A model generated the notes under the pieces. That model had not been told where the DNA came from. It saw nothing but the letters and a program-made list of their open reading frames with translations, and did not search any database. The position numbers and the translations under genes were made by a program. A DNA stretch of 64,000 nt, from NCBI GenBank assembly GCA_943356495.1, contig CALRFF010000001.1, positions 92,864-156,863 of the forward strand, read 5' to 3'. This DNA comes from Candidatus Nomurabacteria bacterium (GTDB lineage Bacteria > Patescibacteriota > Minisyncoccia > Phycocordibacterales > SBAW01). Of this stretch, positions 1 through 64,000 are shown in pieces (within the stretch, counting starts at the first letter, position 1; each line of letters opens with the position of its first letter).

Positions 1-146
1 ACCATCTCCGACATACCGGCGCCCTCCAAACCTTCTATTTCTGCAACGCCGTCGCCCACACGCAATACCACACCGGTGTTTTTAGGGCGTGCCGAAGGTT
101 TAAAGCCTTCTATCTCTTTTTTAAATTGTTCGATGAAGTTAGACAT
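1..146 (-). CDS. atpA: F0F1 ATP synthase subunit alpha, N-terminal about 48 codons (partial; continues beyond window start)
   Basis: Minus-strand translation from the ATG ending at 146 reads MSNFIEQFKKEIEGFKPSARPKNTGVVLRVGDGVAEIEGLEGAGMSEM, the conserved AtpA N-terminus. The ATG overlaps the atpH stop (ATGTCTAA). Not in the ORF track because it is under 60 aa in the window. Confidence 0.6.
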   Translation of the reverse strand, partial: MSNFIEQFKKEIEGFKPSARPKNTGVVLRVGDGVAEIEGLEGAGMSEM

Positions 147-378
147 GGGTCAGTGTGTTATACAGTTCGAGCAACATCCGCGTGCGTTCCCGTTCGGGGG
201 TTATCTTTTTATGTTCTGCCAACCGCTCCGCCCCCAATACCAGTTTTTTATACTCGGCGTAAATCTGCGGGAGCAGTGTTTCGTGTCCGCGGCGTTTCAG
301 TACCTCGCGCAAACCGGTAAGGTGTTTGGCGTCGCCGCCCAGTTGATATAACGCTTTGGCATAGTCGGTAGCGATCAT
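139..378 (-). CDS. atpH: ATP synthase delta (OSCP)-like subunit, unusually short (79 aa)
   Basis: Sits between atpF and atpA in canonical operon order. The N-terminus (DYAKALYQLGG) resembles delta N-termini. A TAA stop is followed immediately by the atpA start, so it is not truncated by the window. Confidence 0.55.
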   Translation of the reverse strand: MIATDYAKALYQLGGDAKHLTGLREVLKRRGHETLLPQIYAEYKKLVLGAERLAEHKKITPERERTRMLLELYNTLTHV

Positions 379-382
379 ATAG

Positions 383-823
383 TTATTTGCTCATCGCCTT
401 TTCCATACCAAGGACGATAAGTTTGGCGACCTCTTGCTTGCTTTCTTCTATCGCGCGGGTTTTAAGCTCGCTCGCCTGCGCCTCGGCGTCTTTAATCATG
501 GTGTTTGCGGCACTCTCGCCGTGCGCAAGAATTTGGCGCTCTTTTTCAAGCGCGGCAGCACGGGCCTCGGCCACGATGCCGTCGGCTTCCTTGCCTGCAA
601 CACTCAAGATTTCTTGGCGGGAGCCCTCTATCTCAGAGAGTTTTAGCTCGGCGGCCTGCGCTGCGGCAACGCCCTGTGCAACTTTTTGTCGGCGCTCTTC
701 GAGCACTCGCGTCACCGGCCCGTACAGGAAGTACCACAGCGCCAGCATAAGCGCGCCGAAGTTGACGGCGTTAATGATGAGGAGCCGCCAGTCTACGCCG
801 AATGTCGAGAGGACCGATTCCAT
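383..823 (-). CDS. atpF: ATP synthase F0 subunit b
   Basis: N-terminal TM helix followed by a long charged/Ala-rich coiled coil. Position between c and delta. Confidence 0.8.
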   Translation of the reverse strand: MESVLSTFGVDWRLLIINAVNFGALMLALWYFLYGPVTRVLEERRQKVAQGVAAAQAAELKLSEIEGSRQEILSVAGKEADGIVAEARAAALEKERQILAHGESAANTMIKDAEAQASELKTRAIEESKQEVAKLIVLGMEKAMSK

Positions 824-831
824 GGAACGTG

Positions 832-1086
<255 letters not shown>

Positions 1087-1875
1087 CTAATGTGCAGAGC
1101 CCATCACGCCGTGATCCTCGATAGCGAGCTTAATGAACGCCATGGTAAGGATCGCGAAGATACCCGCCTGCAGAATCCCGATAAAGGCCTCAAAGGCCAT
1201 AAGCGGCACCGGCAGGAAGTACGGCACGAAGGTCCCAATAACCATCAGCAGCACCTCTCCCGCAAAAATGGCCCCGAAGAGCCTGAAGGAAAACGAGATA
1301 AGGCGCGCCAAGTTCCCGATAAGCTCGAGAAGCCCGACGATAAACCCCATCGCGCCTCCTGTAAAGTTAACAAATTTAGAGCCGTACTTCAATACGCCGA
1401 GCGTAAAGATGCCGGAGAGCTCGATAACTACAAACGCGATAATCGCGAGCGCGAGCGTTACGTTTAGGTCGGCGTTGACGCCGCGAAAGAGCGGTATAAA
1501 CTCCTCGCCGTGATGGATACCGAACGTGCCGAAGATAGGCAGGAAGTTAAGCATGTTTGCGGCGAGGATAAAAAGGAATATCGTCGCGATAAACGGAAAG
1601 TACCGCAACGCCAGCGCACGAGTGCCCAACGTCTGCTCCATAATGCCCAGCACGTACTCGATAAGCATTTCAAACGCGTTTTGGAGCTTACCGGGGACTA
1701 GCGACAGCCTGCGGCGTACCAAAAAACCAAGCAATATAAGGATACTCATGACCACCCAGGCGGTTATGAGCGCATTGTTTATGGGCAGACCAAACAGGGT
1801 ACCTACCCGCTCGGCCGCGAGCGATATATGCAGCTCTTTCTCCATTGATAGAGCCATTTTAACACAGCTGTACAA
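1087..1875 (-). CDS. atpB: ATP synthase F0 subunit a
   Basis: Polytopic membrane protein with conserved C-terminal region (LAISFSFRLFGAIFAGEVLL) including the essential Arg. Operon context. Confidence 0.85.
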   Translation of the reverse strand: MYSCVKMALSMEKELHISLAAERVGTLFGLPINNALITAWVVMSILILLGFLVRRRLSLVPGKLQNAFEMLIEYVLGIMEQTLGTRALALRYFPFIATIFLFILAANMLNFLPIFGTFGIHHGEEFIPLFRGVNADLNVTLALAIIAFVVIELSGIFTLGVLKYGSKFVNFTGGAMGFIVGLLELIGNLARLISFSFRLFGAIFAGEVLLMVIGTFVPYFLPVPLMAFEAFIGILQAGIFAILTMAFIKLAIEDHGVMGSAH

Positions 1876-1986
1876 AAAATTCCCCCTTCATGCTTTTTAC
1901 AGATATACTAAGGTATCTGTGTAATACGGCTGAGATGGAGCCGTCATAACGGTTGTGCGGATTATTCGCTATATAAAAAATAACGT

Positions 1987-2526
1987 ATGCCTTTTATCGC
2001 AATAGCACTTATGGTCGCGGCTGCGCTCGGCGGCGGCGTTTCCGTAGCAGCCAATAACTCGCTCCCGGGCGACGCGTTGTGGGGTTTTAAAACCTCAGTT
2101 AACGAAAGTATCCGGGGGGCCTTTACTGCCGGCGACGAAGCAAAGGCTAACTGGGACATCGCTGTAGTGTCGGCGCGCCTCGACGAGGCACAAAAACTTG
2201 CCGTAGAAGGCAAGCTCGATGCTGATGTGCAGGCCAAGATTATGGCAAACTTTGACGCCCATGCGCAAGATATTGCCGAGCGTATAAGCAAGCTCCAAGT
2301 ATCAGGCAAAGCTGATGTTGCGGCCGATGTTGCGGCGCGCTTCCAGGCGCAGCTTGCACAGCACGCTTCTGCTATAACCGAGGCTTCGACCGCGCAAGAG
2401 GCGCACGTACAGGCGACTATGGTCCCCTTCCTTGCCTCGGTACGCGGCACGCTTGATGCGGCAGCCAATCTTTCGGCCAGCGCATCAAACCACACCAGCG
2501 CTACTGGCACGATCAACGTACTCTAA
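1987..2526 (+). CDS. secreted/membrane-anchored hypothetical protein, DUF5667-like helical repeats
   Basis: N-terminal hydrophobic segment, then Ala/Lys/Asp-rich helical repeats (DEAQKLAVEGKLDADVQAKIMANFDAHAQD). Confidence 0.45.
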   Translation: MPFIAIALMVAAALGGGVSVAANNSLPGDALWGFKTSVNESIRGAFTAGDEAKANWDIAVVSARLDEAQKLAVEGKLDADVQAKIMANFDAHAQDIAERISKLQVSGKADVAADVAARFQAQLAQHASAITEASTAQEAHVQATMVPFLASVRGTLDAAANLSASASNHTSATGTINVL

Positions 2527-2878
2527 AAAAGGCCGCGTACAACATCCACGCGACAAACGCGCCAATGCTGTCGTTACCAAGATCCATAACCGAGTCGGCA
2601 AATCCGCCACTTAACCCTTCTATACTTTCCCAAGCTTCCCATGCGCCGCCTACCGCAAGGGTCAGGCCGACCATGTACAGTAGGGTCCGTATCGGCGGCA
2701 GCTGTGCGCGCGAGGCAACAGCCCCCACCCACAGTCCGATAGTAAGCCCGCCGAGCATATGCGTCGGCACGTCCCACCAATCATAGGTCCAGTACAACGA
2801 GTCGATAATCCCAAACCAATGCATCGCGCCGGTCGCGCATACCGCCGCAAGCGCTAAGGCATTAAAAAGAAGCGGCAT
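2513..2878 (-). CDS. hypothetical integral membrane protein
   Basis: 121-aa ORF with 3-4 hydrophobic helices rich in W/G. No recognisable motif. Confidence 0.4.
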   Translation of the reverse strand: MPLLFNALALAAVCATGAMHWFGIIDSLYWTYDWWDVPTHMLGGLTIGLWVGAVASRAQLPPIRTLLYMVGLTLAVGGAWEAWESIEGLSGGFADSVMDLGNDSIGAFVAWMLYAAFFRVR

Positions 2879-2907
2879 GTGCCCTCATGATATCATTTGT
2901 CTAACGC

Positions 2908-4272
2908 ATGGACGTCCTTACTTTTTCGCGCCTGCAGTTTGGCGACACCGCGGCATTTCATATCCTCTGGCCGATTATGTCTATCGGGCTTTCGCTGTAC
3001 ATGCTGGTTATGGAAGTGGCGTGGTTATACACCGGCAACGAGTCGTACTACCGACAACTACGCTTCTGGACCAAAATTTTTATACTTACCTTTGCTATGG
3101 GCACCGCGAGCGGCATACCGCTCCAGTTTGAATTCGGCACCAACTGGGCCGCCTTTAGCGCGGCCACCGGCGACTTCTTCGGCAACATACTGGGCTTCGA
3201 GTCTACGGTTGCGTTTGCCCTCGAGGCCGCGTTTTTGGGTATTTTTGTCTTCGGGTGGAACAAGGTGGGCCGCGGCGCGCACTTGTTTGCCAACGCGATG
3301 ATATTTGTCGGCGCAACGCTGTCGGCGTTTTGGATTATGGCCGCCAACTCGTGGATGCAGATACCCGTCGGGGTCGTGGTCGAAGGGAGCAAGCTTATCG
3401 TCTCCGACTATATGGCGGCGATATTTAACCCCGGCACCATAGTGTCCTTTTTGCACATGTGGGTCGCGTGCATTGAAAGTACGCTGTTTATGATGACCGG
3501 CATTTGCGCGATGGTGCTATTGTTCGGCACCCGCGACACCGCGCAACGGGAGTTTTTTCTTACTGCGTTTAAATACTGCGTCGCACTGGCGATTATTATC
3601 GTGCCGATACAGCTCGGCATCGGCCACGTAAGCGGCGAAACGGTGGCCAAGTACCAACCCGCAAAACTTGCCGCCACCGAGTTGCACTGGGACACCAACG
3701 CGCCGGGCACCGGCGCGGCGCTTAACTTGTTTGCATGGCCGGCCGCAGAGGGCGGCCGCAACTCCTTTGCGCTTGCCATACCGGGCGGACTTTCGTTTAT
3801 CACCACCGTACCGCAAGACGGCGTGGTACGCGGGCTCAATAGCTTCCCCGCCGCCGACCGCCCCACCACACTCGAAGCGACTATCGTGTTTTACTCTTTC
3901 CGGTTAATGGTCGGTATCGGGGTCGTGCTGTTGCTGCTCATGTTTGCAGGCGCATGGTACTGGGGCAAGGGGCGCTTAACGCTTGCCAAAATAGACAAAC
4001 ACAGAGTCTTTTGGTGGTTGTGGGTGCTGGCCTTGCCGCTTGGGTTTATCGCAACCGAAGCCGGCTGGATGGTGCGCGAAATAGGACGCCAACCATGGGT
4101 GGTATACAACCTTATGCGCACCAGCGAAGGGCTTTCAAGCAACCTCAACGTGGTTACCGTTGCCGCTACCACTATCATCTTTACACTGCTGTACCTCATA
4201 TTCGGCGCGCTGTTTATCTACTTTACGTACCGGATTGTTAAAAAAGGCCCCGACCTGACAACCCCCGTATGA
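2908..4272 (+). CDS. cydA: cytochrome bd ubiquinol oxidase subunit I
   Basis: Strong CydA-like N-terminus (FGDTAAFHILWPIMSIGLSLYM...GIPLQFEFGTNW). Length 454 aa. Confidence 0.9.
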   Translation: MDVLTFSRLQFGDTAAFHILWPIMSIGLSLYMLVMEVAWLYTGNESYYRQLRFWTKIFILTFAMGTASGIPLQFEFGTNWAAFSAATGDFFGNILGFESTVAFALEAAFLGIFVFGWNKVGRGAHLFANAMIFVGATLSAFWIMAANSWMQIPVGVVVEGSKLIVSDYMAAIFNPGTIVSFLHMWVACIESTLFMMTGICAMVLLFGTRDTAQREFFLTAFKYCVALAIIIVPIQLGIGHVSGETVAKYQPAKLAATELHWDTNAPGTGAALNLFAWPAAEGGRNSFALAIPGGLSFITTVPQDGVVRGLNSFPAADRPTTLEATIVFYSFRLMVGIGVVLLLLMFAGAWYWGKGRLTLAKIDKHRVFWWLWVLALPLGFIATEAGWMVREIGRQPWVVYNLMRTSEGLSSNLNVVTVAATTIIFTLLYLIFGALFIYFTYRIVKKGPDLTTPV

Positions 4273-5273
4273 TAGACCTCCCTACCATTTGGTTCGGTAT
4301 TTTGTGTCTGCAGATAGCCCTGTATATTTTGCTCGACGGCGCCGACTTGGGGCTGGGGCTCTTGTCGCTCCTGCCTAAAAAAGAGTCGGAGGAGTCTCTC
4401 ATGATGCAGACCGTCGGACCCATTTGGGACGCCAATGAAACATGGTTGGTTATCGCCGCCGGTACGCTGTTCGGCGCTTTCCCTTTGGCGTACTCGATTA
4501 TCCTCAACGCGCTCTACATACCGGTCATGCTTTTATTGTTTGGACTTATTTTGCGCGCCGCCTCCTTCGAATTTCACACACTGGCGCACAATAAAAAAAT
4601 ATGGAGTCTGATGTTTGGTGTCGGGAGCCTTATGGCAATTGTAGGGCAAGGCACCGCGCTCGGCGGACTCTTAGGCGGTATTACGATAGTAGACGGGCAA
4701 TTTGCGGGCGGCGCATTCGACTGGGTTACGCCGCTTACCTTATTTATTACGGTGGGCGTGGCGTTTAGCTACGCGGTAGTGGGCTATGCCTACTTGATAA
4801 AAAAGACCTCGCACGAAATGGCCGGTAATAGCTTTGCACATGTACTGGTGGCCGCGGGAGTTACCTTTGTCGCATTTTTAACCGCCACACTCATGCTCCC
4901 GCAAATGCAGTATGTATTCCTCTCGCGTTGGTCGACAGCGCCGGCAAACTACTTGCTGTTTGCTATTGCAGGCGCTATCGGGCTGGTATCACTGTTGCTG
5001 TGTTACGACTTGTTGCGCAAACGGCATCGCGAACACTTGCACACGCTGTGCATGATTATTTTTGTGCTTGCGATGGCCGGCATGTTGGTGGGCGTCTACC
5101 CGTACCTGATACCGCCGATGCTCACGATACAAGCCGCCGCCGCGTCGGAAAAAACACTGCAGTTTATGCTGTACGGCATTGCGCCCTTATTGCCTATTGT
5201 GCTGGCGTATAACTTTTATCTCTACCGCGTATTCCGCCGGCACATGGGCCCTAGCGAGCGCGAAGGATACTAA
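4269..5273 (+). CDS. cydB: cytochrome bd ubiquinol oxidase subunit II
   Basis: Overlaps the cydA stop (ATGA). CydB-like N-terminus (WFGILCLQIALYILLDGADLGLG) and polytopic. Confidence 0.9.
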   Translation: MIDLPTIWFGILCLQIALYILLDGADLGLGLLSLLPKKESEESLMMQTVGPIWDANETWLVIAAGTLFGAFPLAYSIILNALYIPVMLLLFGLILRAASFEFHTLAHNKKIWSLMFGVGSLMAIVGQGTALGGLLGGITIVDGQFAGGAFDWVTPLTLFITVGVAFSYAVVGYAYLIKKTSHEMAGNSFAHVLVAAGVTFVAFLTATLMLPQMQYVFLSRWSTAPANYLLFAIAGAIGLVSLLLCYDLLRKRHREHLHTLCMIIFVLAMAGMLVGVYPYLIPPMLTIQAAAASEKTLQFMLYGIAPLLPIVLAYNFYLYRVFRRHMGPSEREGY

Positions 5274-5277
5274 CAAG

Positions 5278-5348
5278 TGGACCTGGCGAGAATCGAACTC
5301 GCGCCTCTGCAATGCGAATGCAGCGTTTTACCACTTAACTACAGGCCC
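5278..5348 (-). tRNA. tRNA-Ala (anticodon CGC), atypical acceptor stem
   Basis: Cloverleaf with T-loop TTCGATT. Anticodon loop TTCGCAT gives CGC. G3.U70 is present, but position 1/72 is a G/A mismatch. No encoded CCA. Confidence 0.5.
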
Positions 5349-5379
5349 TGTTTCGCCTAAGCATAAGCAAAGACGAAGT

Positions 5380-5453
5380 TGGTCGGGATGCAGAGAATCG
5401 AACTCTGGTTTCACGCACCCGAAGCGTGCATAATACCACTATACGACATCCCG
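5380..5453 (-). tRNA. tRNA-Pro (anticodon CGG)
   Basis: Acceptor CGGGATG/CATCCCG, anticodon loop TTCGGGT, T-arm CAGAG-TTCGATT-CTCTG, encoded CCA. Confidence 0.8.
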
Positions 5454-5493
5454 ATTGACGAACGCACTAAAATATATCAGCAAAAAGCTTTTT

Positions 5494-5568
5494 GTGCACC
5501 TTGAGAGGCTCGAACTCCCGACCTCGCCAGTGTGAGTGGCGCGCTCTAACCAACTGAGCTAAAGGTGC
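5494..5568 (-). tRNA. tRNA-Val (anticodon CAC)
   Basis: GCACCTT/AAGGTGC acceptor, D-loop AGCTCAGTTGGTTAGAGC, anticodon loop CTCACAC. Confidence 0.8.
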
Positions 5569-5572
5569 TTTG

Positions 5573-5645
5573 TGGACCCAACCGGGATCGAACCGGTCAC
5601 CTCCTCATTGCAAATGAGGCGCTCTACCAAATGAGCTATGGGCCC
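5573..5645 (-). tRNA. tRNA-Ala (anticodon TGC)
   Basis: GGGCCCA/TGGGTCC acceptor with G3.U70. Anticodon loop TTTGCAA. T-arm ACCGG-TTCGATC-CCGGT. Confidence 0.85.
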
Positions 5646-5687
5646 AAGCGAGGTACAAAAACTAAACGCTACCAGCACAGAATACGA

Positions 5688-6023
5688 TTATTTTGTGATT
5701 TCGTCTATCTTGGCGGCAACAATGAAGTCGTTTATCGAAAGTCCGCCTATGGCATGGGTAGTAAGCTCCACACCCATGTTGCCGTAGCCCACGGTCATGT
5801 CGGGGTGGTGTTGCTCCTCCTCGGCAATGGCGCCGACCTTGTTGGCAAACGCGAGCGCTTGCTTAAAGTCTTTAAAGGTAAAGGTACGCGCCAGCATACG
5901 ATGCTGGTCTATCAGCATCCACTCTTCGCTCAACTCTTTCATTAGTTCCTCTGTTTGATCGGGATTAAGCGGGTCTACTCCACCCTCGCACGGGACGCAT
6001 TTTTTATCTTTGAGTTTAGCCAT
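5688..6023 (-). CDS. 4a-hydroxytetrahydrobiopterin (pterin-4a-carbinolamine) dehydratase
   Basis: 111 aa with the PCD signature (AIAEEEQHHPDMTVGYGNMGVELTTH). Confidence 0.75.
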   Translation of the reverse strand: MAKLKDKKCVPCEGGVDPLNPDQTEELMKELSEEWMLIDQHRMLARTFTFKDFKQALAFANKVGAIAEEEQHHPDMTVGYGNMGVELTTHAIGGLSINDFIVAAKIDEITK

Positions 6024-6981
6024 GGCGTCGGGCCAACGTTATCACATGGTCAAGAAAATGCGAGAGGCTCGAACCGCCAGCTGCAAGCGCTTTGGGCAAG
6101 AGCGACTCTGAAGTTAAGCCAGGGAGTGTATTAACCTCTAAAAAGTAGATCCCACGCGGACTCACAATAAAGTCCGAACGCGAGTAATGTGCGAGGCCAA
6201 GCCCTTCGTGTACCGCGCGAGCGGCATTGGCAAGCAACTGCTTTTCTTGGTCGGTAAAGTGCCCCGGCACGCGTTCCAAGGTGTGTCCGCTGTATTTGGC
6301 ATCGTAGTCGAAAAAACTCGAGGTGGGCGGCGGCACGATTTCTACCGGCATCAGCGCATAGGTGCGCTCACCTCTAAAATCGTCGAGTACGCCCACGGTC
6401 GCCTCGCGGCCTTTTATAAACTCTTCCACAAGCACCTTAGGCGACACGGCAAACGCGCGCTCAAGCGCCCACTCTAAGCCGTGGAAATTGTGCGCAACCG
6501 ATGTACCCACCGAGGAGCCTCCGGTAACCGGTTTAACGATAGCGGGGTGCGGAAAGGTGCGAAAGAGTTCGTGCGCCAACTCTGTGACACTGCGGCCGCT
6601 TTCCACCACTCTGCCGTGGGCGATTTTTATACCAAGCGGCACCACCGCCTCGCGTGTACGATGTTTGTTAAAGGCAAGGCCGGAGGAGTGCGTACCCGAG
6701 CCGGTGTACGGCACGGCCAACGAATCGAGTAGGCGCTGCACCGTGCCGTCCTCACCGTACTCGCCGTGCATAGCATTAAAGGCCACATCTACCCCGCGCA
6801 ACGCACGCTCGGGGTGCATAGCAACGCCGTGCAGGTGCCACTCGCCGTCGCGCGAGATAAATATATCGCGCGGCTCATATTTTTCCTTATCCAAGTGCTG
6901 CAAAACGCTCGCGCCTGTTTTAAGCGAGACTTCGTACTCATTGCTGGGGCCTCCACGCAATACCCCGACCACAGTTCTCAT
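6016..6981 (-). CDS. ddl: D-alanine--D-alanine ligase
   Basis: ATP-grasp enzyme. N-terminus VGVLRGGPSNEYEVSLKTG and C-terminal EVNTLPGLT motifs typical of Ddl. Confidence 0.9.
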   Translation of the reverse strand: MRTVVGVLRGGPSNEYEVSLKTGASVLQHLDKEKYEPRDIFISRDGEWHLHGVAMHPERALRGVDVAFNAMHGEYGEDGTVQRLLDSLAVPYTGSGTHSSGLAFNKHRTREAVVPLGIKIAHGRVVESGRSVTELAHELFRTFPHPAIVKPVTGGSSVGTSVAHNFHGLEWALERAFAVSPKVLVEEFIKGREATVGVLDDFRGERTYALMPVEIVPPPTSSFFDYDAKYSGHTLERVPGHFTDQEKQLLANAARAVHEGLGLAHYSRSDFIVSPRGIYFLEVNTLPGLTSESLLPKALAAGGSSLSHFLDHVITLARRHG

Positions 6982-6985
6982 GACA

Positions 6986-8221
6986 CTAGTATAAACCCAT
7001 TTCCTTACGACTACGTTTCCGATGAAAACCTATAGCAAAGCGGTGGGCCTCGGCGTTGGCAAGGAGTATGTCGCGCTCGCGACCGGCGACATGCTCGCGG
7101 CTTCCCCGTATTTCGCGCGGCCGATGCTTTTCGTCTTTAACCACGCCGACTACCGGTATCTGTATACCCAAAGAAGCCAGGAGTTTTTCCGCGGCGCTTA
7201 TTTGCGCAGTAGAGCCGTCCACGGCAATAAGTTTCGGCAACGGCCACTCATCATGTCCAAGGCGGCGGCTGAGTATCTCGCGCAACGCGCCGGTATCGTC
7301 TCCTCCTTTGGCCGTGCGGATAGTAAACTTCCGGTACTCGTTTTTATTCGCGACGCCGTCCTCTACTACCGTCATGACGCCCACTGTTGATGTACCGCCC
7401 AAGTGCGCTACATCGTATGCCTCAATACGCATACTGCGCCCCGCCGCACCATACGCACGATACTCGTCTTTTATAAGCGAAATGTCTTGTATGTGGGTAA
7501 GCGCAAACAGCTGCCCGCGCAAGCGTTTTGCATCTTCAAACTGTTCGGCTTTTGCGGCGGCTTTCATCTCGCGCCCGAGCGTTTGTAGCAACTCTTTTTT
7601 CTTTCCCTGGAATAACAGCACAATGTGCCGCACGATGCGGCGATACTCGGCTTGTGTAATCTCGCCCGAGCATACGCCCGGACACAAACCCAGCTGCGCG
7701 TTAAAACAGCGCTTGCCCGAGTTAGGTACACATTTGTCGCGGTAAGGGAAAATTTTGCGGATAAGTTTCATGGCGGCTTGCAACTGCAGTCCGTGGGGGA
7801 ACGGGCCAAACGTGTACCCGCGCGTTTTTGCAGGAAACTCCTGTTCTATATTTTTGCCGCGCACCACCAACACCCGCGGGTAGTCCTCGCGAGTTACCAC
7901 AACATAATTCCAACTCTTATCGTCCTTTAAGTCGGTGTTTGCTTTAGGTTTGTGCGTTTTAACAAGGCTCGCCTCTAAAATCAGCGCCTCAAGCACCGAG
8001 TCGGTTTGCCGCCACTCCAGCGTAACCGCGTCGGCAACCATCTTTACGATAAGCGGCGACCGCACCACATTAAGATCTTTAGCAAAGTAACTGCGTGTCC
8101 GGTCGCGCAAGCTGGTGGCTTTGCCTATATAGAGCACTTTTTTGTTTTTACCCAAAAAGAAGTACACCCCCGGTCCGTCGGGGATCTTAGCTATTCTTTT
8201 TTTAAACTGCTCGAGCGTCAT
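6986..8221 (-). CDS. uvrC: excinuclease ABC subunit C, compact form (GIY-YIG + UVR + endonuclease domains; no C-terminal HhH)
   Basis: GIY-YIG N-terminus (GVYFFLGKNKKVLYIGKATSLRDR), Cys cluster CPGVCSGE, UVR helix, C-terminal UvrC endonuclease domain. 411 aa. Confidence 0.85.
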   Translation of the reverse strand: MTLEQFKKRIAKIPDGPGVYFFLGKNKKVLYIGKATSLRDRTRSYFAKDLNVVRSPLIVKMVADAVTLEWRQTDSVLEALILEASLVKTHKPKANTDLKDDKSWNYVVVTREDYPRVLVVRGKNIEQEFPAKTRGYTFGPFPHGLQLQAAMKLIRKIFPYRDKCVPNSGKRCFNAQLGLCPGVCSGEITQAEYRRIVRHIVLLFQGKKKELLQTLGREMKAAAKAEQFEDAKRLRGQLFALTHIQDISLIKDEYRAYGAAGRSMRIEAYDVAHLGGTSTVGVMTVVEDGVANKNEYRKFTIRTAKGGDDTGALREILSRRLGHDEWPLPKLIAVDGSTAQISAAEKLLASLGIQIPVVGVVKDEKHRPREIRGSREHVAGRERDILLANAEAHRFAIGFHRKRSRKEMGLY

Positions 8222-10788
8222 AGTACCCGCTTTAAGTACTTGCCGGTGTGAGACTGTTTGTTGTTGGCTATCTCCTCCGGTGTGCCTTTGGCTACAAGAT
8301 TGCCGCCACCTACCCCGCCCTCGGGGCCAAAGTCGAGTACATAGTCGGCCGACTTAATAACATCCATATTGTGTTCAATGAGCACTACGCTATTACCGGC
8401 GACCACCAGCCGGTTAAGTATGTCGATCAGTTTGCGCACGTCTTCGTAGTGCAGACCCACGGTCGGCTCGTCGAGCAGATAAATTGTCTTTTGCAGATGC
8501 GGGCGGTACAGCTCGCTGCTAATTTTGACGCGCTGTGCCTCCCCGCCGGAAAGCGTGGTCGCGCTCTGGCCAAGCTCAAGATAGCCCAAGCCTACTTCCT
8601 CTAACGTCTTAAGCCGGTCATAAATGGCGGGTATGTCGTTAAAGAATTGTATCGCCTCCTCGACCGTCATTTTGAGCACATCGTAAATACTCTTTTTTTT
8701 ATATTTAACTTCCAGTGTCTCCTTCATAAAACGCTTGCCGTTACAGACATCGCAGGTAACGTACACGGTGGGCAAAAAATGCATTTCGACCGCTATCATG
8801 CCGTTGCCTTCGCACACCTCGCAGCGGCCGCCGCCGCGCTCTTGCTTAACGTTAAAGGAAAAGCGATTGGCCTTCCAGCCACGGGCACGGGCCTCGCCCG
8901 TCGTGGCAAATAGGTCACGGATAAAGGTAAAGGCCCCTGTGTAGGTTGCGGGGTTAGAGCGCGGCGTGCGGCCGATGGGGCTTTGGTCAATAAGTATCGC
9001 GCGGCTGACATGCTCGGTGCCGGTAACACTCGATGCGTTGTGTGTTTTATTGCTGCGGTACTCCTTATCAAAGCGGGCGCGCAAGTTTTCGTACAAAATT
9101 TCGTACAAAAAAGTCGACTTGCCCGAGCCGGACACGCCGGTAATAGCCACCATCCGCCCAAGTGGCAGGTCGACGGTTAGGTTTTTTATATTAAAGGCTT
9201 TGCCGCCTTTTATTTTTATAGCGCCCTTGTCCTTCTCTCGGCGAGTCTCCGGCACCTCGATAGCCTTTTCGCCGCGCAAGTAGCTGAGTGTCACCGAGCC
9301 GCTCTCGTTCTTTTTGGCGGTTAGGAGCTTCTCCAGCCAACCTTCGGCCACGATATGGCCGCCGTGTACGCCCGCACCCGGCCCGATGTCCACCAGGTAG
9401 TCGCCCGCATAAATGGTGTCTTCATCGTGCTCGACGACAATAATAGTGTTGCCCAAGTCGCGCAGGTTGAGCAGGGTTTTTATCAGGCGCTCGTTGTCCC
9501 GCTGATGCAGGCCGATGGTCGGCTCATCAAGCACATACAGCGCACCCACCAAGCCGGAGCCGAGTTGCGAGGCCAAACGGATACGCTGCGCCTCGCCGCC
9601 GCTAAGCGTATTGGCGCGCCGGTCGAGCGTAAGGTAGTCGAGCCCTACATCGAGCATAAACTTTAGTCGTGCTGAAATTTCTTTAATTACCGTCTTTGAG
9701 ATTTCTTGGTCCTTCTTGCTCAACTCAAGCTTGCTAAAGAAAGTGTACGCGTCTTGTATCGACTGCGTCGTAATATCAACAATATTTACTTTATCGCCTA
9801 AAAATACGTTAAGCGCCTCCGGGCGCAGGCGCTTACCCTCGCAGACCGGGCACGGCTCGTCGGACCAAAAATGCTTGGTGCCAAGGCCGTTGCAGGCCGG
9901 ACAGGCGCCGTACGGCGAGTTAAAGGAAAAAAGGCGCGGCTCTACCTCGGGGAAGGAAAATCCGTCGTACGCGCACATAAACTTGCTCGAGATAATCCGC
10001 TCAGCACCCGCCTCTTCTATTTTTACCAGCCCGTCGGCCTCGCCCAGCGCGCGCTCTACCGCCTCGCTCAAACGCTCAAGCGCCGGCTTTTTATCCCTCT
10101 GAAATTCAGATATTAAAATCTCATCCACCAGGGCATCGATGTCATGCTTTTTGTGGCGGCTCAACTCTACCCGGTCGCGCAGACTTACCAACTTGCCGTC
10201 GACTTTTGCTTTTTCGAACCCCTTACCTAAAAGGTCGTAGAGCAGCTGGTAGTACTCGCCCTTGCGGCCGACCACGACCGGCGCATAAATACGCACTACA
10301 TCATCACTGATATCAACACCCATTACTTTTTTAGTTTTCTTGGGCACGTGGCTACTGACCGTCTCGACCACGCTTTGGATAATCTCTTCGTTGCTGTGCT
10401 TTTTTATCTCCCGCCCGCAGACCAAGCAGTGCGGCTTGCCCACGCGCGCATAGAGTATGCGCAGGTAATCGTAAATCTCGGTAATCGTCGCTACTGTTGA
10501 GCGCGGGTTGTTGCTGCGCGACTTTTGATCGATAGATATGGCGGGCGAAAGGCCCGTAATCTCCTCGACATCGGGCTTTTGCATCTGCCGTAAAAATTGG
10601 CGCGCATAGGCCGAAAGCGATTCTATGTAGCGGCGCTGGCCTTCGGCAAAAATAGTATCAAACGCCAAAGACGACTTGCCGCTGCCGGAAAGTCCTGTAA
10701 AAACGACCATTTTATTGCGCGGTATCTTAAGGTCGATGTTCTTAAGATTGTGCGTTTTTGCCCCTTTGATGTGTATAAAGTCTTCCAT
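8218..10788 (-). CDS. uvrA: excinuclease ABC subunit A
   Basis: Two ABC ATPase modules ([23 protein letters not shown] ... [15 protein letters not shown]) with zinc-finger Cys pairs. 856 aa. Confidence 0.95.
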
Positions 10789-10852
10789 ATATACGGCAAT
10801 TGCCCCGCGGATACTCCGAGGGGGTAGTGAAAGACACTATATCATGAGGATC

Positions 10853-10880
10853 AAGAAAAAGCCCCGAATTGCTCCGGGGC
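10853..10880 (-). terminator. rho-independent terminator (GC hairpin + U-run) downstream of the small ORF, upstream of uvrA
   Basis: GCCCCGAATTGCTCCGGGGC hairpin followed on the minus strand by TTTTTC. Confidence 0.5.
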
Positions 10881-10887
10881 TTTCGTC

Positions 10888-11037
10888 TTAGTCGTCGCCG
10901 GGTTTTGGGTCCCGCCGTTGCCGTTGCTGGAGTTGCTCGCCCTGCGCCTGTTGCGGCTGCTGTTGTCGAAACAACTCTTGGTTGCGCCTTTGCTGCTCCT
11001 GTTTTCGCAGCTCTGCGGCGTCGCCTTTCTCCGCCAT
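10888..11037 (-). CDS. small Gln/Arg-rich hypothetical protein (49 aa)
   Basis: [49 protein letters not shown]. Perfect SD AGGGAGG 5 nt upstream of the ATG. Terminator directly downstream. Not in the ORF track (under 60 aa). Confidence 0.35.
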
Positions 11038-11092
11038 GACAACCTCCCTAGTGCTGCCTCACGCACGCAATACTACTCCTGTAATCGTACTC

Positions 11093-13144
11093 CTATTTTT
11101 TAGTGCGCTTTGCAGTTGTCCCCTGTCCGCTAAGGGCGTACATTTCGTCGCGGATAAGGGCGGCACCCTCGAAGTCGAGATTTTTAACGGCCTCGGCCAT
11201 TTCTTTGCGCTTTGCAGTAATAAACTTTTTCGGATTCTTTTTATACAACTCTTTATCTATTTCGAGCATCGAGACAACCGCCTTGCTGTGCTCGCTGCGC
11301 AACTCCTGCGTAATATCTTTAATTGCCTTTTTAATACTCGTCGGGGTAATACCGTGCTTGGTGTTATAAGCGGTTTGTATAGTACGGCGGCGGTTGGTCT
11401 CGCTTACTGCTTTTTTGAGCGAGTCGGTTTCGTGGTCGGCGTACAAAATAACGCGGCCGCCCACGTTGCGCGCCGCACGACCGATGGTTTGTATCAAGCT
11501 GGTCTCCGAGCGCAAAAAGCCTTCTTTGTCGGCGTCGAGTATCGCCACCAGCTCCACCTCCGGCAGGTCCAAACCTTCGCGCAGTAGGTTAACGCCCACC
11601 AACACATCGTAGGTGCCTTTACGTAAGTCGGTCAGCGTTTCGATACGCTCAAGTGTTTCCACATCGCTGTGCAGGTAGGCTGCTTTTATCTTGCGCTCTT
11701 TTAAATACTCACTCAAATCTTCGGCCATCTTTTTAGTAAGAGTGGTAACCATCACCCGCATGCCTTTTTTGATTACCTTTTCCGCCTCCTCCAAAAAGTC
11801 CTGCACCTGACTTTTCTGGAAGGCTAAACCTTCCAGTTTATTACCGGTTACAGGGCGGACAATAATTTCGGGGTCGATAAGGCCGGTCGGGCGGATAATC
11901 TGCTCTACCACATTGTTGCCGCTGTGCTCTTTTTCGTAGGCACCCGGTGTCGCCGACGTATAGATAACCTGCCCCACACGCTCTTCAAACTCATCGAACT
12001 TCAGCGGGCGGTTGTCGACCGCGGAGGGCAGGCGGAATCCGTACTCGACCAAGTTGTCTTTACGCGAACGGTCGCCGGCGTACATGCCGCCTATCTGCGG
12101 CACGGTTACATGCGACTCGTCGATGACGGTTAAAAAGTCCGCCTTGCCGTCTTTGGTGTGCGGAAAGTAATCGAGCAAGCTGTACGGCGGCTCTCCGGGC
12201 TTGCGGCCGTCAAAGTGGCGGGAATAGTTTTCTATCCCGTTGCAGTAGCCCATCTCGCGGATAAGCGCGAGGTCGTGGTTGGTGCGACGTTTAATGCGCT
12301 CGGCCTCGAGCAACTTGCCCGCGCGTTCAAACTTTGCCAACTGCTCTTTAAGCTCAAACCGGATATCTTCAATCGCACGGGCGCGCTCATGCTCGGGCGT
12401 AACGTAGTGTTTTGCAGGGAAAAGAAATATCGAGTCCGGCGCCTCCTTCTCCTGCCGGGTAATAGCGTCGATAACCCGAACTTTATGAATAGTCTCGCCC
12501 TCAAAGTCGACACGGTAGAGCACGCGCTCGCTGGTCGGCATTACTTCAACACTGTTGCCGACGGCGCGGAATGCCCCCGGCGTTAGGTCGGCGGTGGTGC
12601 GCTCAAAGTACACGCCTATAAGTTCGCGGATTAATTCCGCGCGATTCTTTTTTACCCCTTTTTTTAACTCCAAGTGCATCTTGCGGTACTCGGTGGGGCT
12701 ACCTAAACCGTAAATGCAGGACACCGAAGCAACCACAATGACGTCGCTGCGGGTAAGCAGTGCTTGAGTGCTGGCATGGCGGAGGCGCTCTATTTCTTCG
12801 TTAATCTGCGCCTCTTTCTCTATATACGTGTCGGAGTGTGAGATGTAGGCCTCCGGCTGATAGTAGTCGTAATAAGAGACAAAGTAGTGCACCGCCGCGT
12901 CGGGAAAGAACTCACGGTACTCCTGCGCGAGCTGGGCCGCCAAGGTTTTGTTGTGCGCAATGACTAGTGTGGGTTTTTGGACCGCGGCGATAACATTAGC
13001 CGCGGTAAAAGTCTTGCCCGAGCCGGTAACGCCCAAGAGCGTCTGGTGCCGCTCCCCGCGCGTGAGCCCCGCCACCAACGCCTCGATAGCCTTGGGCTGG
13101 TCGCCGGCCGGTATGTGCGTCGATTTAAGTACGAACTTTTGCAT
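11093..13144 (-). CDS. uvrB: excinuclease ABC subunit B
   Basis: Helicase motifs (GVTGSGKTFT), beta-hairpin region, C-terminal UVR domain. 683 aa. Ends with TAG. Confidence 0.95.
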   Translation of the reverse strand: MQKFVLKSTHIPAGDQPKAIEALVAGLTRGERHQTLLGVTGSGKTFTAANVIAAVQKPTLVIAHNKTLAAQLAQEYREFFPDAAVHYFVSYYDYYQPEAYISHSDTYIEKEAQINEEIERLRHASTQALLTRSDVIVVASVSCIYGLGSPTEYRKMHLELKKGVKKNRAELIRELIGVYFERTTADLTPGAFRAVGNSVEVMPTSERVLYRVDFEGETIHKVRVIDAITRQEKEAPDSIFLFPAKHYVTPEHERARAIEDIRFELKEQLAKFERAGKLLEAERIKRRTNHDLALIREMGYCNGIENYSRHFDGRKPGEPPYSLLDYFPHTKDGKADFLTVIDESHVTVPQIGGMYAGDRSRKDNLVEYGFRLPSAVDNRPLKFDEFEERVGQVIYTSATPGAYEKEHSGNNVVEQIIRPTGLIDPEIIVRPVTGNKLEGLAFQKSQVQDFLEEAEKVIKKGMRVMVTTLTKKMAEDLSEYLKERKIKAAYLHSDVETLERIETLTDLRKGTYDVLVGVNLLREGLDLPEVELVAILDADKEGFLRSETSLIQTIGRAARNVGGRVILYADHETDSLKKAVSETNRRRTIQTAYNTKHGITPTSIKKAIKDITQELRSEHSKAVVSMLEIDKELYKKNPKKFITAKRKEMAEAVKNLDFEGAALIRDEMYALSGQGTTAKRTKK

Positions 13145-14348
13145 AGGAACTTAAAAATGTATCACGGAATGCATGAAAGTTCCCGTCTAGTATCGACTGG
13201 CGGATTTTGGCAACAAGGTTGGTAAGGAAAAAAATATTGTGCATGCTCGCCAAGATAGGCCCGAGCATTTCGTGCGTACGGAAGAGATGGTGTATATAGG
13301 CGCGCGTATGCTCGGTACATACCGGACACGTACAGCCATCGTCGAGCGGCCCCCAGTCCTCTTTATACTCGGCGTTTGGTATCTGAATCTTGCCTTGTTT
13401 TGTGTAGATACCGCCCGTGCGCCCGTTGCGGGTCGGGAGCACGCAGTCAAAGGTGTCTATCCCCGCCTCCACCCCGATAAACATATCCTCGGGCTCGCCG
13501 ATACCCAGCAAATGCCGAGGCTTTTCTTTGGGCAGCTCGCGGTTGACCTTGTCTAAAATCCCCAAGATGTCGTGCTTGCTAAACGAGCCGCCGATGCCGT
13601 AGCCGTCAAAGTCCATCGCGGCCAGCTCTTTGGCGCTTTGTATGCGCAAGTGCGCGTAACGTCCGCCCTGCACAATGCCGTAAATACCCTGTTTGGCATT
13701 AGCGCTCAGATTTTGCCGGTGCGCCTTAAGGCTGCGGTCAGCCCACCGATGTGTCCGATCAGAAGCCTCTTTTTGATACGCCTCGTCGGCGGCCGGCGAA
13801 GTGCACTCGTCAAAGGCAAAAATAATGTCAGCACCGAGCTTGTGCTGTATCTCAATAGAACGCTCGGGCGTAAAGCGGTGGAGCGAACCGTCTACATGGC
13901 TGGTAAACGACACACCCTCTTCGTCGATGATCGCCAGTTTGCCGTGGCTGGTAGCCAGCTCCTCATCAAACACGGCCATGCCCGCCTCGGGCGCCGCGGC
14001 CTCGGGTAAAAACTTAGAAAGTTTTTTGCCGTACCCTTCGCCGAGCGAAAATACTTGGAACCCGCCCGAGTCGGTCATCGTAGGGCCGTCAAAACCCATA
14101 AACTTTCCCACCCCGCCTGCTTTTTCTATCAATCCTTCCCCCGGGGAGAGGTACAAGTGATAGGTGTTGGCAATAAGCGTTTGCACACCAAGCGCTTTAA
14201 ACTCGCTGGCCTTAATGCCTTTAATGTCGGCTTTGGTACCCACCGCCACAAACGCGGGGGTTTGTATATCGCCGTGCGGCGTACGCAAAATGCCGGCCCG
14301 CGCCAAACCGGGACCCTCTTTTATAATGTCTAACGACACCGGGCGCAT
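13125..14348 (-). CDS. tgt: queuine tRNA-ribosyltransferase (tRNA-guanine transglycosylase)
   Basis: TGT motifs (FMGFDGPTMTDSGGFQVFSL) and zinc site CxCxxC...H (GCTCPVCTEHTRAYIHH). Confidence 0.9.
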   Translation of the reverse strand: MRPVSLDIIKEGPGLARAGILRTPHGDIQTPAFVAVGTKADIKGIKASEFKALGVQTLIANTYHLYLSPGEGLIEKAGGVGKFMGFDGPTMTDSGGFQVFSLGEGYGKKLSKFLPEAAAPEAGMAVFDEELATSHGKLAIIDEEGVSFTSHVDGSLHRFTPERSIEIQHKLGADIIFAFDECTSPAADEAYQKEASDRTHRWADRSLKAHRQNLSANAKQGIYGIVQGGRYAHLRIQSAKELAAMDFDGYGIGGSFSKHDILGILDKVNRELPKEKPRHLLGIGEPEDMFIGVEAGIDTFDCVLPTRNGRTGGIYTKQGKIQIPNAEYKEDWGPLDDGCTCPVCTEHTRAYIHHLFRTHEMLGPILASMHNIFFLTNLVAKIRQSILDGNFHAFRDTFLSSYAKVRT

Positions 14349-14365
14349 AAAGAGTAACTATACAA

Positions 14366-14399
14366 AGAAAAAAGCCCCGCACCAATTTGGTGCGGGGCC
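14366..14399 (-). terminator. rho-independent terminator after the 129-aa gene
   Basis: GCCCCGCACCAATTTGGTGCGGGGC hairpin followed on the minus strand by TTTTTTCTTT. Confidence 0.6.
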
Positions 14400-14421
14400 G
14401 TACGGGCATGACGAGCCGAGT

Positions 14422-14811
14422 TCAGGCCTTCTTCGCCAACTCGCCGAAGCGGTAGGCCGCGGTGTGTCCGTCCATCGCGACGGAGTGCGTGTGGCAGTAG
14501 CACACGGCTTCGTGGATGGCGTCCGGGTCGGTGCCGAGGACGTTCATGACGCCGCCGACGGTCCCGTCGGTCGTGGCGCCCAGCGAGCCCAGATGCTGTT
14601 CGACGGCGCCGAGAACGGTGCCGGCGGTGGGGAGCGCGCGCAGCGCATCTTCGGTCATATGTTCGGTCTCGATCAGGAGGTCAAAGCGTTCGTTAGCGCG
14701 CTGCTTGAACATGTCCGCGACGCTCTGGAGGAGCTCCTTCCGCGTCATCGGCACATCACGCCGAGCCTGTCCCGCTTGCACGAGTGGGCCCAAGTCTTTG
14801 TGCTTCGTCAT
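14422..14811 (-). CDS. hypothetical protein (129 aa), high-GC
   Basis: SD AAGGA 8 nt upstream and a clean terminator downstream. C-terminal CYCHTHS motif. No family recognised. Confidence 0.5.
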   Translation of the reverse strand: MTKHKDLGPLVQAGQARRDVPMTRKELLQSVADMFKQRANERFDLLIETEHMTEDALRALPTAGTVLGAVEQHLGSLGATTDGTVGGVMNVLGTDPDAIHEAVCYCHTHSVAMDGHTAAYRFGELAKKA

Positions 14812-14866
14812 GGCAAGGTCCTTTCCGGTTGAAGGTGCCCCAATGGCCGTCCTTCAGTTGCACCAT

Positions 14867-14897
14867 AGCAAAACCCCGTTGAGTTTTCAACGGGGTT
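14867..14897 (-). terminator. rho-independent terminator after the FKBP gene
   Basis: AACCCCGTTGAGTTTTCAACGGGGTT hairpin followed on the minus strand by TTTTGCT. Confidence 0.5.
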
Positions 14898-14914
14898 ATA
14901 AGATAGCGTGCGGG

Positions 14915-15415
14915 TTAGTTTGCTGCCGGCGTAACAGACAAGAGTTCGACCTCAAACAGGAGCGCCGAGTTCGGTGGGATAGGACCGACCGCTTGCGAGC
15001 CGTATGCCATTTCCGGCGGGATAAGCAGCGAGCGCTTGCCGCCGACCTTCATACCGTTTAGGCCCAAGTCCCAACCCGAGATCACTTCCCCCACCCCGAG
15101 GGTAAAAGTAAAGGGTGCGCGGCCTATCGAAGTATCAAACACCGTACCGTTGGTGAGCTTGCCCGTGTAATTGACGCTAACCGTGTCGCCGGCTTTTGCT
15201 GCGGCGCCCGTGCCCAATACTTGGTCGGTTACCACCAACCCCGTTGTCGCGCCCGCGTTATCTTGCGGCATAGATGATGAAGATGAAAAAAGATTACCTC
15301 CTATAAAAAAACTCACAACCACCAGCGACACCACTACGGCGATGCCTGTTTGTATTTGTTGCTTAGACATACGAAATATACTACCACACCTAGCGCTCGG
15401 TACTGGTAGCGGCAA
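14915..15415 (-). CDS. FKBP-type peptidyl-prolyl cis-trans isomerase, membrane-anchored
   Basis: C-terminal FKBP domain (GDTVSVNYTGKLTNGTVFDTS...GWDLGLNGMKVGGKRSLLIPPEMAYG). The true start may be the internal MSKQQIQ near 15370. Confidence 0.8.
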   Translation of the reverse strand: MPLPVPSARCGSIFRMSKQQIQTGIAVVVSLVVVSFFIGGNLFSSSSSMPQDNAGATTGLVVTDQVLGTGAAAKAGDTVSVNYTGKLTNGTVFDTSIGRAPFTFTLGVGEVISGWDLGLNGMKVGGKRSLLIPPEMAYGSQAVGPIPPNSALLFEVELLSVTPAAN

Positions 15416-16304
15416 GGGTAAGCACCACCTCTGGCCCGCCGCTTAAACCGACTCCCGCCGCTTGGTTGCCCGAGATAGAAAGCAGGGAGCCGTTAAACAC
15501 TATAAAGAAGGCCGCAATACCCGCCACCACCGCCCCGGGCAGAATAATATGCATCCCCTGTACTTGTATATGGAAGAAAAATGCCAGTGCGATAAGCACC
15601 ACCAAGAGCGAGGCAATGCCACCAAAGATCCAGGCACTGGTAGCACGCGGGTCGCTTACAAGCTTAGGCAGTTGCCGCACAAACGCATTAAATGTATTGG
15701 ACGGGGCGGCACTTACCTCGGCACCCAGCACGCGACCCATCGGCGCACCGAAGTACTGCACTACATAGGTGGCGTGTGCGCCTTTGTACATACCCTCCGC
15801 CAATCCTATGCCTATTTCGCGATAGGCGGGTTTAACAATGTTGGCGCGATGCGTAGGTGAGGCCATCCACGCAGTAACCACATCTTTAGAATCGATAAAT
15901 CGCACGGCTAAATTCTCCCCTGCATATTTATAGTCATAGCCGGCCGCGGAGATAAAGTCCCACGGTTGTGTGCCGTCGGGAGACACGTGGGCAAAATACC
16001 CTTTGGCCGCCATATCATCGGCTTTAGCTTGCGCGGCGAGGTCAAGCAACGGATTATCTGCGAGTAGGCCGAGGCTTTGATTGCTCCGCTCTGTGTTGGT
16101 AAGCGCCACCAACTCACCCGCTATCACGCTTGCTAAAAAGGAGCCCCCCGACTGGCGCGCCACCAAACTGGCAACCAAAAATCCTTCGGTCGCCAGCACC
16201 AGCGCCAAAAAAAAGACCATCCATCCGCGGCGCAGCAAATGGGGGCGGTAGGCGTTGGTATGATGCGGCACGATATGATTTAAAAAGCGTCGCCACAAAG
16301 ACAT
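15390..16304 (-). CDS. CAP (SCP/PR1-like) domain membrane protein
   Basis: Central CAP-like segment (YFAHVSPDGTQPW...ENLAVRF...TAWMASPTHRANI) flanked by TM helices. Confidence 0.55.
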   Translation of the reverse strand: MSLWRRFLNHIVPHHTNAYRPHLLRRGWMVFFLALVLATEGFLVASLVARQSGGSFLASVIAGELVALTNTERSNQSLGLLADNPLLDLAAQAKADDMAAKGYFAHVSPDGTQPWDFISAAGYDYKYAGENLAVRFIDSKDVVTAWMASPTHRANIVKPAYREIGIGLAEGMYKGAHATYVVQYFGAPMGRVLGAEVSAAPSNTFNAFVRQLPKLVSDPRATSAWIFGGIASLLVVLIALAFFFHIQVQGMHIILPGAVVAGIAAFFIVFNGSLLSISGNQAAGVGLSGGPEVVLTLAATSTER

Positions 16305-16320
16305 GCTAAAATTTTAGCAT

Positions 16321-17097
16321 ATGAAACGCGGTGTCTTGGTGGCGCTTTTACTTATGCCGTCGGTTGCCTTTGGCGCCGGTTTTGCCAAACAATCGCTTTT
16401 TTTGTCGCGTCAATCGGTCACCGAGGGCGAGACGGTGCAGCTGCATGCGGTGCTTGCCAACGAAGCGGCGGCGGCATTTACCGGCCAAATACTCTTTAAC
16501 GACAGCGGTACAAAAATAGGCGCGGTACCCGTAACCCTTGCGTCCGGAGAAGGTACCGTGGTGTCGGTGTCCTGGAAACCGCTTGCGGGGTCGCACCCTA
16601 TAACCGCCGAACTTACAGACTCGGGCGGCGCAGTGGTGGAAACATTAAAGGAAACGTTTACCATCGCCGCAAAACCAAAACCGGTAAGTAGCGGCGGGTC
16701 CGGCGCGGCGGTTATCGGGTCCTCTCAGGGTATCCAAAGCGGCATCGGCAACGTATCGCCCGAAGTTGCCGGCGTTATGGCGCCGGTCTTTACGTTGGTA
16801 GACGGCGCACGCAGTAGCATTGCCGATGTGCTCGACGCGCAACTCACCGGCACTAAAGCCGCTATCGGCCCTTCGGCCGGCAACCCGGGACAGGTCCTTT
16901 CCGCCGAAGCTACAAAAAACGCCGCAAGCAACCCTATGGGCGCATTGTGGTTTATCCTGCAGACGCTCTACTTTTATCTACTGACTATCCTGCGGTTTAT
17001 TGTGGGTTCGGCGGGGGTCTTTTACCCGCTTGTGGCTGTCGCCTTTTTGTACTTTTTGTGGAGGATGTTCCGTCGGTTTAGACGCCCGAGCTACTAG
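16321..17097 (+). CDS. hypothetical secreted protein with C-terminal membrane anchor
   Basis: Signal peptide MKRGVLVALLLMPSVAFGAG, beta-rich Ig-like middle, C-terminal hydrophobic helix. Confidence 0.5.
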   Translation: MKRGVLVALLLMPSVAFGAGFAKQSLFLSRQSVTEGETVQLHAVLANEAAAAFTGQILFNDSGTKIGAVPVTLASGEGTVVSVSWKPLAGSHPITAELTDSGGAVVETLKETFTIAAKPKPVSSGGSGAAVIGSSQGIQSGIGNVSPEVAGVMAPVFTLVDGARSSIADVLDAQLTGTKAAIGPSAGNPGQVLSAEATKNAASNPMGALWFILQTLYFYLLTILRFIVGSAGVFYPLVAVAFLYFLWRMFRRFRRPSY

Positions 17098-17506
17098 TGG
17101 TACGCCAGTGCCATATCCCAACAACAAAGGCGAGTACGGTAACGAGCGCCGATATCAAACAATACTGGCAAAATGCTCCTATTTGTATCGCCTGCACATA
17201 GCCGATAGCGTGTACTGAATACAAAAAACCTATACCGGTATATACAAGCGCGCCTATCCGCAGACCTTTTGACTCCGGGTCAATGCTCAGCAGTATTGCT
17301 AGGCACAAAAGATATACGTAATACACAAGCCCGATGTACGAGAGCGGTACGCCGAAGAATTTGGAGTACACACTGGTAAGCACCGTCTCGCACCCGCCGA
17401 TAGCGCACGTGGGTATCAGGTTCAGATACTGAAAGTACGAAAGGTACAGTGTGTCGCCCAGCCCGACCATCGCAAGCGCCAACAGCCAATAGGGAGTAAG
17501 TTTCAT
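17078..17506 (-). CDS. vitamin K epoxide reductase (VKOR) family protein
   Basis: Four TM helices with a CxxC pair (CAIGGC) in a loop and CQYC in the last helix. Confidence 0.65.
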   Translation of the reverse strand: MKLTPYWLLALAMVGLGDTLYLSYFQYLNLIPTCAIGGCETVLTSVYSKFFGVPLSYIGLVYYVYLLCLAILLSIDPESKGLRIGALVYTGIGFLYSVHAIGYVQAIQIGAFCQYCLISALVTVLAFVVGIWHWRTTSSSGV

Positions 17507-17511
17507 ACTGG

Positions 17512-18090
17512 TTAGTAGGTAAACTGTACGGAGGAAAGTACGGTGTCAAAGTCTTTACGCACTTGATCTTCCGGCGTTAGCCAGCCGCCCTCAAACAGAA
17601 ATATCTTGCCTTTGTAGGCAACCGCGACCGCATTGGTTTCGTATAGCCCCGAGTAACGGTACGCCAAAGCCGGCTGCCCGCCCACCGTAGTGCTACCCAA
17701 CCCGCCGTCCTGCAACGCCAACTTCCAGTTAGAGCGCGCGTCGCCGGTTACCCACGCGTCGAGCGACAGGCCTTCGGTATTTACAAACACGCTCATGCTT
17801 ATAGCGGGCGGCCCTTCCCCGCCCGTGGGCGGCACATAGTCTTTAGGCACGAGCGTCAGCACGTCCCACGAACGCTCGGCATTGCCCTCGATGCGCGAAG
17901 ACAGCCGGTATGTCGGCGGATACGTAAAGGAGACCCCGTCTTCGGATGAGTACTCCGACATCAGGGGTGTCTGCACACCGCCGGTGCCGTCGAGTTTGCT
18001 TACCAAGTAGCGCGAGGTAAGAAACGCCGAGCCAAAAGCGACGATAATAACAACCAGTACTACCAGCAATAGTTTACCCATATTCTGCAT
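17512..18090 (-). CDS. hypothetical membrane-anchored protein
   Basis: N-terminal TM helix (LLLVVLVVIIVAFGSAFL) then a soluble domain. No motif recognised. Confidence 0.45.
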   Translation of the reverse strand: MQNMGKLLLVVLVVIIVAFGSAFLTSRYLVSKLDGTGGVQTPLMSEYSSEDGVSFTYPPTYRLSSRIEGNAERSWDVLTLVPKDYVPPTGGEGPPAISMSVFVNTEGLSLDAWVTGDARSNWKLALQDGGLGSTTVGGQPALAYRYSGLYETNAVAVAYKGKIFLFEGGWLTPEDQVRKDFDTVLSSVQFTY

Positions 18091-18091
18091 A

Positions 18092-18487
18092 CTACTCTTT
18101 TATATCACGCCTCTGCTCGCGGTGCCTTACTGTGTGCTCATCCATGCCAAACAGGTGGGCAACCTCGTGCCAAATGGTTTCGCGGATTACTCTGCGGATA
18201 TCCATGCCGTCCTCAACGGCGGCAGCCTCTATGGGACGCTGGTACAGCGTAATAGTGTCGGGCATTGTGGTACCCATACCGTACAGGTCGCCGCGCATCG
18301 GGTACGGTATACCTTGGTATAACCCTAGCAAAGTCTCCCCCTCCTGCAACCCTTCGGCCGCACGCACCTCGGCCGACGGTTCGTCCTCTACCAAAAACGC
18401 CACGTTTTTAATATGCGGGCGGAACTTTTCGGGGATAGCGTTGGGAAACTCTTCCTCCAGCAATTGTTCAAATTCCTCCCGGATCAT
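18092..18487 (-). CDS. zinc metallopeptidase-like protein (HExxH)
   Basis: 131 aa with HEVAH motif (TIWHEVAHLFGMDE). Confidence 0.55.
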   Translation of the reverse strand: MIREEFEQLLEEEFPNAIPEKFRPHIKNVAFLVEDEPSAEVRAAEGLQEGETLLGLYQGIPYPMRGDLYGMGTTMPDTITLYQRPIEAAAVEDGMDIRRVIRETIWHEVAHLFGMDEHTVRHREQRRDIKE

Positions 18488-19011
18488 TTTAGTAGACGCT
18501 TAAACTTAAGCTGCACTTTCTCTACCTTGGGGGCGATGACGAGTTGGCAGTAGCCCGCGTCTTTATGGGCCTCATAATATTTTTTGTGATAGTCCTCAGC
18601 CGGATAATACGCGCCCAAAGGCTCTACGGTAGTAACAATACGTTTAACACTCGCCGACTTGTTTAACACATCTATATAGTGCTGGGCCTTTTGCCGCTGG
18701 CGCTCGGTAGTGTAAAAAATGGCCGAACGGTATTGGGTGCCGATGTCGTTACCCTGCCCGTTTACTTGGGTCGAATCGTGCGCGGTAAAAAAGACGTGGA
18801 GCAACTCCTCAAACGCAATCTCATCAAGATCAAAAACAATTTTTGCCACCTCTACATGGCCGGTATCGCCGCGACTCACTTGCTCGTAGGTCGGGTTGGC
18901 ACTCTTACCCCCCGTATATCCGGGCTCTACCGATTTAACACCCTTAAGCATGGCAAAAACAGCCTCGGTGCACCAAAAACATCCCCCGCCGAAGACGATT
19001 GTCTCTTGCAT
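18484..19011 (-). CDS. msrA: peptide-methionine (S)-S-oxide reductase
   Basis: Active-site GCFWC at the N-terminus (VFGGGCFWCTEAVF). Confidence 0.9.
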   Translation of the reverse strand: MQETIVFGGGCFWCTEAVFAMLKGVKSVEPGYTGGKSANPTYEQVSRGDTGHVEVAKIVFDLDEIAFEELLHVFFTAHDSTQVNGQGNDIGTQYRSAIFYTTERQRQKAQHYIDVLNKSASVKRIVTTVEPLGAYYPAEDYHKKYYEAHKDAGYCQLVIAPKVEKVQLKFKRLLK

Positions 19012-19015
19012 AGGG

Positions 19016-20689
19016 CTATCTTACAGGCAAGTCGAGTTTAGCAATAGCGTCGGCGAAGGTGAGGCCGACTTTTTTGCCGGGGTTAAATATGTTGTGCGGA
19101 TCGAAGATTTTCTTAACCTCTATAAACAGCGCCAGCATCTCGGGGCCGAACATCTTTCCTACATACGGGGTACGGATAAGGCCGTCGTTATGCTCGCCGG
19201 AAATAGAGCCGCGATACTCCACCACTAAGTCGTACACTTTGTGCGACAGCTCGTCTATAACGCGCACGGTATCGGCGCGGGTCGGGTCAACCAGCGGAAT
19301 GATATGGAAGTTGCCGTCCCCCACATGGCCCGCCACCGTATACACCAAATCGTATGTTGAAAGGATTTTTTCGAGCTTGGGCAAAAACTCGGGTAAGGTT
19401 GCGGGCGGCACCACGAAGTCGTCGATAAACGGCGCGGTGCGTTTGCCCCGTATTTTTTTCCACAGCAGGTTAAAGCTTTCGCGCCGCACAGCCCAGTACT
19501 TGCGCGCTGCGGCCTCGTTTTTTGCAACGCGTACTTTTTCGTGTGTCTGATTGTTCCGCACTTCGGCCGCAAGGGCTTCGGCCTTCTGCAGCGCTTCTGC
19601 CTGCGTGTCGGCCCTAAACTCTACTATCAGGACTAATTTCGGTATGCCGCCGGTCAGTGCCATCCACAGCTCGGGCAAAAACGACAACCCCAAGCTAAAC
19701 ATCCCCGCCTTCATTTGCGTCGCCAGCTCGGGCAAGTACTTCATCGCGATACTAAACGTATGGTCGTCGTACGACTCGAAGCTGTCGGGCTGGTACTTAA
19801 GCACTTCCGGCACCAACACGCCAAGTTGTGAAAGATTTTTTACAAAAATAACCGTCATGGCGGCAAACGGCTTAGGATGCACCAGTTTATATTTTATTTT
19901 GGTAATAATCCCGAGCGTGCCCTGCGCCCCGACCATTAGCCGCGCAAGATTAAGGTTGCGTACACCGTCGCCGATGTCCCACAGCGCGTAGCCGGAGGAA
20001 TTTTTTTCCACATACGGCTTATTTTTTTCTATCACTGCGGCGTGCACGGGCGTCGCTACCAGCGCGCTTACGCGCCGGTACAGGTCGCCTTCGTAACCAG
20101 CTTCGGCAAGTTTTGCCGTAAGCGCGTCGCCGAACAGGTTTTTAAACGTATGCGGCTTGCCGTCGGCAAGCACTACTTCCATTTCTTCCGCGTAGCGCGC
20201 GGTCTTGCCGTACTGTAAGTTTTTTTCGCCGCCGGAGTTGTTGGCCGCCATCCCGCCCACGGTGTTTAGCTCGCGGCTGGCGGTGTAGCTCGGCAGCTCT
20301 AAGTCTTTCTTTTTTGTCTCTTTGTCAAAATCCCTAAAATACATCCCCGGTTCAACCATTGCGTAGTCTTCCCCCAACTCGAGCAGCTTATTAAGGTGCG
20401 CCGTAGTATCCAGAATAATCGAGTCGTTAAGCGGCCCGCCGGACATGTCGGTGCCCGCCGCCCGCGCGGTTATCGAGAGGCTAGACTTGGGCGTCTCTTT
20501 GGCTTTAGCGACATAGGCCACTGCGGCGCAGACGTCGGCCACATCGAGCGGTCGCACCACTACTTGCGGCAGCACCCTAAACAGGCTGGCATCACGAGAA
20601 TTCTTTTCTAACGTTGCGGGGGTGTCATCAACTTCTCCACGCACCACAGCCCGCAGATCCTCCGACAAAGACATGCGGTAATTGTACAA
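19016..20689 (-). CDS. FAD-linked oxidase (GlcD/D-lactate dehydrogenase family)
   Basis: FAD-binding PCMH domain motifs (GAGTDMSGG ... VGAQGTLGIITKIKYKL), 557 aa. Confidence 0.8.
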   Translation of the reverse strand: MYNYRMSLSEDLRAVVRGEVDDTPATLEKNSRDASLFRVLPQVVVRPLDVADVCAAVAYVAKAKETPKSSLSITARAAGTDMSGGPLNDSIILDTTAHLNKLLELGEDYAMVEPGMYFRDFDKETKKKDLELPSYTASRELNTVGGMAANNSGGEKNLQYGKTARYAEEMEVVLADGKPHTFKNLFGDALTAKLAEAGYEGDLYRRVSALVATPVHAAVIEKNKPYVEKNSSGYALWDIGDGVRNLNLARLMVGAQGTLGIITKIKYKLVHPKPFAAMTVIFVKNLSQLGVLVPEVLKYQPDSFESYDDHTFSIAMKYLPELATQMKAGMFSLGLSFLPELWMALTGGIPKLVLIVEFRADTQAEALQKAEALAAEVRNNQTHEKVRVAKNEAAARKYWAVRRESFNLLWKKIRGKRTAPFIDDFVVPPATLPEFLPKLEKILSTYDLVYTVAGHVGDGNFHIIPLVDPTRADTVRVIDELSHKVYDLVVEYRGSISGEHNDGLIRTPYVGKMFGPEMLALFIEVKKIFDPHNIFNPGKKVGLTFADAIAKLDLPVR

Positions 20690-20712
20690 CTAAAAGCACG
20701 CGCCGTTGCCGT

Positions 20713-20865
20713 TTATCCTATCGGGTTTTCTCCGCGGATAAGCCGCACCAAGACCATAATAATCGCCACCACTAAAAGAAGGTGTATGAACCCGTTAATA
20801 GTCGCGCCGGTGACAAGCCCGAGGAGCCACAAAATAACAAGTACGGCTGCAATAGTTACTAACAT
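20713..20865 (-). CDS. Lmo0937-family small membrane protein (50 aa)
   Basis: MLVTIAAVLVILWLLGLVTGATINGFIHLLLVVAIIMVLVRLIRGENPIG. Two-helix peptide matching the lmo0937 small-protein family pattern. Not in the ORF track. Confidence 0.55.
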   Translation of the reverse strand: MLVTIAAVLVILWLLGLVTGATINGFIHLLLVVAIIMVLVRLIRGENPIG

Positions 20866-20950
20866 ATAAGTGTAAAAGCTACGTATAACTGTTAAGCACT
20901 CATTGTCGCCTTTTACTGCTGAGGTTTATATGAAGTAGCTCTGCACAGTT

Positions 20951-20992
20951 AAAAACGGCAACGGCCCCAGCTACCTGGGGCCGTTTTTTATT
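20951..20992. terminator. bidirectional rho-independent terminator
   Basis: AAAAACGGCAAC-GGCCCCAGCTACCTGGGGCC-GTTTTTTATT. The hairpin is flanked by A-run and T-run. Confidence 0.55.
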
Positions 20993-21012
20993 GCCGGCTG
21001 AGTATCAGCTTT

Positions 21013-22080
21013 CTAGAATTTACCGATTGAGTCGGCGTCTTTTTCTTTTTGTTTTTTCTCTTTTTCGGCCTTCTCATCCATGACCTTCGTATCCGCGTCT
21101 TTTTGCTCCTGCCCGTTGTGCTTCTTGTCGTCGTTGTATTCCATATATATCTTTAAGATAGTGATAGGGATAATGCTCGACCATAGCAAAGCGTAGCAGA
21201 GCTCGTATGAACCCAAGCTGAAGCGTACGTATCTAGGGGTTATAGGTAGTAGAGAGCGAGTTAGACGGCACATTGCCGTGCTCGGCCGAGCTATGCACCA
21301 TATCGGCGGGGATGATAAGAGTCACTGCCCCGGGCGCTACCGGCGTAACGGTAAAAGAGTAGTTTCTCCCGTCCATCGGCGCGATGGTCTGCACATTGGA
21401 AATAATGGCATTAGTAACGGACACATCCCCGCTGGAAAAGTCATCCACCGCGACCGTACTGTTAAGCGTTACGGTAAACGCGCCACTGACCGAGGTCGGC
21501 AACGGATCGGGCGCGAGCGCTAAGTGAGGCTGGAGCGAATCGTACTCTACGCTATGTTGGGCCGCGGTATTGCCCGCGCCGTCAATGTCATGCACTTCGT
21601 TTGCATCTATGCTGACCGTTACCACATCATTGTCGGTGGGTGTTACAAAAAAACTGTACACCGACTCACTAACCGCAAACAAGCCGCTGATAAACCCGCG
21701 CACCACCGACAAACTCGATTGGGTAAAGTCGATAACGCTGCGCGAAAAGGTAATAGTAAACGGTATAGGCGACTGAGCGGTCGGGCTCGAGGCGCTTGAA
21801 GTAAGCGTCGCTACAACGGTCGAGTGTATAAACGGCAAGAAAGAAAATCCGTCGAACGCAAACCCGCCCCCGCCCGGCGGGGCCGGACTTTCCAGCTCGG
21901 TGGTTACTTTGTACTCTTTGCCGTCGCTCCAATACTGGTACGACTAGGTGGGCGAAGAGTTGCAGTCCTGCGCGGGGTCGCGCGGCATTGTTTCGGTAAA
22001 GCGCGAGGCCCAGTTAAAGTCGGTACCGTCGGGTATCCAGTTTGCTCCGGTGTTTCCGCAGTCGCTCACCCAGTCGGTCG
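21013..22080 (-). pseudogene. degraded Ig-like (Big) domain surface protein gene: two in-frame TAG stops plus a frameshift
   Basis: ORF 21233..21838 encodes Ig-like beta-rich sequence. Protein-like sequence continues upstream in the same frame through TAGs at about 21945 and about 22082 (PTDWVSDCGNTGANW...SSPT*SYQYWSDGKEYKVTTELESPAPPGGGG). It continues downstream in a shifted frame (21013..21273, KE-rich tail). There is no signal peptide or SD at the annotated Met. Confidence 0.4.
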
Positions 22081-22806
22081 CTATGGGGTAGTAGCCTTAA
22101 GCGCCCCTTGGTGGTGGCTGCTCCACGCAAACAAAGCCGCCGCGGCGGCGGCGGCCACATTAAGCGACTCGGCGCGCGGGTGCATAGGCACCGCAAGCGA
22201 GGTGTCTACCAGCGGCCGCACTGCTGCAGGAAGCCCTGCCCCTTCATTGCCCAAGACAAAAACCGTGGGTGTAGGAAATGTCTCCCCCGCAAGCGCGGTA
22301 GAGGCGCCCTGTTCGAGCGCCGCGACAGTAAAGCCACGTTTGCGCAAATCGCTGAGCGTCTGTTGATAACCGCCGATCATAACGAGCGGGACCCGAAACG
22401 CCATACCGGCCGAAACTTTTAACACGGTGTCGCTGATAGGCGCCTGCCCAACCTCGGGCATCAACACACCGGCCGCGCCAAAGGCCGCCGCCGAGCGGAT
22501 AATCGTGCCCACATTGTGCGGATCTTCAATACCGGCAAGCAGCACGAGCAATGTATCGGGCGTAACCGCAAGCGAACTTACAAAGTCTTCGTAGTTGCGC
22601 ACCAACTTATGCAGCGATATCTGCGCCAAGGGGTTACCCCGCTCGTCGGTAAACACCTTAAGCACCGCCTGCGGTGCGTACTGCTGGGCCTGCGTTACGG
22701 CATGCTTGCCGTGTGCATATGTCTTCGTGCGCTTCATGAGGCCACTATAGCCCCCTTTACGCGGAAAAGAAAATGCCGCCCCTTGCGGAGCGGCATGTTC
22801 TTGCAA
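22081..22806 (-). CDS. TrmH/SpoU-family RNA 2'-O-methyltransferase
   Basis: SPOUT motifs (LAGIEDPHNVGTIIRSAAAFG ... VFVLGNEGAGL ... ESLNVAAAAA). Confidence 0.8.
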   Translation of the reverse strand: MQEHAAPQGAAFSFPRKGGYSGLMKRTKTYAHGKHAVTQAQQYAPQAVLKVFTDERGNPLAQISLHKLVRNYEDFVSSLAVTPDTLLVLLAGIEDPHNVGTIIRSAAAFGAAGVLMPEVGQAPISDTVLKVSAGMAFRVPLVMIGGYQQTLSDLRKRGFTVAALEQGASTALAGETFPTPTVFVLGNEGAGLPAAVRPLVDTSLAVPMHPRAESLNVAAAAAAALFAWSSHHQGALKATTP

Positions 22807-22817
22807 CGGAGCGACGC

Positions 22818-23015
22818 TTACGCGCGGCTAACGTTGACGGCGCTGAGCCCCTTCGGGCCTTCCTGAACTTCAAACGAGACGGTCTCGCCTTGTTTAAGCT
22901 CATCGAAAGTAACGCCATTGAGATCCTTTGAATGGAAGAAAAGGTCCTTCGCCTCGCCTTCGCGAGAGATGAAACCGAATCCGCGATCCGTCAGGGTCTT
23001 GATGGTACCTGTCAT
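22818..23015 (-). CDS. cspA: cold-shock protein (CspA family)
   Basis: 65 aa with RNP1/RNP2 (GTIKTLTDRGFGFI ... FFHSKDL). Confidence 0.9.
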   Translation of the reverse strand: MTGTIKTLTDRGFGFISREGEAKDLFFHSKDLNGVTFDELKQGETVSFEVQEGPKGLSAVNVSRA

Positions 23016-23083
23016 ATCTTTGATTGTTGTTTTTTGCTTTGGAGAAATCCGACCCGCTTTCTTTAGTCTCTTAAGACTCCCCT

Positions 23084-23112
23084 ATTATAGCACCTAAGCC
23101 CCGCGCTGTCCA
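23084..23112 (-). promoter_or_regulatory. sigma70-type promoter with extended -10 (TGGACA-N17-TGcTATAAT) and about 70-nt 5'UTR for cspA
   Basis: Minus strand reads TGGACAGCGCGGGGCTTAGGTGCTATAATAGG. A long 5' leader is typical of csp mRNAs. Confidence 0.5.
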
Positions 23113-24366
23113 CTACTGCCCTGTTTTACGTTGCCCTGCAACGGTTCCTGCCACATACCCGCTCGACCAGCACAACTGGAGCGAGTAACCGCCCGAGGGG
23201 CGTGATATATGCAACAAATCGCCGGTTATAAACAAATTATCTATCTTTTTTGAGCACATAGTTTTAAGGTCCATCTCGGTTAACAGCACGCCGCCGTCCG
23301 CTACGACCGCGCGGTCAAAACCCATCAACCCTTCAATGGTCAGCGGCAAGTGTTTGAGCGTACGCGCAAGTACTTTGCGCTCCTCGCGCGAGACCGAGTG
23401 TACTTTTTTATTTGCCGTCTCCACAGGTATCAGCAGCGACACACCACGGCTTGCGCCCTCAGGTACCAGCAGACGCAAGACATTTTTGAGCGTCTTATTT
23501 TTGTTGGCGTCAAAGACACTGAGTATCTGTTTTTCGAGCGCACCTTGGTCGAGCTTGGGGTACAGATCTACAGCGGCTGTTACTACACCACTATGCAGCA
23601 AGTCGGCCACTGCACCTGCACTATTTAGCACTGTGGGGCCCGAGATACCAAAATGGGTACACAAAATTTTTCCCTCTTTAGAAAACGCCTTCTTGCCATT
23701 GCTATAAAACGTCAACCGCACATTGGGGAGCGTAATACCTTTAAGTGTCTTTACCCACGGCTCGCTTACGCGCAGCGGTACAATGGTCGGGGTCGGTGGC
23801 ACTATGCTATGCCCAAGCGCCTTAAGCCACACAAAGCCATCGCCGGTCGAGCCTGTTTCTGGGTGAGAGACGCCACCGGTTGCGAGTATAAAATTTTTTG
23901 CAGTATACGTGTGCGTGCCGCACTCGACCCCCTCGATACAACCCCCTTGTGCAACAATACGTGTAACCGCCGCACCGGTTTTTATAGTAACGCCGCCTTT
24001 TTGCGCATAGGCGCGCAGCGTATCTACCACGGTTGCCGCGCGCATGGTGTTGGGGAAGGTGCGTTTGTTAGCCTCGACCACCAAGGGCAGGCCGCGGGAC
24101 TCAAAAAAACTAAACGTGTCCTCTACCCCAAACTGGGCAAACAACGAATACAAAAACGGCTCGGCCTTGCCGTAGGCTTTAAGCAGCAACCGCTCGTCTT
24201 TTTCGGCATTAGTAATATTGCAACGCCCGCCGCCCGAGATAGCAAGCTTGGCTCCTACTTTTTTATTTTTCTCCAACACCAGCACACGCGCGCCGAGCTC
24301 GGCCGCGCGACCGGCCGCTATAAGCCCTGCCGCGCCGCCTCCGATGACGATAACGTCGTAGGTCAT
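23113..24366 (-). CDS. HI0933/BaiN-family FAD-dependent flavoprotein
   Basis: Dinucleotide-binding VIVIGGGAAGLIAAGRAAELG and the family signature ISGGGRCNITN. Confidence 0.8.
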   Translation of the reverse strand: MTYDVIVIGGGAAGLIAAGRAAELGARVLVLEKNKKVGAKLAISGGGRCNITNAEKDERLLLKAYGKAEPFLYSLFAQFGVEDTFSFFESRGLPLVVEANKRTFPNTMRAATVVDTLRAYAQKGGVTIKTGAAVTRIVAQGGCIEGVECGTHTYTAKNFILATGGVSHPETGSTGDGFVWLKALGHSIVPPTPTIVPLRVSEPWVKTLKGITLPNVRLTFYSNGKKAFSKEGKILCTHFGISGPTVLNSAGAVADLLHSGVVTAAVDLYPKLDQGALEKQILSVFDANKNKTLKNVLRLLVPEGASRGVSLLIPVETANKKVHSVSREERKVLARTLKHLPLTIEGLMGFDRAVVADGGVLLTEMDLKTMCSKKIDNLFITGDLLHISRPSGGYSLQLCWSSGYVAGTVAGQRKTGQ

Positions 24367-24368
24367 AG

Positions 24369-25826
24369 TTACTTTCCCAAATCGAGCACTTCGTCGATGC
24401 GGATTTTTTCTACAAAGTCGGGCACGTGCGAGACCAGTATCATCGGCCCTTCAAAGTTGCTTAACGCCTCGGCAATAACCGGCAAGTGGCGAAAGTTAAT
24501 ATGGTTCGTCGGTTCGTCGAGTATCAGGAGCCCCGGTTTAAGTAGCACCAAACGGGCAAAGGCTACCAAGCCTTTTTGGCCTTCGGAAAGCGTCCCGATT
24601 TTAGAATGGAAGATTTCCCCACTCAGTAAAAATCCTGACGCGACTTTGCGGACATCCTCCTCTATCGGGCGGTACACCACCGCCGCAAGTTCTTGGTACA
24701 CCGTCTTATTAAAGTCGAGGTTTGAGAAGTCCTGCCGATAGTAGCCGATGCGAACGCCGTCGCTGAGAGTGGCGCCTTTGGCCGTGCCCTCGGCAAGCGA
24801 TTGCAGGAGCGTTGTCTTGCCGATGCCGTTGGGGCCCGCAAGAAGCAGGTGGTCGCCTTTGCGCAGGGACACCTTTACTTTGCGCTGCACGGCCTTATGC
24901 TTTTGTACCACCGCAAGCGACGTGATATTTAAAATTTCCCCCACCAAGCCGTCTTGGAATGGGATACGGAATGAACGTATCGCTTTGTCCTCTTTGCGGA
25001 CGTCTACCTTTTCTTCCTCAAGTTCGGCGGCCTTTTCGCGCATGCGCTTGGCAACCATGCGCATTTGGCCGCCCTTGTTGGCAAAAAAGTTCGCCTTGTC
25101 TTTGTTTTCCTGTATCTCTTTGGCAAGCAGGGCATTTTTGCGGTTTTCCTTTTCTATACGGGCGGAAATTTCCGCCACTACGTCAAAGTAGTTGCCCACA
25201 TACTGCTCGACCTTATGCGTATGTACATCAAGGTACAAGACGCCCTGCGTAAACGCATTTAAAAACTCGGCGTCGTGGGAAATGACGATAAGCGTCTTTT
25301 TGTACTCGACCAAAAACTTGGTTAGATGCGCAATACCCTCTTTGTCGAGGTTGTTGGTCGGCTCGTCGAGTAACAGAAGATCCGGGTCTTGTATAAGCGC
25401 CTGCGCCAAAAGCAGCCGCGCCTGCTGCCCGCCGGAAAAAGTCCCTATAGTACGGTCATGCGGCGCCGCCAAGTTAACCACCTCGAGTACTGCATCTATC
25501 TTGGGGTCGATATTGTATACCTTTTTGGTAAACGCTTTTTCAAAAAACTCACGCACCGTAAGCGTCATATCCTCGCGCGGTATAACCTGTCGCGCGGTCG
25601 CTACACTAAGGCCATGCGCCATAATTATTTTGCCGTCCTCGGGGTGGTAGGTACCGGTCATGAGACCAAAAATAGTGCTCTTCCCCGCGCCATTTTGGCC
25701 CATAAAGGTTATCTTGGTGCCGCGGCGCACCGAAAAATCCACCTCATGGAGGATCGGTTTTTTGACTCCGAAGTCAAAAGAGACACGTTCAAAACGCACT
25801 ATTACTTCGCCTCGCTGCATCAACAC
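24369..25826 (-). CDS. ABC-F family ATPase (tandem ABC domains, no TMD)
   Basis: Two Walker A/signature sets (GQNGAGKSTIFG ... LSGGQQARLLLAQAL ... GPNGIGKTTLL ... LSEGQKGLVAFARL). 485 aa, soluble. Confidence 0.85.
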   Translation of the reverse strand: MLMQRGEVIVRFERVSFDFGVKKPILHEVDFSVRRGTKITFMGQNGAGKSTIFGLMTGTYHPEDGKIIMAHGLSVATARQVIPREDMTLTVREFFEKAFTKKVYNIDPKIDAVLEVVNLAAPHDRTIGTFSGGQQARLLLAQALIQDPDLLLLDEPTNNLDKEGIAHLTKFLVEYKKTLIVISHDAEFLNAFTQGVLYLDVHTHKVEQYVGNYFDVVAEISARIEKENRKNALLAKEIQENKDKANFFANKGGQMRMVAKRMREKAAELEEEKVDVRKEDKAIRSFRIPFQDGLVGEILNITSLAVVQKHKAVQRKVKVSLRKGDHLLLAGPNGIGKTTLLQSLAEGTAKGATLSDGVRIGYYRQDFSNLDFNKTVYQELAAVVYRPIEEDVRKVASGFLLSGEIFHSKIGTLSEGQKGLVAFARLVLLKPGLLILDEPTNHINFRHLPVIAEALSNFEGPMILVSHVPDFVEKIRIDEVLDLGK

Positions 25827-25872
25827 ACCTTAGCACGCTCTTTACATTGTTGCGAATTTGTTTCTTTGCCGT

Positions 25873-26316
25873 TTACGCGTGATGGTACTTACCCCCGTCG
25901 ATAATAGTACCCGCGCGATACAACTGCTCGATAAGTAACAAGCGCGCCAGCATATGCGGAAATACTAAAGAAGAAAGTTTGAGCGTCGCGTTGGCGCGCG
26001 CCGCCACGTGTTTGCTTACGCCAAACGCGCCGCCTATAACAAATACCAGCCGCTTAGTAGCCGCCTGTAGTTGCTTGTCGAGCAATGCGGCAACACCGGG
26101 TGTGTCTATGTCTTTGCCGCGTTCGTCGAGCAAAACGACAAAATCACTCTCTTTTATTTGTTTTAGAACCGCCGCGCCCTCCGCCTCTTTGTCCGCCGCA
26201 GACGGAAACACCCATGCAAGCGAAAACTTTTTGCTCAGGCGCTTTTGATACTCGGCAACGCCCTCCGCTACAGTAGCGTCGTGCGCCTTGCCCGGCGAGA
26301 TGATTAAAATTTTCAT
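25873..26316 (-). CDS. rlmH: 23S rRNA (pseudouridine1915-N3)-methyltransferase
   Basis: 147-aa SPOUT protein with the RlmH pattern (VVLLDERGKDIDTPGVAALL ... LVFVIGGAFGVS ... LKLSSLVFPHMLAR). Confidence 0.85.
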   Translation of the reverse strand: MKILIISPGKAHDATVAEGVAEYQKRLSKKFSLAWVFPSAADKEAEGAAVLKQIKESDFVVLLDERGKDIDTPGVAALLDKQLQAATKRLVFVIGGAFGVSKHVAARANATLKLSSLVFPHMLARLLLIEQLYRAGTIIDGGKYHHA

Positions 26317-26552
26317 CTGCTTATTAAACTAAGTTTTTGCCTCCGCGACAAACGTTTGATAGCCGCCTCCCGCTTTGACGCAGAGGAACGGTCGGGGTGC
26401 TTTTCGGTGTACCTAATGTTCCTTGCACCACGGGCGCGGGTATAGTGGCCACCCGCACCCGCTTTATGCTCGGCAAGCCGGCGGCGAATGTCGGTAGTAA
26501 TCCCTGTGTACAACGACTTGTCGCCGCACTCTAATACGTACACAAAATACAT
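26313..26552 (-). CDS. GIY-YIG nuclease superfamily protein (YhbQ-like)
   Basis: MYFVYVLECGDKSLYTGITTDIRRRLAEHK. ORF-track start trimmed to this Met. Confidence 0.7.
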   Translation of the reverse strand: MYFVYVLECGDKSLYTGITTDIRRRLAEHKAGAGGHYTRARGARNIRYTEKHPDRSSASKREAAIKRLSRRQKLSLISR

Positions 26553-26553
26553 T

Positions 26554-26967
26554 CTAGACGTAGATATAGAAAAGTATCGGCAATACCCAAAAAGACCAAT
26601 CGATAACACCCTTTTTAAGGTGCTGGCCGTATCGCTTGGGGTGCAAGTAAAACTCTTGGAAGGTTAGTGCCACAATAGCGGTGTAGAGTAAAAAGTACAG
26701 CGCGACTTCACTCCCGAAAAAGTTTTTTGCCAAAAAGGTTGCAAGCACAATAAAGATAATTGACCCCGCAAAGTGGAAGGTCTGCCGGTACAAGGTAAGC
26801 TTGTATCCCATCCGCCCGGCACCGTTCTTTTTTAAGGCACGCGCAACGGCCTTTTGGTACGAACGCATGCCCCTAATGCGTCGGCCGTTAATTTCGTTGG
26901 CAAACGGATAAAAATGGTCGGGCAAGGTTACAAACAGCCAATATATGTTGCCTATCAAATGGCTCAT
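26554..26967 (-). CDS. hypothetical integral membrane protein (start uncertain)
   Basis: Four hydrophobic helices. The long ORF 26554..27141 overlaps the upstream gene and its terminator, so an internal start (MSHLIGNIYW) was chosen. Confidence 0.35.
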   Translation of the reverse strand: MSHLIGNIYWLFVTLPDHFYPFANEINGRRIRGMRSYQKAVARALKKNGAGRMGYKLTLYRQTFHFAGSIIFIVLATFLAKNFFGSEVALYFLLYTAIVALTFQEFYLHPKRYGQHLKKGVIDWSFWVLPILFYIYV

Positions 26968-27052
26968 CTCTATAAGTATAGCTTGGTAAAATATCCCCTT
27001 ATTGGCTGTTTGGCACGAAGTTGGAACCATTACAGCAAAAGAAAAAGGCCGC

Positions 27053-27412
27053 CTAACTGGCGGCCTCAACCCAACGCGGTTGGATAGTGGTCCTACCGAC
27101 CATCTTTTCCATTTGCTTGTATCCTTCGCGGGAGAACGCATTGATACGCCGGCCTTTAAGGAGTACCTCCGCCGTCAGCTGGCCGCGCGCCTCGTGCTCC
27201 ATCATGTCGTGCAAGCTCAAGTGATGCACGTCCATAGGCTCACCCACCGGCTCTCCTTCATCTTTCACCATACGGAAAGGCATGGGCTCGTTTTTCCATC
27301 GGCGACGGCGGTATTCGACCCAAAGCACAAAGCGCATAAGACGACTCTTTTTGTACCCTTGTGCAAAGGTATCAATTTCCTCGGACAGTTGTTCAAAGTA
27401 GCCCATTGCCAC
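27053..27412 (-). CDS. hypothetical protein (119 aa)
   Basis: Strong SD GGGGAGG 5 nt upstream. Terminator hairpin GGCCGCCAGTTAGGCGGCC + U-run at its 3' end. No family recognised. Confidence 0.5.
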   Translation of the reverse strand: MAMGYFEQLSEEIDTFAQGYKKSRLMRFVLWVEYRRRRWKNEPMPFRMVKDEGEPVGEPMDVHHLSLHDMMEHEARGQLTAEVLLKGRRINAFSREGYKQMEKMVGRTTIQPRWVEAAS

Positions 27413-27469
27413 CTCCCCTTAGTCAATTACAACTAAGACGAGACTACAGTAAAGTAACCAAAAAGTCAC

Positions 27470-27543
27470 TGGCTGGGGGACTAGGAATCGAACCTAGATT
27501 CACGGCTTCAAAGGCCGCTGTCCTACCGTTAGACGATCCCCCA
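27470..27543 (-). tRNA. tRNA-Gln (anticodon TTG)
   Basis: U1-A72 acceptor TGGGGGA/TCCCCCA, anticodon loop CTTTGAA, T-arm CTAGG-TTCGATT-CCTAG, encoded CCA. Confidence 0.85.
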
Positions 27544-27611
27544 ATGTATCTACAATACCGCTTGATAGTAGCGCAATTTGTTGCATAAAAAAAGCGCTCC
27601 CGGAGGAGCGC

Positions 27612-28148
27612 TTAGACGAAGTGGCAGACCGGAGAGTTGGTGTCCGCAAGCAGGTCGTTGTTCTGGAAGAGGAACAACCGCACCCCTTTTGCCCTGCCTG
27701 TTGCCATACAAAGCTCATACAACTCCTCGCCCTGCACCTTGCGGTAGGAGTAGTCTGGGCATTCGACCGCAATAGTGCCGCCGGTGTTGATGACTTTGTC
27801 GACACGCTCGGCTGCAATGGCAAGTGCCTCCGTCCTCAGCTCGTCCATCTCGACAGCAAGCTTTTTGCTTTTTCTGTCGAGGAACCACCGGCGGATGGGG
27901 CCGACGACAGCATACGCCTCCCGCACCTCCTCGTGCTCCCGCCACAGGGCGGCGGCGCGCAACATAAAGTCGGTGACAAACCCGTGTTCGTCATAAAATC
28001 TGACGCAGGTTTTGATAGGCAAGCCGTCAGCCCGCTGCTCGTGGCACTCGACCAGCATGGTGTTAAGCAACCCGCTCATCGACACACGAAAGAACTCTGC
28101 CTGCACCACGTTGGGCCCACGCAGGGTAACTCGCGGTATGTGTAGCAT
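27612..28148 (-). CDS. hypothetical protein (178 aa), high-GC
   Basis: ORF only. No motif recognised. GC visibly higher than the neighbours. Confidence 0.35.
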   Translation of the reverse strand: MLHIPRVTLRGPNVVQAEFFRVSMSGLLNTMLVECHEQRADGLPIKTCVRFYDEHGFVTDFMLRAAALWREHEEVREAYAVVGPIRRWFLDRKSKKLAVEMDELRTEALAIAAERVDKVINTGGTIAVECPDYSYRKVQGEELYELCMATGRAKGVRLFLFQNNDLLADTNSPVCHFV

Positions 28149-28183
28149 TTTTGCCTCCCCTTATTGCTGCGTCTAGCAAAAAC

Positions 28184-29236
28184 TTATCCCAACACGCGGT
28201 ACAGCGCAAGCTCCAGCGGCAGTTGCGGTAAGGGCGCCCGAGGAGTTTCGATGAGTGCGGTTATAAGTTCAGCCAAGAGCGCGGCGTTTATATGCACGCC
28301 GTCTTTACCGGAAAGCTCTTTTAGTACCGCCAAGTCGTCCGGGCTAAACTGCTCCGACAACTCTTTTTCCATCTTGGGGGCAAAGCGTAGCAGCAACACT
28401 CCGCGTATTTTGGTAACGGCAAGCAACACAAACACCCGCGGGTCGGCACCGCCCGCCAACGCTTTGTGGAACTGCTCTAACCCCGCCGCAATATCTTTGC
28501 GGGCAAGCCCGCGCAAAAACTCGTTGACCGTACCCGCTGCGGGGGCGCCGACCACCTTGGCCACCTCCTCCTCGGTAAGTTTACCGTCGCTCGACACCGT
28601 AAGCACTTTTTGCAAAATCCCAAGCGTATCACGAAACGAGCCGTCCCCCATCAGCGCAATAAGCTCCGCGCCTGCGGGCGCCAAACTGGCACCCTCTTTT
28701 TTAGCCAAATCGAGCACGTGTTTTTTTAATATCTCGTGCGACGGCTTTTTAAAACTAAATACCTGACAGCGCGAGATAATAGTTTCGGGCACGCGGTCCA
28801 GCTCGGTCGTGGCCAAGACAAATATAGCGTGCGAGGGCGGCTCTTCAAGTGTTTTTAAAAACGCGCCCCATGCATCTTTAGTAAGCGCGTGCGCTTCGTC
28901 GATGATGTAAAACTTGTACTGCGAGCTAAACGGCAGTGTACTTACTCCGTCGCGCAAAGCGCGGATTTCCTCGATGCCGCGGTTGCTGGCGGCGTCCATC
29001 TCGTAGATGTCCTCCTCGGCCGTGCCGAGCGCGCGGGCCAAAATACGGGCCATCGAGGTCTTGCCCGTGCCGCGCGAGCCGGCAAACAAGTAGGCGTGGC
29101 TGATTTTATTTTGTTTGACCGCCGCCTCAAGCACCGAGACTATCATCTCTTGCCCCCGCACATCGGCAAAGGTCTTGGGCCGGTAGGTGCGGTACAGCGC
29201 CATCGACGTCCGCTCCTCTGTGCCCTTCTTAGCCAT
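28184..29236 (-). CDS. dnaX: DNA polymerase III subunit gamma/tau, short form
   Basis: AAA+ clamp-loader motifs (ISHAYLFAGSRGTGKTSMARILARAL ... IIDEAHALT ... SRCQVF). Start set at MAKKG with SD GAGGG. Confidence 0.85.
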   Translation of the reverse strand: MAKKGTEERTSMALYRTYRPKTFADVRGQEMIVSVLEAAVKQNKISHAYLFAGSRGTGKTSMARILARALGTAEEDIYEMDAASNRGIEEIRALRDGVSTLPFSSQYKFYIIDEAHALTKDAWGAFLKTLEEPPSHAIFVLATTELDRVPETIISRCQVFSFKKPSHEILKKHVLDLAKKEGASLAPAGAELIALMGDGSFRDTLGILQKVLTVSSDGKLTEEEVAKVVGAPAAGTVNEFLRGLARKDIAAGLEQFHKALAGGADPRVFVLLAVTKIRGVLLLRFAPKMEKELSEQFSPDDLAVLKELSGKDGVHINAALLAELITALIETPRAPLPQLPLELALYRVLG

Positions 29237-29251
29237 GCCCTCAGTATACCT

Positions 29252-29284
29252 AAAAAGAAAAAAGCCGGCGGGTAACCGCCGGCT
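29252..29284 (-). terminator. rho-independent terminator after the 349-aa gene
   Basis: GCCGGCGGGTAACCGCCGGC hairpin followed on the minus strand by TTTTTTCTTTTT. Confidence 0.55.
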
Positions 29285-30332
29285 ATCTAAGATTTCGAAC
29301 AAGAGCGAGGATAGAGTCCCGAATACCCTTGGTCTGTCTGCGAAAGTGCTGCAACAGCTCTTCTTCCTCCGCAGGCAACGGCGCTTCTGCTGGAACCGGC
29401 TCCGGCTCTTCAAAAGCCCCTTCCGCCTTCAACTCGATGTACCGCTGCATAATACTGCGGAGCGCGCCAAGACGGTCGAACGGCTGTAGTGGTTTGTCTT
29501 TGGGGAGTCCCCACCACCGGCAGGCCATGTTCATATAGTTAACGACCCCTTGCAGTCTCATGGTGAGGTCATCTGCCGCCGTCTCGATACTTTTAGTTAC
29601 GAGACAAAGGCAGACCTCGAGCTCGCGTGGAGAAAAGTCCGGCACCATCCGAGCCATTTCGTCGATCTGCTCGGCAGTGAGCGTGGCCGGGACATAGGGC
29701 GGCTTTTCAGGCAGCACAGCAGCCGCAGGTTCTGCCGGCTCCTCGGGTCTGTCGACCAGTTGAGCCAACGCCGAGTCCGGAGGTACTGATATTATCGTCA
29801 CAGGATCTTCGACCACCGGAGCAGGCGGCTCCAGCGGCTTTGGCTTGGGCGGCGGCTCGAACGGTTTGTTCGGACGCAGGATAACCGGAGGCGATGCTTT
29901 AGCGATCTCCGGTTCAAGTGTCCGTGCAAACACCGGTCGTGCCTTGGCAACAAGAAGATCGGACTCAACAGTAACCCGACCGACCGGCGGCCGCTGAAAC
30001 GACGGCCTGCTAGACGGAGGGACGTACTTCTTGGCCGGTGCGCGAGCTTCTAAATGCTCTTTGCAACGGTGCATGAGCACGTCTTCCGGCGCCACTGTCG
30101 AGGCGTTGACACCTCGCCCATCTTCCAGACATGCGATACATCTGCGGTGCATCGAGTTGCACGGGAGGATATTACGTCCGTCCTTGGTGCCGCAACAGTT
30201 GCGCAAGTTCTGCTGGTAGTTGGTGGTAATCTGCTTGCACTCCTCCGGCGAGGCGCCCTTGAGCCTGACGGGGCAAAAGTGCGGAAACATGGTCGGGGTT
30301 TTACCCCCCTTCCATACGAACTCTACCGTCAT
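29283..30332 (-). CDS. hypothetical protein with N-terminal Cys-rich (zinc-ribbon-like) region, Pro-rich linker and C-terminal helical domain
   Basis: FPHFCPVRLKG...CKQ...NCCGTKDGRNILPCNSMHRRCIACLEDG. Then KPFEPPPKPKPLEPPAPVVEDP linker. High-GC. Start may be the internal MFPHF (SD AAGGGGG). Confidence 0.45.
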   Translation of the reverse strand: MTVEFVWKGGKTPTMFPHFCPVRLKGASPEECKQITTNYQQNLRNCCGTKDGRNILPCNSMHRRCIACLEDGRGVNASTVAPEDVLMHRCKEHLEARAPAKKYVPPSSRPSFQRPPVGRVTVESDLLVAKARPVFARTLEPEIAKASPPVILRPNKPFEPPPKPKPLEPPAPVVEDPVTIISVPPDSALAQLVDRPEEPAEPAAAVLPEKPPYVPATLTAEQIDEMARMVPDFSPRELEVCLCLVTKSIETAADDLTMRLQGVVNYMNMACRWWGLPKDKPLQPFDRLGALRSIMQRYIELKAEGAFEEPEPVPAEAPLPAEEEELLQHFRRQTKGIRDSILALVRNLR

Positions 30333-30407
30333 GCAAAGGAGTGTCTTCAGTCGTTGTCGACTCGACTCTCTTGTCCATGAGGATACTCCTCCCTGTTAAA
30401 CGTCCTT

Positions 30408-31382
30408 CTATTGGGGACTATAACTTTTTTCTATAATATCTGCCACCTCGGCGGCGTCCTTGGCCTCCATCAGCTGCATACGCAGCTCTTTGGCGCCGTC
30501 AAAGCCTTCGACATACGCTTTAAAATGCTTTTTCATAATCGCAAAGCTTTTTATATCCCCGAGCAGCTCCTCAAAAAGTTTTGTGTGCTCAACTGCTATC
30601 TGCAGTTTTTCTTGTACACTTGGGTTTTTGCTTGTATCAAACAACCACGGCCGGCCAAAGATGGCGCGCCCGAGCATCACGCCGTCGGCGCCGGTCTCCT
30701 CTACTTTCTTTTTAGCATCCTCCAGGTCCAATACGTCGCCGTTGCCGAGTATCAACGTATCGCTCTTAAGTTCATTGCGTATCTCGACCGCACGCTTAAC
30801 CCTGTCCCAATGTGCCGCCACCTTAGACATTTCTTTGCGCGTGCGGGCATGCACGGTTACCGCCGCCGGTTTGGCCGCAAGGAGCATCGGCAGCCACTCC
30901 TCCAAAATATCTTTGTTGTATCCAAGCCGCGTCTTAACCGACACCGGCAAGTCGGGCGCGCCTCGCTTGGCGGCCGCCACCAACTCTTGGGCAAGCTTGG
31001 GCGTCATAATCAGTTTGGCGCCCGCACCTTGTTTTTCTATCGACTTATCCGGGCAGCCCATGTTGATGTCGACGCCGTCAAAGCCGAGCTCTTGGGCAAG
31101 TGCAGCGACCTGCTCCATATGTGCCGGCGTTGAGGTAAAAAACTGCGCCACAATAGGCCGCTCGGTCTCGCTGTATAAAAGATCGCGCATAAGTTTCTGC
31201 TTCCCTTCCTCATTCGCCAGACACAAGCCGTCGGCCGATACAAACTCGGTCCAAAACACCGCCGGACCGGCGGGCTTGCTGTACTTGGCTATAACGCGCC
31301 TAAAGGCTGCGTCGGTAACGTTGGCAAGCGGCGCCAATACAAATAGAGGCTTTGGTAGATCGGCCCAAAAATTCTTCATCAC
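30408..31382 (-). CDS. dus: tRNA-dihydrouridine synthase
   Basis: TIM-barrel Dus motifs (LAPLANVTDAAFRR ... GVDINMGCPDKS ... VSVKTRLGYN). Confidence 0.85.
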   Translation of the reverse strand: MMKNFWADLPKPLFVLAPLANVTDAAFRRVIAKYSKPAGPAVFWTEFVSADGLCLANEEGKQKLMRDLLYSETERPIVAQFFTSTPAHMEQVAALAQELGFDGVDINMGCPDKSIEKQGAGAKLIMTPKLAQELVAAAKRGAPDLPVSVKTRLGYNKDILEEWLPMLLAAKPAAVTVHARTRKEMSKVAAHWDRVKRAVEIRNELKSDTLILGNGDVLDLEDAKKKVEETGADGVMLGRAIFGRPWLFDTSKNPSVQEKLQIAVEHTKLFEELLGDIKSFAIMKKHFKAYVEGFDGAKELRMQLMEAKDAAEVADIIEKSYSPQ

Positions 31383-32194
31383 CGTTGTTTGTAATACAGT
31401 TTGTCCCCAAAGCGCAAATCCAAATACTCAAAGTCGGTAAGTGCTTTGCCGGCAAACGGCGCGGCCGTAAGCGCCAAACTAAAACGCTCAAACACGTCGC
31501 CCCCGTTGTCGGTTATAGGAAACAGGAGCGTAAACCCGCTTCCGAAACGCACCCGCACGTCGTCGTGCTCGTCTACCGCAACACTTACCACCGTGTCGGT
31601 ACTCTTTTTTTGCAGCAGGGTCACTACCAGCGCCGCAAGCGACTGAAACTGCGCGGTCTGTAAATAGACGGGCGGCGTCGAGCTGGAGAGTGCGCCGTAG
31701 TAGGAGGTATATACTCCGCTGCTAAACGTCGGCGCCGGCGCATAGGCATAACTTTCTTCGTCCAAGAACAGGCACGACCCGGCAGTTTGCGGTGCGTTGC
31801 CGCACCATAGCGCCACCGGCTTGCGCTCGGCAACTTTGACGGTAATGGTATGAAAATCCTTGGCGCGCACCTCTACCGCGCGAAAGGCCGGATAGCGCTG
31901 CAGCAACCCTTGCGCAATACCCTGCCGCGGATACAAAAAGATATTACTCCGCGCAAAAGCAAATAAGTAGGCGCCGCTTATTTCCTGCTCGACATACGAC
32001 GCAATAGTACTTGTTGCTACAGAGCTTGCGTCCAGCACCTCTACCGCAGTAATGCGTAAAAATGGCGCGTGCGAAAGCCATACTACCCCGCCGATGCCAA
32101 CTAGGCACAGAAGCAGTGCCGCAATAACCAAAAGCCAGCGACGCTTGCGGCGGCGGCGGCGCAACCCTCCCTGCGGCAAGTCAACGCGTGCCAT
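31379..32194 (-). CDS. cell division protein FtsQ-like (POTRA domain)
   Basis: Arg-rich N-terminus, single TM, then a POTRA-like region (LRITAVEVLDASSVATSTIASYVEQE). Confidence 0.6.
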   Translation of the reverse strand: MARVDLPQGGLRRRRRKRRWLLVIAALLLCLVGIGGVVWLSHAPFLRITAVEVLDASSVATSTIASYVEQEISGAYLFAFARSNIFLYPRQGIAQGLLQRYPAFRAVEVRAKDFHTITVKVAERKPVALWCGNAPQTAGSCLFLDEESYAYAPAPTFSSGVYTSYYGALSSSTPPVYLQTAQFQSLAALVVTLLQKKSTDTVVSVAVDEHDDVRVRFGSGFTLLFPITDNGGDVFERFSLALTAAPFAGKALTDFEYLDLRFGDKLYYKQR

Positions 32195-32196
32195 GG

Positions 32197-33480
32197 CTAA
32201 GCTTTAGTTATCGCCACTTTACCGCCCATGAAAGGCCGCAGCGCCTCCGGTATCGTTACCGAGCCGTCTTCGTTCTGATAGTTTTCCAATATAGCAATGA
32301 GCGGCCGCTGCGACATCATGGTAGCGTCGTTCATGTGCACCGGTTCGGTGCTACTGTCTGCGCGCTTAAGTTTGGTGTTAAGCCGTCGCGCTTGAAATCC
32401 GCCTATATAGTCCGAGGTATGCGTTTCGCGATACGTGTTTTGGCCCGCCATCCATGTTTCGATATCGAGTTGCCGCTGGTCGGGAAAGCCCATGTCTCCG
32501 GTACAAATAGCCATTACTTGATACGGCAGCTTAAGCTGCTGCATTAAGTACTCTTGTATAGCCACCATCAGGTCCTGCTCGGCCAAACCGTCTTCGGGTT
32601 TGGTAAACGACTCCGCCTCGAGCTTATTAAACTGATGCAACCGCAAAATGCCGCGCGTGTCTTTGCCCGCCGCGCCCGCCTCGCGTCTAAACGCGGGGGT
32701 AAGCGCCGCGTAGCGTAGCGGCAGCGCGCTTTCTGCAAGTGTTTCGTCCATATGCAACGGCCCCAGCGTATGTTCGGCCGAGCCTATAAACACCAAGTCA
32801 TCTTTTTCAAAATAGTAGCGTTCGTCGAGCGGGTCGAGCCGCGCCATGCGGTTCATTACCTGCGAGCGCATCATAATAGGCGGGATAACCGGCACAAACG
32901 GTTTGTCGCTGACTGTAAGCCCCGCGGCAGCAATAATTTTGCCCAATGTTTCGCGCGATGTAATAACGCTAAAGACAAACTGCATCAGCGCCATCTCGAG
33001 CTGTGCGAGGTCTCCTTTTATATACGTAAAGCGCGGGCCCGATACCTCAGAGGCTTTTTCATTATCAATAACGCCCAAGTCTTTACCCAAGTCCCAATGT
33101 GCTTTAGGGGTAAACGAAAATACCGGTTTGTCGCCCCACTGGCGCACCACTTTGTTGCCCGACTCGTCGGGGCCTACGGGTGTGTCGGCCGAGGGAATGT
33201 TGGGGATCTTTACCAACAGGGCTACCAGCTCTTTTTCTATCGCGGCATACTTGTCTTCGGCCGCCTTTACTTCGTCTTTAAGACGCTTACCCGCATCGGC
33301 ATCGCGCGCCTCGGCGGCAGCTTTGCGTTGGCGGTTAAGTTCTGACACGGCGCCCGCGGCAGCCTTGCGCTCGTCGGCCAACGTAAGGACGCGGTCAAGG
33401 TCAACACCCTCGCGTTTTTTGTTCTTAAGCGTTTGGCGGACAATGTCGGTATTGTCGCGGATAAACTGCAAATCGAGCAT
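32197..33480 (-). CDS. serS: serine--tRNA ligase
   Basis: N-terminal coiled-coil arm (MLDLQFIRDNTDIVRQTLKNK) and class II motifs. Start trimmed from the ORF-track start to MLDLQF. Confidence 0.9.
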   Translation of the reverse strand: MLDLQFIRDNTDIVRQTLKNKKREGVDLDRVLTLADERKAAAGAVSELNRQRKAAAEARDADAGKRLKDEVKAAEDKYAAIEKELVALLVKIPNIPSADTPVGPDESGNKVVRQWGDKPVFSFTPKAHWDLGKDLGVIDNEKASEVSGPRFTYIKGDLAQLEMALMQFVFSVITSRETLGKIIAAAGLTVSDKPFVPVIPPIMMRSQVMNRMARLDPLDERYYFEKDDLVFIGSAEHTLGPLHMDETLAESALPLRYAALTPAFRREAGAAGKDTRGILRLHQFNKLEAESFTKPEDGLAEQDLMVAIQEYLMQQLKLPYQVMAICTGDMGFPDQRQLDIETWMAGQNTYRETHTSDYIGGFQARRLNTKLKRADSSTEPVHMNDATMMSQRPLIAILENYQNEDGSVTIPEALRPFMGGKVAITKA

Positions 33481-33499
33481 ATATACTGTATAGACTACA

Positions 33500-34363
33500 A
33501 TGGCTTTTCCTATCCGCCAACTAAACTCAAGGGACTTCCCGCCGCTATTAAAGGAGATACCGGACAAACCCCACAGCCTGTTTATCCGCGGCGACATGCC
33601 GTCGAAAGATTGTACGTTTTTATGCGTGGTGGGCTCGCGGGCGACCTCACCCTACGGCCGCCGCGTCTGCCAACAGCTTATTGCCGGTCTTGCGCAATAT
33701 AAGGTAGCAATTGTCTCCGGTATGGCACTGGGTATAGACAGCGAAGCGCACAAAACCGCGCTCGACGTGGGCCTGCCGACCATAGCCGTGCTCCCCTCCT
33801 CGTGCGATGACTCTTCTATATACCCTTCTACCAATAAACCGCTGGCCGAGCGGATACTCGTACGCGGCGGCGCGCTCATAAGCGAGGAAAAAGGGCCGCA
33901 TAAAGCTATGATCCACGACTTTCCTAAGCGCAACCGCATTAGCGCCGGCATGTGCCAAGCCGCGCTTATTATCGAGGCCGGAGAAAAATCGGGCACGCTT
34001 ATTACCGCGCGGCTGGCGCTCGACTATAACCGCGAGGTGCTGGCGATACCCCACGAGCTGGGGCGCGAAACGGGCGCCGGGGTTAACCGGCTTATCCGCG
34101 AGGGCGCAACCTTAGTACGTACTGCCGACGATATACTACAGGCGCTCGGTATTAAACCCTTGGACAATCCCCGACAAGCGGCATTACCCACCGACCTGAC
34201 AGAAGTTGAGGCGCGCGTGCTCCACGCACTTACCGAAGCACTGGTGCGTGACGAGTTGATAGAGCGCGCTGAGCTTTCTGCACAAGAAGCAAACGTCGCG
34301 CTATCGTCGTTGTTAATCCGCGGGTTGCTTACCGAGCGGCTAGGAAAAATAGAACGTGTATAG
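33500..34363 (+). CDS. dprA: DNA-processing protein DprA (Smf)
   Basis: Rossmann-like DprA core (VVGSRATSPYGRRV ... IVSGMALGIDSEAHKTAL ... AALIIEAGEKSGTLITAR). Confidence 0.85.
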   Translation: MAFPIRQLNSRDFPPLLKEIPDKPHSLFIRGDMPSKDCTFLCVVGSRATSPYGRRVCQQLIAGLAQYKVAIVSGMALGIDSEAHKTALDVGLPTIAVLPSSCDDSSIYPSTNKPLAERILVRGGALISEEKGPHKAMIHDFPKRNRISAGMCQAALIIEAGEKSGTLITARLALDYNREVLAIPHELGRETGAGVNRLIREGATLVRTADDILQALGIKPLDNPRQAALPTDLTEVEARVLHALTEALVRDELIERAELSAQEANVALSSLLIRGLLTERLGKIERV

Positions 34364-34383
34364 TATGGTGTGACACTATCGGT

Positions 34384-36612
34384 ATGAAGTTAGTTATTGT
34401 TGAGTCGCCCGCGAAGGCGAAGACTATAGAGAAGTATCTTGGCGACATAGATGCCAAGGGCGACTTTGTGGTGCGCGCATCGGTGGGCCATGTACGCGAC
34501 CTGCCCAAGAGCAACAAAAAAGCGATAGACATCGAAGCCGGCTTTGTTCCCCACTACGAGGTGGTGGCCGGCAAGCAAAAAATAATAGACGAGCTTACCG
34601 AGCTTGCGGACAAAGCAAAAGAGGTCCTGCTTGCCACCGACCCCGACCGCGAAGGCGAGGCTATCGCGTGGCATTTGGCGGAAGAACTTGGGTTAAAGAA
34701 GCCGGAGCGTATCGTATTTCATGAAATTACTAAGGAGGCTATTGCCGAGGCGCTACAGCATCCCCGCAAAATCGACCAGCATTTGCGCTACGCGCAGGAA
34801 GCCCGCCGTGTACTTGACCGCTTAGTGGGTTACGACTTGTCGGGTCTTATTTGGAAAAAGGTGCGCTACGGGCTAAGCGCGGGCCGCGTACAGTCGCCCG
34901 CACTACGTATTATTATGGAGCGCGAGCGCGAGATACGCGCCTTCGTGCCGGAAACCTTTTACGTTATTACCGCGCAAACGACGACGCCTAAAAAGGACAC
35001 ACTCGTCGTCACTTGCTCAGAAGAGCCGCGTGATAAAAAAGTTGCCGAGCATATACTTGCCGCGGTCAAACAAGACGGCCTTACGGTAAGCGATGTCGGC
35101 GAGACCGAGGCCAAGCGCGCGGCGCGTCCGCCGTTTACCACCTCGACCCTGCAGCAAACGGCAAGCTCCCGCCTTGGTCTTTCGCCGAGCAATACCATGC
35201 GCATTGCGCAAAAACTGTACGAAGCAGGACATATTACCTACATGCGCACCGATTCAGTTAACCTCGGTGTCCCTGCCCGTGCGGCCATCGGCGTACAAAT
35301 AGAGAAGCAGTTCGGCAAGGAGTACGCCGAGTCGCGCGCATTTGCTACCAAAAGCAAAAACGCGCAAGAAGCGCACGAGGCAATACGCCCCTCGCATATA
35401 GAAAAGGTGTCGGCCGGCACCACGCCGGAGCAAAAAAAATTGTACGAGCTTATCCGCGCCCGCACGCTTGCGAGCCAGATGACCGACGCGCGTATTATGC
35501 GCGCAAAAATCGAGGCCACCACCAAGGACAAAACCGTACCGACATTTGCCGCCACCGGCTCGCGCGTTATCTTTGACGGCTGGCTAAAGGCCGACCCCGA
35601 TGCGCGCGGCGAGGATGTAGAGCTGCCCAAAGTTGCCGCAGGCGACGCGCTTACGGTCAACACTGTTGATGCAGAGGAAAAGCAAACGACTCCTCCCCCG
35701 CGCTACACCGAAGCCGGCCTTATTAAAGAGCTGGAGAAGCGTGGTATCGGCCGTCCTTCAACGTACGCGAGCATTATGAAGACGCTCGAGGCCCGCGGCT
35801 ATGTAGAAAAAGAGGGTCGGAGTCTTAAACCCACCGACACCGGCGACGTAGTGTCGAGCTTTCTTGAGGCCAACTTCCCCACCTATATCTCCGACACCTT
35901 TACCGCCGAAATGGAGGACGAACTCGACCAGATAGCCGACGGCACCCGTGAGTACGAAAAAACGCTCAAAGACTTTTACGGGCCGTTCCTTAAAGAAGTA
36001 AAAAAGAAGGACAAAGAGGCCGGCAGGATTACCGACTTGGGGCCGACACCTGCGGAGTTTCTGTGCCCCGAGTGCGGCAAACATATGGTCTTTAAGCTTT
36101 CGCGCCAGGGCAAGTTTATGTCGTGCGCCAACTTCCCCGACTGCATCGGCGCGCGCACCGAGGCAGGAGAAGTAATTTCCAACGAGCCTGCAAAGCCTAT
36201 AGGTACGCACCCCGACTCGGGCGAAAATATTTATGTACTCGACGGGCGCTTCGGCCCGTATGTCCAGCAAGGCGAAATGCCGGAGGGCAAGGGCAAGTCT
36301 AAAAAGCCAAAACCTCGCCGTTCGAGCGTGCCGAAAGAGAAGAATCCGCTCGAGGTGACACTCGAAGACGCCCTTATATACCTCTCGTTGCCCCGCACGC
36401 TCGGGAAACATCCTGAAACAGGCGAAGATATCGTCGCCAACGTGGGGCGCTTTGGCCCATACATTGCGCACAACACCAAACCCAAGGCCGACTTCCGCTC
36501 GCTTAAAAAAGATGATGTGTACGATATCGAGCTTGAGCGCGCGCTCGAAATATTGAAAGAAGAAAAAAAGCGCCGCGGGTTTGCGCGCAAAACAAAAACC
36601 ACCGACAAGTAG
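34384..36612 (+). CDS. topA: DNA topoisomerase I
   Basis: TOPRIM N-terminus (LVIVESPAKAKTIEKYLG), active-site Tyr region, C-terminal zinc ribbons (CPECGKHMVFK). Confidence 0.95.
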   Translation: MKLVIVESPAKAKTIEKYLGDIDAKGDFVVRASVGHVRDLPKSNKKAIDIEAGFVPHYEVVAGKQKIIDELTELADKAKEVLLATDPDREGEAIAWHLAEELGLKKPERIVFHEITKEAIAEALQHPRKIDQHLRYAQEARRVLDRLVGYDLSGLIWKKVRYGLSAGRVQSPALRIIMEREREIRAFVPETFYVITAQTTTPKKDTLVVTCSEEPRDKKVAEHILAAVKQDGLTVSDVGETEAKRAARPPFTTSTLQQTASSRLGLSPSNTMRIAQKLYEAGHITYMRTDSVNLGVPARAAIGVQIEKQFGKEYAESRAFATKSKNAQEAHEAIRPSHIEKVSAGTTPEQKKLYELIRARTLASQMTDARIMRAKIEATTKDKTVPTFAATGSRVIFDGWLKADPDARGEDVELPKVAAGDALTVNTVDAEEKQTTPPPRYTEAGLIKELEKRGIGRPSTYASIMKTLEARGYVEKEGRSLKPTDTGDVVSSFLEANFPTYISDTFTAEMEDELDQIADGTREYEKTLKDFYGPFLKEVKKKDKEAGRITDLGPTPAEFLCPECGKHMVFKLSRQGKFMSCANFPDCIGARTEAGEVISNEPAKPIGTHPDSGENIYVLDGRFGPYVQQGEMPEGKGKSKKPKPRRSSVPKEKNPLEVTLEDALIYLSLPRTLGKHPETGEDIVANVGRFGPYIAHNTKPKADFRSLKKDDVYDIELERALEILKEEKKRRGFARKTKTTDK

Positions 36613-36640
36613 TGGCTTTTGCCCTCTCCTTGTTCGGTGG

Positions 36641-36967
36641 TTACTTTTTCTTCATCGATTCCCGCGCGGCATGGAGCTGCTCGGGGTAATGACGCTTGAA
36701 ACGCTGGAGTGCTCCTTTGGAGCGCCTCCAGTCCATCGGATATGCCTTTGGAGCAACGTCGGGTACGAAAACCCCATCCGTCCGCTCAAGGCATTCTGTC
36801 CGATCGTTGCCGCGAAGCTTTTTGCACTCCGCCTCGATGGCAAAACCGAACCTGTTCCGCTGGTCTTCCTTCGGCCCCGCGTGAGCCGAAGTCACAACGC
36901 CAACGACAAACCCGACGATAACGAAAATTGCTTTCACGTTGCCCTCCTCAGGCGGTTGAATGTACAA
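36641..36967 (-). CDS. small secreted hypothetical protein, high-GC
   Basis: Signal peptide (KAIFVIVGFVVGVVTSAHA) then a charged Cys-containing domain. Start codon uncertain. Confidence 0.4.
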   Translation of the reverse strand: MYIQPPEEGNVKAIFVIVGFVVGVVTSAHAGPKEDQRNRFGFAIEAECKKLRGNDRTECLERTDGVFVPDVAPKAYPMDWRRSKGALQRFKRHYPEQLHAARESMKKK

Positions 36968-37003
36968 GCGAACTTAACGTACACTATACACCCAAACAAC
37001 ATA

Positions 37004-37033
37004 TTTGTCAAGGTGTCAAATAATGGCTATACT
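37004..37033 (+). promoter_or_regulatory. candidate sigma70 promoter for rel (TTGTCA-N17-TATACT)
   Basis: Seen directly. The -10 ends about 7 nt before the annotated GTG start, implying either a leaderless transcript or a downstream ATG start (MSSPTKADLAF at about 37070). Confidence 0.35.
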
Positions 37034-37039
37034 TAAAGG

Positions 37040-38584
37040 GTGAATGAGCTTAAAGACATTCTCCAAAAAATGAGCTCCCCTACCAAGGCCGACTTGGCTT
37101 TTGTGGAGAAGGCCTACCACTTTGCCGAAGAGGCGCACAAAAACCACAAACGTTTTTCGGGCGAGCCGTACTTTAACCACCTCAAAGCAACCGCAGTCGA
37201 GCTGGCCAAGCTCGGCATGAGCTCCAAAACAGTTGCGGCCGGTTTGCTGCACGACTCGATAGAGGACGTTGCCGTCTTGCCCGAGACATTGGAAAAAGAG
37301 TTTGGCAAAGAAGTGCGGTTTTTGGTAGAAGGTGTGACCAAGTTGGGCCGGCTAAAGTACCGCGGCGCCGAGCGCCATCGCGAAAGCTTGCGCAAGCTGC
37401 TGGTGGCAACCGGCAAAGACGCGCGAGTGCTCATAATCAAACTGATGGACCGCCTGCACAACATGCGGACGCTCAGCCACGTGCCCGAAGAAAAGCGGCG
37501 TCGCATCGCGCTCGAGACACTCGAGATTTATGCCGCCATAGCCCACCGCTTGGGTATCGGCTTGGTGCGCAAAGAGCTCGAGGACTTGGCGTTTGAGTAC
37601 GCCTATCCCGAGGAGTTTGCACAGGCCAAAGCATTGTTGAGCGAACGAAGCAAAGAGACGCAGGAGCGGCTTAACAAAATGTCGCGCACGCTGCGCCGCG
37701 AGCTGGCCAAAAACGGGATGACCAAGCTCCACACAGACTTTCGGGTTAAAGGCCTCTACAGCTTGTGGCAAAAACTTAAGCGAAAAGAAGGCGACATTTC
37801 TAGAGTCTACGACATCGCCGCGTTGCGCGTGGTGGTGCCCACGGTCGAGGACTGTTACAAAGTGCTCGGGCTGGTGCACAACTTGTGGCAACCTCTGCCT
37901 AATAAAATAAAAGACTACATCGCCTTCCCCAAGCCCAACGGCTACAAGAGTATCCATACCACGGTCTTTACCGGCGACGGTGGCATTGTAGAAGTGCAGA
38001 TACGCACACCGGAAATGCATACCGAGGCGCAATACGGCATTGCCAGCCACGTGGCCTATAAAGAAACGCCGAATAAAAAAGGCGAGCTGCCGGGGGGTAG
38101 TTTTGACTGGATTAAAAGTTTGATACCGGGGTTTACGCGCGCGCAACGCAGCGGCGGCTCCGCCGAGAACGGCAAGAACAGCCGTTACGGCGCACCCGAG
38201 GCGCCCGAGTGGCTAAGCGAGCTTGAGGACGAAATGAACGACCCCGACATCGAGACAACACTCCGCACCGATATTTTTACCCATCGCGTATTTGTCTTTA
38301 CGCCGACCGGCGACGTGGTGGACCTCCCCGCCCGCTGCAGCCCTATAGACTTTGCCTATGCCATACACTCCGATATCGGCGACCATGTCTTTGCCAGCAA
38401 AGTAAACGGTAAGATGGTGCCGCTCGACACCGTGCTGCACAACGGCGACATTGTGGAAATTGTTACTAAAAAGTCGGCTACCCCAAAACAAAAGTGGCTC
38501 GACTTTGCCAAGACAACCTTGGCGCGGCGCCATATCCGCCTTGCGATGGAAAAAGAGGCCACTCTTAAAGCGAGAAAGAGTTAG
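37040..38584 (+). CDS. rel: bifunctional (p)ppGpp synthetase/hydrolase, RelA/SpoT family (HD + synthetase + TGS; no ACT)
   Basis: HD motif (AAGLLHDSIEDV), synthetase motifs (DIAALRVVV ... YKSIHTTV), TGS (VFVFTPTGDVVDLPARCSPIDFAY). 514 aa. Confidence 0.9.
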   Translation: MNELKDILQKMSSPTKADLAFVEKAYHFAEEAHKNHKRFSGEPYFNHLKATAVELAKLGMSSKTVAAGLLHDSIEDVAVLPETLEKEFGKEVRFLVEGVTKLGRLKYRGAERHRESLRKLLVATGKDARVLIIKLMDRLHNMRTLSHVPEEKRRRIALETLEIYAAIAHRLGIGLVRKELEDLAFEYAYPEEFAQAKALLSERSKETQERLNKMSRTLRRELAKNGMTKLHTDFRVKGLYSLWQKLKRKEGDISRVYDIAALRVVVPTVEDCYKVLGLVHNLWQPLPNKIKDYIAFPKPNGYKSIHTTVFTGDGGIVEVQIRTPEMHTEAQYGIASHVAYKETPNKKGELPGGSFDWIKSLIPGFTRAQRSGGSAENGKNSRYGAPEAPEWLSELEDEMNDPDIETTLRTDIFTHRVFVFTPTGDVVDLPARCSPIDFAYAIHSDIGDHVFASKVNGKMVPLDTVLHNGDIVEIVTKKSATPKQKWLDFAKTTLARRHIRLAMEKEATLKARKS

Positions 38585-39575
38585 GGTCGAAGGTATTTTC
38601 GTCTTTTGTTATTTCTTCTTTACTGCGGTCATCCAGAGCGGAGGCGGAATCATCCTGAGCAAAAGTCTGGCCTGCCGAGCTCTTTGGGTCTGGCTCGGAC
38701 AGGAGACCCGAGGACTTTTGATCGGGTGATTCTGCTGTAGCCTTTATCCGCGCTGCCAAGTGACTAAAGATAACGCGCAAATCATCTTCGTTAACAAAGT
38801 CGATAGCCAGCTTGCCGCCGTTTTCTTTAGTTTCGATAGCCACACGCGTACCGAGCGCCTCGGTAAGCTCTTTCTCCATGCTTAAAATTTCTGGTGAGTA
38901 CAAGTATTCCTTTTTGCGAACGCGGTCGGTGGCAATACGGCGTGCAATAGCTTCGGTGTCGCGCACCGTTAGGCGCTTAAGCAACACCTCTCTAAACAAA
39001 GTCTCCTGTTCCTGCGGCCGGTCGGCGAGCATAAGGAGCGGGCGGGTGTGGCCCTCGGCAATTTTGCCGTCCGAAAGCGCTTGCTGCATAGTTTCGGGCA
39101 AGGCAAGCAGGCGCAGGGTGTTGCTCACATACTCACGGCTCTTGCCCACCTTTTGAGCGACTTCGATATGCTTAAAACCAAATTGTTTGCAGAGTTGGTC
39201 AAAGGCTTTGGCGCGATCTATGGGGTTAAGGTCCTCGCGCTGCAGGTTTTCTATAATCGCGAGCTCAAGTTTGGTTTTGTCGTCGTCTTGCCCCGCGCGG
39301 ATAAGCACCGGCACTTCGCGCAGGCCCGCAAGCTTCGAGGCGCGCAGACGCCTCTCCCCTGCAATAAGCTCGTACTCAGTGGCTATGCCGCCGTCTTGGC
39401 GCTGTACCTCGACACGCGACACAGTAAGCGGCTGTATAACGCCGTACTGACGGATAGAGCGGCTAAGGTCGTCAAGCTTGGCTTGGTCAAACTCTTTGCG
39501 GGGCTGGAACGGGTTGGGGCGGATCTTGTCGACCTCGACCCAAAAAATGGCGTTGTTATAAAACTGCGGAGGCAT
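38565..39575 (-). CDS. parB: chromosome partitioning protein ParB/Spo0J
   Basis: ParB box (GERRLRASKLAG) and HTH. C-terminal low-complexity tail. Overlaps the convergent rel by 20 nt. Confidence 0.9.
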   Translation of the reverse strand: MPPQFYNNAIFWVEVDKIRPNPFQPRKEFDQAKLDDLSRSIRQYGVIQPLTVSRVEVQRQDGGIATEYELIAGERRLRASKLAGLREVPVLIRAGQDDDKTKLELAIIENLQREDLNPIDRAKAFDQLCKQFGFKHIEVAQKVGKSREYVSNTLRLLALPETMQQALSDGKIAEGHTRPLLMLADRPQEQETLFREVLLKRLTVRDTEAIARRIATDRVRKKEYLYSPEILSMEKELTEALGTRVAIETKENGGKLAIDFVNEDDLRVIFSHLAARIKATAESPDQKSSGLLSEPDPKSSAGQTFAQDDSASALDDRSKEEITKDENTFDPNSFSL

Positions 39576-39603
39576 GCGAGTATTCTACCAGATTTTTACT
39601 TTG

Positions 39604-39687
39604 TGCCGGGAGAGAGAATCGAACTCTCATGATGTTGCCATCGCGGGATTTTGAGTCCCGTGCGTCTACCAATTCCGCCATCCCGGC
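39604..39687 (-). tRNA. tRNA-Leu (anticodon CAA)
   Basis: Long variable arm. Acceptor GCCGGGA/TCCCGGC. Anticodon loop CTCAAAA. T-arm GAGAG-TTCGATT-CTCTC. Confidence 0.85.
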
Positions 39688-39786
39688 CTGTCTGCCGACA
39701 GGCAGGCCTCGCCTCAAAATACCATTCTTGCCGCCTTTTCTCCAGCGTGGTAGCATCGTGGGCAGAGACAAACATTCGGAGGAAGC

Positions 39787-40461
39787 ATGGGTGGCATCAT
39801 TCTTGACATCGACAAGGCAGACCTCAGTCTTCGCAGACAACTGGTTCGGTACGGACCGATGCAAGGATTTTGGGGCGTAAAGCTTGGTGACGAAATCATC
39901 GACTGCGGCCTCACGACTGCAACCAGTCCGTTCGTCAACCGGCACCACGTCTTTGTCGACCTCAAGCACTACGACGTGCGCGACCGGCTCGCGCGCATAG
40001 TCAGAAAGTATGCGCGAGGTGCCGAATATGCACCAAAGTTCCTGACCATATCAGGGGCGCGACCAGTCGAGGCCATTGCGGCTGCGGTCGCTGAGCGGGG
40101 CCCGATCGACATCATCGTCACCGGTCCGCTCTCTGATGACCACCTAGCGGACGAGGAAGATGTTGCCGAGACTCTCGATAAAGTTTACGAATCGGGGGCG
40201 CAGGGCATTACCTGCCCTGCATGGCTACTACCCGAAAGTCCGTTAAAGACATACGACGGCCATGTCGTCACCACGGGGGTGGTGAGTAAAGGGGTCGCTC
40301 GACGGCACCACTTCAACCCGCGACCGCTGGAGTTTGCCCTAGACTATGGGGCGACACACGTCGTGGTCGGCACCGAAGTGACCGAAAGCGACGACCCCTT
40401 CAAGACACTGCTCGGGCTCGTCGCCCGCTGGCACAAACACAACCTGACGCCCGCACACTAG
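39787..40461 (+). CDS. putative orotidine 5'-phosphate decarboxylase-like protein, high-GC
   Basis: IILDID N-terminal Asp and a DxKxxD-like motif (VFVDLKHYDV) reminiscent of PyrF. Immediately followed by an OPRTase-like gene. SD GGAGGA. Confidence 0.4.
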   Translation: MGGIILDIDKADLSLRRQLVRYGPMQGFWGVKLGDEIIDCGLTTATSPFVNRHHVFVDLKHYDVRDRLARIVRKYARGAEYAPKFLTISGARPVEAIAAAVAERGPIDIIVTGPLSDDHLADEEDVAETLDKVYESGAQGITCPAWLLPESPLKTYDGHVVTTGVVSKGVARRHHFNPRPLEFALDYGATHVVVGTEVTESDDPFKTLLGLVARWHKHNLTPAH

Positions 40462-40528
40462 CGGGCGCTTTTTCTTTTTATGCCGCTGTGGTACGGTCGG
40501 TGCAGATGGATAACCGGGAGAGAGTCTC

Positions 40529-41170
40529 ATGGATGAGCGCCGCGTTAAAGAACTGCTGACCCGCGCCGGAGCGTTCGGGAACGGACACTTTGTCTTCACC
40601 ACTGGCGTGCATAGCGCGACGTACATCAACAAGGACGCCGTGTTTACCCGCACGCGCATTACCGACGAGCTGTGCAAGATGTTTGCCTTGGCCTTCGACA
40701 AAGACAATGTCGAGGTTGTGGCCGCTCCCGAAAAGGGTGCCATCGTGCTCGGACAAGGTGTGGCACGCTGGCTTGAGCACTGGCGCACACTCAGTTCGCG
40801 GCCGGAGGTGCTGTCGGTCTATGCCGACAAACTCGAGGGCGGCGGATTTATCTTCAAGCGGGGCTACGCGCAACATATTCCCAACAAGCGCGTGCTCGTG
40901 ATCGAAGACCAGCTCACCAGCGGCGGCTCGGCCAAACGCACGGTCGAGGCGGTCAAGACCTTGGGCGGCATCGTGGTGGGTGTCGGCGCGCTCAATAACG
41001 GCGGCGTAACCGCCGAGGATCTGGGGGTCACGAAGCTCGTTACCCTACTGAGTATCCGACAGCAGACCTTTGCTCCACACGAGTGCCCCTTGTGCCGCGA
41101 CGGTGTGCTTATCAACACCGACATGGGCCACGGCAAGGAGTTTCTCGCACGGCAACGAGCCCCGGCATAG
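40529..41170 (+). CDS. orotate phosphoribosyltransferase-like type I PRTase, high-GC
   Basis: GHFVFTTGVHSATYINKDAVF and PRPP-binding motif VLVIEDQLTSGGS. Unusual C-terminal CPLC. Confidence 0.6.
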   Translation: MDERRVKELLTRAGAFGNGHFVFTTGVHSATYINKDAVFTRTRITDELCKMFALAFDKDNVEVVAAPEKGAIVLGQGVARWLEHWRTLSSRPEVLSVYADKLEGGGFIFKRGYAQHIPNKRVLVIEDQLTSGGSAKRTVEAVKTLGGIVVGVGALNNGGVTAEDLGVTKLVTLLSIRQQTFAPHECPLCRDGVLINTDMGHGKEFLARQRAPA

Positions 41171-41190
41171 CGCCGGGGTTTTTTATTTTG
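41158..41190 (+). terminator. rho-independent terminator after the PRTase gene
   Basis: CCCCGGCATAGCGCCGGGG hairpin followed by TTTTTTATTTT. Confidence 0.6.
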
Positions 41191-41202
41191 TAGAGTGGCG
41201 GT

Positions 41203-42042
41203 ATGAAGCCTAAAGTCATTGCCATAGTAGGGCCGACCGCCTCGGGCAAGTCTGCTCTGGGTAATTTTCTTGCTACTAAACTTAGCGGCGAGGTTATCGC
41301 CGCCGACTCGCGGCAAGTGTACAAAGGCATGCGGGTTATCTCGCGCGCCGAGCGCGGGCACATGGTCGGTGTTGCCGACCCGCGCAAACAATACAGCGCC
41401 GGTGCCTACCAAAAAGCCGCAGAACGAATACTACGATATATCGTAGTATTCAAGAAAAAGGTGCCGATTGTTGTGGGCGGAACAGGGTTTTATGCCGATG
41501 CTTTACTGCGCGTTCCCCTGCCGCAAGTAGCGCCCAACGCTACACTGCGCACAACGCTCGCTAAAAAGACTCCGATGCAGCTGCTCGCAATGCTCAAAAA
41601 GCTGGACCCAAAGAGTGCCGCGCGCGTCGACCCAAAAAACATCGTGCGTCTGGTGCGCGCTATCGAGATAGTTAAAGCGTTGGGCAAAATACCCGCCCCT
41701 ATATACTCTTCCCCATATACCACGTTGTGGCTGGGGCTCCCAAACTCTAAAAATCTTACAGCCGGTGTCGAGGCACGACTCAAGGCCGGTATGGTAGCCG
41801 AGGCAAAAAAACTGCGCCGCACACTAAGCAAAAAACGCTACAAGGAGCTGGGGTTCGAGTTTGACCTGCTAGCCGACTATATAGACAAAAAAATTACCAA
41901 GCAGCAGTTAGTCGAGCGCATCGCCAACAGCGAACGAAAGTATGCCAAGCGCCAAAGCAAATGGTTTAAACGTTACAAAGATATACACTGGGTCAAAAAC
42001 AAAACAGAGGCGTTAAAACTTTCTAAAACCTTTTTACAGTAG
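41203..42042 (+). CDS. miaA: tRNA dimethylallyltransferase
   Basis: P-loop IAIVGPTASGKSAL and DSRQVYKGM motif. 279 aa. Confidence 0.9.
   Translation: MKPKVIAIVGPTASGKSALGNFLATKLSGEVIAADSRQVYKGMRVISRAERGHMVGVADPRKQYSAGAYQKAAERILRYIVVFKKKVPIVVGGTGFYADALLRVPLPQVAPNATLRTTLAKKTPMQLLAMLKKLDPKSAARVDPKNIVRLVRAIEIVKALGKIPAPIYSSPYTTLWLGLPNSKNLTAGVEARLKAGMVAEAKKLRRTLSKKRYKELGFEFDLLADYIDKKITKQQLVERIANSERKYAKRQSKWFKRYKDIHWVKNKTEALKLSKTFLQ
41426..41451. repeat. 26-bp perfect palindrome GAATACTACGATATATCGTAGTATTC inside the miaA coding sequence (member of a 3-copy family)
   Basis: Seen directly. Shares the 18-bp core ACTACGATATATCGTAGT with 60937..60964 and 61502..61529. Confidence 0.8.
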
Positions 42043-42113
42043 CGGGCCCACGAGGAATCGAACCTCGACTAACGGTTTTGGAGACCGTTGTTCTACCGTT
42101 AAACTATAGGCCC
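42043..42113 (-). tRNA. tRNA-Trp (anticodon CCA)
   Basis: Acceptor GGGCCTA/TGGGCCC, anticodon loop CTCCAAA, T-arm CGAGG-TTCGATT-CCTCG. Confidence 0.85.
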
Positions 42114-42137
42114 AACGGGCCAATAATAGCAAAAAAT

Positions 42138-42296
42138 CTACTTTTTGGCCTCTTTGTGAGGGGTGGAGACGCGGCACCAATTGCAAAACTTTTTAAGCTC
42201 GATTTTGCGGGTGACGAGCTTTTTGTTTTTGGAGCTCCAATAGTTAATGCGCTTGCATTTCTGACACTGGAGTTTTATAAGGCGGTCTTGTGACAT
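42138..42296 (-). CDS. rpmG: 50S ribosomal protein L33
   Basis: 52 aa MSQDRLIKLQCQKCKRINYWSSKNKKLVTRKIELKKFCNWCRVSTPHKEAKK with the two CxxC zinc-ribbon pairs. Not in the ORF track (under 60 aa). Confidence 0.8.
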   Translation of the reverse strand: MSQDRLIKLQCQKCKRINYWSSKNKKLVTRKIELKKFCNWCRVSTPHKEAKK

Positions 42297-42335
42297 GACC
42301 AAACGACTATACCGTATATGGCTTTGTTAGGCAAA

Positions 42336-42896
42336 CTAGAGCTTGGTCGCCCCCGGACAGAAGGAGAAGCCCAGGTTCTTGCCCGAGTAGATGCTGTTAA
42401 CCTGGCTCGGTATGCTTACCCAATAGCGCAAATTGCACGCCTGAAGCCCCGATAGGCCCAGCTTCGCAACCAATACCTGTTCTGCATGCTTGCGCGTGTC
42501 GGCAACCGGCTCTTTTAAAAGAGAAACGATAAAGCTCTGATCCACAGAGGTATATACGATGCTGAACTCCGGAAAGCTGTCGGTAGCGGTGGTTTGCCCT
42601 GCAAGATAGTAGTGTCCGGCATTGTTCGGGTCAGGAATCGTAGCGGCATCTTTAAGAAAATCCTTTACCGTGATGGTGCCGCCGAGCTCGGAGGCTACCT
42701 CAAACATGCCAGGCTCCTGTGCTCCAGTTCCTGGTGTTACCGAAACGCTCCCTCCGCTAGGAATATACGAGGTGCCATCGGCATTGTATGCAGGGGTAGG
42801 AGTCGGTGCCGAGGATGACCACAAAAAAAAGGCTGCGGCCAAACATACCCCTGCCGCCACCACAACCCCTATCGCGATTATCAGAGCTCGTTGCAT
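42336..42896 (-). CDS. hypothetical membrane-anchored secreted protein
   Basis: N-terminal TM/signal (ALIIAIGVVVAAGVCLAAAFFLW) then a Thr/Ser/Gly-rich soluble region. Confidence 0.5.
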   Translation of the reverse strand: MQRALIIAIGVVVAAGVCLAAAFFLWSSSAPTPTPAYNADGTSYIPSGGSVSVTPGTGAQEPGMFEVASELGGTITVKDFLKDAATIPDPNNAGHYYLAGQTTATDSFPEFSIVYTSVDQSFIVSLLKEPVADTRKHAEQVLVAKLGLSGLQACNLRYWVSIPSQVNSIYSGKNLGFSFCPGATKL

Positions 42897-42911
42897 AAGA
42901 GTTTAAGTATA

Positions 42912-43988
42912 TCAATATCCGCACGCTCCCGCAGTGCTCCAATTGCGGATGCCGTTCGGGGTGTTATTAAGCAGCTGCTGCGCCGTATACGTATTGCACT
43001 CGATATTTTGCGCCGCGCTCACACACTGCGCATACAATTCCTGGTCCGCCACGGTCGCCTTGTAGTTCTTACCGTTAAAGGCCTGCGGGCAATTGAGCTT
43101 TTGCCCGTTCGGGCACGAAACCGGGTTCACCGAAATGTTTATTTGATACATGCCCCACGAAAAAGATCTGTTATCGGCCGTAACGTCCGACTGGCTTGCC
43201 CGGCCGGGGTCGCAACTACTTTCTCTCTGGGCGATACAGGACATGGCCGCTGCATTGTTTCCCCATGCATTAGAGAGAGCTCCCGGCGAACAGTCACCTT
43301 TACCAGTTTGGCTGGGGGCGGAGAGTACCGCGTCGCTGACTACGTTGTCATTTTCATCAAGGCATTTCCCGCTGACAACCCGCAGATCTGAACCCGCATT
43401 ATCAGGGCATACCAAGCTGTTACTGGACGATTGCTGAAGCGTGGGCGCGCCTGTTAATTGTCCTTGCGCGTTGTAGCAGTAGCCGTCTGTCCCCGCCGTA
43501 CCACTTTGGCATCCGTAGGAAGCGCTATTGGTGGCCGGAGTAATTGTCGACTTTTGCACACCCGATTGCTGAAACAGCTGCCCTATGTTTTTGTCCATCG
43601 GCCGCACCAAGCCGATGCAGCTAAATGTGGTCCAGCTTTGATACCCCGGAGCAAGTGTTTTTAGCACCGTCTGGACAATAAGCCAGCCGGCGATTGCGAT
43701 ACAAAACCCGATAAGCACCGAAGTAAATATTTTATGCGCTTTTTCTATCTGGCTCGTATTTTCGCGATTGCTAAAGTACAGCCACCCCGCGTAAGAAAAC
43801 ATAATAGCCGCGAGCGGGATGGAAAGCCCGATAGCAAAGTTGATGATGTTTTGTATCAACTGGTCGAAGGTGCACAAGTTGCAGTCGACGGCACCTTGGC
43901 ACGGCACTAGCTCTGCGGCTAGAGCAACCATCGGGACCCCTACCCATACAACACCGGCTGCCGCATACAAAAAAGCACGGAGCTTCAT
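42912..43988 (-). CDS. T4SS-pilin-like (VirB2/TrbC-like) N-terminal domain fused to a C-terminal lytic transglycosylase (SLT/lysozyme-like) domain
   Basis: Signal peptide, CxxxxCxxC then two TM helices (IINFAIGLSIPLAAIMFSYAGWLYF ... VLIGFCIAIAGWLIVQTVL). C-terminal Cys-rich domain with AQRESSCDP and SFSWGMYQINI (ES...GLMQ-like LT motifs). Confidence 0.55.
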   Translation of the reverse strand: MKLRAFLYAAAGVVWVGVPMVALAAELVPCQGAVDCNLCTFDQLIQNIINFAIGLSIPLAAIMFSYAGWLYFSNRENTSQIEKAHKIFTSVLIGFCIAIAGWLIVQTVLKTLAPGYQSWTTFSCIGLVRPMDKNIGQLFQQSGVQKSTITPATNSASYGCQSGTAGTDGYCYNAQGQLTGAPTLQQSSSNSLVCPDNAGSDLRVVSGKCLDENDNVVSDAVLSAPSQTGKGDCSPGALSNAWGNNAAAMSCIAQRESSCDPGRASQSDVTADNRSFSWGMYQINISVNPVSCPNGQKLNCPQAFNGKNYKATVADQELYAQCVSAAQNIECNTYTAQQLLNNTPNGIRNWSTAGACGY

Positions 43989-44013
43989 GCCTTAATCATA
44001 CCGTAGAATTTTA

Positions 44014-44045
44014 GACCAACCTCTAGTGCGCCGGGGAGGAATTTC
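44014..44045 (-). repeat. partial duplicate of the tRNA-Tyr 3' end (about 17 nt; tRNA fragment/att-like direct repeat)
   Basis: GTGCGCCGGGGAGGAAT at about 44024-44040 repeats GTGCGCCGGGGAGGATT at 44212-44228. No complete cloverleaf can be drawn here. Confidence 0.5.
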
Positions 44046-44174
44046 TCCCTCGACTAAACCTTTGCCGTCGCAAACTTTTGTCTGGGCACCGCCTCGCTCC
44101 CAAGCGTGCTCGCTTGGGTTCCGCTCCGGCGTTCGAATCCTCCCCGCAAGATATCCCATATCTTGCTCCGCGCC

Positions 44175-44212
44175 ACAAAAGAAAAAACCCGCCAAAGCGG
44201 GTCTTTTCTTTT
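44175..44212. terminator. bidirectional rho-independent terminator immediately 3' of tRNA-Tyr
   Basis: ACCCGCCAAAGCGGGT hairpin flanked by AAAAAA and TCTTTTCTTTTG. Confidence 0.6.
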
Positions 44213-44213
44213 G

Positions 44214-44296
44214 TGCGCCGGGGAGGATTCGAACCTCCGTAGCCCGAAGGCGACAGGTTTACAGCCTGTTGTAATTGACCACTCTACCACCGACGC
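44214..44296 (-). tRNA. tRNA-Tyr (anticodon GTA), long variable arm
   Basis: Acceptor GCGTCGG/CCGGCGC, anticodon loop CTGTAAA, variable arm CGCCTTCGGGCTACG, T-arm GGAGG-TTCGAAT-CCTCC. Confidence 0.85.
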
Positions 44297-44322
44297 AATT
44301 GCACCAAGTGTGCAATCGTATA

Positions 44323-47016
44323 TTACGCTCCAACCTTCTCTTCTGCAACGACAGATTTTGCCACGCGGGTGCGTGCGGACTTTTTAACGTCAAAGGTAAA
44401 CTCCCCGTTTTTAACCCCTACCTCTACCGAGCCGCCGGAGAGTATCCCGCGGGACACCATCAGAGACGCGATTTTTGTAAGGATTTTGTCCTGTATCAGG
44501 CGGCGCAACGGGCGGGCGCCGTAGTGCGGATTGTAGCCTTCTTTAGACAAGTACTCATAGACCGAGGGTGCGATAGTTAGCGTAATATCCTTTTGCACAA
44601 GGCGCTTAACCACCTCGGTAACCTGTATACCGACAATTTCTTTTACTGCGTCGGGGGAAAGGATATTGAAGATAATTATCTCGTCAATGCGGTTAAGGAA
44701 CTCGGGACGGAAGAAGTCTTTAAGGCTCTGCTCCACCTTTTCTTTAGCCAGCACGTAGTTGCGTTGGTCGCTCGCTCCCCCGGCTTGGAAGCCGATTTGC
44801 TCCATCTTGTCGATATACTGCGCGCCGATGTTGCTGGTCATGATAATGATCGTGTTGCGGAAGTTGACCTTGCGCCCTTTGGCGTCGGTAAGCGTGCCGG
44901 CGTCCAATACTTGGAGCAAAATGTTAAACACCTCGGGGTGCGCTTTTTCTATCTCGTCAAACAGCAACACCGCGTACGGCCGGTGGCGCACCAACTCGGT
45001 CAATGCTCCGCCCTCTTCGTGCCCCACATAGCCCGGCGGCGCGCCTATAATTTTAGAAACACTGTGCTTCTCCATGTACTCGGACATGTCGACGCGGATA
45101 AGCGCGCGCTCGTCGTCAAACATAAACTCCGCGAGCGCTTTGGTAAGCTCGGTCTTGCCGACACCGGTCGGCCCCAAAAACATAAACGACGCGATGGGGC
45201 GGTTGGGGTCGGCAATGCCCGCGCGGCTGCGTTTAACCGCGTCGGCGACTTTTTGCACGGCCTCGCTCTGCCCGACCACGCGGCCTTGGAGTACCGCCTC
45301 GATACGGGACAATTTTTCCGCCTCCTCTTCGAGCATGCGCGAGACAGGCACGCCGGTCCACTTGGACACAATGCTTGCGATGTCGGGCTCGGTAATCTCT
45401 TCTTTAAGAATGCGGCGCGTGCTCTGCAGTTTTTTGAGTTTCTTTTGCTTTTGCTCCAGCTCGCGCTCAAGGCTGGGTATCTCGCCGTAGCGGATCTCTG
45501 CGGCGCGCGACAGGTCTACCGCCGCCTCGGCCGAGTCGGCCTCAATGCGCAGGCTCTCGAGCTCTTTTTTGATTGACTTGATATCCTGCAAGACCTGCTT
45601 TTCGTTCTTCCAGCGCTGCTCAAGCTCGTGAGTTTGTTCTTTAAGATCGGCGATATCTTTTTCTATCACCTTTACGCGCGCCTTGGCGGTGCGGTTGCCG
45701 TCCTCGCCCTCGGCCTCTTTGCGCAGAGCCTCTTTTTCTACCTCTAGCCGCATAATCCGGCGGTGGGCGTCCTCGAGCACGGGAGGTTTGTTTTCAAGCG
45801 AGATACGCAACGAAGAGGCCGCCTCGTCGATAAGATCAATCGCCTTGTCGGGCAAAAAACGGTCGGGTATGTAACGGGCGCTCAGCTGTACCGCCGCCAC
45901 CAGCGAGTCATCGGTAATATGCACGCCGTGAAATAGTTCGTACTTTTCTTTAAGGCCACGGAGTATCGCTACCGCATCGTCGGTACTGGGCTCCATTACG
46001 TATACCGGCTGGAAGCGCCGCTGAAACGCCGGGTCGCGCTCAATATGTTTTTGGTACTCGCGCAACGTGGTAGCGCCTATGACGTGCAGGTCGCCGCGCG
46101 CGAGTGCGGGCTTAAGCATGTTGCTCGCGTCCATAGCGCCCTCGGCCGCACCGGCGCCTATCATGGTATGTATCTCGTCGATAAACAAAATTATTTTGCC
46201 CTCAGAGCGCTCTATCTCCTTCATAATCGCTTTCAGGCGCTCCTCAAACTCGCCACGGTACTTGGTACCGGCAATAAGCGAGCCCAAGTCAAGCGACACC
46301 AGCTCTTTGTCGCGCAAACTTTCGGGGCAGTCGCCGGTTGCGATGCGCGAGGCAAGGCCTTCGGCAATCGCGGTCTTACCTACGCCGGCCTCGCCGATAA
46401 GTATCGGGTTGTTTTTGGTGCGGCGGGACAAAATTTGGATAACGCGTTTAATCTCCTCGTCGCGGCCGATAACCGGGTCGAGTTTGTTTTCCGCGGCCAT
46501 TTTGGTAAGCGAACGGGTGTACTTGTGGAGCGCGCGGTACTTGCCCTTTTCTTGCGCGGGTGCCTGCTTTTGGGTGCGTAGGTCGGTAAGCGCGCGCATC
46601 ACCGCCTCGCGGGAAATGCGGAACCGGCTAAGCATGTCGCGCGCCGCGCCCGGCACGTCGATAATCGCTATAAAAAGATGTTCGGTCGACACAAACTCGT
46701 CGTGGAGCTCGGTCGCGATTTTTGCCGAGCGCTCAAGCGCCTGCACCAGCTCGGGGGTCAGGTACAACTGATAGCTCGGGGACAGTACGGAGCCCGCACC
46801 CGGCGCCTCCAGCGCTTCGAGCACGGTGTCGGTTAACAGGGCCACATCAACCTCCATCTTTTCGAGCACGGAGGTAACCGGCGACTCTTCTTGCAGGAGC
46901 AGGGCCGCGAGCAGGTGCGCGGGGCTTACCTGATTTTGGCCGCGTTCGACCGCGAGCTCATGCGCGCGGCGTACCGCCTCTTTTGCTTTTGTAGTGAAGT
47001 GGTTGAATGGTGGCAT
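44323..47016 (-). CDS. clpB: ATP-dependent chaperone ClpB
   Basis: Clp N-domain, two AAA+ modules ([15 protein letters not shown] ... [15 protein letters not shown]) and middle coiled-coil. 897 aa. Confidence 0.95.
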
Positions 47017-47031
47017 AGAGTGTGTTGCGGG

Positions 47032-47817
47032 TTATTGCATCAGCGTGTAGAAGTCGCTTCCTATACTAAGAGAGTCGGTGGTGACAATGCCTATCGCTTC
47101 GCCAAAGACCGTAAGCAGGAGGGACCCTGGAGTGCTTGAGACTACGCTGGCCTCGATTAAATCGCGATGGGCCTCGGGGAGTTTTGCTATAACACCGGTA
47201 CCCACTGTGTCTTGTCCTACCCCGCCGATACGTATGACGGACTGACCCAAGTGTAATTTCAGCGGGTCTGCCAGCGCTACAGCGGTAATAACCGACTTGC
47301 TCGAGCTGGCGAGCTTAAGGTCGAGTATCGCAAGCGAGGTGGTGCCTACCGGTATACGCATAACGGCGGGGACCCGCGAGCCGTCGGGCAAGATAGCCTC
47401 GAAGTTTACGGTACCCATGGGCTCGAGACTCCCGCGGTCGGAGTACACGACGCCCTTAGCGTCTATAACAACGCCGCGGGCTACCAAGGTGTCCGGCTGG
47501 TTAAGACCGACCAAGCGCACAATGCTGCTTTGCGCTTTGGCGATAGACTGGGCGGCGAGGTCGTCGTCTTTTACGATAACGGTGGTCTCTTTGGTGACCA
47601 CTGCCGCACCCTGATTTTTAACGGTTGATACTATCGGAGCGGCCGGAACTACCTTTTCGATCGTGCGTTCGACTATTTGGTTGATAGTGCGGCTGATTTC
47701 CGGCGGGGCCTGATTCATCAGGGACACCGTGACAATGCCGGTAGCGATGGACGTCATAAAGCTCACAAGAAGCGTGAGAAGCACTATCTGATGTTTAGTG
47801 AGCTTCTCTATATCCAT
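47032..47817 (-). CDS. membrane-anchored trypsin-like (S1) serine peptidase-domain protein
   Basis: N-terminal TM (IVLLTLLVSFMTSIATGIVTV) then a chymotrypsin-fold-like domain. Start trimmed to MDIEKL to avoid overlap with the upstream gene. Confidence 0.5.
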   Translation of the reverse strand: MDIEKLTKHQIVLLTLLVSFMTSIATGIVTVSLMNQAPPEISRTINQIVERTIEKVVPAAPIVSTVKNQGAAVVTKETTVIVKDDDLAAQSIAKAQSSIVRLVGLNQPDTLVARGVVIDAKGVVYSDRGSLEPMGTVNFEAILPDGSRVPAVMRIPVGTTSLAILDLKLASSSKSVITAVALADPLKLHLGQSVIRIGGVGQDTVGTGVIAKLPEAHRDLIEASVVSSTPGSLLLTVFGEAIGIVTTDSLSIGSDFYTLMQ

Positions 47818-47857
47818 ACGTACCGTAAGTATAGGATATTTGTAGGAAAAAACAAAC

Positions 47858-49021
47858 TCAACTTTTGCGGTAACGGCCCGCGGTTTCAAACAGGGCTTGG
47901 GCTATGCGCCGCGCGTCGCTTTTTGCCGCATCGGGCAAAAGGGTGATGCGGATAGCGGTGCCCGCGAGTTCTTTCGGTACGCCGAGTGCTTGGATAACAT
48001 GAGACGGTTCTTCGCTGCCGATGTTGCAGGCGCTGCGCGTCGAGACAGCGACGCCAAGCGCGTCCATCGACACCACCGCCATCTGCGCCTCGAGCCCCGG
48101 CACCGATACGTTTAGATTGTTGGCCGCGCGATGCTCCCCCATGGCACCGTTGCAAAGCGCGTCGGGGATAAGCCGTGTAATCTCACTCCACAAATAGTCG
48201 CGCACTGCCGACATTTTTTTAATTCTTTTTTCTACACCCTTTTGTGCGTCAGCAAGCGCCACGGCAAACGCGCCCGCTTGGGGAACATTTTCGGTGCCGC
48301 CGCGCAAACCTTGTTCTTGGCGCCCGCCCCATAAAATACTTTCTATCGGCGTGCCGCGGCGCACATACAATGCGCCGATGCCTTTGGGCCCGAGCACTTT
48401 TTGCCCGTCGAGCGTCATCAGGTCAACACCAAGCTTGTCGACGCTAATATCCATCCATAGCGGGGCCTGCGATGCATCGGTGTGTAAAAAAATCTTTCTG
48501 CCGCCACGACGCAGAGTTTTGGCAATATCACGCACCGGTTCTATCGTGCCTACCTCACTGTTAACCAGCTGTACCGATACCAACGCGGTGTCCGCGCGCA
48601 CGGCGTCGGCGATGGCGTTGGGGAACACCAGGCCGTCGCTGTCCACGCCGACTTCGGTTAACTCCAGCCCTTCGCGGCGCAAAGCGCGCAACGGCTCGAG
48701 CACCGACTGATGTTCCACGGCAATAGTTATCGCGTGCACTTTACCGCCTGCAAGGAGCATGGGCCGCAGTACCCCATGGAGCGCAAGGTTGTTACCCTCG
48801 GTCCCCGAGGCGGTAAAAATGATCTCATCCGCGTGCGCGCCGATGCTTTCGGCAATGCTTTTGCGCGCATTTTCTAACTCACGCTTGGCGTTAATCGCCT
48901 CTTGATGTAGGGCGCCGGCGTTGCCGTAATTGGCGAGCAAACGCACCAGCTCGCGCCGCGAGCGTGCAGAAAGCGGCGTTGCGGCCGCCGCATCGGCATA
49001 TACGCGCTTTTTAAACCACAT
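47858..49021 (-). CDS. cysteine desulfurase (NifS/IscS family, class V aminotransferase)
   Basis: PLP fold motifs (IIFTASGTEGNNLALHGV ... DASQAPLWMDISV ... SACNIGSEEPSHVIQALG). Confidence 0.9.
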   Translation of the reverse strand: MWFKKRVYADAAAATPLSARSRRELVRLLANYGNAGALHQEAINAKRELENARKSIAESIGAHADEIIFTASGTEGNNLALHGVLRPMLLAGGKVHAITIAVEHQSVLEPLRALRREGLELTEVGVDSDGLVFPNAIADAVRADTALVSVQLVNSEVGTIEPVRDIAKTLRRGGRKIFLHTDASQAPLWMDISVDKLGVDLMTLDGQKVLGPKGIGALYVRRGTPIESILWGGRQEQGLRGGTENVPQAGAFAVALADAQKGVEKRIKKMSAVRDYLWSEITRLIPDALCNGAMGEHRAANNLNVSVPGLEAQMAVVSMDALGVAVSTRSACNIGSEEPSHVIQALGVPKELAGTAIRITLLPDAAKSDARRIAQALFETAGRYRKS

Positions 49022-49044
49022 CTGCTTACTATATACTGTTCTGT

Positions 49045-49542
49045 ATGCCGCTCGCTACCTACTATCTTCAGGTTGCATCCCCGTACCTTAGCGCCGGCGC
49101 GCTGCTGCTGGCGCTTATCGCTATCGGGTACGCCATTGCTCTTAAAATCCGATTCAAACGTCTTGCAATGGGCCGCAACGGCTCGATGGAAGAGACGTTG
49201 GGTATACTCTCGCGCGATACCAAAGAGCTGCAGGCATTCCGCACTGAGCTCGAAAAATACTTAAAGCTTTCTGAAACGCGCCTGCGCGGCTCGGTGCAGG
49301 GGTTGGGCGTCGTGCGGTTTAATCCTTTTTCCGGCGACGGCTCCGGCGGCAACCAAAGCTTTGCGGCGGCGTTTCTCGACGAGGGAGGCCGCGGCATGGT
49401 ACTCTCTAGCCTCTACGCGCGCGACCGGGTGGGCATATACGCCAAACCGGTTGAGGCTTGGGTCTCGACGTTTGAGCTCTCGGCGGAAGAAAAAGAGGCA
49501 ATTGCTAAAGCCAAAGAGCAGGTCGCCGCGCGCAAGAAATAG
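49045..49542 (+). CDS. DUF4446-family protein
   Basis: N-terminal TM then the VRFNPFSGDGSGGNQSFAAAFLDEGGRGMVLSSLYARD pattern. Confidence 0.55.
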   Translation: MPLATYYLQVASPYLSAGALLLALIAIGYAIALKIRFKRLAMGRNGSMEETLGILSRDTKELQAFRTELEKYLKLSETRLRGSVQGLGVVRFNPFSGDGSGGNQSFAAAFLDEGGRGMVLSSLYARDRVGIYAKPVEAWVSTFELSAEEKEAIAKAKEQVAARKK

Positions 49543-49546
49543 CTAT

Positions 49547-51070
49547 ATGGATAAAGAAACGCTCATAGGGGGCCGGCCCCCCATCGTTACCGTGGTGGGA
49601 CATATTGACCACGGCAAATCGACCCTGCTCGACTATATACGCAAGAGCAATGTCGTCGAAAATGAGGCGGGTGGGATTACCCAGCATCTTTCGGCGTATC
49701 AAGCGTCGCACCGCAACGCGATCGGCGAACACCTTATTACCTTCCTCGACACACCGGGCCACGAGGCGTTTGCCGCCATGCGCTCGCGCGGGTTGCGCGT
49801 GGCCGATGTCGCCATACTAATAGTATCGAGCGAAGAGGGCGCCAAGCCGCAGACACTCGAAGCATTGAAGCTTATTCAGGAAGCAAAAATACCCTTTGTT
49901 GTTGCGTTTACCAAAATAGACAAGCCCGCAAGCAATCTTGAGCGCGCTAAAATGTCGATGCTCGAGCATCAGATTTTTCTTGAGGGGATGGGTGGCGACG
50001 TGCCGTGGGTCGCAGTCTCCGGTAAAACAGGAGAGGGTATCCCCGAGTTGCTCGACCTGATACTCCTTGCCGCCGAGCTCGAGGGCATTTCGGCCGACCC
50101 AAGCGCCCCCGGCCGCGGGCTGGTTATCGAAGCACATGTCGACCCAAAACGCGGGAGCACGGCAACGCTTATGGTGCAAGACGGCACGCTTTTAAGCGGC
50201 GAGTTTGTCGTGGCGGGCAGCGCCTTTGCGCCGGTGCGTATTATGGAAAACTTTTTAGGCAAACCTATAAAGTCCGCCGCCCCCGGCACGCCGGTGCGTA
50301 TTGTCGGCTTTTCTGCGCTGCCGCAGGTGGGCGAGCAGTGGCACGCGGTAGAAACTAAAAAAGAAGCCGAGGCCGAGATTGCCGCGAGCCGCATGCCCCG
50401 TGCCGCCGGCGCAAAAACCGAAGAGGTTGAAGGTGTGGTGGTGTTGCCGCTGGTAATTAAAAGCGACATGTCGGGTGTGGGCGACGCCATTTTGCACGAG
50501 CTCGACAAACTCCAACAAAAAATTGACCAAACCCTGCCTACCGGCAGGCAGGTTGAGGTGCGGGTCGTTAGCCGCGGCGTGGGCGCGATTACCGAAGGCG
50601 ACGTTAAAGTAGCGGGTGCCGGCAAAACGCCCGGCATTATCATCGGCTTTAACGTTAAGGTAGAGTCCCCCGCCCGCGAGTTGGCCGAGCGTATGGGTGT
50701 CGTGGTAGAAACGTTTGATGTTATTTATAAACTCGCCGAGTGGTTGGGCGCCGAGGCTGAAAAGCGCCGCCCGCGCGCGCAGGTAGACGAGCTTATCGGC
50801 GCTGCAAAAATACTTAAATTCTTTAGCGCGTCTAAAGGGCGCGTGGTTATCGGCGGACGCGTGGAAGAGGGTTTTATCACCGAGAACGCCGAGGTAAAAA
50901 TAATGCGCCGCGACCTCGAGCTTGGCCGCGGCAAAATAACCTCGCTTCAAACGCAAAAGGCCCAGACAAAAAAAGTCGAGCAGGGGCAGGAGTTCGGCGC
51001 GCAACTAAAGCTCGACATCGAGCCCGCCCCCGGCGACCGGTTGGAAGCGTTTGAAGTACAGTTTAAATAA
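49547..51070 (+). CDS. infB: translation initiation factor IF-2, short form (508 aa)
   Basis: G-domain ([23 protein letters not shown] ... [15 protein letters not shown] ... TKIDK) and C-terminal beta-barrels. Start set at MDKETL rather than the overlapping long ORF-track start. Confidence 0.9.
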
Positions 51071-51076
51071 ATACGT

Positions 51077-51394
51077 ATGTCCTTGCGCCACGAAAAAATG
51101 GAGTCCGCATTGCGCGAGGTAGCGGCGGAGTTTATGGCGCGCGAGGCGGGGCCGCAGTCGCTTATTACGGTAACCGGCGTGCGTATGGCCGAGGACGGCA
51201 ATTCCGCCACGATACTTATTACGGTATTACCGGAGTCGCAGGAGGAAACGGCGGTCAAGTTTGCCAACCGCAACCGCGGCGAGCTCGGGGTATTCTTAAC
51301 CAAGCGGGTCCGCGGGATGCGCGCCCCGCACTTGGAGTTTATGATCGACCGCGGCGAGAAAAACCGCCAGCGGCTCGACGAGCTGACGAAGTAA
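51077..51394 (+). CDS. rbfA: ribosome-binding factor A
   Basis: 105-aa KH-like RbfA pattern (ITVTGVRMAEDGNSATILITVL). Confidence 0.8.
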   Translation: MSLRHEKMESALREVAAEFMAREAGPQSLITVTGVRMAEDGNSATILITVLPESQEETAVKFANRNRGELGVFLTKRVRGMRAPHLEFMIDRGEKNRQRLDELTK

Positions 51395-51429
51395 CGGTAC
51401 AGTAATTAGCGTCTGCAAACCGCAGCCAC

Positions 51430-51504
51430 GGCCACGTGGCGAAGAAGCAACGCGTCGGTCTGCAAAACCGATATGCGAGGGTGCGAATCCCTCCGTGGCC
51501 TCCA
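51430..51504 (+). tRNA. tRNA-Cys (anticodon GCA), non-canonical T-loop
   Basis: Acceptor GGCCACG/CGTGGCC, anticodon loop CTGCAAA, encoded CCA. T-loop TGCGAAT has G at position 55. D-stem is only 3 bp. Confidence 0.6.
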
Positions 51505-51594
51505 GCCGGGGTGATGGAATTGGTAGACATACGGGACTTAAAATCCCGAGAGGTCCTGAAAACCCTCATGAGAGTTCGAGTCTCTCCTCCGGCA
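51505..51594 (+). tRNA. tRNA-Leu (anticodon TAA), long variable arm
   Basis: Begins immediately after the Cys CCA. Acceptor GCCGGGG/CTCCGGC, anticodon loop CTTAAAA, T-arm GAGAG-TTCGAGT-CTCTC. Confidence 0.8.
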
Positions 51595-51600
51595 CATAGT

Positions 51601-52476
51601 ATGGATTTTTTATACGGCCAGATTACTGACAACCCGCCGCCGCTCGTGGTGGCGCCGGAAAGTTGGCCCGAGTACGGACGATTGGCCGACCCGCTCGGTT
51701 TTTGTGCGCGCGAGGAGGTAGGCACGCACCCGCGCGGCGTGCGCTGGAGCTTTTGGCCGCTTGCGTTCGAGGAGTATGTAAGCGACACGGAACCGAACCT
51801 TGCCGACTCCGCGCAGGGCGAGCTCGCCCGCAACCGCGTGTTTATTTGGAAGCGTATTACCCGCGCCGCTATACCAGAAGGTTGGCGCGAAGTTTCAAAA
51901 AAACCGTGGCGCATCGACGGCTATCACGACCTTGGTACCGGCGGCGACTACACTGCAGCGTGGCACAAAAACGCGCGGCGCGAAGCGCGCTTGTGGCGCG
52001 AGGAGCACGCCGCGCGGTACGACATCGTTGAAATTTCTCTCGAGGAGTTTATCGGCGCGTACCGCAAAAGCATGACGGTTAAAAAAGCCGGCGCAGACTT
52101 GCTGTCGGTGCTCGTACGCATGCACGCGCTCCCCGCCCAAAAGCACATTGCGTTGTGGGGTGTGCGCAACAAGCAGACGGGCAGGATTATCGCGGGTACC
52201 GCTACGATTACCTCGCCCACGCATAAAAGCTCGGTGCGCTATTGTCCGTTTATGCTCCCCGAGGCGCGGCACTGCTACGCATCGATAGGGCTCGTTGACC
52301 ATTGGTTTGCGCATGCGCAAAAAAACGGCACACAGTATTTGCTGTTTACTTGTTTTTGGCAGCCGGGCGACCCCAAGGGGTGGCAGGGCCCCGCGGAGTT
52401 TAAGTCGCACTTCGGGTTGCAGTATGTCGCCTACCCGCCGGAGCTTACGCGGTTTGTAAGAGGAAAAATCTTTTAG
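51601..52476 (+). CDS. hypothetical protein, possible FemAB-family (aminoacyl-tRNA-dependent aminoacyltransferase)/GNAT-fold protein, high-GC
   Basis: 291 aa. C-terminus GWQGPAEFKSHFGLQYVAYPPE loosely resembles the FemAB C-terminal FKKGFGG...Y motif. Start trimmed to MDFLYG (the ORF-track 5' extension covers the two tRNAs). Confidence 0.35.
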   Translation: MDFLYGQITDNPPPLVVAPESWPEYGRLADPLGFCAREEVGTHPRGVRWSFWPLAFEEYVSDTEPNLADSAQGELARNRVFIWKRITRAAIPEGWREVSKKPWRIDGYHDLGTGGDYTAAWHKNARREARLWREEHAARYDIVEISLEEFIGAYRKSMTVKKAGADLLSVLVRMHALPAQKHIALWGVRNKQTGRIIAGTATITSPTHKSSVRYCPFMLPEARHCYASIGLVDHWFAHAQKNGTQYLLFTCFWQPGDPKGWQGPAEFKSHFGLQYVAYPPELTRFVRGKIF

Positions 52477-52549
52477 TGCGCCCGCCTGGATTCGAACCAG
52501 GGACCATCTCCTTAAGAGGGAGTTGCTCTACCAACTGAGCTACGGGCGC
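52477..52549 (-). tRNA. tRNA-Lys (anticodon CTT)
   Basis: Acceptor GCGCCCG/CGGGCGC, D-loop AGCTCAGTTGGTAGAGC, anticodon loop CTCTTAA, T-arm CCTGG-TTCGAAT-CCAGG. Abuts the stop of the preceding gene. Confidence 0.8.
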
Positions 52550-52604
52550 AAATTACAAAAGGATAATAGCATTAATTATTGTTTCATCATAGAATTTTGA
52601 TATC

Positions 52605-52688
52605 GCTGGGGTGGCGGAATTGGTATACGCATCAGCCTTAGGAGCTGACGGGAGCAATCCCTTGGAGGTTCGAGTCCTCTCCCCAGCA
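52605..52688 (+). tRNA. tRNA-Leu (anticodon TAG), long variable arm
   Basis: Acceptor GCTGGGG/CCCCAGC, anticodon loop CTTAGGA, T-arm GAGG-TTCGAGT-CCTC. Confidence 0.85.
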
Positions 52689-52720
52689 CAAAAAACCTTT
52701 ATATTGCAAGGTATTTTACC

Positions 52721-52750
52721 TTGACTTTTAGCTCAAATATGATATAATAG
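52721..52750 (+). promoter_or_regulatory. near-consensus sigma70 promoter with extended -10 (TTGACT-N16-TGaTATAAT) driving the high-GC island
   Basis: CCTTGACTTTTAGCTCAAATATGATATAATAGACGG, followed about 60 nt later by SD GGAGGG and the 52817 ORF. Confidence 0.6.
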
Positions 52751-52816
52751 ACGGCAGAGCGACTTACTGTCGTACCCGCTCTTCTACACACTGCACATCC
52801 ACCTCGCCCAACACCC

Positions 52817-53017
52817 ATGGAGGGAACAATGGCGAAAAGTTCGAAGAAGGCCGGCAACTCGTTGTACGCTCGCTGCATGAAGGCGCTCGCGGGTCTTACG
52901 ACCCAAGTACGCCAACTGCGTAAGGAGAAATCCGAGCGCGACATGCTCGACGCACAGCTCGAAGCCGAACTCATCCCCATCGTCGAGGACGCCGAAAAGG
53001 CCCTCGCAGGAAACTAA
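52817..53017 (+). CDS. small coiled-coil hypothetical protein (66 aa)
   Basis: SD GGAGGG. Lys-rich N-terminus then an amphipathic helix (LTTQVRQLRKEKSERDMLDAQLEAELIPIVEDAEKALAG). Confidence 0.5.
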   Translation: MEGTMAKSSKKAGNSLYARCMKALAGLTTQVRQLRKEKSERDMLDAQLEAELIPIVEDAEKALAGN

Positions 53018-53030
53018 GAAAGGAACTGCA

Positions 53031-54380
53031 ATGCATCCTCTGGTACGGCGCCTTATGGCGCAAGTGGTGGAGCTCACTCGGTATCGCCGAGCGAATCCAC
53101 CTCCTCCCCCGCCCCCACCCGGGGCGGGCGGAGCAGCCACGATACCGCCGTCACCTGTGCCGCGCGGTCGCACCACTGTCTTTGCTATCGTGGTTGCCTT
53201 GTTTGTCGCCGGCGCCATCTTGCTGATGGTGCCGTTGGCTATCGTAATGAACTTGCTCGCGATCATAGCGGCAGCCCTCGTTGCGATCTATCTTGTCTTC
53301 TACGGTCTGGCGCTCAACCAGATCCTCTTCACCACGATGAGGGAAGGTACGGGCCGCTTCGTAATGGACGGCGGACCGGACGGAGCGTTCAACCATTTGC
53401 TCTGGGCCTGGAAAGGTCACTACAGCAACGACCCGCGGATGCCGTGGTTTGACCCGCATGCACCCGCGTGGGAGATCCTCGATCTGAAGCTGACCACCAA
53501 CCTCTGGCTGCATCAACATCCGAAGGTAATGCCCTCGAACTATCCGCCCGGTTCTGTCTGGCGGCTGTTCGAGAAAGTCGGCCTGTACTGGTTTGGATTT
53601 CCCCCGCGGGCAATCCACCGCTACATGTTCGAGTGGACCGAGGAGAAAATCGACGCCGAGGGCAAGCACATGCCGTGGCACCGCAAGGAGCCGACGGACT
53701 TCATCTTCCTGATGGACAACGTCTATTGGATGAAGCTTGAAGGCGCCGAGACAAACGGCAACATCCCGCTCGACGTCGACTACCTGCTTACGGTGGGCGT
53801 CAACAACCCCATCAAGGCGCGTTTCGGCCAGACCAACTGGCTCACGAGCCTTGGCGCGGACTCCAACAACGCCGCAAAGCGTTGGATAGGTGACAACACC
53901 TTTCAGGCAATCGCCAAAGAGCAAGGCACTACCGGCACGACCAGTGGTTTTGTCGTAGAAATCGCCGAGCTCAATGACAACCTGCCGACCCACCACGCCA
54001 CTATCGGCGCGACGGAACTTATCGGCGCGACGGTAAAAGGTGCTTCGCTCCAGAAGATCGACCCGGCAGACTCTGCAAACCGGGAAGAGATTCTGAAGGC
54101 GACCACCGCTCCGGTGATTGCGGAGCTGAACGCGCAGGCGACACGAACTACCGCCGACGCAGAAGCCTACCGCATCAGAACTGTCTATGGCGAATCGGAA
54201 GGCAACACCGACCGTATGCGCCAAAAGCAATGGGAGGCCATGCGCGACGCAAAAGGCACGGTCTTCTGGATTCCGGAAGTCATTGCCAACTTTGCGCAGC
54301 GCTTTGGCGCACCTCAACCGCAGGGGCCTCAACAGCCTCCGCAAAATCCTCAACCGGGGGCGCCGCCAGCGGGCCCCTAA
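53031..54380 (+). CDS. membrane protein with polyproline N-terminus, two TM helices and a divergent SPFH/band-7-like domain with a Trp-rich insertion; Gln/Pro-rich C-terminal tail
   Basis: PPPPPPPP run. TM helices (VFAIVVALFVAGAILLMVPLAIV...LLAIIAAALVAIYLVFYGL). REGTGRFVM resembles the SPFH start motif. C-terminal region ATRTTADAEAYRIRTVYGESEGN...KGTVFWIP resembles the SPFH C-terminal helix/tail. 449 aa. Confidence 0.45.
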   Translation: MHPLVRRLMAQVVELTRYRRANPPPPPPPPGAGGAATIPPSPVPRGRTTVFAIVVALFVAGAILLMVPLAIVMNLLAIIAAALVAIYLVFYGLALNQILFTTMREGTGRFVMDGGPDGAFNHLLWAWKGHYSNDPRMPWFDPHAPAWEILDLKLTTNLWLHQHPKVMPSNYPPGSVWRLFEKVGLYWFGFPPRAIHRYMFEWTEEKIDAEGKHMPWHRKEPTDFIFLMDNVYWMKLEGAETNGNIPLDVDYLLTVGVNNPIKARFGQTNWLTSLGADSNNAAKRWIGDNTFQAIAKEQGTTGTTSGFVVEIAELNDNLPTHHATIGATELIGATVKGASLQKIDPADSANREEILKATTAPVIAELNAQATRTTADAEAYRIRTVYGESEGNTDRMRQKQWEAMRDAKGTVFWIPEVIANFAQRFGAPQPQGPQQPPQNPQPGAPPAGP

Positions 54381-54390
54381 GGAGTAAGCC

Positions 54391-55173
54391 ATGACTTCTA
54401 CGGTGTTACTGGTCCTACTGCTCGTTATTGCGGTAGGCGGCCTCAGTGTTCAGTGGTACTTCGCGCGAGCGGGTGCCACACGCACGAGGCCGCTCGGCGG
54501 ATTTCTTACCGTCGAGCAAATCAAAGGGATTGCCATCAGCGGCGTCGTCACGGTCGTCGTGCTGCTGATGTTTAACGCCTTCCTGCCAAACGTCTCCGAC
54601 GCTTACGCGGCGCGCGGCGGGCCGCAGTTCCTGCTCATCGTCGGTGTGGTGTTTATCTGTCTGGCTTACTTTCTTGCGCCCAACCCGGGCATGCGAAAGT
54701 GGCTGGTCAGAAGCCTCGCCGTCCTGATGGGAATCGTGGTCCTTTCCTCGCTCGTGCCGGCCGTCTTTGTCGGGAAGCCCCTGACCGAGGCGGAAGTCCG
54801 GCTCGAGCAGGAAAAGAAGGCGCTCGACGCAAAGTACAAGCTCGCGTCGAGTGCCGCGACTCTCTCGCTTGCCGATGCGCAAGACTGCACCGGCAGGGCC
54901 AGCCCCACGATTACGGTCGGCACAGAGCCGCTCGAGGTAAACAAGGGCGGCCAGTGCAGGGTGGTGCTGCAGTATCCGGACGACGTCGTCGCCTGCTATC
55001 TCGTTAAGAGCGAGGGCGACACGGAGTGGCAGGGCCCTGTCGGGGCCACCTGTCCGGACCGGAAAAATATTACTCCGGTCGACGTCGAGTACATCAAGGC
55101 GGTAACGCCCTTCAAGGCGCGGGTGGTGCTTTACCCGCGCGCACCGACCCAGTGGGTCCGGTGGAAGAGCTAA
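54391..55173 (+). CDS. 4-TM membrane protein with C-terminal Cys-containing soluble domain (possible NfeD-like partner of the SPFH-like protein)
   Basis: Strong SD AAGGAG. Four hydrophobic helices. C-terminal beta-rich region with 4 Cys (QDCTGRASP...GGQCRVVLQYPDDVVACYLV...GATCPDRK). Confidence 0.5.
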   Translation: MTSTVLLVLLLVIAVGGLSVQWYFARAGATRTRPLGGFLTVEQIKGIAISGVVTVVVLLMFNAFLPNVSDAYAARGGPQFLLIVGVVFICLAYFLAPNPGMRKWLVRSLAVLMGIVVLSSLVPAVFVGKPLTEAEVRLEQEKKALDAKYKLASSAATLSLADAQDCTGRASPTITVGTEPLEVNKGGQCRVVLQYPDDVVACYLVKSEGDTEWQGPVGATCPDRKNITPVDVEYIKAVTPFKARVVLYPRAPTQWVRWKS

Positions 55174-55192
55174 GTACCGGCCAAACAACAAC

Positions 55193-55287
55193 GCGGCTCC
55201 CTACCAAGGGAGCCGCTTTTCTTTTTACATATAAAATTTAGAGACAAAAAAAACCGCCACCCTTTTGGGGTTGGCGGGGTTTTTTAG
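55193..55287. terminator. two tandem hairpin terminators between convergent genes, the second bidirectional
   Basis: GCGGCTCCCTACCAAGGGAGCCGC + TTTTCTTTTT, then AAAAAAAACCGCCACCCTTTTGGGGTTGGCGGGGTTTTTT. Confidence 0.6.
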
Positions 55288-55300
55288 TCGCTCGGGCTTG

Positions 55301-55585
55301 TCAGTACGCCGGCTGGTACGCAACTGCCGGTTGATACGCGACTGCCGGTTGGTAGGCGACCGCGGGTTGATAACCGCGCGGCGGTGTCACCGAACCGAGA
55401 CTGCTCGACATGGGCGTCGACATATGCCCCGAGCCCAAGTTGCTCGAGACCGCTCCGGGGCCGCCCACAACACCGAGATTGCTCGAGACATAGCCGGGGT
55501 GCGGCACCGAGCCGATCTCTTCGGCAGACAGCAGCGTCGTACCGGCGAAACCGAGCAGAACTGTAGCGATTGCAAGGTACTTCAT
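55301..55585 (-). CDS. small secreted low-complexity peptide with C-terminal (YQPAVA)4 tandem repeats
   Basis: Signal peptide MKYLAIATVLLGFAGTTLLSA. SSNLG repeats. C-terminus YQPAVAYQPAVAYQPAVAYQPAY encoded by 18-nt tandem DNA repeats (about 55305-55375). SD AAGGGAGGA. Strong promoter upstream. Confidence 0.6.
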   Translation of the reverse strand: MKYLAIATVLLGFAGTTLLSAEEIGSVPHPGYVSSNLGVVGGPGAVSSNLGSGHMSTPMSSSLGSVTPPRGYQPAVAYQPAVAYQPAVAYQPAY

Positions 55586-55617
55586 CGAAGTCCTCCCTTA
55601 GGTTGATCGATACCTCT

Positions 55618-55647
55618 ATTATAGCACAAGAGATGTAGTTTTGTCAA
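55618..55647 (-). promoter_or_regulatory. consensus sigma70 promoter with extended -10 (TTGACA-N18-TGcTATAAT) for the repeat-peptide gene
   Basis: Minus strand reads GTAGTTGACAAAACTACATCTCTTGTGCTATAATAGAGG. Confidence 0.6.
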
Positions 55648-55671
55648 CTACCTCTCTGTGACCTAAAAAAC

Positions 55672-55944
55672 TTAAAAACCGTAGGTCGAAACCGGCGTAC
55701 CCACCATAGTGCCTATCAGTTTAACAATCGCCCAAGAAGACGCCATGATAAACATACCCACCAAGCCGTAAAGCATGTGGCGCTTGCCGTCCTCTTTTTT
55801 GCCCGAGCCTTCGTTGGACAAGCCAAACATAAACTCGACTATGCCAAAGACAAACATAAGCGTGCCTACGGCAAACAATAGTCCAAGTATGGGGTTAAGG
55901 ATGTACTGCACCATCCTCCCCGCAAGCGCAGTAAGCTCCTGCAT
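55672..55944 (-). CDS. T4SS-pilin-like (VirB2/TrbC-like) small membrane protein
   Basis: 90 aa, two TM helices separated by a charged loop (FGLSNEGSGKKEDGKRHMLYGLVGMFIMA). Confidence 0.55.
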   Translation of the reverse strand: MQELTALAGRMVQYILNPILGLLFAVGTLMFVFGIVEFMFGLSNEGSGKKEDGKRHMLYGLVGMFIMASSWAIVKLIGTMVGTPVSTYGF

Positions 55945-55953
55945 AGGCGCTTA

Positions 55954-56298
55954 TCAGCGCGGCACCGGTACGCCCGGGCTTTGTACCGGAGCGTTTGCAG
56001 GCACTCCAAGCGCGCTTTGCGCCAAGGAGATAATGCCCCAGACAGACACCATAACAAACAGCGAGACGAGGCCCGCTATCATGATGTTCTTGCCTTCAGC
56101 GTGACCTTTGCCCGAAGAGCGGATGTATTTGATAAGACCGAAAAAGAATACGATAAGCGCTACCGTAATAAGTATCGGGATAAGCATGGCCACCAAGCGG
56201 CCGATGGCGCCCATGAGCGTCATGAGCGGCTGGAGCGTTTGAGCCGAGGCTACAAGCGGGAGCGCGAACAGGGCGACGGTAAACGTGAGTTTTTTCAT
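55954..56298 (-). CDS. T4SS-pilin-like small protein with signal peptide (copy 1 of a tandem duplicate)
   Basis: MKKLTFTVALFALPLVASAQT signal peptide, then two-helix pilin-like core (GLIKYIRSSGKGHAEGKNIMIAGLVSLFVMVSVWGII). Confidence 0.6.
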   Translation of the reverse strand: MKKLTFTVALFALPLVASAQTLQPLMTLMGAIGRLVAMLIPILITVALIVFFFGLIKYIRSSGKGHAEGKNIMIAGLVSLFVMVSVWGIISLAQSALGVPANAPVQSPGVPVPR

Positions 56299-56318
56299 AT
56301 AAAATTAAATAATACTGA

Positions 56319-56720
56319 CTAATTAATACAACCCCTATGGCAACGGGCTACGTGCGGTGGGGATCGGATAGGCGCCACCGTAGTAGTTAGGTACGCCCGG
56401 GCTTTGTACCGGAGCGTTTGCAGGCACTCCAAGCGCGCTTTGCGCCAAGGAGATAATGCCCCACACCACACCATAACAAACAGCGAGACGAGGCCCGCTA
56501 TCATGATGTTTTTACCTTCGGCATGGCCCTTACCGGAAGAGCGGATGTATTTGATAAGACCGAAAAAGAATACGATAAGCGCTACCGTAATAAGTATCGG
56601 GATAAGCATCGCTACCAAACGACCAATGGCGTCCATAAGCGTCATGAGCGGTTGCAACGTCTGGGCCGAGGCGATAAGCGGGAGCGCGAACAGTGCGGCA
56701 GTAAACGTGAGTTTTTTCAT
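56319..56720 (-). pseudogene. tandem duplicate of the 55954..56298 pilin-like gene carrying a 1-nt deletion frameshift (or sequencing error)
   Basis: First about 84 codons are near-identical to copy 1. The DNA differs at about 56446-56455 (CACCACACC vs GACAGACACC), shifting the frame into an unrelated Arg/Cys-rich tail. Confidence 0.5.
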
Positions 56721-56803
56721 GAAGTTGATATAAAACGGGTGCGCCCTAACTATAGCAGAGAACTGGGGGTGTCAAAATAACCCTGTGGACAGGGCCGTGG
56801 TGT

Positions 56804-57046
56804 CTAATAGAGATTAAGCGCTTCGCGCATAGTGGCCAGTATCCCCCACACGGATACGAGGACAAACATCGCTACAAGGCCCCAGACAATGAGCTCCTTG
56901 CCCTCGGCATGGCCGTGGCTGTCGGAAGACTCGTAGATAAACCGCACCAACCCTATAAAAAAGAATACCAGTGCAATAGCCACCAGTAGCGGAATAATCG
57001 TGTTGATAAGGCCGATAAACTTGCCTACTAAGGCGGCGAAGCTCAT
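56804..57046 (-). CDS. T4SS-pilin-like small membrane protein
   Basis: 80 aa. Two helices with charged loop (ESSDSHGHAEGKELIVWGLVAMFVLVSVWGI). Confidence 0.55.
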   Translation of the reverse strand: MSFAALVGKFIGLINTIIPLLVAIALVFFFIGLVRFIYESSDSHGHAEGKELIVWGLVAMFVLVSVWGILATMREALNLY

Positions 57047-57047
57047 G

Positions 57048-57491
57048 CTAGCAGTTATTGAGCCCCGGCGTGTTTATGTTGAGATCTTTTATCGTGCTTG
57101 CTATCACCTGCCCCAACAGCCATGCGCCCAAAAATATGGCAATGCCCACAACCGTGTAAAAGAGATTGAGTTTTGCCTTTTCTAACGCGGCGGGGTTGCC
57201 GCGCGCCATCACCAAGCGAAAGCCCGCGTACATAACAAAAAACGTGGCTATCGGTATCCCGAAGAGTATAAGTACGTTAAGGATAGCTTTAATGAGCTGG
57301 CAAAAACTCCCTGTTTTGCCCAGTGGGTTTTGCAGGGCAAAAATAGAGTTGCCGAAGGAGTCTTGGCTTTTTTGGACACCGTAGGCGTCTCCGGAGTTCG
57401 GCCCAAAGACGTCGGTAGCGGCCTGTACCGCAAAGGGAGCCATGGTAAGTAACACCAGAGAAAGTGCGGCAAATAAGAAAATCTTTTTCAT
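57048..57491 (-). CDS. T4SS-pilin-like protein with signal peptide and N-terminal extension
   Basis: Signal peptide MKKIFLFAALSLVLLTMAPFAVQA. Cys, then two TM helices (ILFGIPIATFFVMYAGF ... VVGIAIFLGAWLLGQVI). Confidence 0.55.
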   Translation of the reverse strand: MKKIFLFAALSLVLLTMAPFAVQAATDVFGPNSGDAYGVQKSQDSFGNSIFALQNPLGKTGSFCQLIKAILNVLILFGIPIATFFVMYAGFRLVMARGNPAALEKAKLNLFYTVVGIAIFLGAWLLGQVIASTIKDLNINTPGLNNC

Positions 57492-57494
57492 ATA

Positions 57495-58796
57495 CTACTG
57501 AAAGAAAGCGGCAAACTCCTGCGAGGCATCGTTGACTGCTTGTGACGGGTCGGTCTTGCCGGTTGTTACTGATTCTATCATTGCCTTAAAGATAGTGTCG
57601 GTAGACTCGGTGTTAGGGTCAAACCACCCGCGGGAGATAAGCGCCGATTGCGAAAACACCTGCGCCGCGGCATTGGCCGATGTATCTACCGCTACATCGC
57701 GGCGCACTGCAGGCAGGCCCGTGGCGGCCACCACCTGTTGGACGCCCGCTTGGCTTACCAGTTTTTGGGCAACCACCAACGCCCCGCCGGGGTTAGCCGC
57801 CGTGCGCGACACCCCCAAACCGGTAATGCTGCCGTAGGTCAGCCGCGGTCCGTTGCCCTGCAGTTGCGGCAACAGCGCAACACTAAAGTGCAGGTTGGGG
57901 TTGCGCTTAGTCAGTACCGGCAGCTCGCTGGCAAAACCAAAGTACACGGCCAAATCGCCCGCCACAAACGCTTCGGTCGAGTTGTGCAGGGAGCGGTTCC
58001 AGGTGTAGGAGCTTTTAGAGGGGTTGGCAAACTCGGTATAAAAACGCAGTGCCGACTCGGCGGGGTTGGTGGCAACGCCCGGCGCCGCGGTGCCGAACAC
58101 GCTGGCAAGGTAGCCTTGCTCGTTGCGGCTTACTATCGGGTCCCCCGCCTGCATAAACAGCGCAGACAATATCGCCTTGGCATGCGACACGTTGCCCCAC
58201 GCGCCGAGCGCCACCGCGCTGCGGCGCACGTTCTGCGAAGTATCTATAGAGGTTATTTTTTGCGCCAAGGTTAAGAGCTCGTTCCAGTACACGGGTGCCT
58301 GCGCCACCCCTGCGCCCGCCAACAAATCGCGGTTCCAGTACATGACCAACGGGTCGATCATAAACGGCAACGCCCAGCTGCCTTGGCTGTTTAAAAAGAT
58401 GTTCGCCTCATCGACAAACGAGTTGGTAAAGGTCGACTGTGACACCGAACTGTAGGGTATATTGAGCACTTTGTCGGCAAACGCGCCTATCGACTCTTGG
58501 GTCAGCATAAACAGGTCGGGCCCGCGACCCGCGGCAATGGCATTGATAAGTATCTGCTGGTAGGTGGCCTTGTCGGCCTCAAGATACGTAACGTCCTGAA
58601 AACTCTTATCAGTGGCGCGCAAGTTTTGCAGTACCATGCTCATTTGCTGCTCGTCTGCGGTGCCCCAAATGGTCACCTGCCCGACCGACGTGCTGCCGGT
58701 TACGCCTCCAAAGGCCGCAAACACGCCCACGCCGATAATAGTAAAAACCACAAATGCGGTGGTAACTATTATTTGAAAGGTGCTTATCGACTTCAT
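57495..58796 (-). CDS. extracellular solute-binding protein (ABC transporter SBP, family 1-like)
   Basis: N-terminal TM/signal anchor then a periplasmic-binding-protein-like domain. 433 aa. Confidence 0.75.
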   Translation of the reverse strand: MKSISTFQIIVTTAFVVFTIIGVGVFAAFGGVTGSTSVGQVTIWGTADEQQMSMVLQNLRATDKSFQDVTYLEADKATYQQILINAIAAGRGPDLFMLTQESIGAFADKVLNIPYSSVSQSTFTNSFVDEANIFLNSQGSWALPFMIDPLVMYWNRDLLAGAGVAQAPVYWNELLTLAQKITSIDTSQNVRRSAVALGAWGNVSHAKAILSALFMQAGDPIVSRNEQGYLASVFGTAAPGVATNPAESALRFYTEFANPSKSSYTWNRSLHNSTEAFVAGDLAVYFGFASELPVLTKRNPNLHFSVALLPQLQGNGPRLTYGSITGLGVSRTAANPGGALVVAQKLVSQAGVQQVVAATGLPAVRRDVAVDTSANAAAQVFSQSALISRGWFDPNTESTDTIFKAMIESVTTGKTDPSQAVNDASQEFAAFFQ

Positions 58797-58814
58797 ACCG
58801 GTATTGTCCCGCGG

Positions 58815-59351
58815 TTATGCGAATTTACGAAACAGTAATCCCCAATGGTAGGCGCCTGCGGGTGCAGAGCCCTCGGCGGTAAAACCGGCTTGCTCAAACA
58901 AACTGCTTGCCTGCGCGGCGGTGACTACGTGGTCGGGATGCGGACCCATGCCGCCAAAGGAGTCTTGCCAGTCGATAACCAACACCTGACCGCGGGGCTT
59001 AAGCAAACGCAGGGCCTCGGCGGCAACCGCCGCTTTGTCGTCGGCTGCAAAAAGGCTGTTGGCTATAACTACCACATCAAAGCTCTTGTCGGGCAAGTGC
59101 GTACCACCCACCTTTTCGATATTGCCGGCTACTACCTCGACATTGGTCAAACCCTCGCCAGTGGCAAGATTTTTAAGCCGCGGGAGTAAGTCGCGGTTGG
59201 CGTCTACTGCCCACACAATGCCGGGGGCGCACAACCTTGCCGCAGCGCGGGTAAAAAATCCCGAGCCTGCGTCAAAGTCGGCGACCGTCTGCCCTGGCGT
59301 CAGATGCAACGCCGAAAGGGCCGCCGAAGGGATAAGGAACGAACTTTCCAC
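58815..59351 (-). CDS. class I SAM-dependent methyltransferase
   Basis: SAM motif I VADFDAGSGFF, motif II, post-II region. 178 aa. Confidence 0.75.
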   Translation of the reverse strand: MESSFLIPSAALSALHLTPGQTVADFDAGSGFFTRAAARLCAPGIVWAVDANRDLLPRLKNLATGEGLTNVEVVAGNIEKVGGTHLPDKSFDVVVIANSLFAADDKAAVAAEALRLLKPRGQVLVIDWQDSFGGMGPHPDHVVTAAQASSLFEQAGFTAEGSAPAGAYHWGLLFRKFA

Positions 59352-59550
59352 CCCTTAATTATACATGACGCAAAATGTAGGCTCCCCACACCGAGTACGC
59401 CACGACCGCAAGCAGGGCCAAAGACACTACCCCTAGAGCGTCTTTTTGTTTGCCGGCGTGTTTGCGAATCGTCTCCATACCTCTTATTACGCACGAGTGG
59501 CATGTTTCTTACATGAAAATGCCCCGCACGTAGTGGTGCGGGGCGGCCGG

Positions 59551-59721
59551 TCAGGCTCGGACAGTGTCGCCGTTCGGCAGCGTCGGCAAAATTTCGCCCG
59601 GCTCGACTTTGTCGAGCGGGTGGGGCTGTTCGGCGCCGGGGCCCTTCTTGGCCTCGGTGCTGAGTATCATTTCCTTGATCGCCTCCGGTTCGTTGCGGCC
59701 AAAACCAAACATATTCCGGCT
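59551..59721 (-). CDS. small hypothetical protein (56 aa), high-GC
   Basis: MSRNMFGFGRNEPEAIKEMILSTEAKKGPGAEQ... Strong SD GAGGGAGG 6 nt upstream. Start trimmed from the ORF-track start. Confidence 0.4.
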   Translation of the reverse strand, partial: SRNMFGFGRNEPEAIKEMILSTEAKKGPGAEQPHPLDKVEPGEILPTLPNGDTVRA

Positions 59722-59774
59722 CATTGCTTCCTCCCTCGTCAAAACCGTCTGCCACTAAGATACCACGGTTTTTA

Positions 59775-59809
59775 CAAAAGAAAACCGCCCGCACTTTCGT
59801 GCGGGCGGT
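59775..59809 (-). terminator. rho-independent terminator, copy 1 of a duplicated 33-nt module
   Basis: AAAGAAAACCGCCCGCACTTTCGTGCGGGCGG. On the minus strand the hairpin is followed by TTTTCTTTT. Identical copy at 60293..60328. Confidence 0.6.
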
Positions 59810-59812
59810 CAA

Positions 59813-60256
59813 TCAGGCAATCAGACCTTGACGGTTAAACCAGCGCAGGATCTCCTGCCCCATAGGCGTGGTGCGGTGCATGTCGGCGGTGGTAAACCAT
59901 GCCAGCTCCTCGACCTCGTTGCGCGGGGTAAGCATGCCGATGTAGTCGGCGTCGTAGCAGTACATCTTAAGCACCGTGCCCTCGACATAGCCGTGGCACG
60001 GACCCTCAAACGTGTGGAGATGCTCGATAGTGTTGAAGAGGAGCTGGATGTCGCCCTCTTCGTCCGACTCGCGCATCAGCGCCTCGGCCTGCGTTTCACC
60101 CTCGTCGATCTTGCCGCCGAGAGTGTAGAAAAGGGTCTGGCCTTTCGACCGGGCAAACAGCAACGCTTGGTCACGGACCAGCGTTAAAGCAACCTTTTCA
60201 ATAATCCCACTGGGTGCCGTCTTGAGCGCCTTGGGTGCTGCGGAGGTGTCGCTCAT
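59813..60256 (-). CDS. NUDIX hydrolase
   Basis: Nudix box GGKIDEGETQAEALMRESDEEGDI. Start set at MSDTS with SD GAGGAG. The longer ORF-track start would run through the upstream terminator. Confidence 0.75.
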   Translation of the reverse strand: MSDTSAAPKALKTAPSGIIEKVALTLVRDQALLFARSKGQTLFYTLGGKIDEGETQAEALMRESDEEGDIQLLFNTIEHLHTFEGPCHGYVEGTVLKMYCYDADYIGMLTPRNEVEELAWFTTADMHRTTPMGQEILRWFNRQGLIA

Positions 60257-60292
60257 GTTGTGCTCCTCGTTGTTCATCTGCGCCCACCCTAC

Positions 60293-60328
60293 CACAAAGA
60301 AAAACCGCCCGCACTTTCGTGCGGGCGG
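60293..60328 (-). terminator. rho-independent terminator, copy 2 of the duplicated module
   Basis: Same sequence as 59775..59809. Confidence 0.6.
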
Positions 60329-60341
60329 CAACTCTCGAGGC

Positions 60342-60446
60342 CTACGCAGGCCAAATAGGCAAAAACGGCGCGAGATAAATCATCACGCCGGCGGCGATAC
60401 CAACCAGCTGCATGACAAGCTCCAGCCCAGCACCCGCACACATCAT
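60342..60446 (-). CDS. very small hydrophobic peptide (33-34 aa), candidate only
   Basis: MMCAGAGLELVMQLVGIAAGVMIYLAPFLPIWPA. GGGAG just upstream. Followed by a terminator. Not in the ORF track. Confidence 0.25.
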   Translation of the reverse strand: MMCAGAGLELVMQLVGIAAGVMIYLAPFLPIWPA

Positions 60447-60473
60447 ACTCCCGTGCGGCGTGGGCAAAGCGAG

Positions 60474-60626
60474 TTATCCACTTCGCAGGGCGTCTTCGAT
60501 CTCTTGGGCGGCCTCTGTGGTGCGCTGAGTTGAGCGCGTCGCCTGCCTGCGGATCTTCTCCGCCTGCTCGATGAGCCCTTGGTTCTGCACCGCGTTAAGC
60601 GGCGTAGCGCTTTCGGTATCAATCAT
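60474..60626 (-). CDS. small hydrophilic protein (50 aa), candidate only
   Basis: MIDTESATPLNAVQNQGLIEQAEKIRRQATRSTQRTTEAAQEIEDALRSG. SD GGAGAAGG upstream. Not in the ORF track. Confidence 0.3.
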   Translation of the reverse strand: MIDTESATPLNAVQNQGLIEQAEKIRRQATRSTQRTTEAAQEIEDALRSG

Positions 60627-60661
60627 GACCTTCTCCCATCTCTTCTGCCGCTACCTTAGCA

Positions 60662-60900
60662 TAAAAAAATCCGCTCGGTGAAGCGGGAGTACGGTCGCAA
60701 GACCTAGTAATCCTGACCGGCCGACGGAGGCCAAATCACGCGACACCGAGCGGGGCGGCCCTTGAGGAATTTCGTAGAGGGCCAACGTGGACCGTTATAG
60801 TTACGGTCTGCGTCAAGCGGCGACATACCTTTGATGCTTGCACACCTCCGGCATCCGACCCGCTTGCGGCAATGTCTAAGCGAGGCAGCACCCTCACCTT
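60662..60900 (-). ncRNA. candidate novel structured ncRNA (about 240 nt), unclassified
   Basis: ORF-free, about 60% GC interval bounded by an upstream palindromic terminator (60937..60964), a promoter-like element with extended -10 (minus strand TTTCAT-N16-TGcTACAGT at about 60905-60935) and a downstream terminator (CCGCT-TCACCG-AGCGG + ATTTTTTT at 60661..60689). Several internal 6-bp hairpins. No match to tmRNA, RNase P, SRP or 6S motifs that I can recognise. Confidence 0.3.
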
Positions 60901-60936
60901 CGACCGAGCTACTGTAGCACGCCCAAACCGTTATGA

Positions 60937-60964
60937 AAAAGACTACGATATATCGTAGTCTTTT
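60937..60964. repeat. 28-bp perfect palindrome AAAAGACTACGATATATCGTAGTCTTTT (bidirectional terminator-like) overlapping the DUF1653 stop codon
   Basis: Seen directly. Confidence 0.8.
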
Positions 60965-61235
60965 ATGCCTTGGTAAACCGCTCTACCTTTTGGCTCTGGC
61001 CACCCTGCCTGCCGGCAGGCAGGTCCACCACCTCGCGCCACTCGCGCAAGGGCCTCGTAAAATACGGCGCATCGGGTTGCTCGTACATCGGCTCGTACAC
61101 TACCATCCATTCATCGTCGTTGGAGTGGAGCGCGATTAAAACAACTTTGTAGCTGTCTCCTTTGTAGTGTTTATAAACCTCCCCCGCCTTAGGAGCGTCT
61201 GCGGGCACTGGCGGTATTGGGTCACCTTTGCTCAT
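60963..61235 (-). CDS. DUF1653-family protein
   Basis: MSKGDPIPPVPADAPKAGEVYKHYKGDSYKVVLIALHSNDDEWMVVYEPMY. The YKHYKG...Y...V pattern is typical of DUF1653. Start trimmed to MSKGD. Confidence 0.65.
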   Translation of the reverse strand: MSKGDPIPPVPADAPKAGEVYKHYKGDSYKVVLIALHSNDDEWMVVYEPMYEQPDAPYFTRPLREWREVVDLPAGRQGGQSQKVERFTKA

Positions 61236-61334
61236 AGCGTAAGTATAAACCGTGTTATAGTAATAAGGCGACGGAGGGGCTTCTCTCAGTTCGCGACGAA
61301 CCTTGGTTCCGAAGTGCGTCACGGAGGAACAACA

Positions 61335-61421
61335 ATGAAGATGGTGAAAAGTCTTCTCGAGGGTGCCGGACTCGGCATCGTCAAAGAGACCGGCGGTCTC
61401 GAAGGCTCCGGCCTGATCTAA
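61335..61421 (+). CDS. small Gly-rich peptide (28 aa), candidate
   Basis: MKMVKSLLEGAGLGIVKETGGLEGSGLI. SD GGAGGA 7 nt upstream. Strong terminator CCCCTCGCCTAGCGCGAGGGG + TTTTTTT downstream. Promoter-like TGtTATAGT at about 61253. Confidence 0.35.
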   Translation: MKMVKSLLEGAGLGIVKETGGLEGSGLI

Positions 61422-61458
61422 CCACCGACATCTGCCTGAAGGTCTCCTCAACAAATAC

Positions 61459-61492
61459 CCCTCGCCTAGCGCGAGGGGCTCGTTTTTTTAAA
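61459..61492 (+). terminator. rho-independent terminator after the small peptide gene
   Basis: CCCCTCGCCTAGCGCGAGGGGCTCGTTTTTTT. Confidence 0.6.
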
Positions 61493-61501
61493 GAATAAAC
61501 C

Positions 61502-61529
61502 AAAACACTACGATATATCGTAGTGTTTT
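61502..61529. repeat. 28-bp perfect palindrome AAAACACTACGATATATCGTAGTGTTTT between the small peptide gene and the gyrA 3' end
   Basis: Seen directly. Confidence 0.8.
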
Positions 61530-61545
61530 TAATTTCTGTTCTAGT

Positions 61546-64000
61546 CTATAAACAAACGAAGCTGGCGATTGCGTCGCCGTCGCGGAGTTTCATTATGCGC
61601 ACGCCTTGAGTACTGCGTGATTGAGTTTTGATCTCATCGAGGCCGGTGCGGATTACCTGCCCTTTTTTGGAGATAACCACCACCTCCTCTTCGCCACCCT
61701 CGCCGCGGGTAATAATGCGCGAGGTGATTAGCGGGCCGGTCTTGGCGGTTGCTTGCATGGTCTTAATGCCAGAGCCGCCGCGACCCTGCACTTTGTACTC
61801 CTCTATCTTGGTTGCTTTGCCATAGCCGTTGCGCGAGACCACCAACACCTCAAGGCCTTTCGCGCCTTTCTGCACCACGTCGGCGCCCACTATTGTGTCG
61901 CCGCTACCAAGGCGCATGCCGCGCACGCCGCCGGCGGCGCGGCCCATGGCGCGGACATCGGCCTCTTTAAAGCGAATACTCTGCCCCTTTGCCGTGCTCA
62001 AAAAGATTTCATCGCCCTTCTCTACAAATAATGCGGCAATAAGCTCATCGCCCTTCTGCAATTTTTGCGCGATAAGCCCCGAGCGGCGCACATCGTGGAA
62101 GGCGGTGGCATCCACTTTTTTAACCGTGCCCTGCTTGGTTATCATGTACAGAAACTTCTCCCCCTCTTTTTGGTTTTTGCGCATCGGCAGGACGCTCGTC
62201 ACTTTTTCCGCGTCGGTAATAGAGAGGAAGTTAACTATCGGGCGGCCCTTGGTCGAGCGCTTACCCTCCGGTATCTCGTAGAACTTAAGCTGGTAGGCCT
62301 TGCCGAGGTTCGTAAAGAACAAAAGGTCACTGTGCGTCGAGGTGGTCATAAAGGTAGTAACAAAGTCCTCCTCTTTGGTGTCGAGGTCGATAACGCCCAC
62401 GCCACCGCGCTTTTGCCGGCGGAACTCCTCGGGGTTAGTGCGCTTAACGTAGCCGCCGGCGGTAAGCACCAGCACCTGCTCTTGGTCGGCGACCATGTCC
62501 TCCTCGGAAATTACCCCGGCCGCGCCCTTAACTACTTTTGTCGCGCGCGGGTTGCCGAACTTTTTAGCAATGTCCTCGATTTCTTGCTTAATAACGCCGA
62601 GCATTTTTTTGTCGGACTTAAGTAGCGCGACGCACTCCTCGATAAAAGCCTGCACCTCCTTAAGCTCGTCTTCTACCTTGCGGCGCTCGAGGTTGGCAAG
62701 ACGCGACAGGCGCATCTCCAAAATGGCCGATGCCTGCAGGTCGGAAAACTTGAACTTTTTTATAAGGTTGGCGTGCGCCTCCGGCACGTCTTTGCTGGCG
62801 CGGATGGTCTTGATAACCTCGTCGATATGGTCGAGCGCCTTAACAAGCCCGAGCAAAATATGCTCGCGCTCCTGCGCCTTTTTAAGATCAAACTCGGTGC
62901 GGCGCTTAACTATCTCGCGGCGGTGCTTGATAAACTCCTCCAAAATGCCTTTGAGCGAAATCGTTTGCGGCACGCCGTCGACCAGCACCACCATGTTGTA
63001 GTGGAAGGTGTCCTCGAGCGAGGTGTACTTGTACAAATAGTTGAGCACGCGCTGCGGCTGGGCGCCCTGCTTAAGCTCCACCACAATACGAATGTCTTTG
63101 GTCGACTCGTCGCGCAACCCGCGGATACCCTCGAGCTTTTTGTCGCGCACCAAGTCGGCGATGCGCACAATAAGGTCCGACTTGTTAACGCGGTACGGTA
63201 TCGACGTGATGATAATCTGGTAGTCACCTTTTTTGGTCTCGGTAATTTCGGCCACGCCGCGCACCACCACGCCGCCGCGACCGGTCGAAAACGCGTGGAG
63301 CATCGCTTTTTTATCGTAGGCTATCGCTCCCGTCGGGAAATCCGGCCCCGGCACAAACTCCATCAGCTCCTCGACCGTTGCCGCAGGATTTTCTATCAAA
63401 TGCGCGAGCGCGTTGCTTACCTCGCCTAAGTTGTGGGGCGGGATACTGGTTGCCATACCAACGGCGATGCCGAGCGTGCCGTTGAGCAAAATGTTGGGCA
63501 CGGCCGCGGGCAACACCTCGGGCTCTTTTTGCGTGCCGTCGTAGTTGGGGCGCCACGCGACTGTCTCTTTTTCCAAATCGCGTAGCAACTCGCCGGCAAC
63601 ACCCGACATTTTTGCCTCGGTGTAGCGCATTGCGGCGGCCGAGTCGCCATCGATAGAACCAAAGTTACCTTGGCCGATAACCAAGGGGTAGCGCATCGAA
63701 AACTCCTGTGCCATCTTAACCATCGCGTCGTACACAGACGCGTCGCCGTGCGGGTGATATTTACCCAACACCTCGCCGACTACCGTTGCCGACTTGCGGA
63801 ATCGCGCCGAGGGGGTAAGCCCCATGCGGTGCATCGCGTAAAGTATGCGGCGGTGCACGGGTTTAAGCCCGTCGCGCACGTCGGGTAAGGCGCGCGAGGT
63901 AATAACCGACATCGCGTAGTCGAGGTAGCTGTCACGCATCTCGGTCGAGATGTTGCGCAGGACTATGCCCGATACAGTATCGTCTTCCTCGCCTCCGTGT
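61546..64000 (-). CDS. gyrA: DNA gyrase subunit A (5' end beyond the window)
   Basis: [33 protein letters not shown] and the active-site region. The frame stays open upstream of the annotated Met to the window edge ([25 protein letters not shown]). Confidence 0.95.

Follow-up and report, generated by a model that had tools for sequence, protein, structure and literature searches.

Three long perfect palindromes with a common core lie within the 64,000-nt stretch of Patescibacteria DNA analysed here (the window), one of them in frame inside a conserved gene, which raises the question of what such an element does and what might recognize it. The exact 18-mer ACTACGATATATCGTAGT occurs at 41430–41447, 60942–60959 and 61507–61524, with no fourth site in the window even when 3 mismatches are allowed; 0 matches came from 100 shuffles that preserved dinucleotides. 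The initial annotation, too, had not expected three such palindromes in 64 kb by chance. Copy 1 (41426–41451) is a 26-bp perfect palindrome, GAATACTACGATATATCGTAGTATTC, within miaA (tRNA dimethylallyltransferase; 41203–42042, plus strand; Pfam IPPT, E = 2e-42), where its codons read (I)LRYIVV(F) in the frame of the surrounding ORF (...AERILRYIVVFKKKVPIVVGGTGFY); a protein identical to this MiaA (P0071) is encoded on a 260.8-kb contig. Copy 2 (60937–60964), a 28-bp perfect palindrome with flanks AAAAG...CTTTT, overlaps the stop codon (60963–60965) of a DUF1653 gene (60963–61235, minus strand; Pfam DUF1653, E = 4e-15). Copy 3 (61502–61529), also 28 bp and perfect, with flanks AAAAC...GTTTT, sits between the convergent ends of a small putative 28-aa ORF (61335–61421, plus strand, with GGAGG upstream and a GC hairpin and T-run terminator at 61458–61488) and gyrA (61546–63939, minus strand; ORF and translation, the identity read from the sequence), starting 14 nt past the T-run of that terminator and ending 17 nt from the gyrA stop (61546). 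Copies 2 and 3 together bracket the DUF1653 gene and the small ORF. These positions and letters, the coding frame of copy 1 and its missing U-run, and the AAAA/TTTT flanks of the other two around the DUF1653 gene agree with the initial annotation.

As RNA, each window copy is predicted to form an 11–12 bp hairpin (−14.3 to −17.2 kcal/mol; z −5.1 to −6.1). A terminator scan scored copy 3 as terminator-like on both strands (hairpin energies −15.2 and −15.6 kcal/mol), and in copy 2 the stem is 12 bp long and the Ts belong to it. Because copies 2 and 3 stand at gene 3′ ends and carry A- and T-run flanks, they probably double as bidirectional hairpin terminators; the scan and the hairpin energies make this earlier proposal plausible for them, but across the family it describes a minority trait, with a U-run in the right direction in 22 of 76 gene-end cases (~30%). 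Like bidirectional intrinsic terminators, copies 2 and 3 combine a 12-bp stem with A- and T-runs and lie between gene ends or beyond one; such terminators, however, do not conserve their stem sequence across classes. Most members of the palindrome family have no U-run, and copy 1 is intragenic. Rfam covariance models run over the whole window returned only tRNAs at gathering score, and nothing relevant at E up to 1 between 60200 and 61600.

A wider pattern search, run on public genomes, turned up many further copies, bearing out the suggestion that the element is dispersed and not simply a terminator. The exact 18-mer was found in at least 113 stretches, and ~110 of these belong to Patescibacteria MAGs; by our own arithmetic, chance alone would give ~9 in 596 Gb. 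The matches come from assemblies of many independent projects and include contig interiors, and the only viral match is at chance level. Among the matches listed, MAGs carry 3–7 exact copies (lower bounds), contigs of 372–496 kb hold a single exact copy each, and 49 of 141 copies, about a third, are intragenic. Among intergenic copies, the 3′ ends of genes are favoured (25 between convergent vs 5 between divergent genes, from crude ORF calls). Seven of 8 two-mismatch variants are symmetric, single-mismatch variants show no G-U bias, the central would-be loop bases are conserved, and palindromy reaches past any plausible protein footprint through outer arms whose sequence varies from copy to copy. 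The symmetric variants and the extended variable arms are as compatible with a hairpin as with a dimer site. In one MAG the palindrome forms tandem arrays, and contig breaks coincide with some copies.

In-frame copies were found in miaA, leuS, murD, rnhB and DGR reverse transcriptase genes, where they replace existing codons with no change in length, insertion or target duplication. Orthologues of MiaA have this palindrome or a sister type at the corresponding helix, so the copy in miaA is no coincidence confined to one lineage. At that helix the palindrome types differ and run in different frames, and proteins 74–76% identical can carry different types or none. Rickettsia palindromic elements likewise lie in frame within conserved protein-coding genes, but those are 100–150 bp insertions that add a peptide, whereas here 18–26 bp replace codons.

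The commonest neighbour gene, at 16–17 loci of the same palindrome family (family 1), encodes a protein of ~135 aa and has one palindrome ahead of its start and another past its stop. A 32-nt stretch made up of copy 2 and its flanks recurs unchanged in a related genome of 55% GC, where it follows the stop of one such gene (encoding P0002; loci L122–L124). Two divergent bracketed proteins matched Pfam Trp_repressor (PF01371) at 47.7 and 47.9 bits (cut-off 27; E = 1e-12), and precomputed PF01371 matches cover most of 70 homologues. An AF2 model (136 aa, all helical, 8 helices; pLDDT 83) had TrpR, putative TrpR or HisR as all of its top 34 Foldseek matches in the PDB (3kor, 3frw, 1trr, 1tro, 3g1c), with target TM-scores of 0.65–0.78; the best of them, TrpR, YerC and HisR structures, reached TM 0.70–0.78 at probability 1.0. 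P0002 nevertheless falls below the NCBIfam equivalog cut-offs for YerC/YecD (TIGR02531; 27.1 vs 42.2 bits) and TrpR (TIGR01321; 22.4 vs 67.25 bits), and P0041 and P0066 score weaker still, so that by its profile scores the bracketed protein is a separate subfamily, neither TrpR proper nor YerC-HisR. It has an invariant N-terminal MPH(V/I)S motif and a C-terminal extension of ~40 aa, and the subfamily comprises 1,663 clusters at 50% identity (E up to 1e-10).

The bracketing holds well beyond the exact 18-mer. In a metagenome scan for the regulator gene, 50 of 70 evaluable loci had perfect palindromes directly upstream of the ATG and directly downstream of the stop (mean 22 nt, up to 40 nt), and 48 shared the same central 12-mer; distant homologues are bracketed by variants of their own, GATACGATATATCGTATC and TGTACGATATATCGTACA. 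The palindrome centre never comes closer than 12 nt to the ATG, and in 27 of 55 loci it is 12–17 nt away. Palindrome and protein also covary: the recognition-helix motif xSPST pairs with TACGATATATCGTA (TACG) in 24 of 24 cases and xTxQT with TATGATATATCATA (TATG) in 10 of 10 (Fisher p = 8e-9, with loci taken as independent and kinship ignored), and regulator loci contain no cross-type sites (58/0 and 0/20). The varying helix residues align with the TrpR DNA-contact positions Ile79 and Ala80 (listed in PMC9413887). In the TrpR family, operators are known to be palindromes of ~20 bp whose motifs are specific to lineages, and autoregulation is frequent (PMC9413887).

Taken from sequence and predicted structure, these observations point to the palindrome as the cognate operator of a Patescibacteria-specific TrpR-family repressor, a reading to which we give a probability of roughly 65%. 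A dimeric-regulator operator was the first candidate listed in the initial annotation, and it gains support from the bracketed Trp_repressor-family HTH gene and from the covariation of helix and core. In such a complex, the two recognition helices of the dimer would sit on TACG/CGTA half-sites whose centres lie 10 bp apart across an AT-rich middle. The upstream copy overlaps the likely −10 region and the likely start of a leaderless regulator mRNA and could thereby mediate autorepression, perhaps modulated by a small-molecule co-repressor, and the downstream copy hugs the regulator stop codon. The promoter scan counts against this picture, as it called no sigma-70 promoter where the upstream copy lies in L122. 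No TrpR-like regulator gene was found in the 64-kb window, and its three copies would be solo sites of a system whose regulator gene would lie outside it. At copy 1 in miaA, bound protein might act as a roadblock or the site as an auxiliary operator.

By comparison with TrpR and HisR (YerC) operators, the system shares the Trp-repressor fold and a significant Pfam match of the regulator, a palindrome of ~18–20 bp with lineage-specific motifs and a site at the regulator's own promoter (PMC9413887), as well as site-linked residues that align with TrpR contact positions. It differs in the extra N-terminus and C-terminal extension of the regulator, in the bracketing of the gene on both sides by perfect and extended palindromes, and in the many sites that are intragenic or at 3′ ends; genes for Trp or His biosynthesis were not observed beside the sites. 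For a repressor it is unusual that a third of the copies are intragenic and that the intergenic ones favour gene 3′ ends, as it is for palindromy to extend beyond the footprint.

Patescibacteria (CPR) are ultra-small, mostly uncultured bacteria with very few transcription factors. To our knowledge almost nothing is known of their gene regulation, and one short motif tied to a large protein subfamily offers a rare handle on it. The pairing of SPS with TACG and of TxQ with TATG would amount to a readable recognition code, which could be tested with recombinant protein and without cultivation. If the sites in miaA, leuS, murD and the DGR reverse transcriptase genes are functional, these gene-dense genomes would have operators written into coding sequence, and such functional intragenic sites could also explain termination at hairpins without a U-run. 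In annotation, this motif with its variants can flag regulator genes, and probably where transcripts begin or end, across thousands of MAGs.

We speculate, as a tentative and on balance doubtful extension, that the self-bracketed module of TrpR-fold gene and palindrome constitutes a previously unrecognized, superphylum-wide system of genome punctuation, or an HTH-based analogue of REP/RAYT; the literature consulted for this analysis yielded no published description of the palindrome and TrpR-like pair. Under this extension, sites would have been installed repeatedly at gene ends and in frame in essential genes, and RNA polymerase would meet at them a conditional roadblock or terminator, formed by the bound protein or by an extruded hairpin.

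We consider it unlikely that the palindrome is spread by a selfish or domesticated unit of the REP/RAYT kind, or marks solo landing or excision sites of a mobile cassette. As in REP/RAYT systems (REPINs), short palindromes are dispersed at the 3′ ends of genes and seldom separate divergent ones, two copies flank a single-copy gene, and each protein clade has its own palindrome, with which it appears to co-evolve. The contig breaks at copies, the tandem arrays, the two paralogues in some genomes, the repeated striking of one MiaA helix by different palindrome types in different frames and a weak similarity of the HTH to the N-terminus of the IS630 transposase (E = 7e-4) could be read in the same way. 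RAYTs, however, are HUH/Y1 nucleases, and the search for an HUH/Y1 (IS200/IS605-like) transposase as the flanked gene found the Trp_repressor family only, an all-helical, TrpR-like protein of 136 aa with no nuclease or recombinase domain. REPs are extragenic and imperfect and number tens to hundreds per genome, whereas these palindromes are perfect, few (3–7 exact per MAG among the matches listed) and in frame in a third of cases, with no trace of insertion or target duplication there and with viral matches no higher than chance. In different lineages the regulator gene also often neighbours rplJL-rpoBC, a position suggestive of vertical inheritance. The tiny inverted-repeat element put forward in the initial annotation, taken as a mobile one, seems less likely.

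Purely RNA-level hairpins, serving termination or 3′-end protection with no protein partner and conserved incidentally or through an RNA-binding factor, would account for the folding energies (−14 to −17 kcal/mol; z −5 to −6), the terminator-like score of copy 3 on both strands, the convergent 3′-end preference, and the covarying outer arms and symmetric two-mismatch variants. We hold this to be very improbable, as only ~30% of gene-end copies have a correct U-run, a third of copies lie inside essential genes, the would-be loop is conserved, single mismatches lack a G-U bias, and the upstream copy precedes the likely start of the regulator transcript; a bare hairpin also leaves unexplained why the core tracks HTH recognition-helix residues.

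There is similarly little probability in a chromosome-organizing role, with the TrpR-like protein binding sites of the parS/ParB, matS/MatP, NBS/Noc or SBS/SlmA kind. Those systems, too, pair conserved palindromes (12–16 bp, few to dozens per genome, often intragenic) with a dedicated HTH binder, and the low copy number, strong sequence conservation and many intragenic sites seen here resemble them. Copy 1 lies ~1.9 kb from parB, in an order (parB, a pyrF-like gene, a further gene, miaA) that recurs elsewhere, and the window contains no canonical parS at up to 3 mismatches. The palindrome is nevertheless unrelated in sequence to the parS consensus TGTTNCACGTGAAACA, ParB is encoded separately within the window, and the known binders belong to other protein families. 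Unlike parS, the site turns over fast between close relatives, as the MiaA orthologues illustrate; single exact copies on contigs of 372–496 kb, among the matches listed, also speak against such a role, as does the geometry at the regulator start codon, which resembles autorepression.

A restriction-modification or methylation target, also among the initial candidates and palindromic as such targets are, is hardly credible, since 18–28 bp far exceeds R-M sites and the neighbour is a TrpR-like gene with no associated methyltransferase or nuclease gene, and the same holds for chance or an assembly artefact, given the empty shuffles and the recovery from independent projects and contig interiors. 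Returning to the proposed operator of a TrpR-family repressor and its putative solo sites around the DUF1653 gene, we observed that at another locus (L041) a DUF1653 homologue also adjoins a palindrome.

The exact 18-mer ACTACGATATATCGTAGT occurs at three sites in the window (41430, 60942 and 61507), with no further site there at up to 3 mismatches and 0 matches in 100 shuffles of the window. Each site lies within a longer perfect palindrome. Copy 1 (41426-41451, 26 bp) is in frame inside miaA (41203-42042; Pfam IPPT, E 2e-42), where it codes for ILRYIVVF; copy 2 (60937-60964, 28 bp) overlaps the stop codon of the minus-strand DUF1653 gene; and copy 3 (61502-61529, 28 bp) separates the terminator of a small plus-strand ORF from the gyrA stop. 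The initial annotation had described the three palindromes accurately, and their coordinates, lengths and miaA frame were all re-found. When folded as RNA, the three copies form hairpins of 11-12 bp (-14 to -17 kcal/mol, z about -5 to -6).

When one genome per species was scanned (596 Gb in all), the exact 18-mer was found in at least 113 stretches, which bears out the dispersed element that had been argued for from the three copies. Among the matches listed, about 110 are Patescibacteria (CPR) MAGs from many projects and classes, as judged from record titles that may be imprecise, and 3 are other taxa. The titles, with the same imprecision, include Nomura-, Kaiser-, Adler-, Taylor-, Zambryski-, Moran- and Falkowbacteria, Paceibacterota and “Saccharibacteria”. 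By arithmetic, a palindromic 18-mer is expected about 9 times by chance in 596 Gb, so the non-CPR matches are at chance level and the CPR matches are not. Where several contigs of one MAG matched, it holds at least 3-7 exact copies, and the single exact match among viral contigs is at chance level and thus gives no phage link. The MAG CAZROQ01 carries tandem arrays of 3-5 palindrome copies at 50-81 bp spacing (L043:1-790, L005:5975-6140, L053:2562-2707 and L102:36-163; L-numbers denote loci from public genomes and metagenomes), one of them directly upstream of that MAG’s TrpR-like gene, and its contigs break at copies. In another Patescibacteria MAG, a DUF1653 homologue (L041:1847-2118) ends about 110 nt before a palindrome of the 18-mer family, a layout that echoes the arrangement in the window.

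Across the CPR, the palindrome family brackets a gene for a TrpR-fold HTH protein. Paired copies stand 435-470 bp apart around an ORF of about 135 aa starting MPHVS at about 10 genome loci among the matches listed, and when all copy-adjacent ORFs were clustered, this TrpR-like gene formed the largest family (16 loci among the matches listed), with a palindrome both before its start and after its stop in those 16 loci. The protein matches Pfam Trp_repressor above the cut-off (E 1e-12), its AlphaFold2 model is all-helical (pLDDT 83), and the top PDB matches of the model are TrpR, putative TrpR and HisR structures only. Its NCBIfam scores fall under the cut-offs for TrpR and YerC/YecD, which sets it apart as a separate subfamily, comprising 1,663 clusters at 50% identity (E up to 1e-10), and PADLOC returned only weak, non-specific HTH matches. 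Some genomes carry two paralogues, each bracketed by palindromes (L002:3459-5012, where they are arranged in tandem; L057 and L058; L068 and L099). These genomes hold the exact 18-mer together with variants at 1-3 mismatches, most commonly the symmetric ACTACAATATATTGTAGT, and the palindrome provides the stop codon of the paralogues (..HYDIS*).

Scanning metagenomes with an alignment of 29 sequences yielded 80 loci, 70 of them evaluable. Bracketing was scored as perfect palindromes with arms of at least 6 nt, no more than 70 nt before the ATG and no more than about 110 nt past the stop; both sides carried such palindromes in 50 of the 70 loci, against about 0.02 chance palindromes per flank (arithmetic), and the central 12-mer was identical on both sides in 48 of the 50. 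The palindrome varies by protein lineage, as in TACGATATATCGTA, TATGATATATCATA, AATGATTTAAATCATT and ATGATATATATCAT or, in further lineages, TACTATATAGTA, AATACAGCGCTGTATT and ACTTCGATGCATCGAAGT, and the bracketing palindromes of distant homologues (records titled Giovannonibacteria and Zambryskibacteria) are GATACGATATATCGTATC and TGTACGATATATCGTACA. This variation follows the protein: the helix motif xSPST goes with the half-site TACG in 24/24 cases and xTxQT with TATG in 10/10 (Fisher p 8e-9, loci counted regardless of shared ancestry). The helix residues that vary line up with Ile79 and Ala80 in E. coli TrpR, both listed among its DNA-contacting residues (PMC9413887). Loci of TACG-type regulators contain 58 TACG and 0 TATG cores and those of TATG-type regulators 0 TACG and 20 TATG cores, with no cross-type site in regulator loci. 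Solo copies, whether at gene ends or in frame within genes, are likewise type-matched: where an in-frame site and a regulator occur on one contig or MAG, the site matches the resident type, as for TACG at L087/L118 together with L060 and L049, and for TATG at L169, which has both the regulator and an ArgRS-like ORF.

We read the system as a TrpR-family regulator-operator pair, unusual in its double bracketing, its perfect extended palindromes and its coding and 3′-end sites; we found no description of the 18-mer or of a TrpR-like palindrome system in the openly accessible literature. Known TrpR/HisR operators are palindromes of about 20 bp with a lineage-specific consensus, and autoregulation is frequent (PMC9413887). 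A dimer of the regulator would bind the duplex, with half-site centres 10 bp apart across the AT-rich centre, would repress its own leaderless promoter and would find additional binding sites in the solo copies. Copy 2 and its flanks share 32 identical nt with the copy after the stop of one such regulator, P0002, from a related lake genome of 55% GC, and therefore a regulator of the P0002 type is the likely partner of the window copies. The window itself, part of a 260.8-kb contig of an organism with 55% GC, gave no TrpR-like gene by tblastn with four TrpR-like proteins (best E 0.9).

At the regulator gene, the palindrome centre is at least 12 nt upstream of the ATG, exactly 12 nt in 7 loci and 12-17 nt in 27 of 55, and TTGnnn often stands 8-10 nt upstream of the 18-mer. 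The right half, TATCGT or TATCAT, could thus be the -10 element, with the A of the ATG as transcript start; a consensus scan of L122 detected no sigma-70 promoter at the upstream copy, so this proposal draws only on the distance analysis. The downstream copy usually begins 0-10 nt past the stop and at times provides the stop codon (YYDIS*). The outer arms of upstream and downstream copies can differ, each remaining palindromic. That downstream copies are longer hairpins was rejected, since both average 22 nt (22.3 against 22.9 nt, p 0.72). In the same genome as the window copies, an unrelated perfect palindrome of 18 nt, ATGCTAAAATTTTAGCAT (16303-16320), lies exactly between the start codons of two divergent ORFs (15390-16304, minus strand; 16321-17097, plus strand), with TAAAAT 8 nt before each ATG. 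It has the appearance of a bidirectional promoter giving leaderless mRNAs, and its geometry resembles the leaderless-looking one at the regulator gene.

A lineage-specific coincidence at the in-frame miaA copy had been named as an outcome that would count against the dispersed element; comparison of MiaA proteins indicates otherwise. Among 120 homologues, 94 were anchored on the PIVVGGTG strand, and the peptide at the helix preceding it, where copy 1 lies, reads LRYIVV in 2/94, xTIYRS (the same DNA in another frame) in 2/94, (M/T)IYH in 14/94, CSS(I/V)LQN in 14/94 and otherwise in 62/94. For one (M/T)IYH protein the underlying DNA reads ACTATGATATATCATAGT, the symmetric TATG-type sister palindrome. 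The palindromes leave protein length unchanged and centre 15-25 nt before a conserved Pro codon in differing frames, and are thus repeated, independent installations in one tolerant helix; judged from these alignments, a one-off coincidence does not account for the copy in miaA. In another ortholog group, the same helix contains the near-palindrome TTCCAGTGTTTTGCAAAATACTGGAA (L115:4560-4590 and L205:10215-10245), encoding CSS(I/V)LQN in 14 MiaA among P0071-P0190. No second copy of it was found in the 20-kb loci, and one genome of this type has a palindrome of the 18-mer family elsewhere on the same contig (L015).

Other hosts of the 18-mer palindrome family, named from their translations, with a Pfam check on the reverse transcriptase only, are, among the matches listed, a DGR-type reverse transcriptase (12 loci), LeuRS (6), MurD (5), RNase HII (3), TatD (2), and TrmD, GatA, LysRS, MnmA, enolase and others (1 each). 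The 72 flanking nt, compared at orthologous positions, are only 49-63% identical between lineages, the 18-mer being identical by search design. A search with LeuRS fragments for site turnover returned mostly fragments and Firmicutes proteins, the sole informative match being P0384 (VRYIVQ). The reverse transcriptase (RVT_1, E 8e-29) has the DGR-like motifs LGNLTSQ and YADDF and contains the palindrome in frame, about 83 codons upstream of its stop (L017, L024, L037, L040, L045, L063, L064, L076, L082, L083, L089 and L098). In most loci the palindrome encodes LRYIVVFL, in L063 TTIYRS. TTTTT often follows it, so it could attenuate the gene.

We examined 141 copies among the matches listed, with crude greedy ORFs as gene calls. 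By these calls, 49 of the 141 are intragenic, and intergenic copies lie between convergent (25), divergent (5) or tandem (42) neighbours. Only two of three frames through the 18-mer are open (TTIYRS and LRYIVV), the third containing TAG. Flanks outside the 18-mer vary from copy to copy and are usually mutually complementary. Perfect palindromy extends beyond the 18-mer by a mean of 2.5 nt per arm where copies are coding and 4.2 nt where they are non-coding; the control value is 0.35 nt. Degenerate relatives of the 18-mer are scarce within the same loci, and 7/8 two-mismatch variants are symmetric; exact-match searching inflates the apparent conservation of the core. The extended symmetry may stem from selection for a hairpin or cruciform, or alternatively from template-switch perfecting around a selected core. 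Among the matches listed, a U-run stands on the correct side in only about 30% of gene-end copies, so the A4/T4 flanks of copies 2 and 3 are a minority trait family-wide. The terminator role first suggested for these two is nonetheless plausible as an added one: their 12-bp stems with A and T runs stand where the DUF1653 gene, the small ORF and gyrA end, and would terminate transcription bidirectionally. Copy 1 has no U-run, and any action of its own would be that of a roadblock or auxiliary operator within the gene.

A REP/RAYT-like system would share the bracketing, the 3′-end bias and the co-evolution of protein and palindrome, but it is improbable given a TrpR-like protein without a catalytic domain, low copy numbers and in-frame copies without an insertion signature. 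Elements acting purely as hairpins, with no protein partner, fail to explain the data, leaving the helix covariation, the conserved centre, the absent U-runs and the intragenic copies without cause. Fast site turnover argues against a chromosomal role like that of parS or matS; parS is unrelated in sequence to the 18-mer, and no parS-like TGTTTCACGTGAAACA was found in the 64-kb window at up to 3 mismatches. A restriction-modification or methylation target was rejected because the palindrome, at 18-28 bp, far exceeds such sites in length and has a TrpR-like gene as its neighbour, with no methyltransferase or nuclease gene associated. An assembly artefact was rejected because the palindrome recurs inside contigs and in assemblies of many independent projects.

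The window has a parB gene (38565-39575) about 1.9 kb upstream of miaA, with no such parS-like site in the 64 kb, and the gene order relA/spoT, parB, pyrF-like, a further gene and miaA recurs in L114, L115 and L205. A tRNA-Trp on the minus strand (42042-42113) abuts the miaA stop codon (42040-42042). Inside the DUF1653 ORF (...LPAGRQ...), the GC-rich perfect palindrome CCTGCCTGCCGGCAGGCAGG (20 nt, 61004-61023) bears no sequence relation to the AT-centred family. Rfam returned only tRNAs over the whole window at gathering score, no relevant match at E up to 1 over 60200-61600, and none for the ORF-free stretch at about 60640-60936 that adjoins copy 2. On both strands this stretch outdoes its shuffles in folding (z -2.6 and -2.7), and its minus strand ends with a hairpin and U7 at 60686-60671; lying downstream of the DUF1653 gene, it may be an unclassified small RNA.

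Follow-up and report, generated by a model that had tools for sequence, protein, structure and literature searches.

A gene of the Candidatus Nomurabacteria DNA analysed here (a stretch of 64 kb from an ultrasmall bacterium of the Patescibacteria, or CPR; called the window below) codes for a protein in which a T4SS-type pilin module is fused to a lysozyme-like domain. With a probability that we put at about 55 per cent, this protein is a membrane-anchored VirB1-like wall hydrolase that has a cognate regulator and acts either on the cell's own wall or on that of a host. The fusion is part of a large and widespread family with swappable catalytic domains, of which no description was found in the literature. 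The gene, the parts of its product and its downstream neighbour are as follows.

42912..43988, (-) strand: fusion gene for the pilin-module/lysozyme-like protein, 358 aa (from the ORF list; stop codon at 42912-42914).
43914..43988, (-) strand: predicted signal peptide, aa 1-25, MKLRAFLYAAAGVVWVGVPMVALAA (from the sequence, hydropathy and an N-terminus kept in homologues P0002, P0003 and P0008).
43872..43901, (-) strand: extracytoplasmic Cys motif C30-x5-C36-x2-C39.
43653..43877, (-) strand: VirB2-like helical hairpin, aa 38-112, with the short basic loop SNRENTSQIEKAHK (from Pfam, the AF2 model and an N-module HMM).
43617..43652, (-) strand: conserved post-membrane segment APGYQSWTTFSC, aa 113-124.
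43326..43616, (-) strand: variable linker, aa 125-221, in which C160-C171 and C194-C209 bracket two hairpins.
42915..43325, (-) strand: lysozyme-superfamily catalytic domain, aa 222-358 (E256 at 43221-43223; D268, Q282, N284 and W350 conserved).
42336..42896, (-) strand: partner gene P (186 aa), which follows the fusion gene after 15 nt.

The homologue search returned 60 homologues and an identical protein in public data, P0001. The public gene call of P0001 has 339 aa and starts at Met20, which removes the signal peptide. The longer start, giving 358 aa, is supported by the N-terminus MKLRA(F/L)(L/W)YA, conserved in P0002, P0003 and P0008. Cleavage of the signal peptide is predicted after ALA, between VALA and AE. 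No riboswitch or other RNA element was found upstream of the fusion gene; only two tRNAs reached the thresholds.

The pilin-like character of the N-terminus, proposed in an earlier note made from the sequence, is borne out by the profile of T4SS_pilin (PF18895), which matches aa 41-107 (28.7 bits, curated cutoff 26.6) and is covered from position 5 to position 70 of its 71. The AF2 model has helices at aa 2-27, 38-73 and 78-112, with pLDDT of about 82-92 in the hairpin, and the hydropathy peaks lie at aa 3-31, 44-70 and 85-113. Four residues are invariant in the alignment of the close fusion family: C36 and C39 of the Cys motif, and W119 and C124, both located after the second helix. The motif is probably stapled to C124 by a disulfide. 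The protein contains 17 Cys, 16 of them outside the membrane segments and eight within aa 233-356. In the AF2 model, the linker contains short beta strands and has low to moderate pLDDT; its length and sequence differ among homologues.

The window also encodes small pilins, at some distance from the fusion gene.

55672..57491, (-) strand: array of small PF18895 pilin genes (57048-57491, 56804-57046, 56319-56720 (frameshifted), 55954-56298 and 55672-55944; from Pfam).

This array probably supplies the filament or partner system. The nearest relative of the N-module in the window is the pilin encoded at 57048-57491 (33% identity; E 2e-12 with the N-module HMM). The N-terminal architecture had been described as common to the fusion and these pilins, and the likeness holds for the PF18895-type module and the two hydrophobic helices, but a signal-peptide-like start is limited to three of these five small ORFs. 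The shared CxxxxCxxC motif fell away: the spacing in the fusion is C-x5-C-x2-C and every pilin gene at 55.7-57.5 kb lacks it. Like the VirB2/TrbC-like pilins of Patescibacteria (PF18895; PMC12102498, PMC10633639), the fusion has a signal peptide and a two-helix hairpin with a short polar loop. Those pilins are small stand-alone subunits of about 80-150 aa (80-147 aa in the window), whereas the 358-aa fusion protein carries an extracytoplasmic passenger of 250 residues and a C-x5-C-x2-C ... W-x4-C signature that flanks the hairpin, and its gene lies outside the pilin array, 12 kb away.

The C-terminal domain is predicted to have the lysozyme alpha+beta fold, with C-type lysozymes as its closest relatives. 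A search of the PDB with the single sequence found nothing, and lysozymes were reached by family profiles only: the profile-to-PDB search matched C-type lysozymes, with the catalytic motif and a C-terminal W-containing motif in register. Comparison of the full-length model with the PDB by Foldseek gave weak helical-bundle matches only (best E 0.84). The C-terminal domain was modelled alone because the long N-terminal helices dominated that search, and the resulting model agrees with the lysozyme-like fold that the earlier note had anticipated. It is also structurally similar to solved transglycosylases.

The residues expected in the active site are strongly conserved. E256, Q282 and W350 are invariant in both the full-length alignment (89 sequences) and the domain alignment (80 sequences); N284 is invariant in the latter and nearly so in the former. 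E256, aligned with Glu35 of lysozyme, is located at the end of helix 235-257 in the sequence R-E256-S-S, and a Ser or Gly is conserved directly after it. The position of Asp52 is taken by S277, which is Ser in at least 90 per cent of the family. The same pairs (E35 with E256, D52 with S277) are obtained by hhalign of the family with a single hen lysozyme sequence, at a probability of only 3%; this alignment serves to match residues and is no proof of homology. In HMM alignments, three of the eight Cys of the domain (C251, C322, C356) correspond to lysozyme C30, C80 and C115, respectively.

The earlier note had pointed to a Cys-rich C-terminus with the strings AQRESSCDP and SFSWGMYQINI, both of which are present, and had seen in them a resemblance to the catalytic Glu-Ser and GLMQ motifs of SLT-type enzymes. 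The motifs themselves stand, the Glu being the invariant E256 and the GLMQ-like positions being G279, Q282 and N284, all invariant or almost so; the nearest relatives in fold and sequence, however, are C-type lysozymes and not SLT. Every lysozyme-clan Pfam model scores the domain below its curated cutoff. This applies to SLT (PF01464), the profile that the note had named (12.8 bits, cutoff 21.3), and to SLT_3 (PF18896; 18.1 bits for the whole protein and 21.7 for the domain alone, cutoff 27). PF00062 has no match in the target and matches four of seven close relatives, with a best E of only 0.021.

The domain differs from both established classes. Compared with the C-type lysozymes and alpha-lactalbumin (GH22, PF00062), it scores below the cutoff, has Ser in place of the Asp52 nucleophile, contains extra loops, is bacterial and membrane-tethered, and lacks the C-terminal tail carrying C127. 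In common with the GH23 lytic transglycosylases and SLT enzymes it has one catalytic Glu, which belongs to an E-S motif where a helix ends, but the family profile matches GH22 proteins of the PDB and no GH23 protein. Single-Glu enzymes of GH23 are fully active without an equivalent of Asp52. Because E256 is the single clear carboxylate and Ser replaces Asp52, its mechanism is probably that of a lytic transglycosylase or g-type lysozyme and not that of hen lysozyme. Since the Asp52 equivalent is missing, activity is not guaranteed; this absence and the scores under all lysozyme-clan cutoffs count against a functional wall hydrolase.

The family of the C-terminal domain comprises 781 clusters at 50% identity, and the pilin module is present in 113 of the 144 top representatives. 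Conversely, the PF18895 module is found with the lysozyme-like domain, SLT_3, SLT or CHAP. At the ClpB-L33-MiaA locus of related genomes, the same module is fused to SLT or CHAP instead. Several further proteins consist of the pilin module and a passenger whose C-terminal domain has no Pfam match.

The product of gene P is anchored in the membrane by its N-terminus, from which a linker of low complexity leads to a domain of roughly 100 aa with two conserved Cys (36-sequence alignment). The 15-nt gap between the fusion gene and P contains no terminator-like site. The set of related loci comprises 35 GTDB species-level loci with a lysozyme-like gene; it was drawn with a 7-sequence alignment of the C-terminal domain and so favours genomes with the motif [FV]S[YWS]G[LM][YF]Q[IV]N. 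A P homologue immediately follows the lysozyme-like gene in 29 of these 35 loci. It is also downstream in L001-L003 and L006-L007 and, by alignment, in L004 and L005. P had no relatives in Pfam or the PDB; by sequence, it therefore cannot be assigned to any of the known lysozyme-inhibitor families (PliC/MliC and Ivy, for example).

The identity of the downstream gene changes with that of the catalytic domain. At the ClpB-L33 locus, the SLT versions are followed by a different protein of 228-229 aa and the CHAP version by a third one, of 144 aa; the SLT locus L046 has no partner gene. P is present in none of the four non-lysozyme (SLT or CHAP) loci (p = 0.003, from this small sample). P also occurs downstream of proteins of about 1000 aa that contain the lysozyme-like domain and lack the pilin module, which indicates that P tracks the enzyme and not the anchor. 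Fusion+P pairs are duplicated in tandem in L013 and L019, and the fusion gene in L006 and L009. Judged from gene order and co-variation, with four non-lysozyme loci, this domain-specific pairing looks like an enzyme-inhibitor or immunity pair. Pairs of a peptidoglycan hydrolase effector and its immunity protein (Tse3-Tsi3 of T6SS; X-Tfe/X-Tfi of the Xanthomonas T4SS) similarly place a wall hydrolase beside a small envelope protein that tracks the catalytic domain, and have interchangeable C-terminal domains on a conserved N-terminal module. They differ in that the N-terminal module is here a pilin hairpin, not a secretion signal, in that the present pair belongs to a syntenic core-genome locus, and in that its delivery to another cell is only putative.

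In the window, the fusion gene and P are flanked by tRNA-Tyr and ClpB on one side and by L33, tRNA-Trp and MiaA on the other. The order ClpB, tRNA-Tyr, gene, P, L33, MiaA, ParB is kept in relatives down to 30% protein identity, and the gene is single-copy. No VirB4 was found in the 64 kb with an HMM built from relatives and searched in six frames. Likewise, no T4SS or type IV pilus machinery was detected among the 30 ORFs scanned, a set that includes all those above 550 aa and leaves several of 300-514 aa outside the Pfam scan. The position of the fusion gene outside a T4SS cluster in this window counts against a VirB1-like role, and the conserved housekeeping flanks fit an autolysin equally well.

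In nine of the 35 species-level loci, a VirB4-type ATPase is encoded on the same strand 2-7 kb upstream of the fusion gene, where about one would be expected (binomial 7e-7, assuming a per-locus chance of 3% and ignoring the relatedness of the genomes). Four other loci (L021, L030, L032 and L039) have the order gyrA, a protein of about 434 aa, fusion, P, with pilin genes directly after the pair in the last three. The corresponding protein is present in the window.

57495..58796, (-) strand: 433-aa membrane-anchored protein with a weak match to SBP_bac_6 (solute-binding-protein-like), marking the position that fusion and P occupy in relatives.

It is 27-32% identical to the proteins of about 434 aa in these four loci (E 1e-33 to 1e-70), and in the window this orthologue and the pilin array adjoin gyrA. 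The pairing of homologues with T4SS genes, which the earlier note had suggested looking for, is thus found in part of the family. Its comparison with VirB1 gains indirect support from the nine VirB4 loci and the four pilin-array loci, but not from the window itself, which has no VirB4 and where genes of housekeeping function lie next to the pair.

Most genomes surveyed for the T4SS of Patescibacteria had VirB2-like pilins, but VirB1 homologues were few, with other glycosidases possibly taking the role (PMC12102498). Genetic work on the one species of Patescibacteria studied in this way showed that the T4SS is essential, as is its pilin array (PMC10633639, PMC12857230). The VirB1-class hydrolases (VirB1, PrgK of pCF10, TraG of pIP501, CwlT of ICEBs1 and TcpG) have in common with the fusion a glycosidase of the lysozyme superfamily that is exported or membrane-anchored. 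They are encoded with VirB4 in T4SS clusters, an arrangement matched by the nine relatives and not by the window. Those from Gram-positive systems have an N-terminal anchor and are modular, with CHAP or NlpC-P60, which agrees with the SLT and CHAP variants of the fusion. The fusion is distinguished from this class by an anchor that is a VirB2-type pilin hairpin (PF18895) rather than a simple transmembrane helix, by a domain nearer to C-type lysozyme than to SLT, and by its cognate downstream partner.

In the favoured explanation, the enzyme would cut the glycan strands of peptidoglycan outside the cytoplasm. Once the signal peptide is removed, the VirB2-like hairpin would lie in the membrane with both ends outward and the short basic loop in the cytoplasm, and a disulfide-braced linker of about 100 residues would hold the lysozyme-superfamily domain in the wall zone. 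An outward-facing catalytic domain is suggested by the 16 non-membrane Cys, by the signal peptide and by the location of the only basic loop, between the two helices. The protein would serve as the wall-opening component of a Patescibacterial T4SS or pilin-array apparatus, fused to a pilin-type module, and its job would equal that of VirB1 in Gram-negative and of PrgK, TraG (pIP501) or CwlT in Gram-positive conjugation systems. P would be a partner specific to the lysozyme-like type of domain, most likely an inhibitor or immunity protein that restrains the enzyme at the wall of the producer.

The resemblance to effector/immunity pairs leaves some room for a role directed at other cells, which we regard as possible though unlikely. 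The pilin module, as a part of a T4SS-type pilus or attached to one, would then bring the lysozyme-like domain to the wall of a host or competitor and breach it, as a polymorphic effector, and P would protect the producer's peptidoglycan. Polymorphic toxin loci typically have the architecture seen at this orthologous locus, a conserved N-terminal module with interchangeable hydrolases (here lysozyme-like, SLT_3, SLT or CHAP), and the switching of the downstream gene, the tandem copies and the association of P with the enzyme, even in the proteins of about 1000 aa, are in keeping with such a role. For Patescibacterial lytic transglycosylases, damage to host envelopes has been suggested (PMC11665869). 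In VirB2/TraA filaments the pilin termini are on the outer surface, where a passenger at the C-terminus could be exposed. However, polymerization of the pilin module is only putative and a 250-residue passenger on each subunit is hard to fit to VirB2-type packing; the single-copy gene, syntenic in a housekeeping region, is unlike most fast-moving toxin cassettes, and the enzyme-inhibitor pairing could also serve self-regulation.

P would be a regulator if the protein were a housekeeping autolysin that remodels the cell's own wall for growth or division and uses the hairpin merely as a convenient anchor. We consider this improbable. It would account for the conserved core-genome position, it agrees with the small number of wall hydrolases in reduced genomes, and, as SLT or CHAP can stand in for the domain at this locus, any wall hydrolase would seem to suffice. 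The organism does make peptidoglycan, as it has a D-Ala-D-Ala ligase (6016-6981 in the window). The autolysin explanation nevertheless leaves unexplained the repeated linkage to VirB4 and pilin arrays in other lineages, as well as the use, as an anchor, of a hairpin that is specifically of the T4SS-pilin type and has a conserved Cys staple. Less probable still is a lysozyme-like module without catalysis, acting as an adhesin that binds peptidoglycan or glycans or as a wall anchor, in the manner of alpha-lactalbumin, an inactive relative of lysozyme. The Ser at the Asp52 position and the low Pfam scores would suit it; against it are the catalytic Glu present in 89/89 and 80/80 sequences with its conserved Ser/Gly, the conserved groove residues Q282, N284 and W350, the activity of single-Glu GH23 enzymes, and a dedicated domain-specific partner, which makes most sense for an active enzyme.

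Patescibacteria depend on surface contact with host cells, and the function of T4SS in them is the context of the present finding. With the VirB1-like hydrolase as the preferred reading, the fusion family may supply the VirB1-type wall-opening enzyme reported as mostly missing from Patescibacterial T4SS. A hydrolase fused to a pilin-type module escapes VirB1 profiles, and the family is in this respect a concrete candidate for the 'missing VirB1' function. The fusion and P constitute a defined two-gene unit, an enzyme and its putative inhibitor, that is testable in vitro. That both domain and partner are exchanged at a single locus may point to enzymes with effector-like behaviour rather than simple housekeeping enzymes. 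For enzyme classification, the catalytic domain is useful because it forms, within the lysozyme superfamily, a bacterial branch with many members that appears nearer to animal C-type lysozyme than to SLT. A secondary possibility is that this large bacterial family, closer to the C-type lysozymes of animals than the bacterial enzymes solved so far, bears on the origin of GH22. In a broader and rather doubtful extension, Patescibacteria would use VirB2-type pilin subunits as carriers of interchangeable wall-degrading enzymes: the fusion, placed at the tip or base of a pilus or sparsely along it, would bring the lysozyme-like domain to the host wall at the attachment site, and P would represent a new lysozyme-specific immunity family. 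If true, this would account for the 'missing VirB1' of the T4SS in Patescibacteria as well as for the breaching of host walls by these epibionts.

In the ORF listing, the fusion gene comprises 358 codons running from 43988 to 42912. The window, with a G+C content of about 55 per cent, also carries 12 tRNAs and core genes for UvrABC, Ddl, TGT, topoisomerase I, ParB, MiaA, ClpB, IF-2 and GyrA. The features needed here are:

42912–43988, minus strand: fusion gene, pilin module and lysozyme-like domain
42336–42896, minus strand: partner gene P, 186 aa
44213–44296: tRNA-Tyr
55672–57491: pilin array, five small ORFs
57495–58796: 433-aa membrane-anchored protein

An identical protein in public metagenome data (P0001) is annotated as 339 aa, starting at Met20. 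Close homologues have the N-terminus MKLRA(F/L)(L/W)YA, like the longer reading, and the 358-aa form with its signal-peptide-like start is therefore the better call. The 5' ends of public gene calls for the family are unreliable: the P0001 start loses the signal peptide, and another public homologue, P0013, starts with the peptide MVEWSITTGCKPVA..., which is the translated upstream tRNA-Tyr gene (compare window ORF 44054–44290). Named relatives of the protein belong to Candidatus Adlerbacteria, Nomurabacteria, Kaiserbacteria and other Paceibacteria-type Patescibacteria; public names of homologues are 'hypothetical protein' or 'pilin'.

The C-terminal domain had been proposed to be SLT-type or lysozyme-like; the lysozyme fold stands, and SLT as closest kin does not. 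The Pfam profile SLT_3 (PF18896, 'lysozyme like') scores 18.1 bits on the whole protein and 21.7 on the domain alone, below its cutoff of 27, and the SLT profile is weaker still. When a profile built from seven close C-terminal domains was searched against all PDB sequences, it matched only C-type lysozymes and alpha-lactalbumins, the top match being Musca lysozyme 3cb7 (E 1.9e-4). The matches align at the catalytic motif (sCIAqkESS...GlyQvN versus CIAEHESS...GIFQIN) and at a second stretch (QGiraWStaakC versus QGWTAWSTWKYC). An 80-sequence profile left the ranking unchanged, and neither profile matched any GH23 enzyme in the PDB. The model of aa 220–358, from the 80-sequence alignment, has a pLDDT of 93.2 and a pTM of 0.85. 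In Foldseek, its top 50 matches are all C-type lysozymes (probability 0.95–1.0, E about 1e-2, TM about 0.5). Together with the structure comparison below, these results establish a lysozyme fold at the level of the predicted structure. Among solved proteins the model comes closest to C-type lysozymes, with lytic transglycosylases moderately further off.

Table. Structure comparison of the C-terminal domain model (score).
Bombyx C-type lysozyme: 9.5
alpha-lactalbumin: 8.1
phiKZ gp144: 7.1
EtgA: 6.9
DslA: 6.6
MltC: 6.4
Slt: 6.2
RpfB: 6.1

In the full-length alignment (89 sequences) as in that of the domain (80 sequences), E256, Q282 and W350 never vary; N284 is invariant in the domain set and nearly so in the full-length one, and D268, S277 and G279 are conserved in at least 90 per cent. 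The catalytic Glu-Ser suggested in the earlier note is borne out, its Glu being the invariant E256, which aligns with lysozyme Glu35, as is the GLMQ-like motif formed around G279, Q282 and N284. Asp52 aligns with S277, and the C-type nucleophile is therefore missing from the family. GH23 lytic transglycosylases and g-type lysozymes use a single Glu and likewise have the E-S motif; judged by its alignments, the domain family resembles these single-Glu enzymes, and D268 may be a second carboxylate. Despite its C-type-lysozyme-like fold, the fusion falls outside GH22, with Asp52 absent and a score too low for the profile; a divergent branch of the lysozyme superfamily near Pfam SLT_3 suits it best.

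The N-terminal module passes the Pfam profile for T4SS pilins (PF18895, aa 41–107, 28.7 bits; cutoff 26.6), although size and passenger domain make the fusion an atypical pilin, and there is a weak NCBIfam match to a mycoplasma pilin-like conjugal transfer family. An AlphaFold2 model from 89 aligned sequences has helices at residues 2–27 (signal peptide), 38–73 and 78–112 (pLDDT about 75–92). The loop SNRENTSQIEKAHK between the two long helices is the sole positively charged stretch, and the segments on either side are acidic or neutral and rich in cysteine. By the positive-inside rule we infer an outward orientation for the two ends and a cytoplasmic loop, as in VirB2/TraA pilins. The five small ORFs of the array are also PF18895-type pilins, the closest to the fusion being 57048–57491 (33% identity, HMM E 2e-12). 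The likeness to these genes drawn in the earlier note is one of homology and does not extend to the cysteine motif: the supposed CxxxxCxxC is actually C30-x5-C36-x2-C39 and is absent from the small pilins. In the fusion family this motif is conserved along with W119 and C124, just past the second helix, which suggests that disulfides staple the two external ends of the hairpin. Two stretches of the linker (aa 125–221; window 43326–43616) resemble each other and are bracketed by cysteines, C160-x10-C171 and C194-x14-C209; in the model they form small beta hairpins, and comparable Cys pairs occur in the linkers of homologues. Their role may be that of spacers or of miniature wall-binding modules.

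The partner gene P starts 15 nt past the fusion's stop codon, with no terminator-like site in the gap. The encoded protein is anchored in the membrane at its N-terminus and continues through a low-complexity linker into a domain of about 100 aa with two conserved cysteines. No relative of P was found in Pfam or the PDB. When one genome per GTDB species was scanned, 35 loci were obtained, nearly all labelled as Patescibacteria lineages, with a few automated 'Bdellovibrionales' or unspecific 'bacterium' labels. Local HMMs found both modules in 22 of the 35 genes, and six more are truncated at contig ends. In 29 loci, including those of enzymes without the pilin module, a P homologue directly follows the lysozyme-like gene, versus none of four non-lysozyme loci (hypergeometric p 0.003, for a small sample of related genomes); it is therefore the catalytic domain, not the pilin module, with which the partner goes. 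Pilin–SLT genes are followed by a distinct membrane-anchored family of 228–229 aa, whose two examples have 34% identity and resemble P in the anchor region alone; a pilin–CHAP gene is followed by a third protein, of 144 aa, and one SLT locus has no downstream partner. Such a pattern is what one would predict if P were an enzyme-specific inhibitor, an immunity protein or a regulator. At two loci the fusion gene is closely preceded by a gene for a protein of 432–435 aa (L016 7987–9285 and L022 4342–5649) that matches the partner-family HMM, which suggests a longer P paralogue within T4SS-linked clusters; a Pfam scan of the L016 protein returned nothing.

The fusion gene is flanked upstream by tRNA-Tyr and ClpB and downstream by P, L33, tRNA-Trp and MiaA. 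The order ClpB, fusion, ORF of about 190 aa, L33, MiaA, ParB, RelA, TopA is kept around relatives at 48%, 40% and 30% identity, and pilin–SLT or pilin–CHAP fusions occupy the equivalent ClpB–L33 locus in other genomes. In the 225-nt spacer directly ahead of the fusion gene, the 3' end of tRNA-Tyr recurs as two partial copies, one direct (20 nt, 90% identical; 44021–44040) and one inverted (16 nt, perfect; 44131–44146). Integrase-type recombination at the tRNA could have left them behind and, if so, would fit cassette-like swapping of hydrolase domain and partner at this locus.

Among the 71 largest neighbouring ORFs of the species-level sample, nine have TraG P-loop and AAA_10 domains (Pfam) and were confirmed as VirB4-type ATPases (TraC_F_IV, CagE_TrbE_VirB), all on the same strand and 2–7 kb upstream of the lysozyme-like gene. 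Pairing with T4SS genes is seen in 9 of 35 loci; it does not extend to the window, where no VirB4-like ORF occurs in any frame. At four of these nine loci VirB4 is directly followed by a protein of about 1000 aa with the lysozyme-like domain at its end:

L018 7676–10462
L023 6504–9581
L025 7478–10387
L033 7313–10522

These proteins (929–1070 aa) are without the pilin module, and the partner gene still follows; their first 800 or so residues have no Pfam match, and two of the four reach SLT_3 scores of 28.3 and 26.7 bits. The gene order matches a report that in Southlakia a lysozyme homologue encoded right after virB4 is essential (PMC12102498).

Four other loci (L021, L030, L032, L039) share the order gyrA, small ORF, protein of about 434 aa, fusion, partner, and pilin genes follow the pair in the last three. 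The window ORF 57495–58796 is orthologous to the 434-aa protein (E 1e-33 to 1e-70) and adjoins the pilin array, a few kb from gyrA; fusion–partner pair and array, 12 kb apart here, thus form one cluster in relatives. This ORF has only a weak solute-binding-protein match, and its counterparts in four other patescibacterial genomes are downstream of gyrA every time; it is a conserved neighbour of the pilin and pilin–lysozyme cluster and probably belongs to the same system. Within the array, the tandem genes 56319–56720 and 55954–56298 share about 350 nt of near-identical sequence. In the upstream copy, 56319–56720, a 1-nt deletion shifts the frame after residue 83 or so and gives an aberrant 133-aa ORF, to be explained by pseudogene formation or else by an error in sequencing. 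Around the public homologue P0045 (L006 and L007), two tandem pilin-fusion genes and a partner lie beside type IV pilus genes (T2SSE ATPase, T2SSF platform, N_methyl pilin), not T4SS genes.

An exhaustive search of 1.84 billion representative proteins with the C-terminal domain profile gave 781 clusters (50% identity) at E <= 1e-3 and 411 at E <= 1e-10. The pilin module is also present on 113 of the 144 best new representatives; the remainder are mostly short and possibly fragments. Other N-module homologues carry alternative wall-hydrolase domains, namely SLT (PF01464), SLT_3 or CHAP (PF05257), or passengers without a Pfam match. The latter include proteins of 330–425 aa (one with a weak DUF7057 match) that often adjoin the lysozyme-like fusion, and the passenger range of the module seems broader than wall hydrolases:

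L006 8961–9980
L009 8159–9277
L022 7478–8470
L027 1755–2768
L028 5775–6989
L042 3523–4800

No description of a VirB2–hydrolase fusion was found in the open-access texts covered, among them a survey of patescibacterial T4SS (PMC12102498), a T4SS review (PMC12857230), a study of Southlakia genetics (PMC10633639) and a perspective (PMC11665869); as far as found in these texts, neither the fusion nor its domain-specific partner family nor the cassette-like swapping has been described.

The invariance of the Glu and of the groove residues makes a non-catalytic glycan-binding module very improbable. A housekeeping autolysin merely borrowing a pilin-type anchor would fit the synteny within a housekeeping region, but linkage to VirB4 and pilin arrays recurs, and we consider this explanation unlikely. 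Swapping of domains and partners, and the tandem pairs, would be accounted for by a polymorphic effector exposed on a pilus and directed at a host or competitor, with P as its immunity protein; this idea, against which stand the core-genome synteny of the locus and the lack of evidence that the pilin module polymerizes, is possible but rather doubtful. We favour, with a probability of roughly 0.55, a peptidoglycan glycosidase with a single catalytic Glu, anchored in the membrane and facing outward, that would open the wall for the T4SS/pilin apparatus, as VirB1 does, under the control of its cognate partner P. The fusion, as known from its sequence and models, would then have a functional likeness to the VirB1-class hydrolases of Gram-positive conjugation systems.

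Follow-up and report, generated by a model that had tools for sequence, protein, structure and literature searches.

In the 64-kb window (the whole stretch of DNA analysed, 64,000 nucleotides of a contig from a Candidatus Nomurabacteria bacterium), the final gene of an array of five pilin-like genes encodes a small repeat peptide that is very probably a real, expressed and exported product. The gene itself is real, fast-evolving but constrained, and under purifying selection. Its product belongs to a genuine, unannotated and lineage-restricted family (a Patescibacteria clade) of small, predicted exported repeat peptides, and we give the reading as a whole, namely that the peptide is abundant, exported to the envelope or surface and associated with the pilin array, about an even chance of being right (roughly 0.5).

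The gene was located from the ORF listing and codon-level analysis, with all coordinates given in Table 1. An initial annotation of the interval 55296-55648, which spans the ORF together with its promoter, had proposed the 94-aa ORF, which proved real, but had missed that it lies on the minus strand. The full protein reads MKYLAIATVLLGFAGTTLLSAEEIGSVPHPGYVSSNLGVVGGPGAVSSNLGSGHMSTPMSSSLGSVTPPRGYQPAVAYQPAVAYQPAVAYQPAY. Its Ser-rich middle had been described as carrying SSNLG repeats, which is accurate for two modules, the third being SSSLG, and its C-terminal array as four perfect YQPAVA units, of which three are perfect and the last is a shortened YQPAY, the array (YQPAVA)3 + YQPAY amounting to ~3.8 units. 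The predicted mature peptide (73 aa, ~7.3 kDa, pI 6.0) would begin at Glu22 with EEIGSVPHPG and contains a single Arg, no Lys and no Cys; the C-terminal tryptic peptide of the protein is GYQPAVAYQPAVAYQPAVAYQPAY. AlphaFold2, supplied with a 3-sequence alignment, returned a pLDDT of 55 and a pTM of 0.16, with the signal peptide (residues 3-14) as the sole helix and no strands, and the model predicts a mature peptide that is intrinsically disordered or extended, with no predicted fold. A His/Met metal-binding motif (GHMSTPM) was considered and rejected, as it is not kept across the peptide family. Genetic code 25 was likewise rejected, as table 11 leaves the long neighbouring ORFs intact and the ortholog in locus L004 terminates in TAA.

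Table 1. Features of the peptide gene and its surroundings, in positions of the window.
Feature	Position	Strand	Details
CDS of the 94-aa pre-peptide	55301-55585	-	ATG to TGA, stop 55303-55301; ORF listing and codon-level analysis
Predicted signal peptide, aa 1-21	55523-55585	-	MK / YLAIATVLLGFAG / TTLLSA; predicted SPase I cut LSA/EE; read by eye
Ser/Gly-rich middle	55394-55486	-	three SS[NS]LG modules, aa 34-38, 47-51, 60-64
Hexapeptide array, aa 72-94	55304-55372	-	YQPAVA x3 + YQPAY; imperfect 18-nt repeats; TRF, codon table
Shine-Dalgarno sequence	55591-55599	-	AAGGGAGGA; GGAGG 55596-55592, 6 nt 5' of ATG
Sigma-70-type promoter	55618-55647	-	-35 TTGACA 55647-55642, 18-nt spacer, extended -10 TGcTATAAT, hexamer 55623-55618; 12/12
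Intrinsic terminator of peptide gene	55246-55285	.	hairpin 55254-55277; minus-strand T8 55253-55246, plus-strand T6 55280-55285
Terminator of convergent 260-aa gene	55193-55226	+	hairpin 55193-55216, 10-bp stem, 8 GC pairs, then TTTTCTTTTT
Convergent 260-aa gene	54391-55173	+	part of downstream operon of 66-, 449- and 260-aa genes
90-aa VirB2-like pilin, 5' neighbour of peptide gene	55672-55944	-	PF18895 (T4SS_pilin), Pfam E = 2.9e-09, above cutoff
114-aa pilin-like gene	55954-56298	-	PF18895 near or at cutoff
Pilin-like paralog, 133 aa, frameshifted	56319-56720	-	1-nt deletion in paralog alignment
80-aa pilin-like gene	56804-57046	-	PF18895 near or at cutoff
147-aa pilin-like gene	57048-57491	-	PF18895 near or at cutoff
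433-aa solute-binding-protein-like gene, cluster head	57495-58796	-	weak SBP_bac_6 match; L019 ortholog with SBP_bac_1 + SBP_bac_8

Relatives were collected in several ways: by protein searches, by running a profile against 1.84 billion representative proteins, by scanning GTDB genomes and JGI metagenomes (with the 3-sequence alignment as query for the genome scan), and by look-ups of the neighbouring pilin. The search for similar Tyr-Gln-Pro repeat peptides, suggested in the initial annotation, thereby recovered 11 distinct full-length members and one partial member, all from metagenomes or MAGs, one of them (locus L007) in the MAG 'Patescibacteria group bacterium H43-bin025_1' from Hainich groundwater. 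The profile search gave 21 matches, with P0001, P0002, P0003 and P0010 as the only family members, and the remaining matches among P0004-P0021 were discarded as unrelated low-complexity repeat proteins. Also set aside were the metagenome matches L015 and L016, which are long unrelated proteins with one or two YQPA units in common, and a Chlamydiae MAG protein in L006, whose alignment is confined to its repeat and which was treated as convergent. The exact protein of the window is not in the clustered protein collection. Pfam, NCBIfam and PDB sequences, searched with the peptide of the window and with its relatives, yielded nothing above curated cutoffs, and the sub-threshold matches (PtrA N-terminal domain, EntC, AM470, FLVCR2, Pericardin, P30) are due to low complexity or the signal peptide. 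In the full-text literature, YQPAVA, YQPARA and AYQPA returned nothing relevant.

The family shares a common anatomy at product lengths of 91-152 aa. Signal peptides of 18-23 residues, composed of MK(K), a hydrophobic core and a cleavage motif, are followed by a mature N-terminus of the pattern [ED]-x-[LI]-[GE]-[PS], by one to three copies of the motif [ST]-S-x-[LIV]-G-S, present in every member, and by a junction P-x-A-[RH]-G ahead of the hexapeptides. Between species the number of units extends from 3.8 (window) to 16.8 (L010), and the mature length is 72-74 aa in 6 of the 11 members, though their units span 3.8-8.8. Taken together, the mature peptides contain a single Lys in ~918 residues, lack Cys in 9 of 11 members, and have a pI of 5.0-10.6, most lying at 8.4-10.6 and P0010 at 5.0; neither charge nor repeat number is conserved, which weighs against the surface-component reading. 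In a profile of 85 units, the six positions are Y (60%), Q (86%), P (86%), A (85%), V (36%) or R (29%), and A (63%); position 5 can be V, R, T or Q within a single protein, and the YQPAVA unit is common to many species. Cross-linking through Tyr, which the initial annotation had considered for the repeats, is not favoured, as Tyr is less conserved than the residues at the other three leading positions and disappears from central units in the long members, where Q-P-A is retained.

The N-termini were inspected by eye for Sec/SPase I features, and the clean signal peptide noted in the initial annotation holds for the family as a whole: the features of such a signal, a class defined by a basic n-region, a hydrophobic h-region of ~10-15 residues and small residues at -3/-1, are conserved in the 11 members. 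At the predicted cut, 10 of these carry A-[HQ]-A with E, D or Q as the next residue, behind an h-region of ~12-15 residues, the window protein having LSA/EE, and GRAVY values are 1.8-2.8 for the h-regions and -0.07 to -0.71 for the mature parts. The window protein has no lipobox Cys, nor a Cys anywhere, which speaks against processing as a lipoprotein (SPase II). No sortase LPXTG-like motif with a hydrophobic tail was found, the C-termini ending in ...AYQPAY, AYQPAW, AYQPAR or PYQPAQ, and the peptide contains neither a second hydrophobic segment nor a recognisable anchor or wall-binding module. Its retention at the surface would be an assumption on our part; an abundant cell-surface or matrix peptide, as proposed initially, is plausible by sequence logic.

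The same features could be taken to describe an uncleaved signal anchor, from which the peptide would extend through the wall as a membrane-tethered 'bristle'. This would suit a peptide without any other anchor, a cleavage region in the window protein (LSA) that departs from the canonical AxA, and the near-constant 72-74 aa behind the signal in 6 of 11 members, as expected of a set-length spacer. We nevertheless regard it as unlikely, since the A-[HQ]-A motif and the ensuing E, D or Q, kept in all but one member, directly follow an h-region whose length is what one expects of cleaved signal peptides, a stable TM anchor generally being longer.

Small exported pre-proteins can also serve as sources of signals: Bacillus Phr and phage arbitrium AimP yield a C-terminal signal of 5-6 residues, and yeast alpha-factor precursors yield tandem copies. 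The window peptide resembles the RRNPP pro-peptides (a class that includes Phr, AimP and PapR, encoded next to a TPR-type cytoplasmic receptor or regulator) in its small size, its signal peptide and its conserved short C-terminal unit, which is present as identical hexapeptides at the extreme C-terminus; moreover, its host is likely monoderm, and an SBP-like gene heads the gene cluster. That it is a Sec-exported signalling pro-peptide, from which extracellular proteases would yield multiple YQPAVA hexapeptides, is nonetheless quite improbable. Neither a receptor or regulator of the RRNPP type nor a peptidase is encoded within +/-10 kb, and no receptor gene is adjacent; no processing site is conserved between the units, which are degenerate and occur 4-17 times; the products (91-152 aa) are longer than Phr or AimP; YQPAVA recurs in many species, so that no diversification into specificity types is apparent; and the Ser-rich modules of the middle are conserved as well, which would be needless for a mere spacer.

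Very improbable, in our judgement, is a secreted effector or antimicrobial peptide directed against the host bacterium or competitors, in the manner of Pro-rich, Arg-containing antimicrobial peptides. In its favour are the small size, predicted secretion and Pro content of the peptide, the basic character of most members, with Arg at position 5 of the unit, and the episymbiotic life of CPR bacteria on other microbes, but the one Arg and pI of 6.0 of the window peptide and the pI of 5.0 of P0010 show that the cationic character is not conserved, and there is no amphipathic or hydrophobic segment and no adjoining immunity or export gene. A RiPP precursor was considered separately and rejected, as the signal peptide is of the Sec type and as radical SAM, YcaO, P450, peptidase and transporter genes are not recorded within +/-10 kb.

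The authenticity of the gene was assessed from its repeat DNA, its orthologs and independent assemblies. TRF delimits the repeat at 55308-55372, with 3.6 copies and 82% matches; the period of 18 agrees with the tandem repeats of 18 nt reported initially, whereas the copies are imperfect. Between copies, all 6 third-codon positions vary (TAT/TAC, CAA/CAG, CCC/CCG, GCG/GCA, GTC/GTT, GCC/GCG) and none of the 12 first and second positions does, the chance of 6 variable sites among 18 all falling on third positions being 1/C(18,6) = 1/18564, or ~5e-5, under random placement. As the copies differ by synonymous changes only, the peptide sequence is under selection in the minus-strand frame, and as these changes are confined to third positions, the repeat is old and not the outcome of recent slippage or of assembly. 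The scrambled synonymous sites further argue against frequent slippage and would predict a stable number of units within the species; the initial annotation had expected the count to vary between strains, and same-species assemblies are 99.9-100% identical, with equal repeat count. Conservation in relatives, on which the initial annotation had made its proposal depend, is borne out in the 11 distinct members: by the Nei-Gojobori method, pN (0.22-0.45) is below pS (0.53-0.88) in 36 of 36 ortholog pairs, with a dN/dS of ~0.13-0.5 where computable. Its second proviso, that the repeats be no assembly artefact, is likewise satisfied, since an identical gene recurs on 8 contigs or more, drawn from several assemblies (ENA ERZ27280310 and ERZ27280224; Logan ERR5863117 and ERR5863202); the window corresponds to a 260-kb ENA contig, identical across 18.7 kb.

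The reading as a non-coding RNA, an artefact of assembly or a chance ORF over a tandem repeat, in support of which one could cite the GC-rich repetitive region and the long shadow ORFs on the plus strand, is refuted by the restriction of copy variation to third-codon positions of the minus-strand frame, by pN < pS in all ortholog pairs, by the frame, signal peptide, Shine-Dalgarno sequence and promoter that the 11 distinct orthologs keep, and by the identical sequence in independent assemblies. One of these on the opposite strand, an ORF of 113 aa (55265-55606), was rejected as a true gene because the synonymous-site pattern fits the minus-strand frame only.

Expression signals of unusual quality surround the coding sequence, and the consensus promoter, strong Shine-Dalgarno sequence and plausibly bidirectional terminator of the initial annotation could all be retraced. 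The 12/12 promoter, with its TG, is unique on both strands of the window, in which three sites reach 11/12. Despite ~50% protein divergence, 10 of 10 orthologous loci keep a promoter that scores 10/12 or better and has the extended -10 TG, and 8 of 10 keep GGAGG. Such a near-consensus, conserved promoter probably reflects high expression. The hairpin behind the gene has an RNA folding energy of -23.2 kcal/mol (z = -3.96), with 0 of 200 shuffles as stable, and, being flanked by a T-run on either strand, could plausibly terminate transcription in both directions; a hairpin with a T-run lies 3' of every ortholog. The convergent gene has a terminator of its own, which is also kept downstream of orthologs. 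By these predicted elements, namely promoter, GGAGG and strong hairpin terminator, the peptide gene is a self-contained unit. No terminator was found between the 90-aa pilin gene and the peptide promoter, so that read-through may add transcription.

Linkage to the VirB2-like pilin array was absent from the initial annotation, and it is conserved. The gene order of the array matches in L007, L008, L010 and L019, and the succession of pilin array, peptide gene and convergent membrane-protein operon (genes of 175-262 aa and 392-463 aa) is found in these four and in L005, in which the 392-aa counterpart in the convergent operon carries a Band_7 domain; on the short contigs L004, L021 and L022 the order matches as far as the contigs extend. 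In a search of 5.8 billion proteins, all recovered homologs of the 90-aa pilin (73-81% identity) have a member of the peptide family immediately 3'. Within a narrow clade, such synteny may stem from shared ancestry rather than from a functional link to the pilins. Genes within +/-10 kb encode pilin-like and SBP-like proteins, a methyltransferase, a NUDIX protein, GyrA, RbfA, IF-2, ClpB and unannotated membrane proteins, and the large ORFs of the window include UvrABC, Tgt, Ddl, TopA, RelA/SpoT, SerRS, ClpB, IF-2 and GyrA, next to 12 tRNAs. VirB4, VirD4 or other T4SS machinery or ATPase genes were not found within the 64-kb window.

CPR bacteria are episymbionts of other microbes, and VirB2-like arrays of 2-11 genes, at times interrupted by non-pilin genes, are widespread among them, including one termed 'essential' in Ca. 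Southlakia epibionticum, in which a transposon-sequencing screen found the T4SS cluster to be essential for epibiotic growth (bioRxiv 10.1101/2025.01.22.634366). The peptide ends an array comparable to those of Patescibacteria (including the 'Sec secreted array' of Ca. Nanosynbacter lyticus TM7x, and that of Ca. Southlakia epibionticum ML1), and is small, Sec-targeted and co-conserved with it. It differs from VirB2-like pilins in that neither PF18895 nor TrbC matches it and VirB2's pair of hydrophobic helices is missing, the part behind the signal peptide being instead a low-complexity repeat with predicted disorder: none of the 11 family members matches the profiles PF04956 or PF18895, whereas the neighbouring genes do match. 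It also differs from the pilin array in having its own, far stronger promoter.

The peptide matches no described family, but the kind of protein it is predicted to be is familiar. It behaves like the proline-rich repeat regions of Gram-positive surface proteins, such as that of pneumococcal PspA/PspC, which likewise consists of short Pro/Ala/Gln tandem units, is exported, is expected to be extended and unfolded, and varies in repeat number between lineages. These regions (PAPAP/QPAP motifs) form only a part of large multidomain proteins, which are anchored by choline binding or LPXTG, whereas the repeat peptide would be the entire mature protein and is anchorless, and no sequence homology was detected. 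The Mycoplasma cytadhesin P30/P32 (PF07271) resembles the peptide in its C-terminal Pro-rich hexapeptides, its export and its occurrence in a cell-attached bacterium of reduced genome; P30, however, belongs to the attachment organelle as a transmembrane protein, and the resemblance is compositional only. PF07271 matches one of the 11 members, below the gathering score (E = 0.002), and does not match the window protein.

A further parallel concerns gene architecture only. Lpp, the Braun lipoprotein of E. coli, is a coiled-coil trimer encoded by a monocistronic gene with an exceptionally strong promoter and a terminator, and the peptide gene may be likened to it as a monocistronic unit with strong promoter and terminator for a very small, predicted envelope protein, an architecture that would suit production in very large amounts; in contrast to Lpp, the peptide lacks a lipobox and a heptad pattern, and no structure is predicted for it. 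A left-handed beta-helix (PF00132, periodicity [LIV]-[GAED]-X2-[STAV]-X) was rejected, as there is no Pfam match, Pro occupies positions where the motif needs a small residue, and AlphaFold gives no strands. Assignments as a lipoprotein, sortase substrate, pilin or RRNPP pro-peptide were rejected as well, a defining feature of each being absent.

For an exported surface peptide linked to the pilin array, we picture the following sequence of events. The gene would be strongly expressed from its own promoter and terminator, possibly with read-through from the pilin genes; the 94-aa product would be exported by the Sec pathway and cut by signal peptidase I after Ala21, releasing a 73-aa peptide that starts with an acidic tip, continues through three Ser-rich SSxLGS modules and ends in a (Y-Q-P-A-V-A)n array. 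This peptide would accumulate abundantly outside the membrane, in the envelope or at the surface, and might act jointly with the VirB2-like pilin array as a coat, adhesive or spacer of structures thought to be used for host contact. Export, cleavage, abundance, location and a structural or adhesive role are what we infer. A far bolder form of this proposal, in which the pilin array would have the peptide as its main partner outside the cell, a hitherto unrecognised and extremely abundant fibre coat, glue or length-setting spacer that tunes or mediates the attachment of episymbiont to host, is unlikely; its spacer variant derives from the recurring mature length in 6 of 11 members, in which Ser-rich modules would be traded against hexapeptides.

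A large part of bacterial diversity belongs to the Patescibacteria, mostly uncultured organisms that live in attachment to other microbes, and to our knowledge their surface covering and host-contact factors are largely unknown. Should the peptide be only a lineage-specific low-complexity protein without phenotype, it would be one more orphan gene, and the weight of the finding is modest unless the peptide proves to be a major surface component. As a conserved exported peptide at the end of a pilin array, with the best promoter in 64 kb, it gives metaproteomics a cheap and concrete candidate when looking for abundant surface proteins, and is possibly an antigen or labelling handle for Patescibacteria cells.

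The solute-binding-protein-like gene of 433 aa at the head of the pilin array forms a translationally coupled series with the 147-aa and 80-aa pilin-like genes, the successive gaps being 3 nt and 1 nt. Its ortholog in the retrieved locus L019 carries SBP_bac_1 and SBP_bac_8 domains. No ABC permease or ATPase adjoins the gene, and its association with pilin-like genes without these components is an unusual partnership.

Further along the array, two tandem pilin-like paralogs share 91.6% DNA identity. According to their alignment, the upstream copy has lost 1 nt (GTGTCTGTCTGG to GTGT-GGTGTGG) and is thereby shifted in frame; with the frame restored, its predicted C-terminus reads ...GVPNYYGGAYPIPTARSPLP, a Tyr/Gly/Pro-rich tail resembling those of the longer paralogs in loci L007 and L008. 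This copy may be a pseudogene, or the deletion may stem from an error in assembly or mark a site of slippage. In replicate assemblies from Hainich well H43, L012 (1-1528) and L013 (1670-3197) are 99.9% identical, and the tandem 115/136-aa pilin-like genes seemingly differ in arrangement or copy number between the two contigs, so that variability may be greater in the pilin array than in the peptide gene.

On the opposite strand, the convergent operon is retained beside the peptide gene in all loci long enough to show it. It starts at a promoter with an extended -10 TG, directly downstream of the Cys-Leu / Lys / Leu tRNA cluster, and the 392-aa counterpart of its 449-aa product in L005 contains a Band_7/SPFH domain. 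The whole 64-kb window holds 12 tRNAs and no rRNA.

Coordinates of the features discussed (window positions unless another contig is named)
Feature	Position	Strand	Basis or remark
tRNA cluster Ala-Pro-Val-Ala	5277-5645	-	
tRNA cluster Cys-Leu / Lys / Leu	51430-52689		
11/12 promoter, extended -10 TG	52721-52748	+	promoter match
Convergent operon gene, 66 aa	52817-53017	+	
Convergent operon gene, 449 aa	53031-54380	+	
Convergent operon gene, 260 aa	54391-55173	+	
Pilin-like tandem paralog, 114 aa	55954-56298	-	DNA alignment with 56319-56720
Pilin-like paralog, upstream copy, frame shifted	56319-56720	-	DNA alignment with 55954-56298
Solute-binding-protein-like gene, 433 aa	57495-58796	-	weak SBP_bac_6 match
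143-aa protein with signal peptide	L006 6001-6432 (CAWCVY010000016.1)	+	MAG labelled Chlamydiae

The sequence AYQPVVPYQPAAVYQPVVPYQPAVAYQPAVAYQPYV occurs in the 143-aa protein of L006, which hhalign matched to the peptide family with 97% probability over 42 repeat columns only. This exported protein is unrelated to the family, and the hexapeptide common to both is probably convergent. A neighbouring ORF, which by eye we take to resemble LpxK, would suggest a diderm.

Lys is nearly absent from the mature peptides of the family, encoded in the window at 55304-55522 on the minus strand and in the orthologous loci, with a single residue in about 918 across the 11 members. Six of these have a near-constant mature length of 72-74 aa despite repeat tracts spanning 3.8 to 8.8 units, as if the total length of the mature peptide were constrained.
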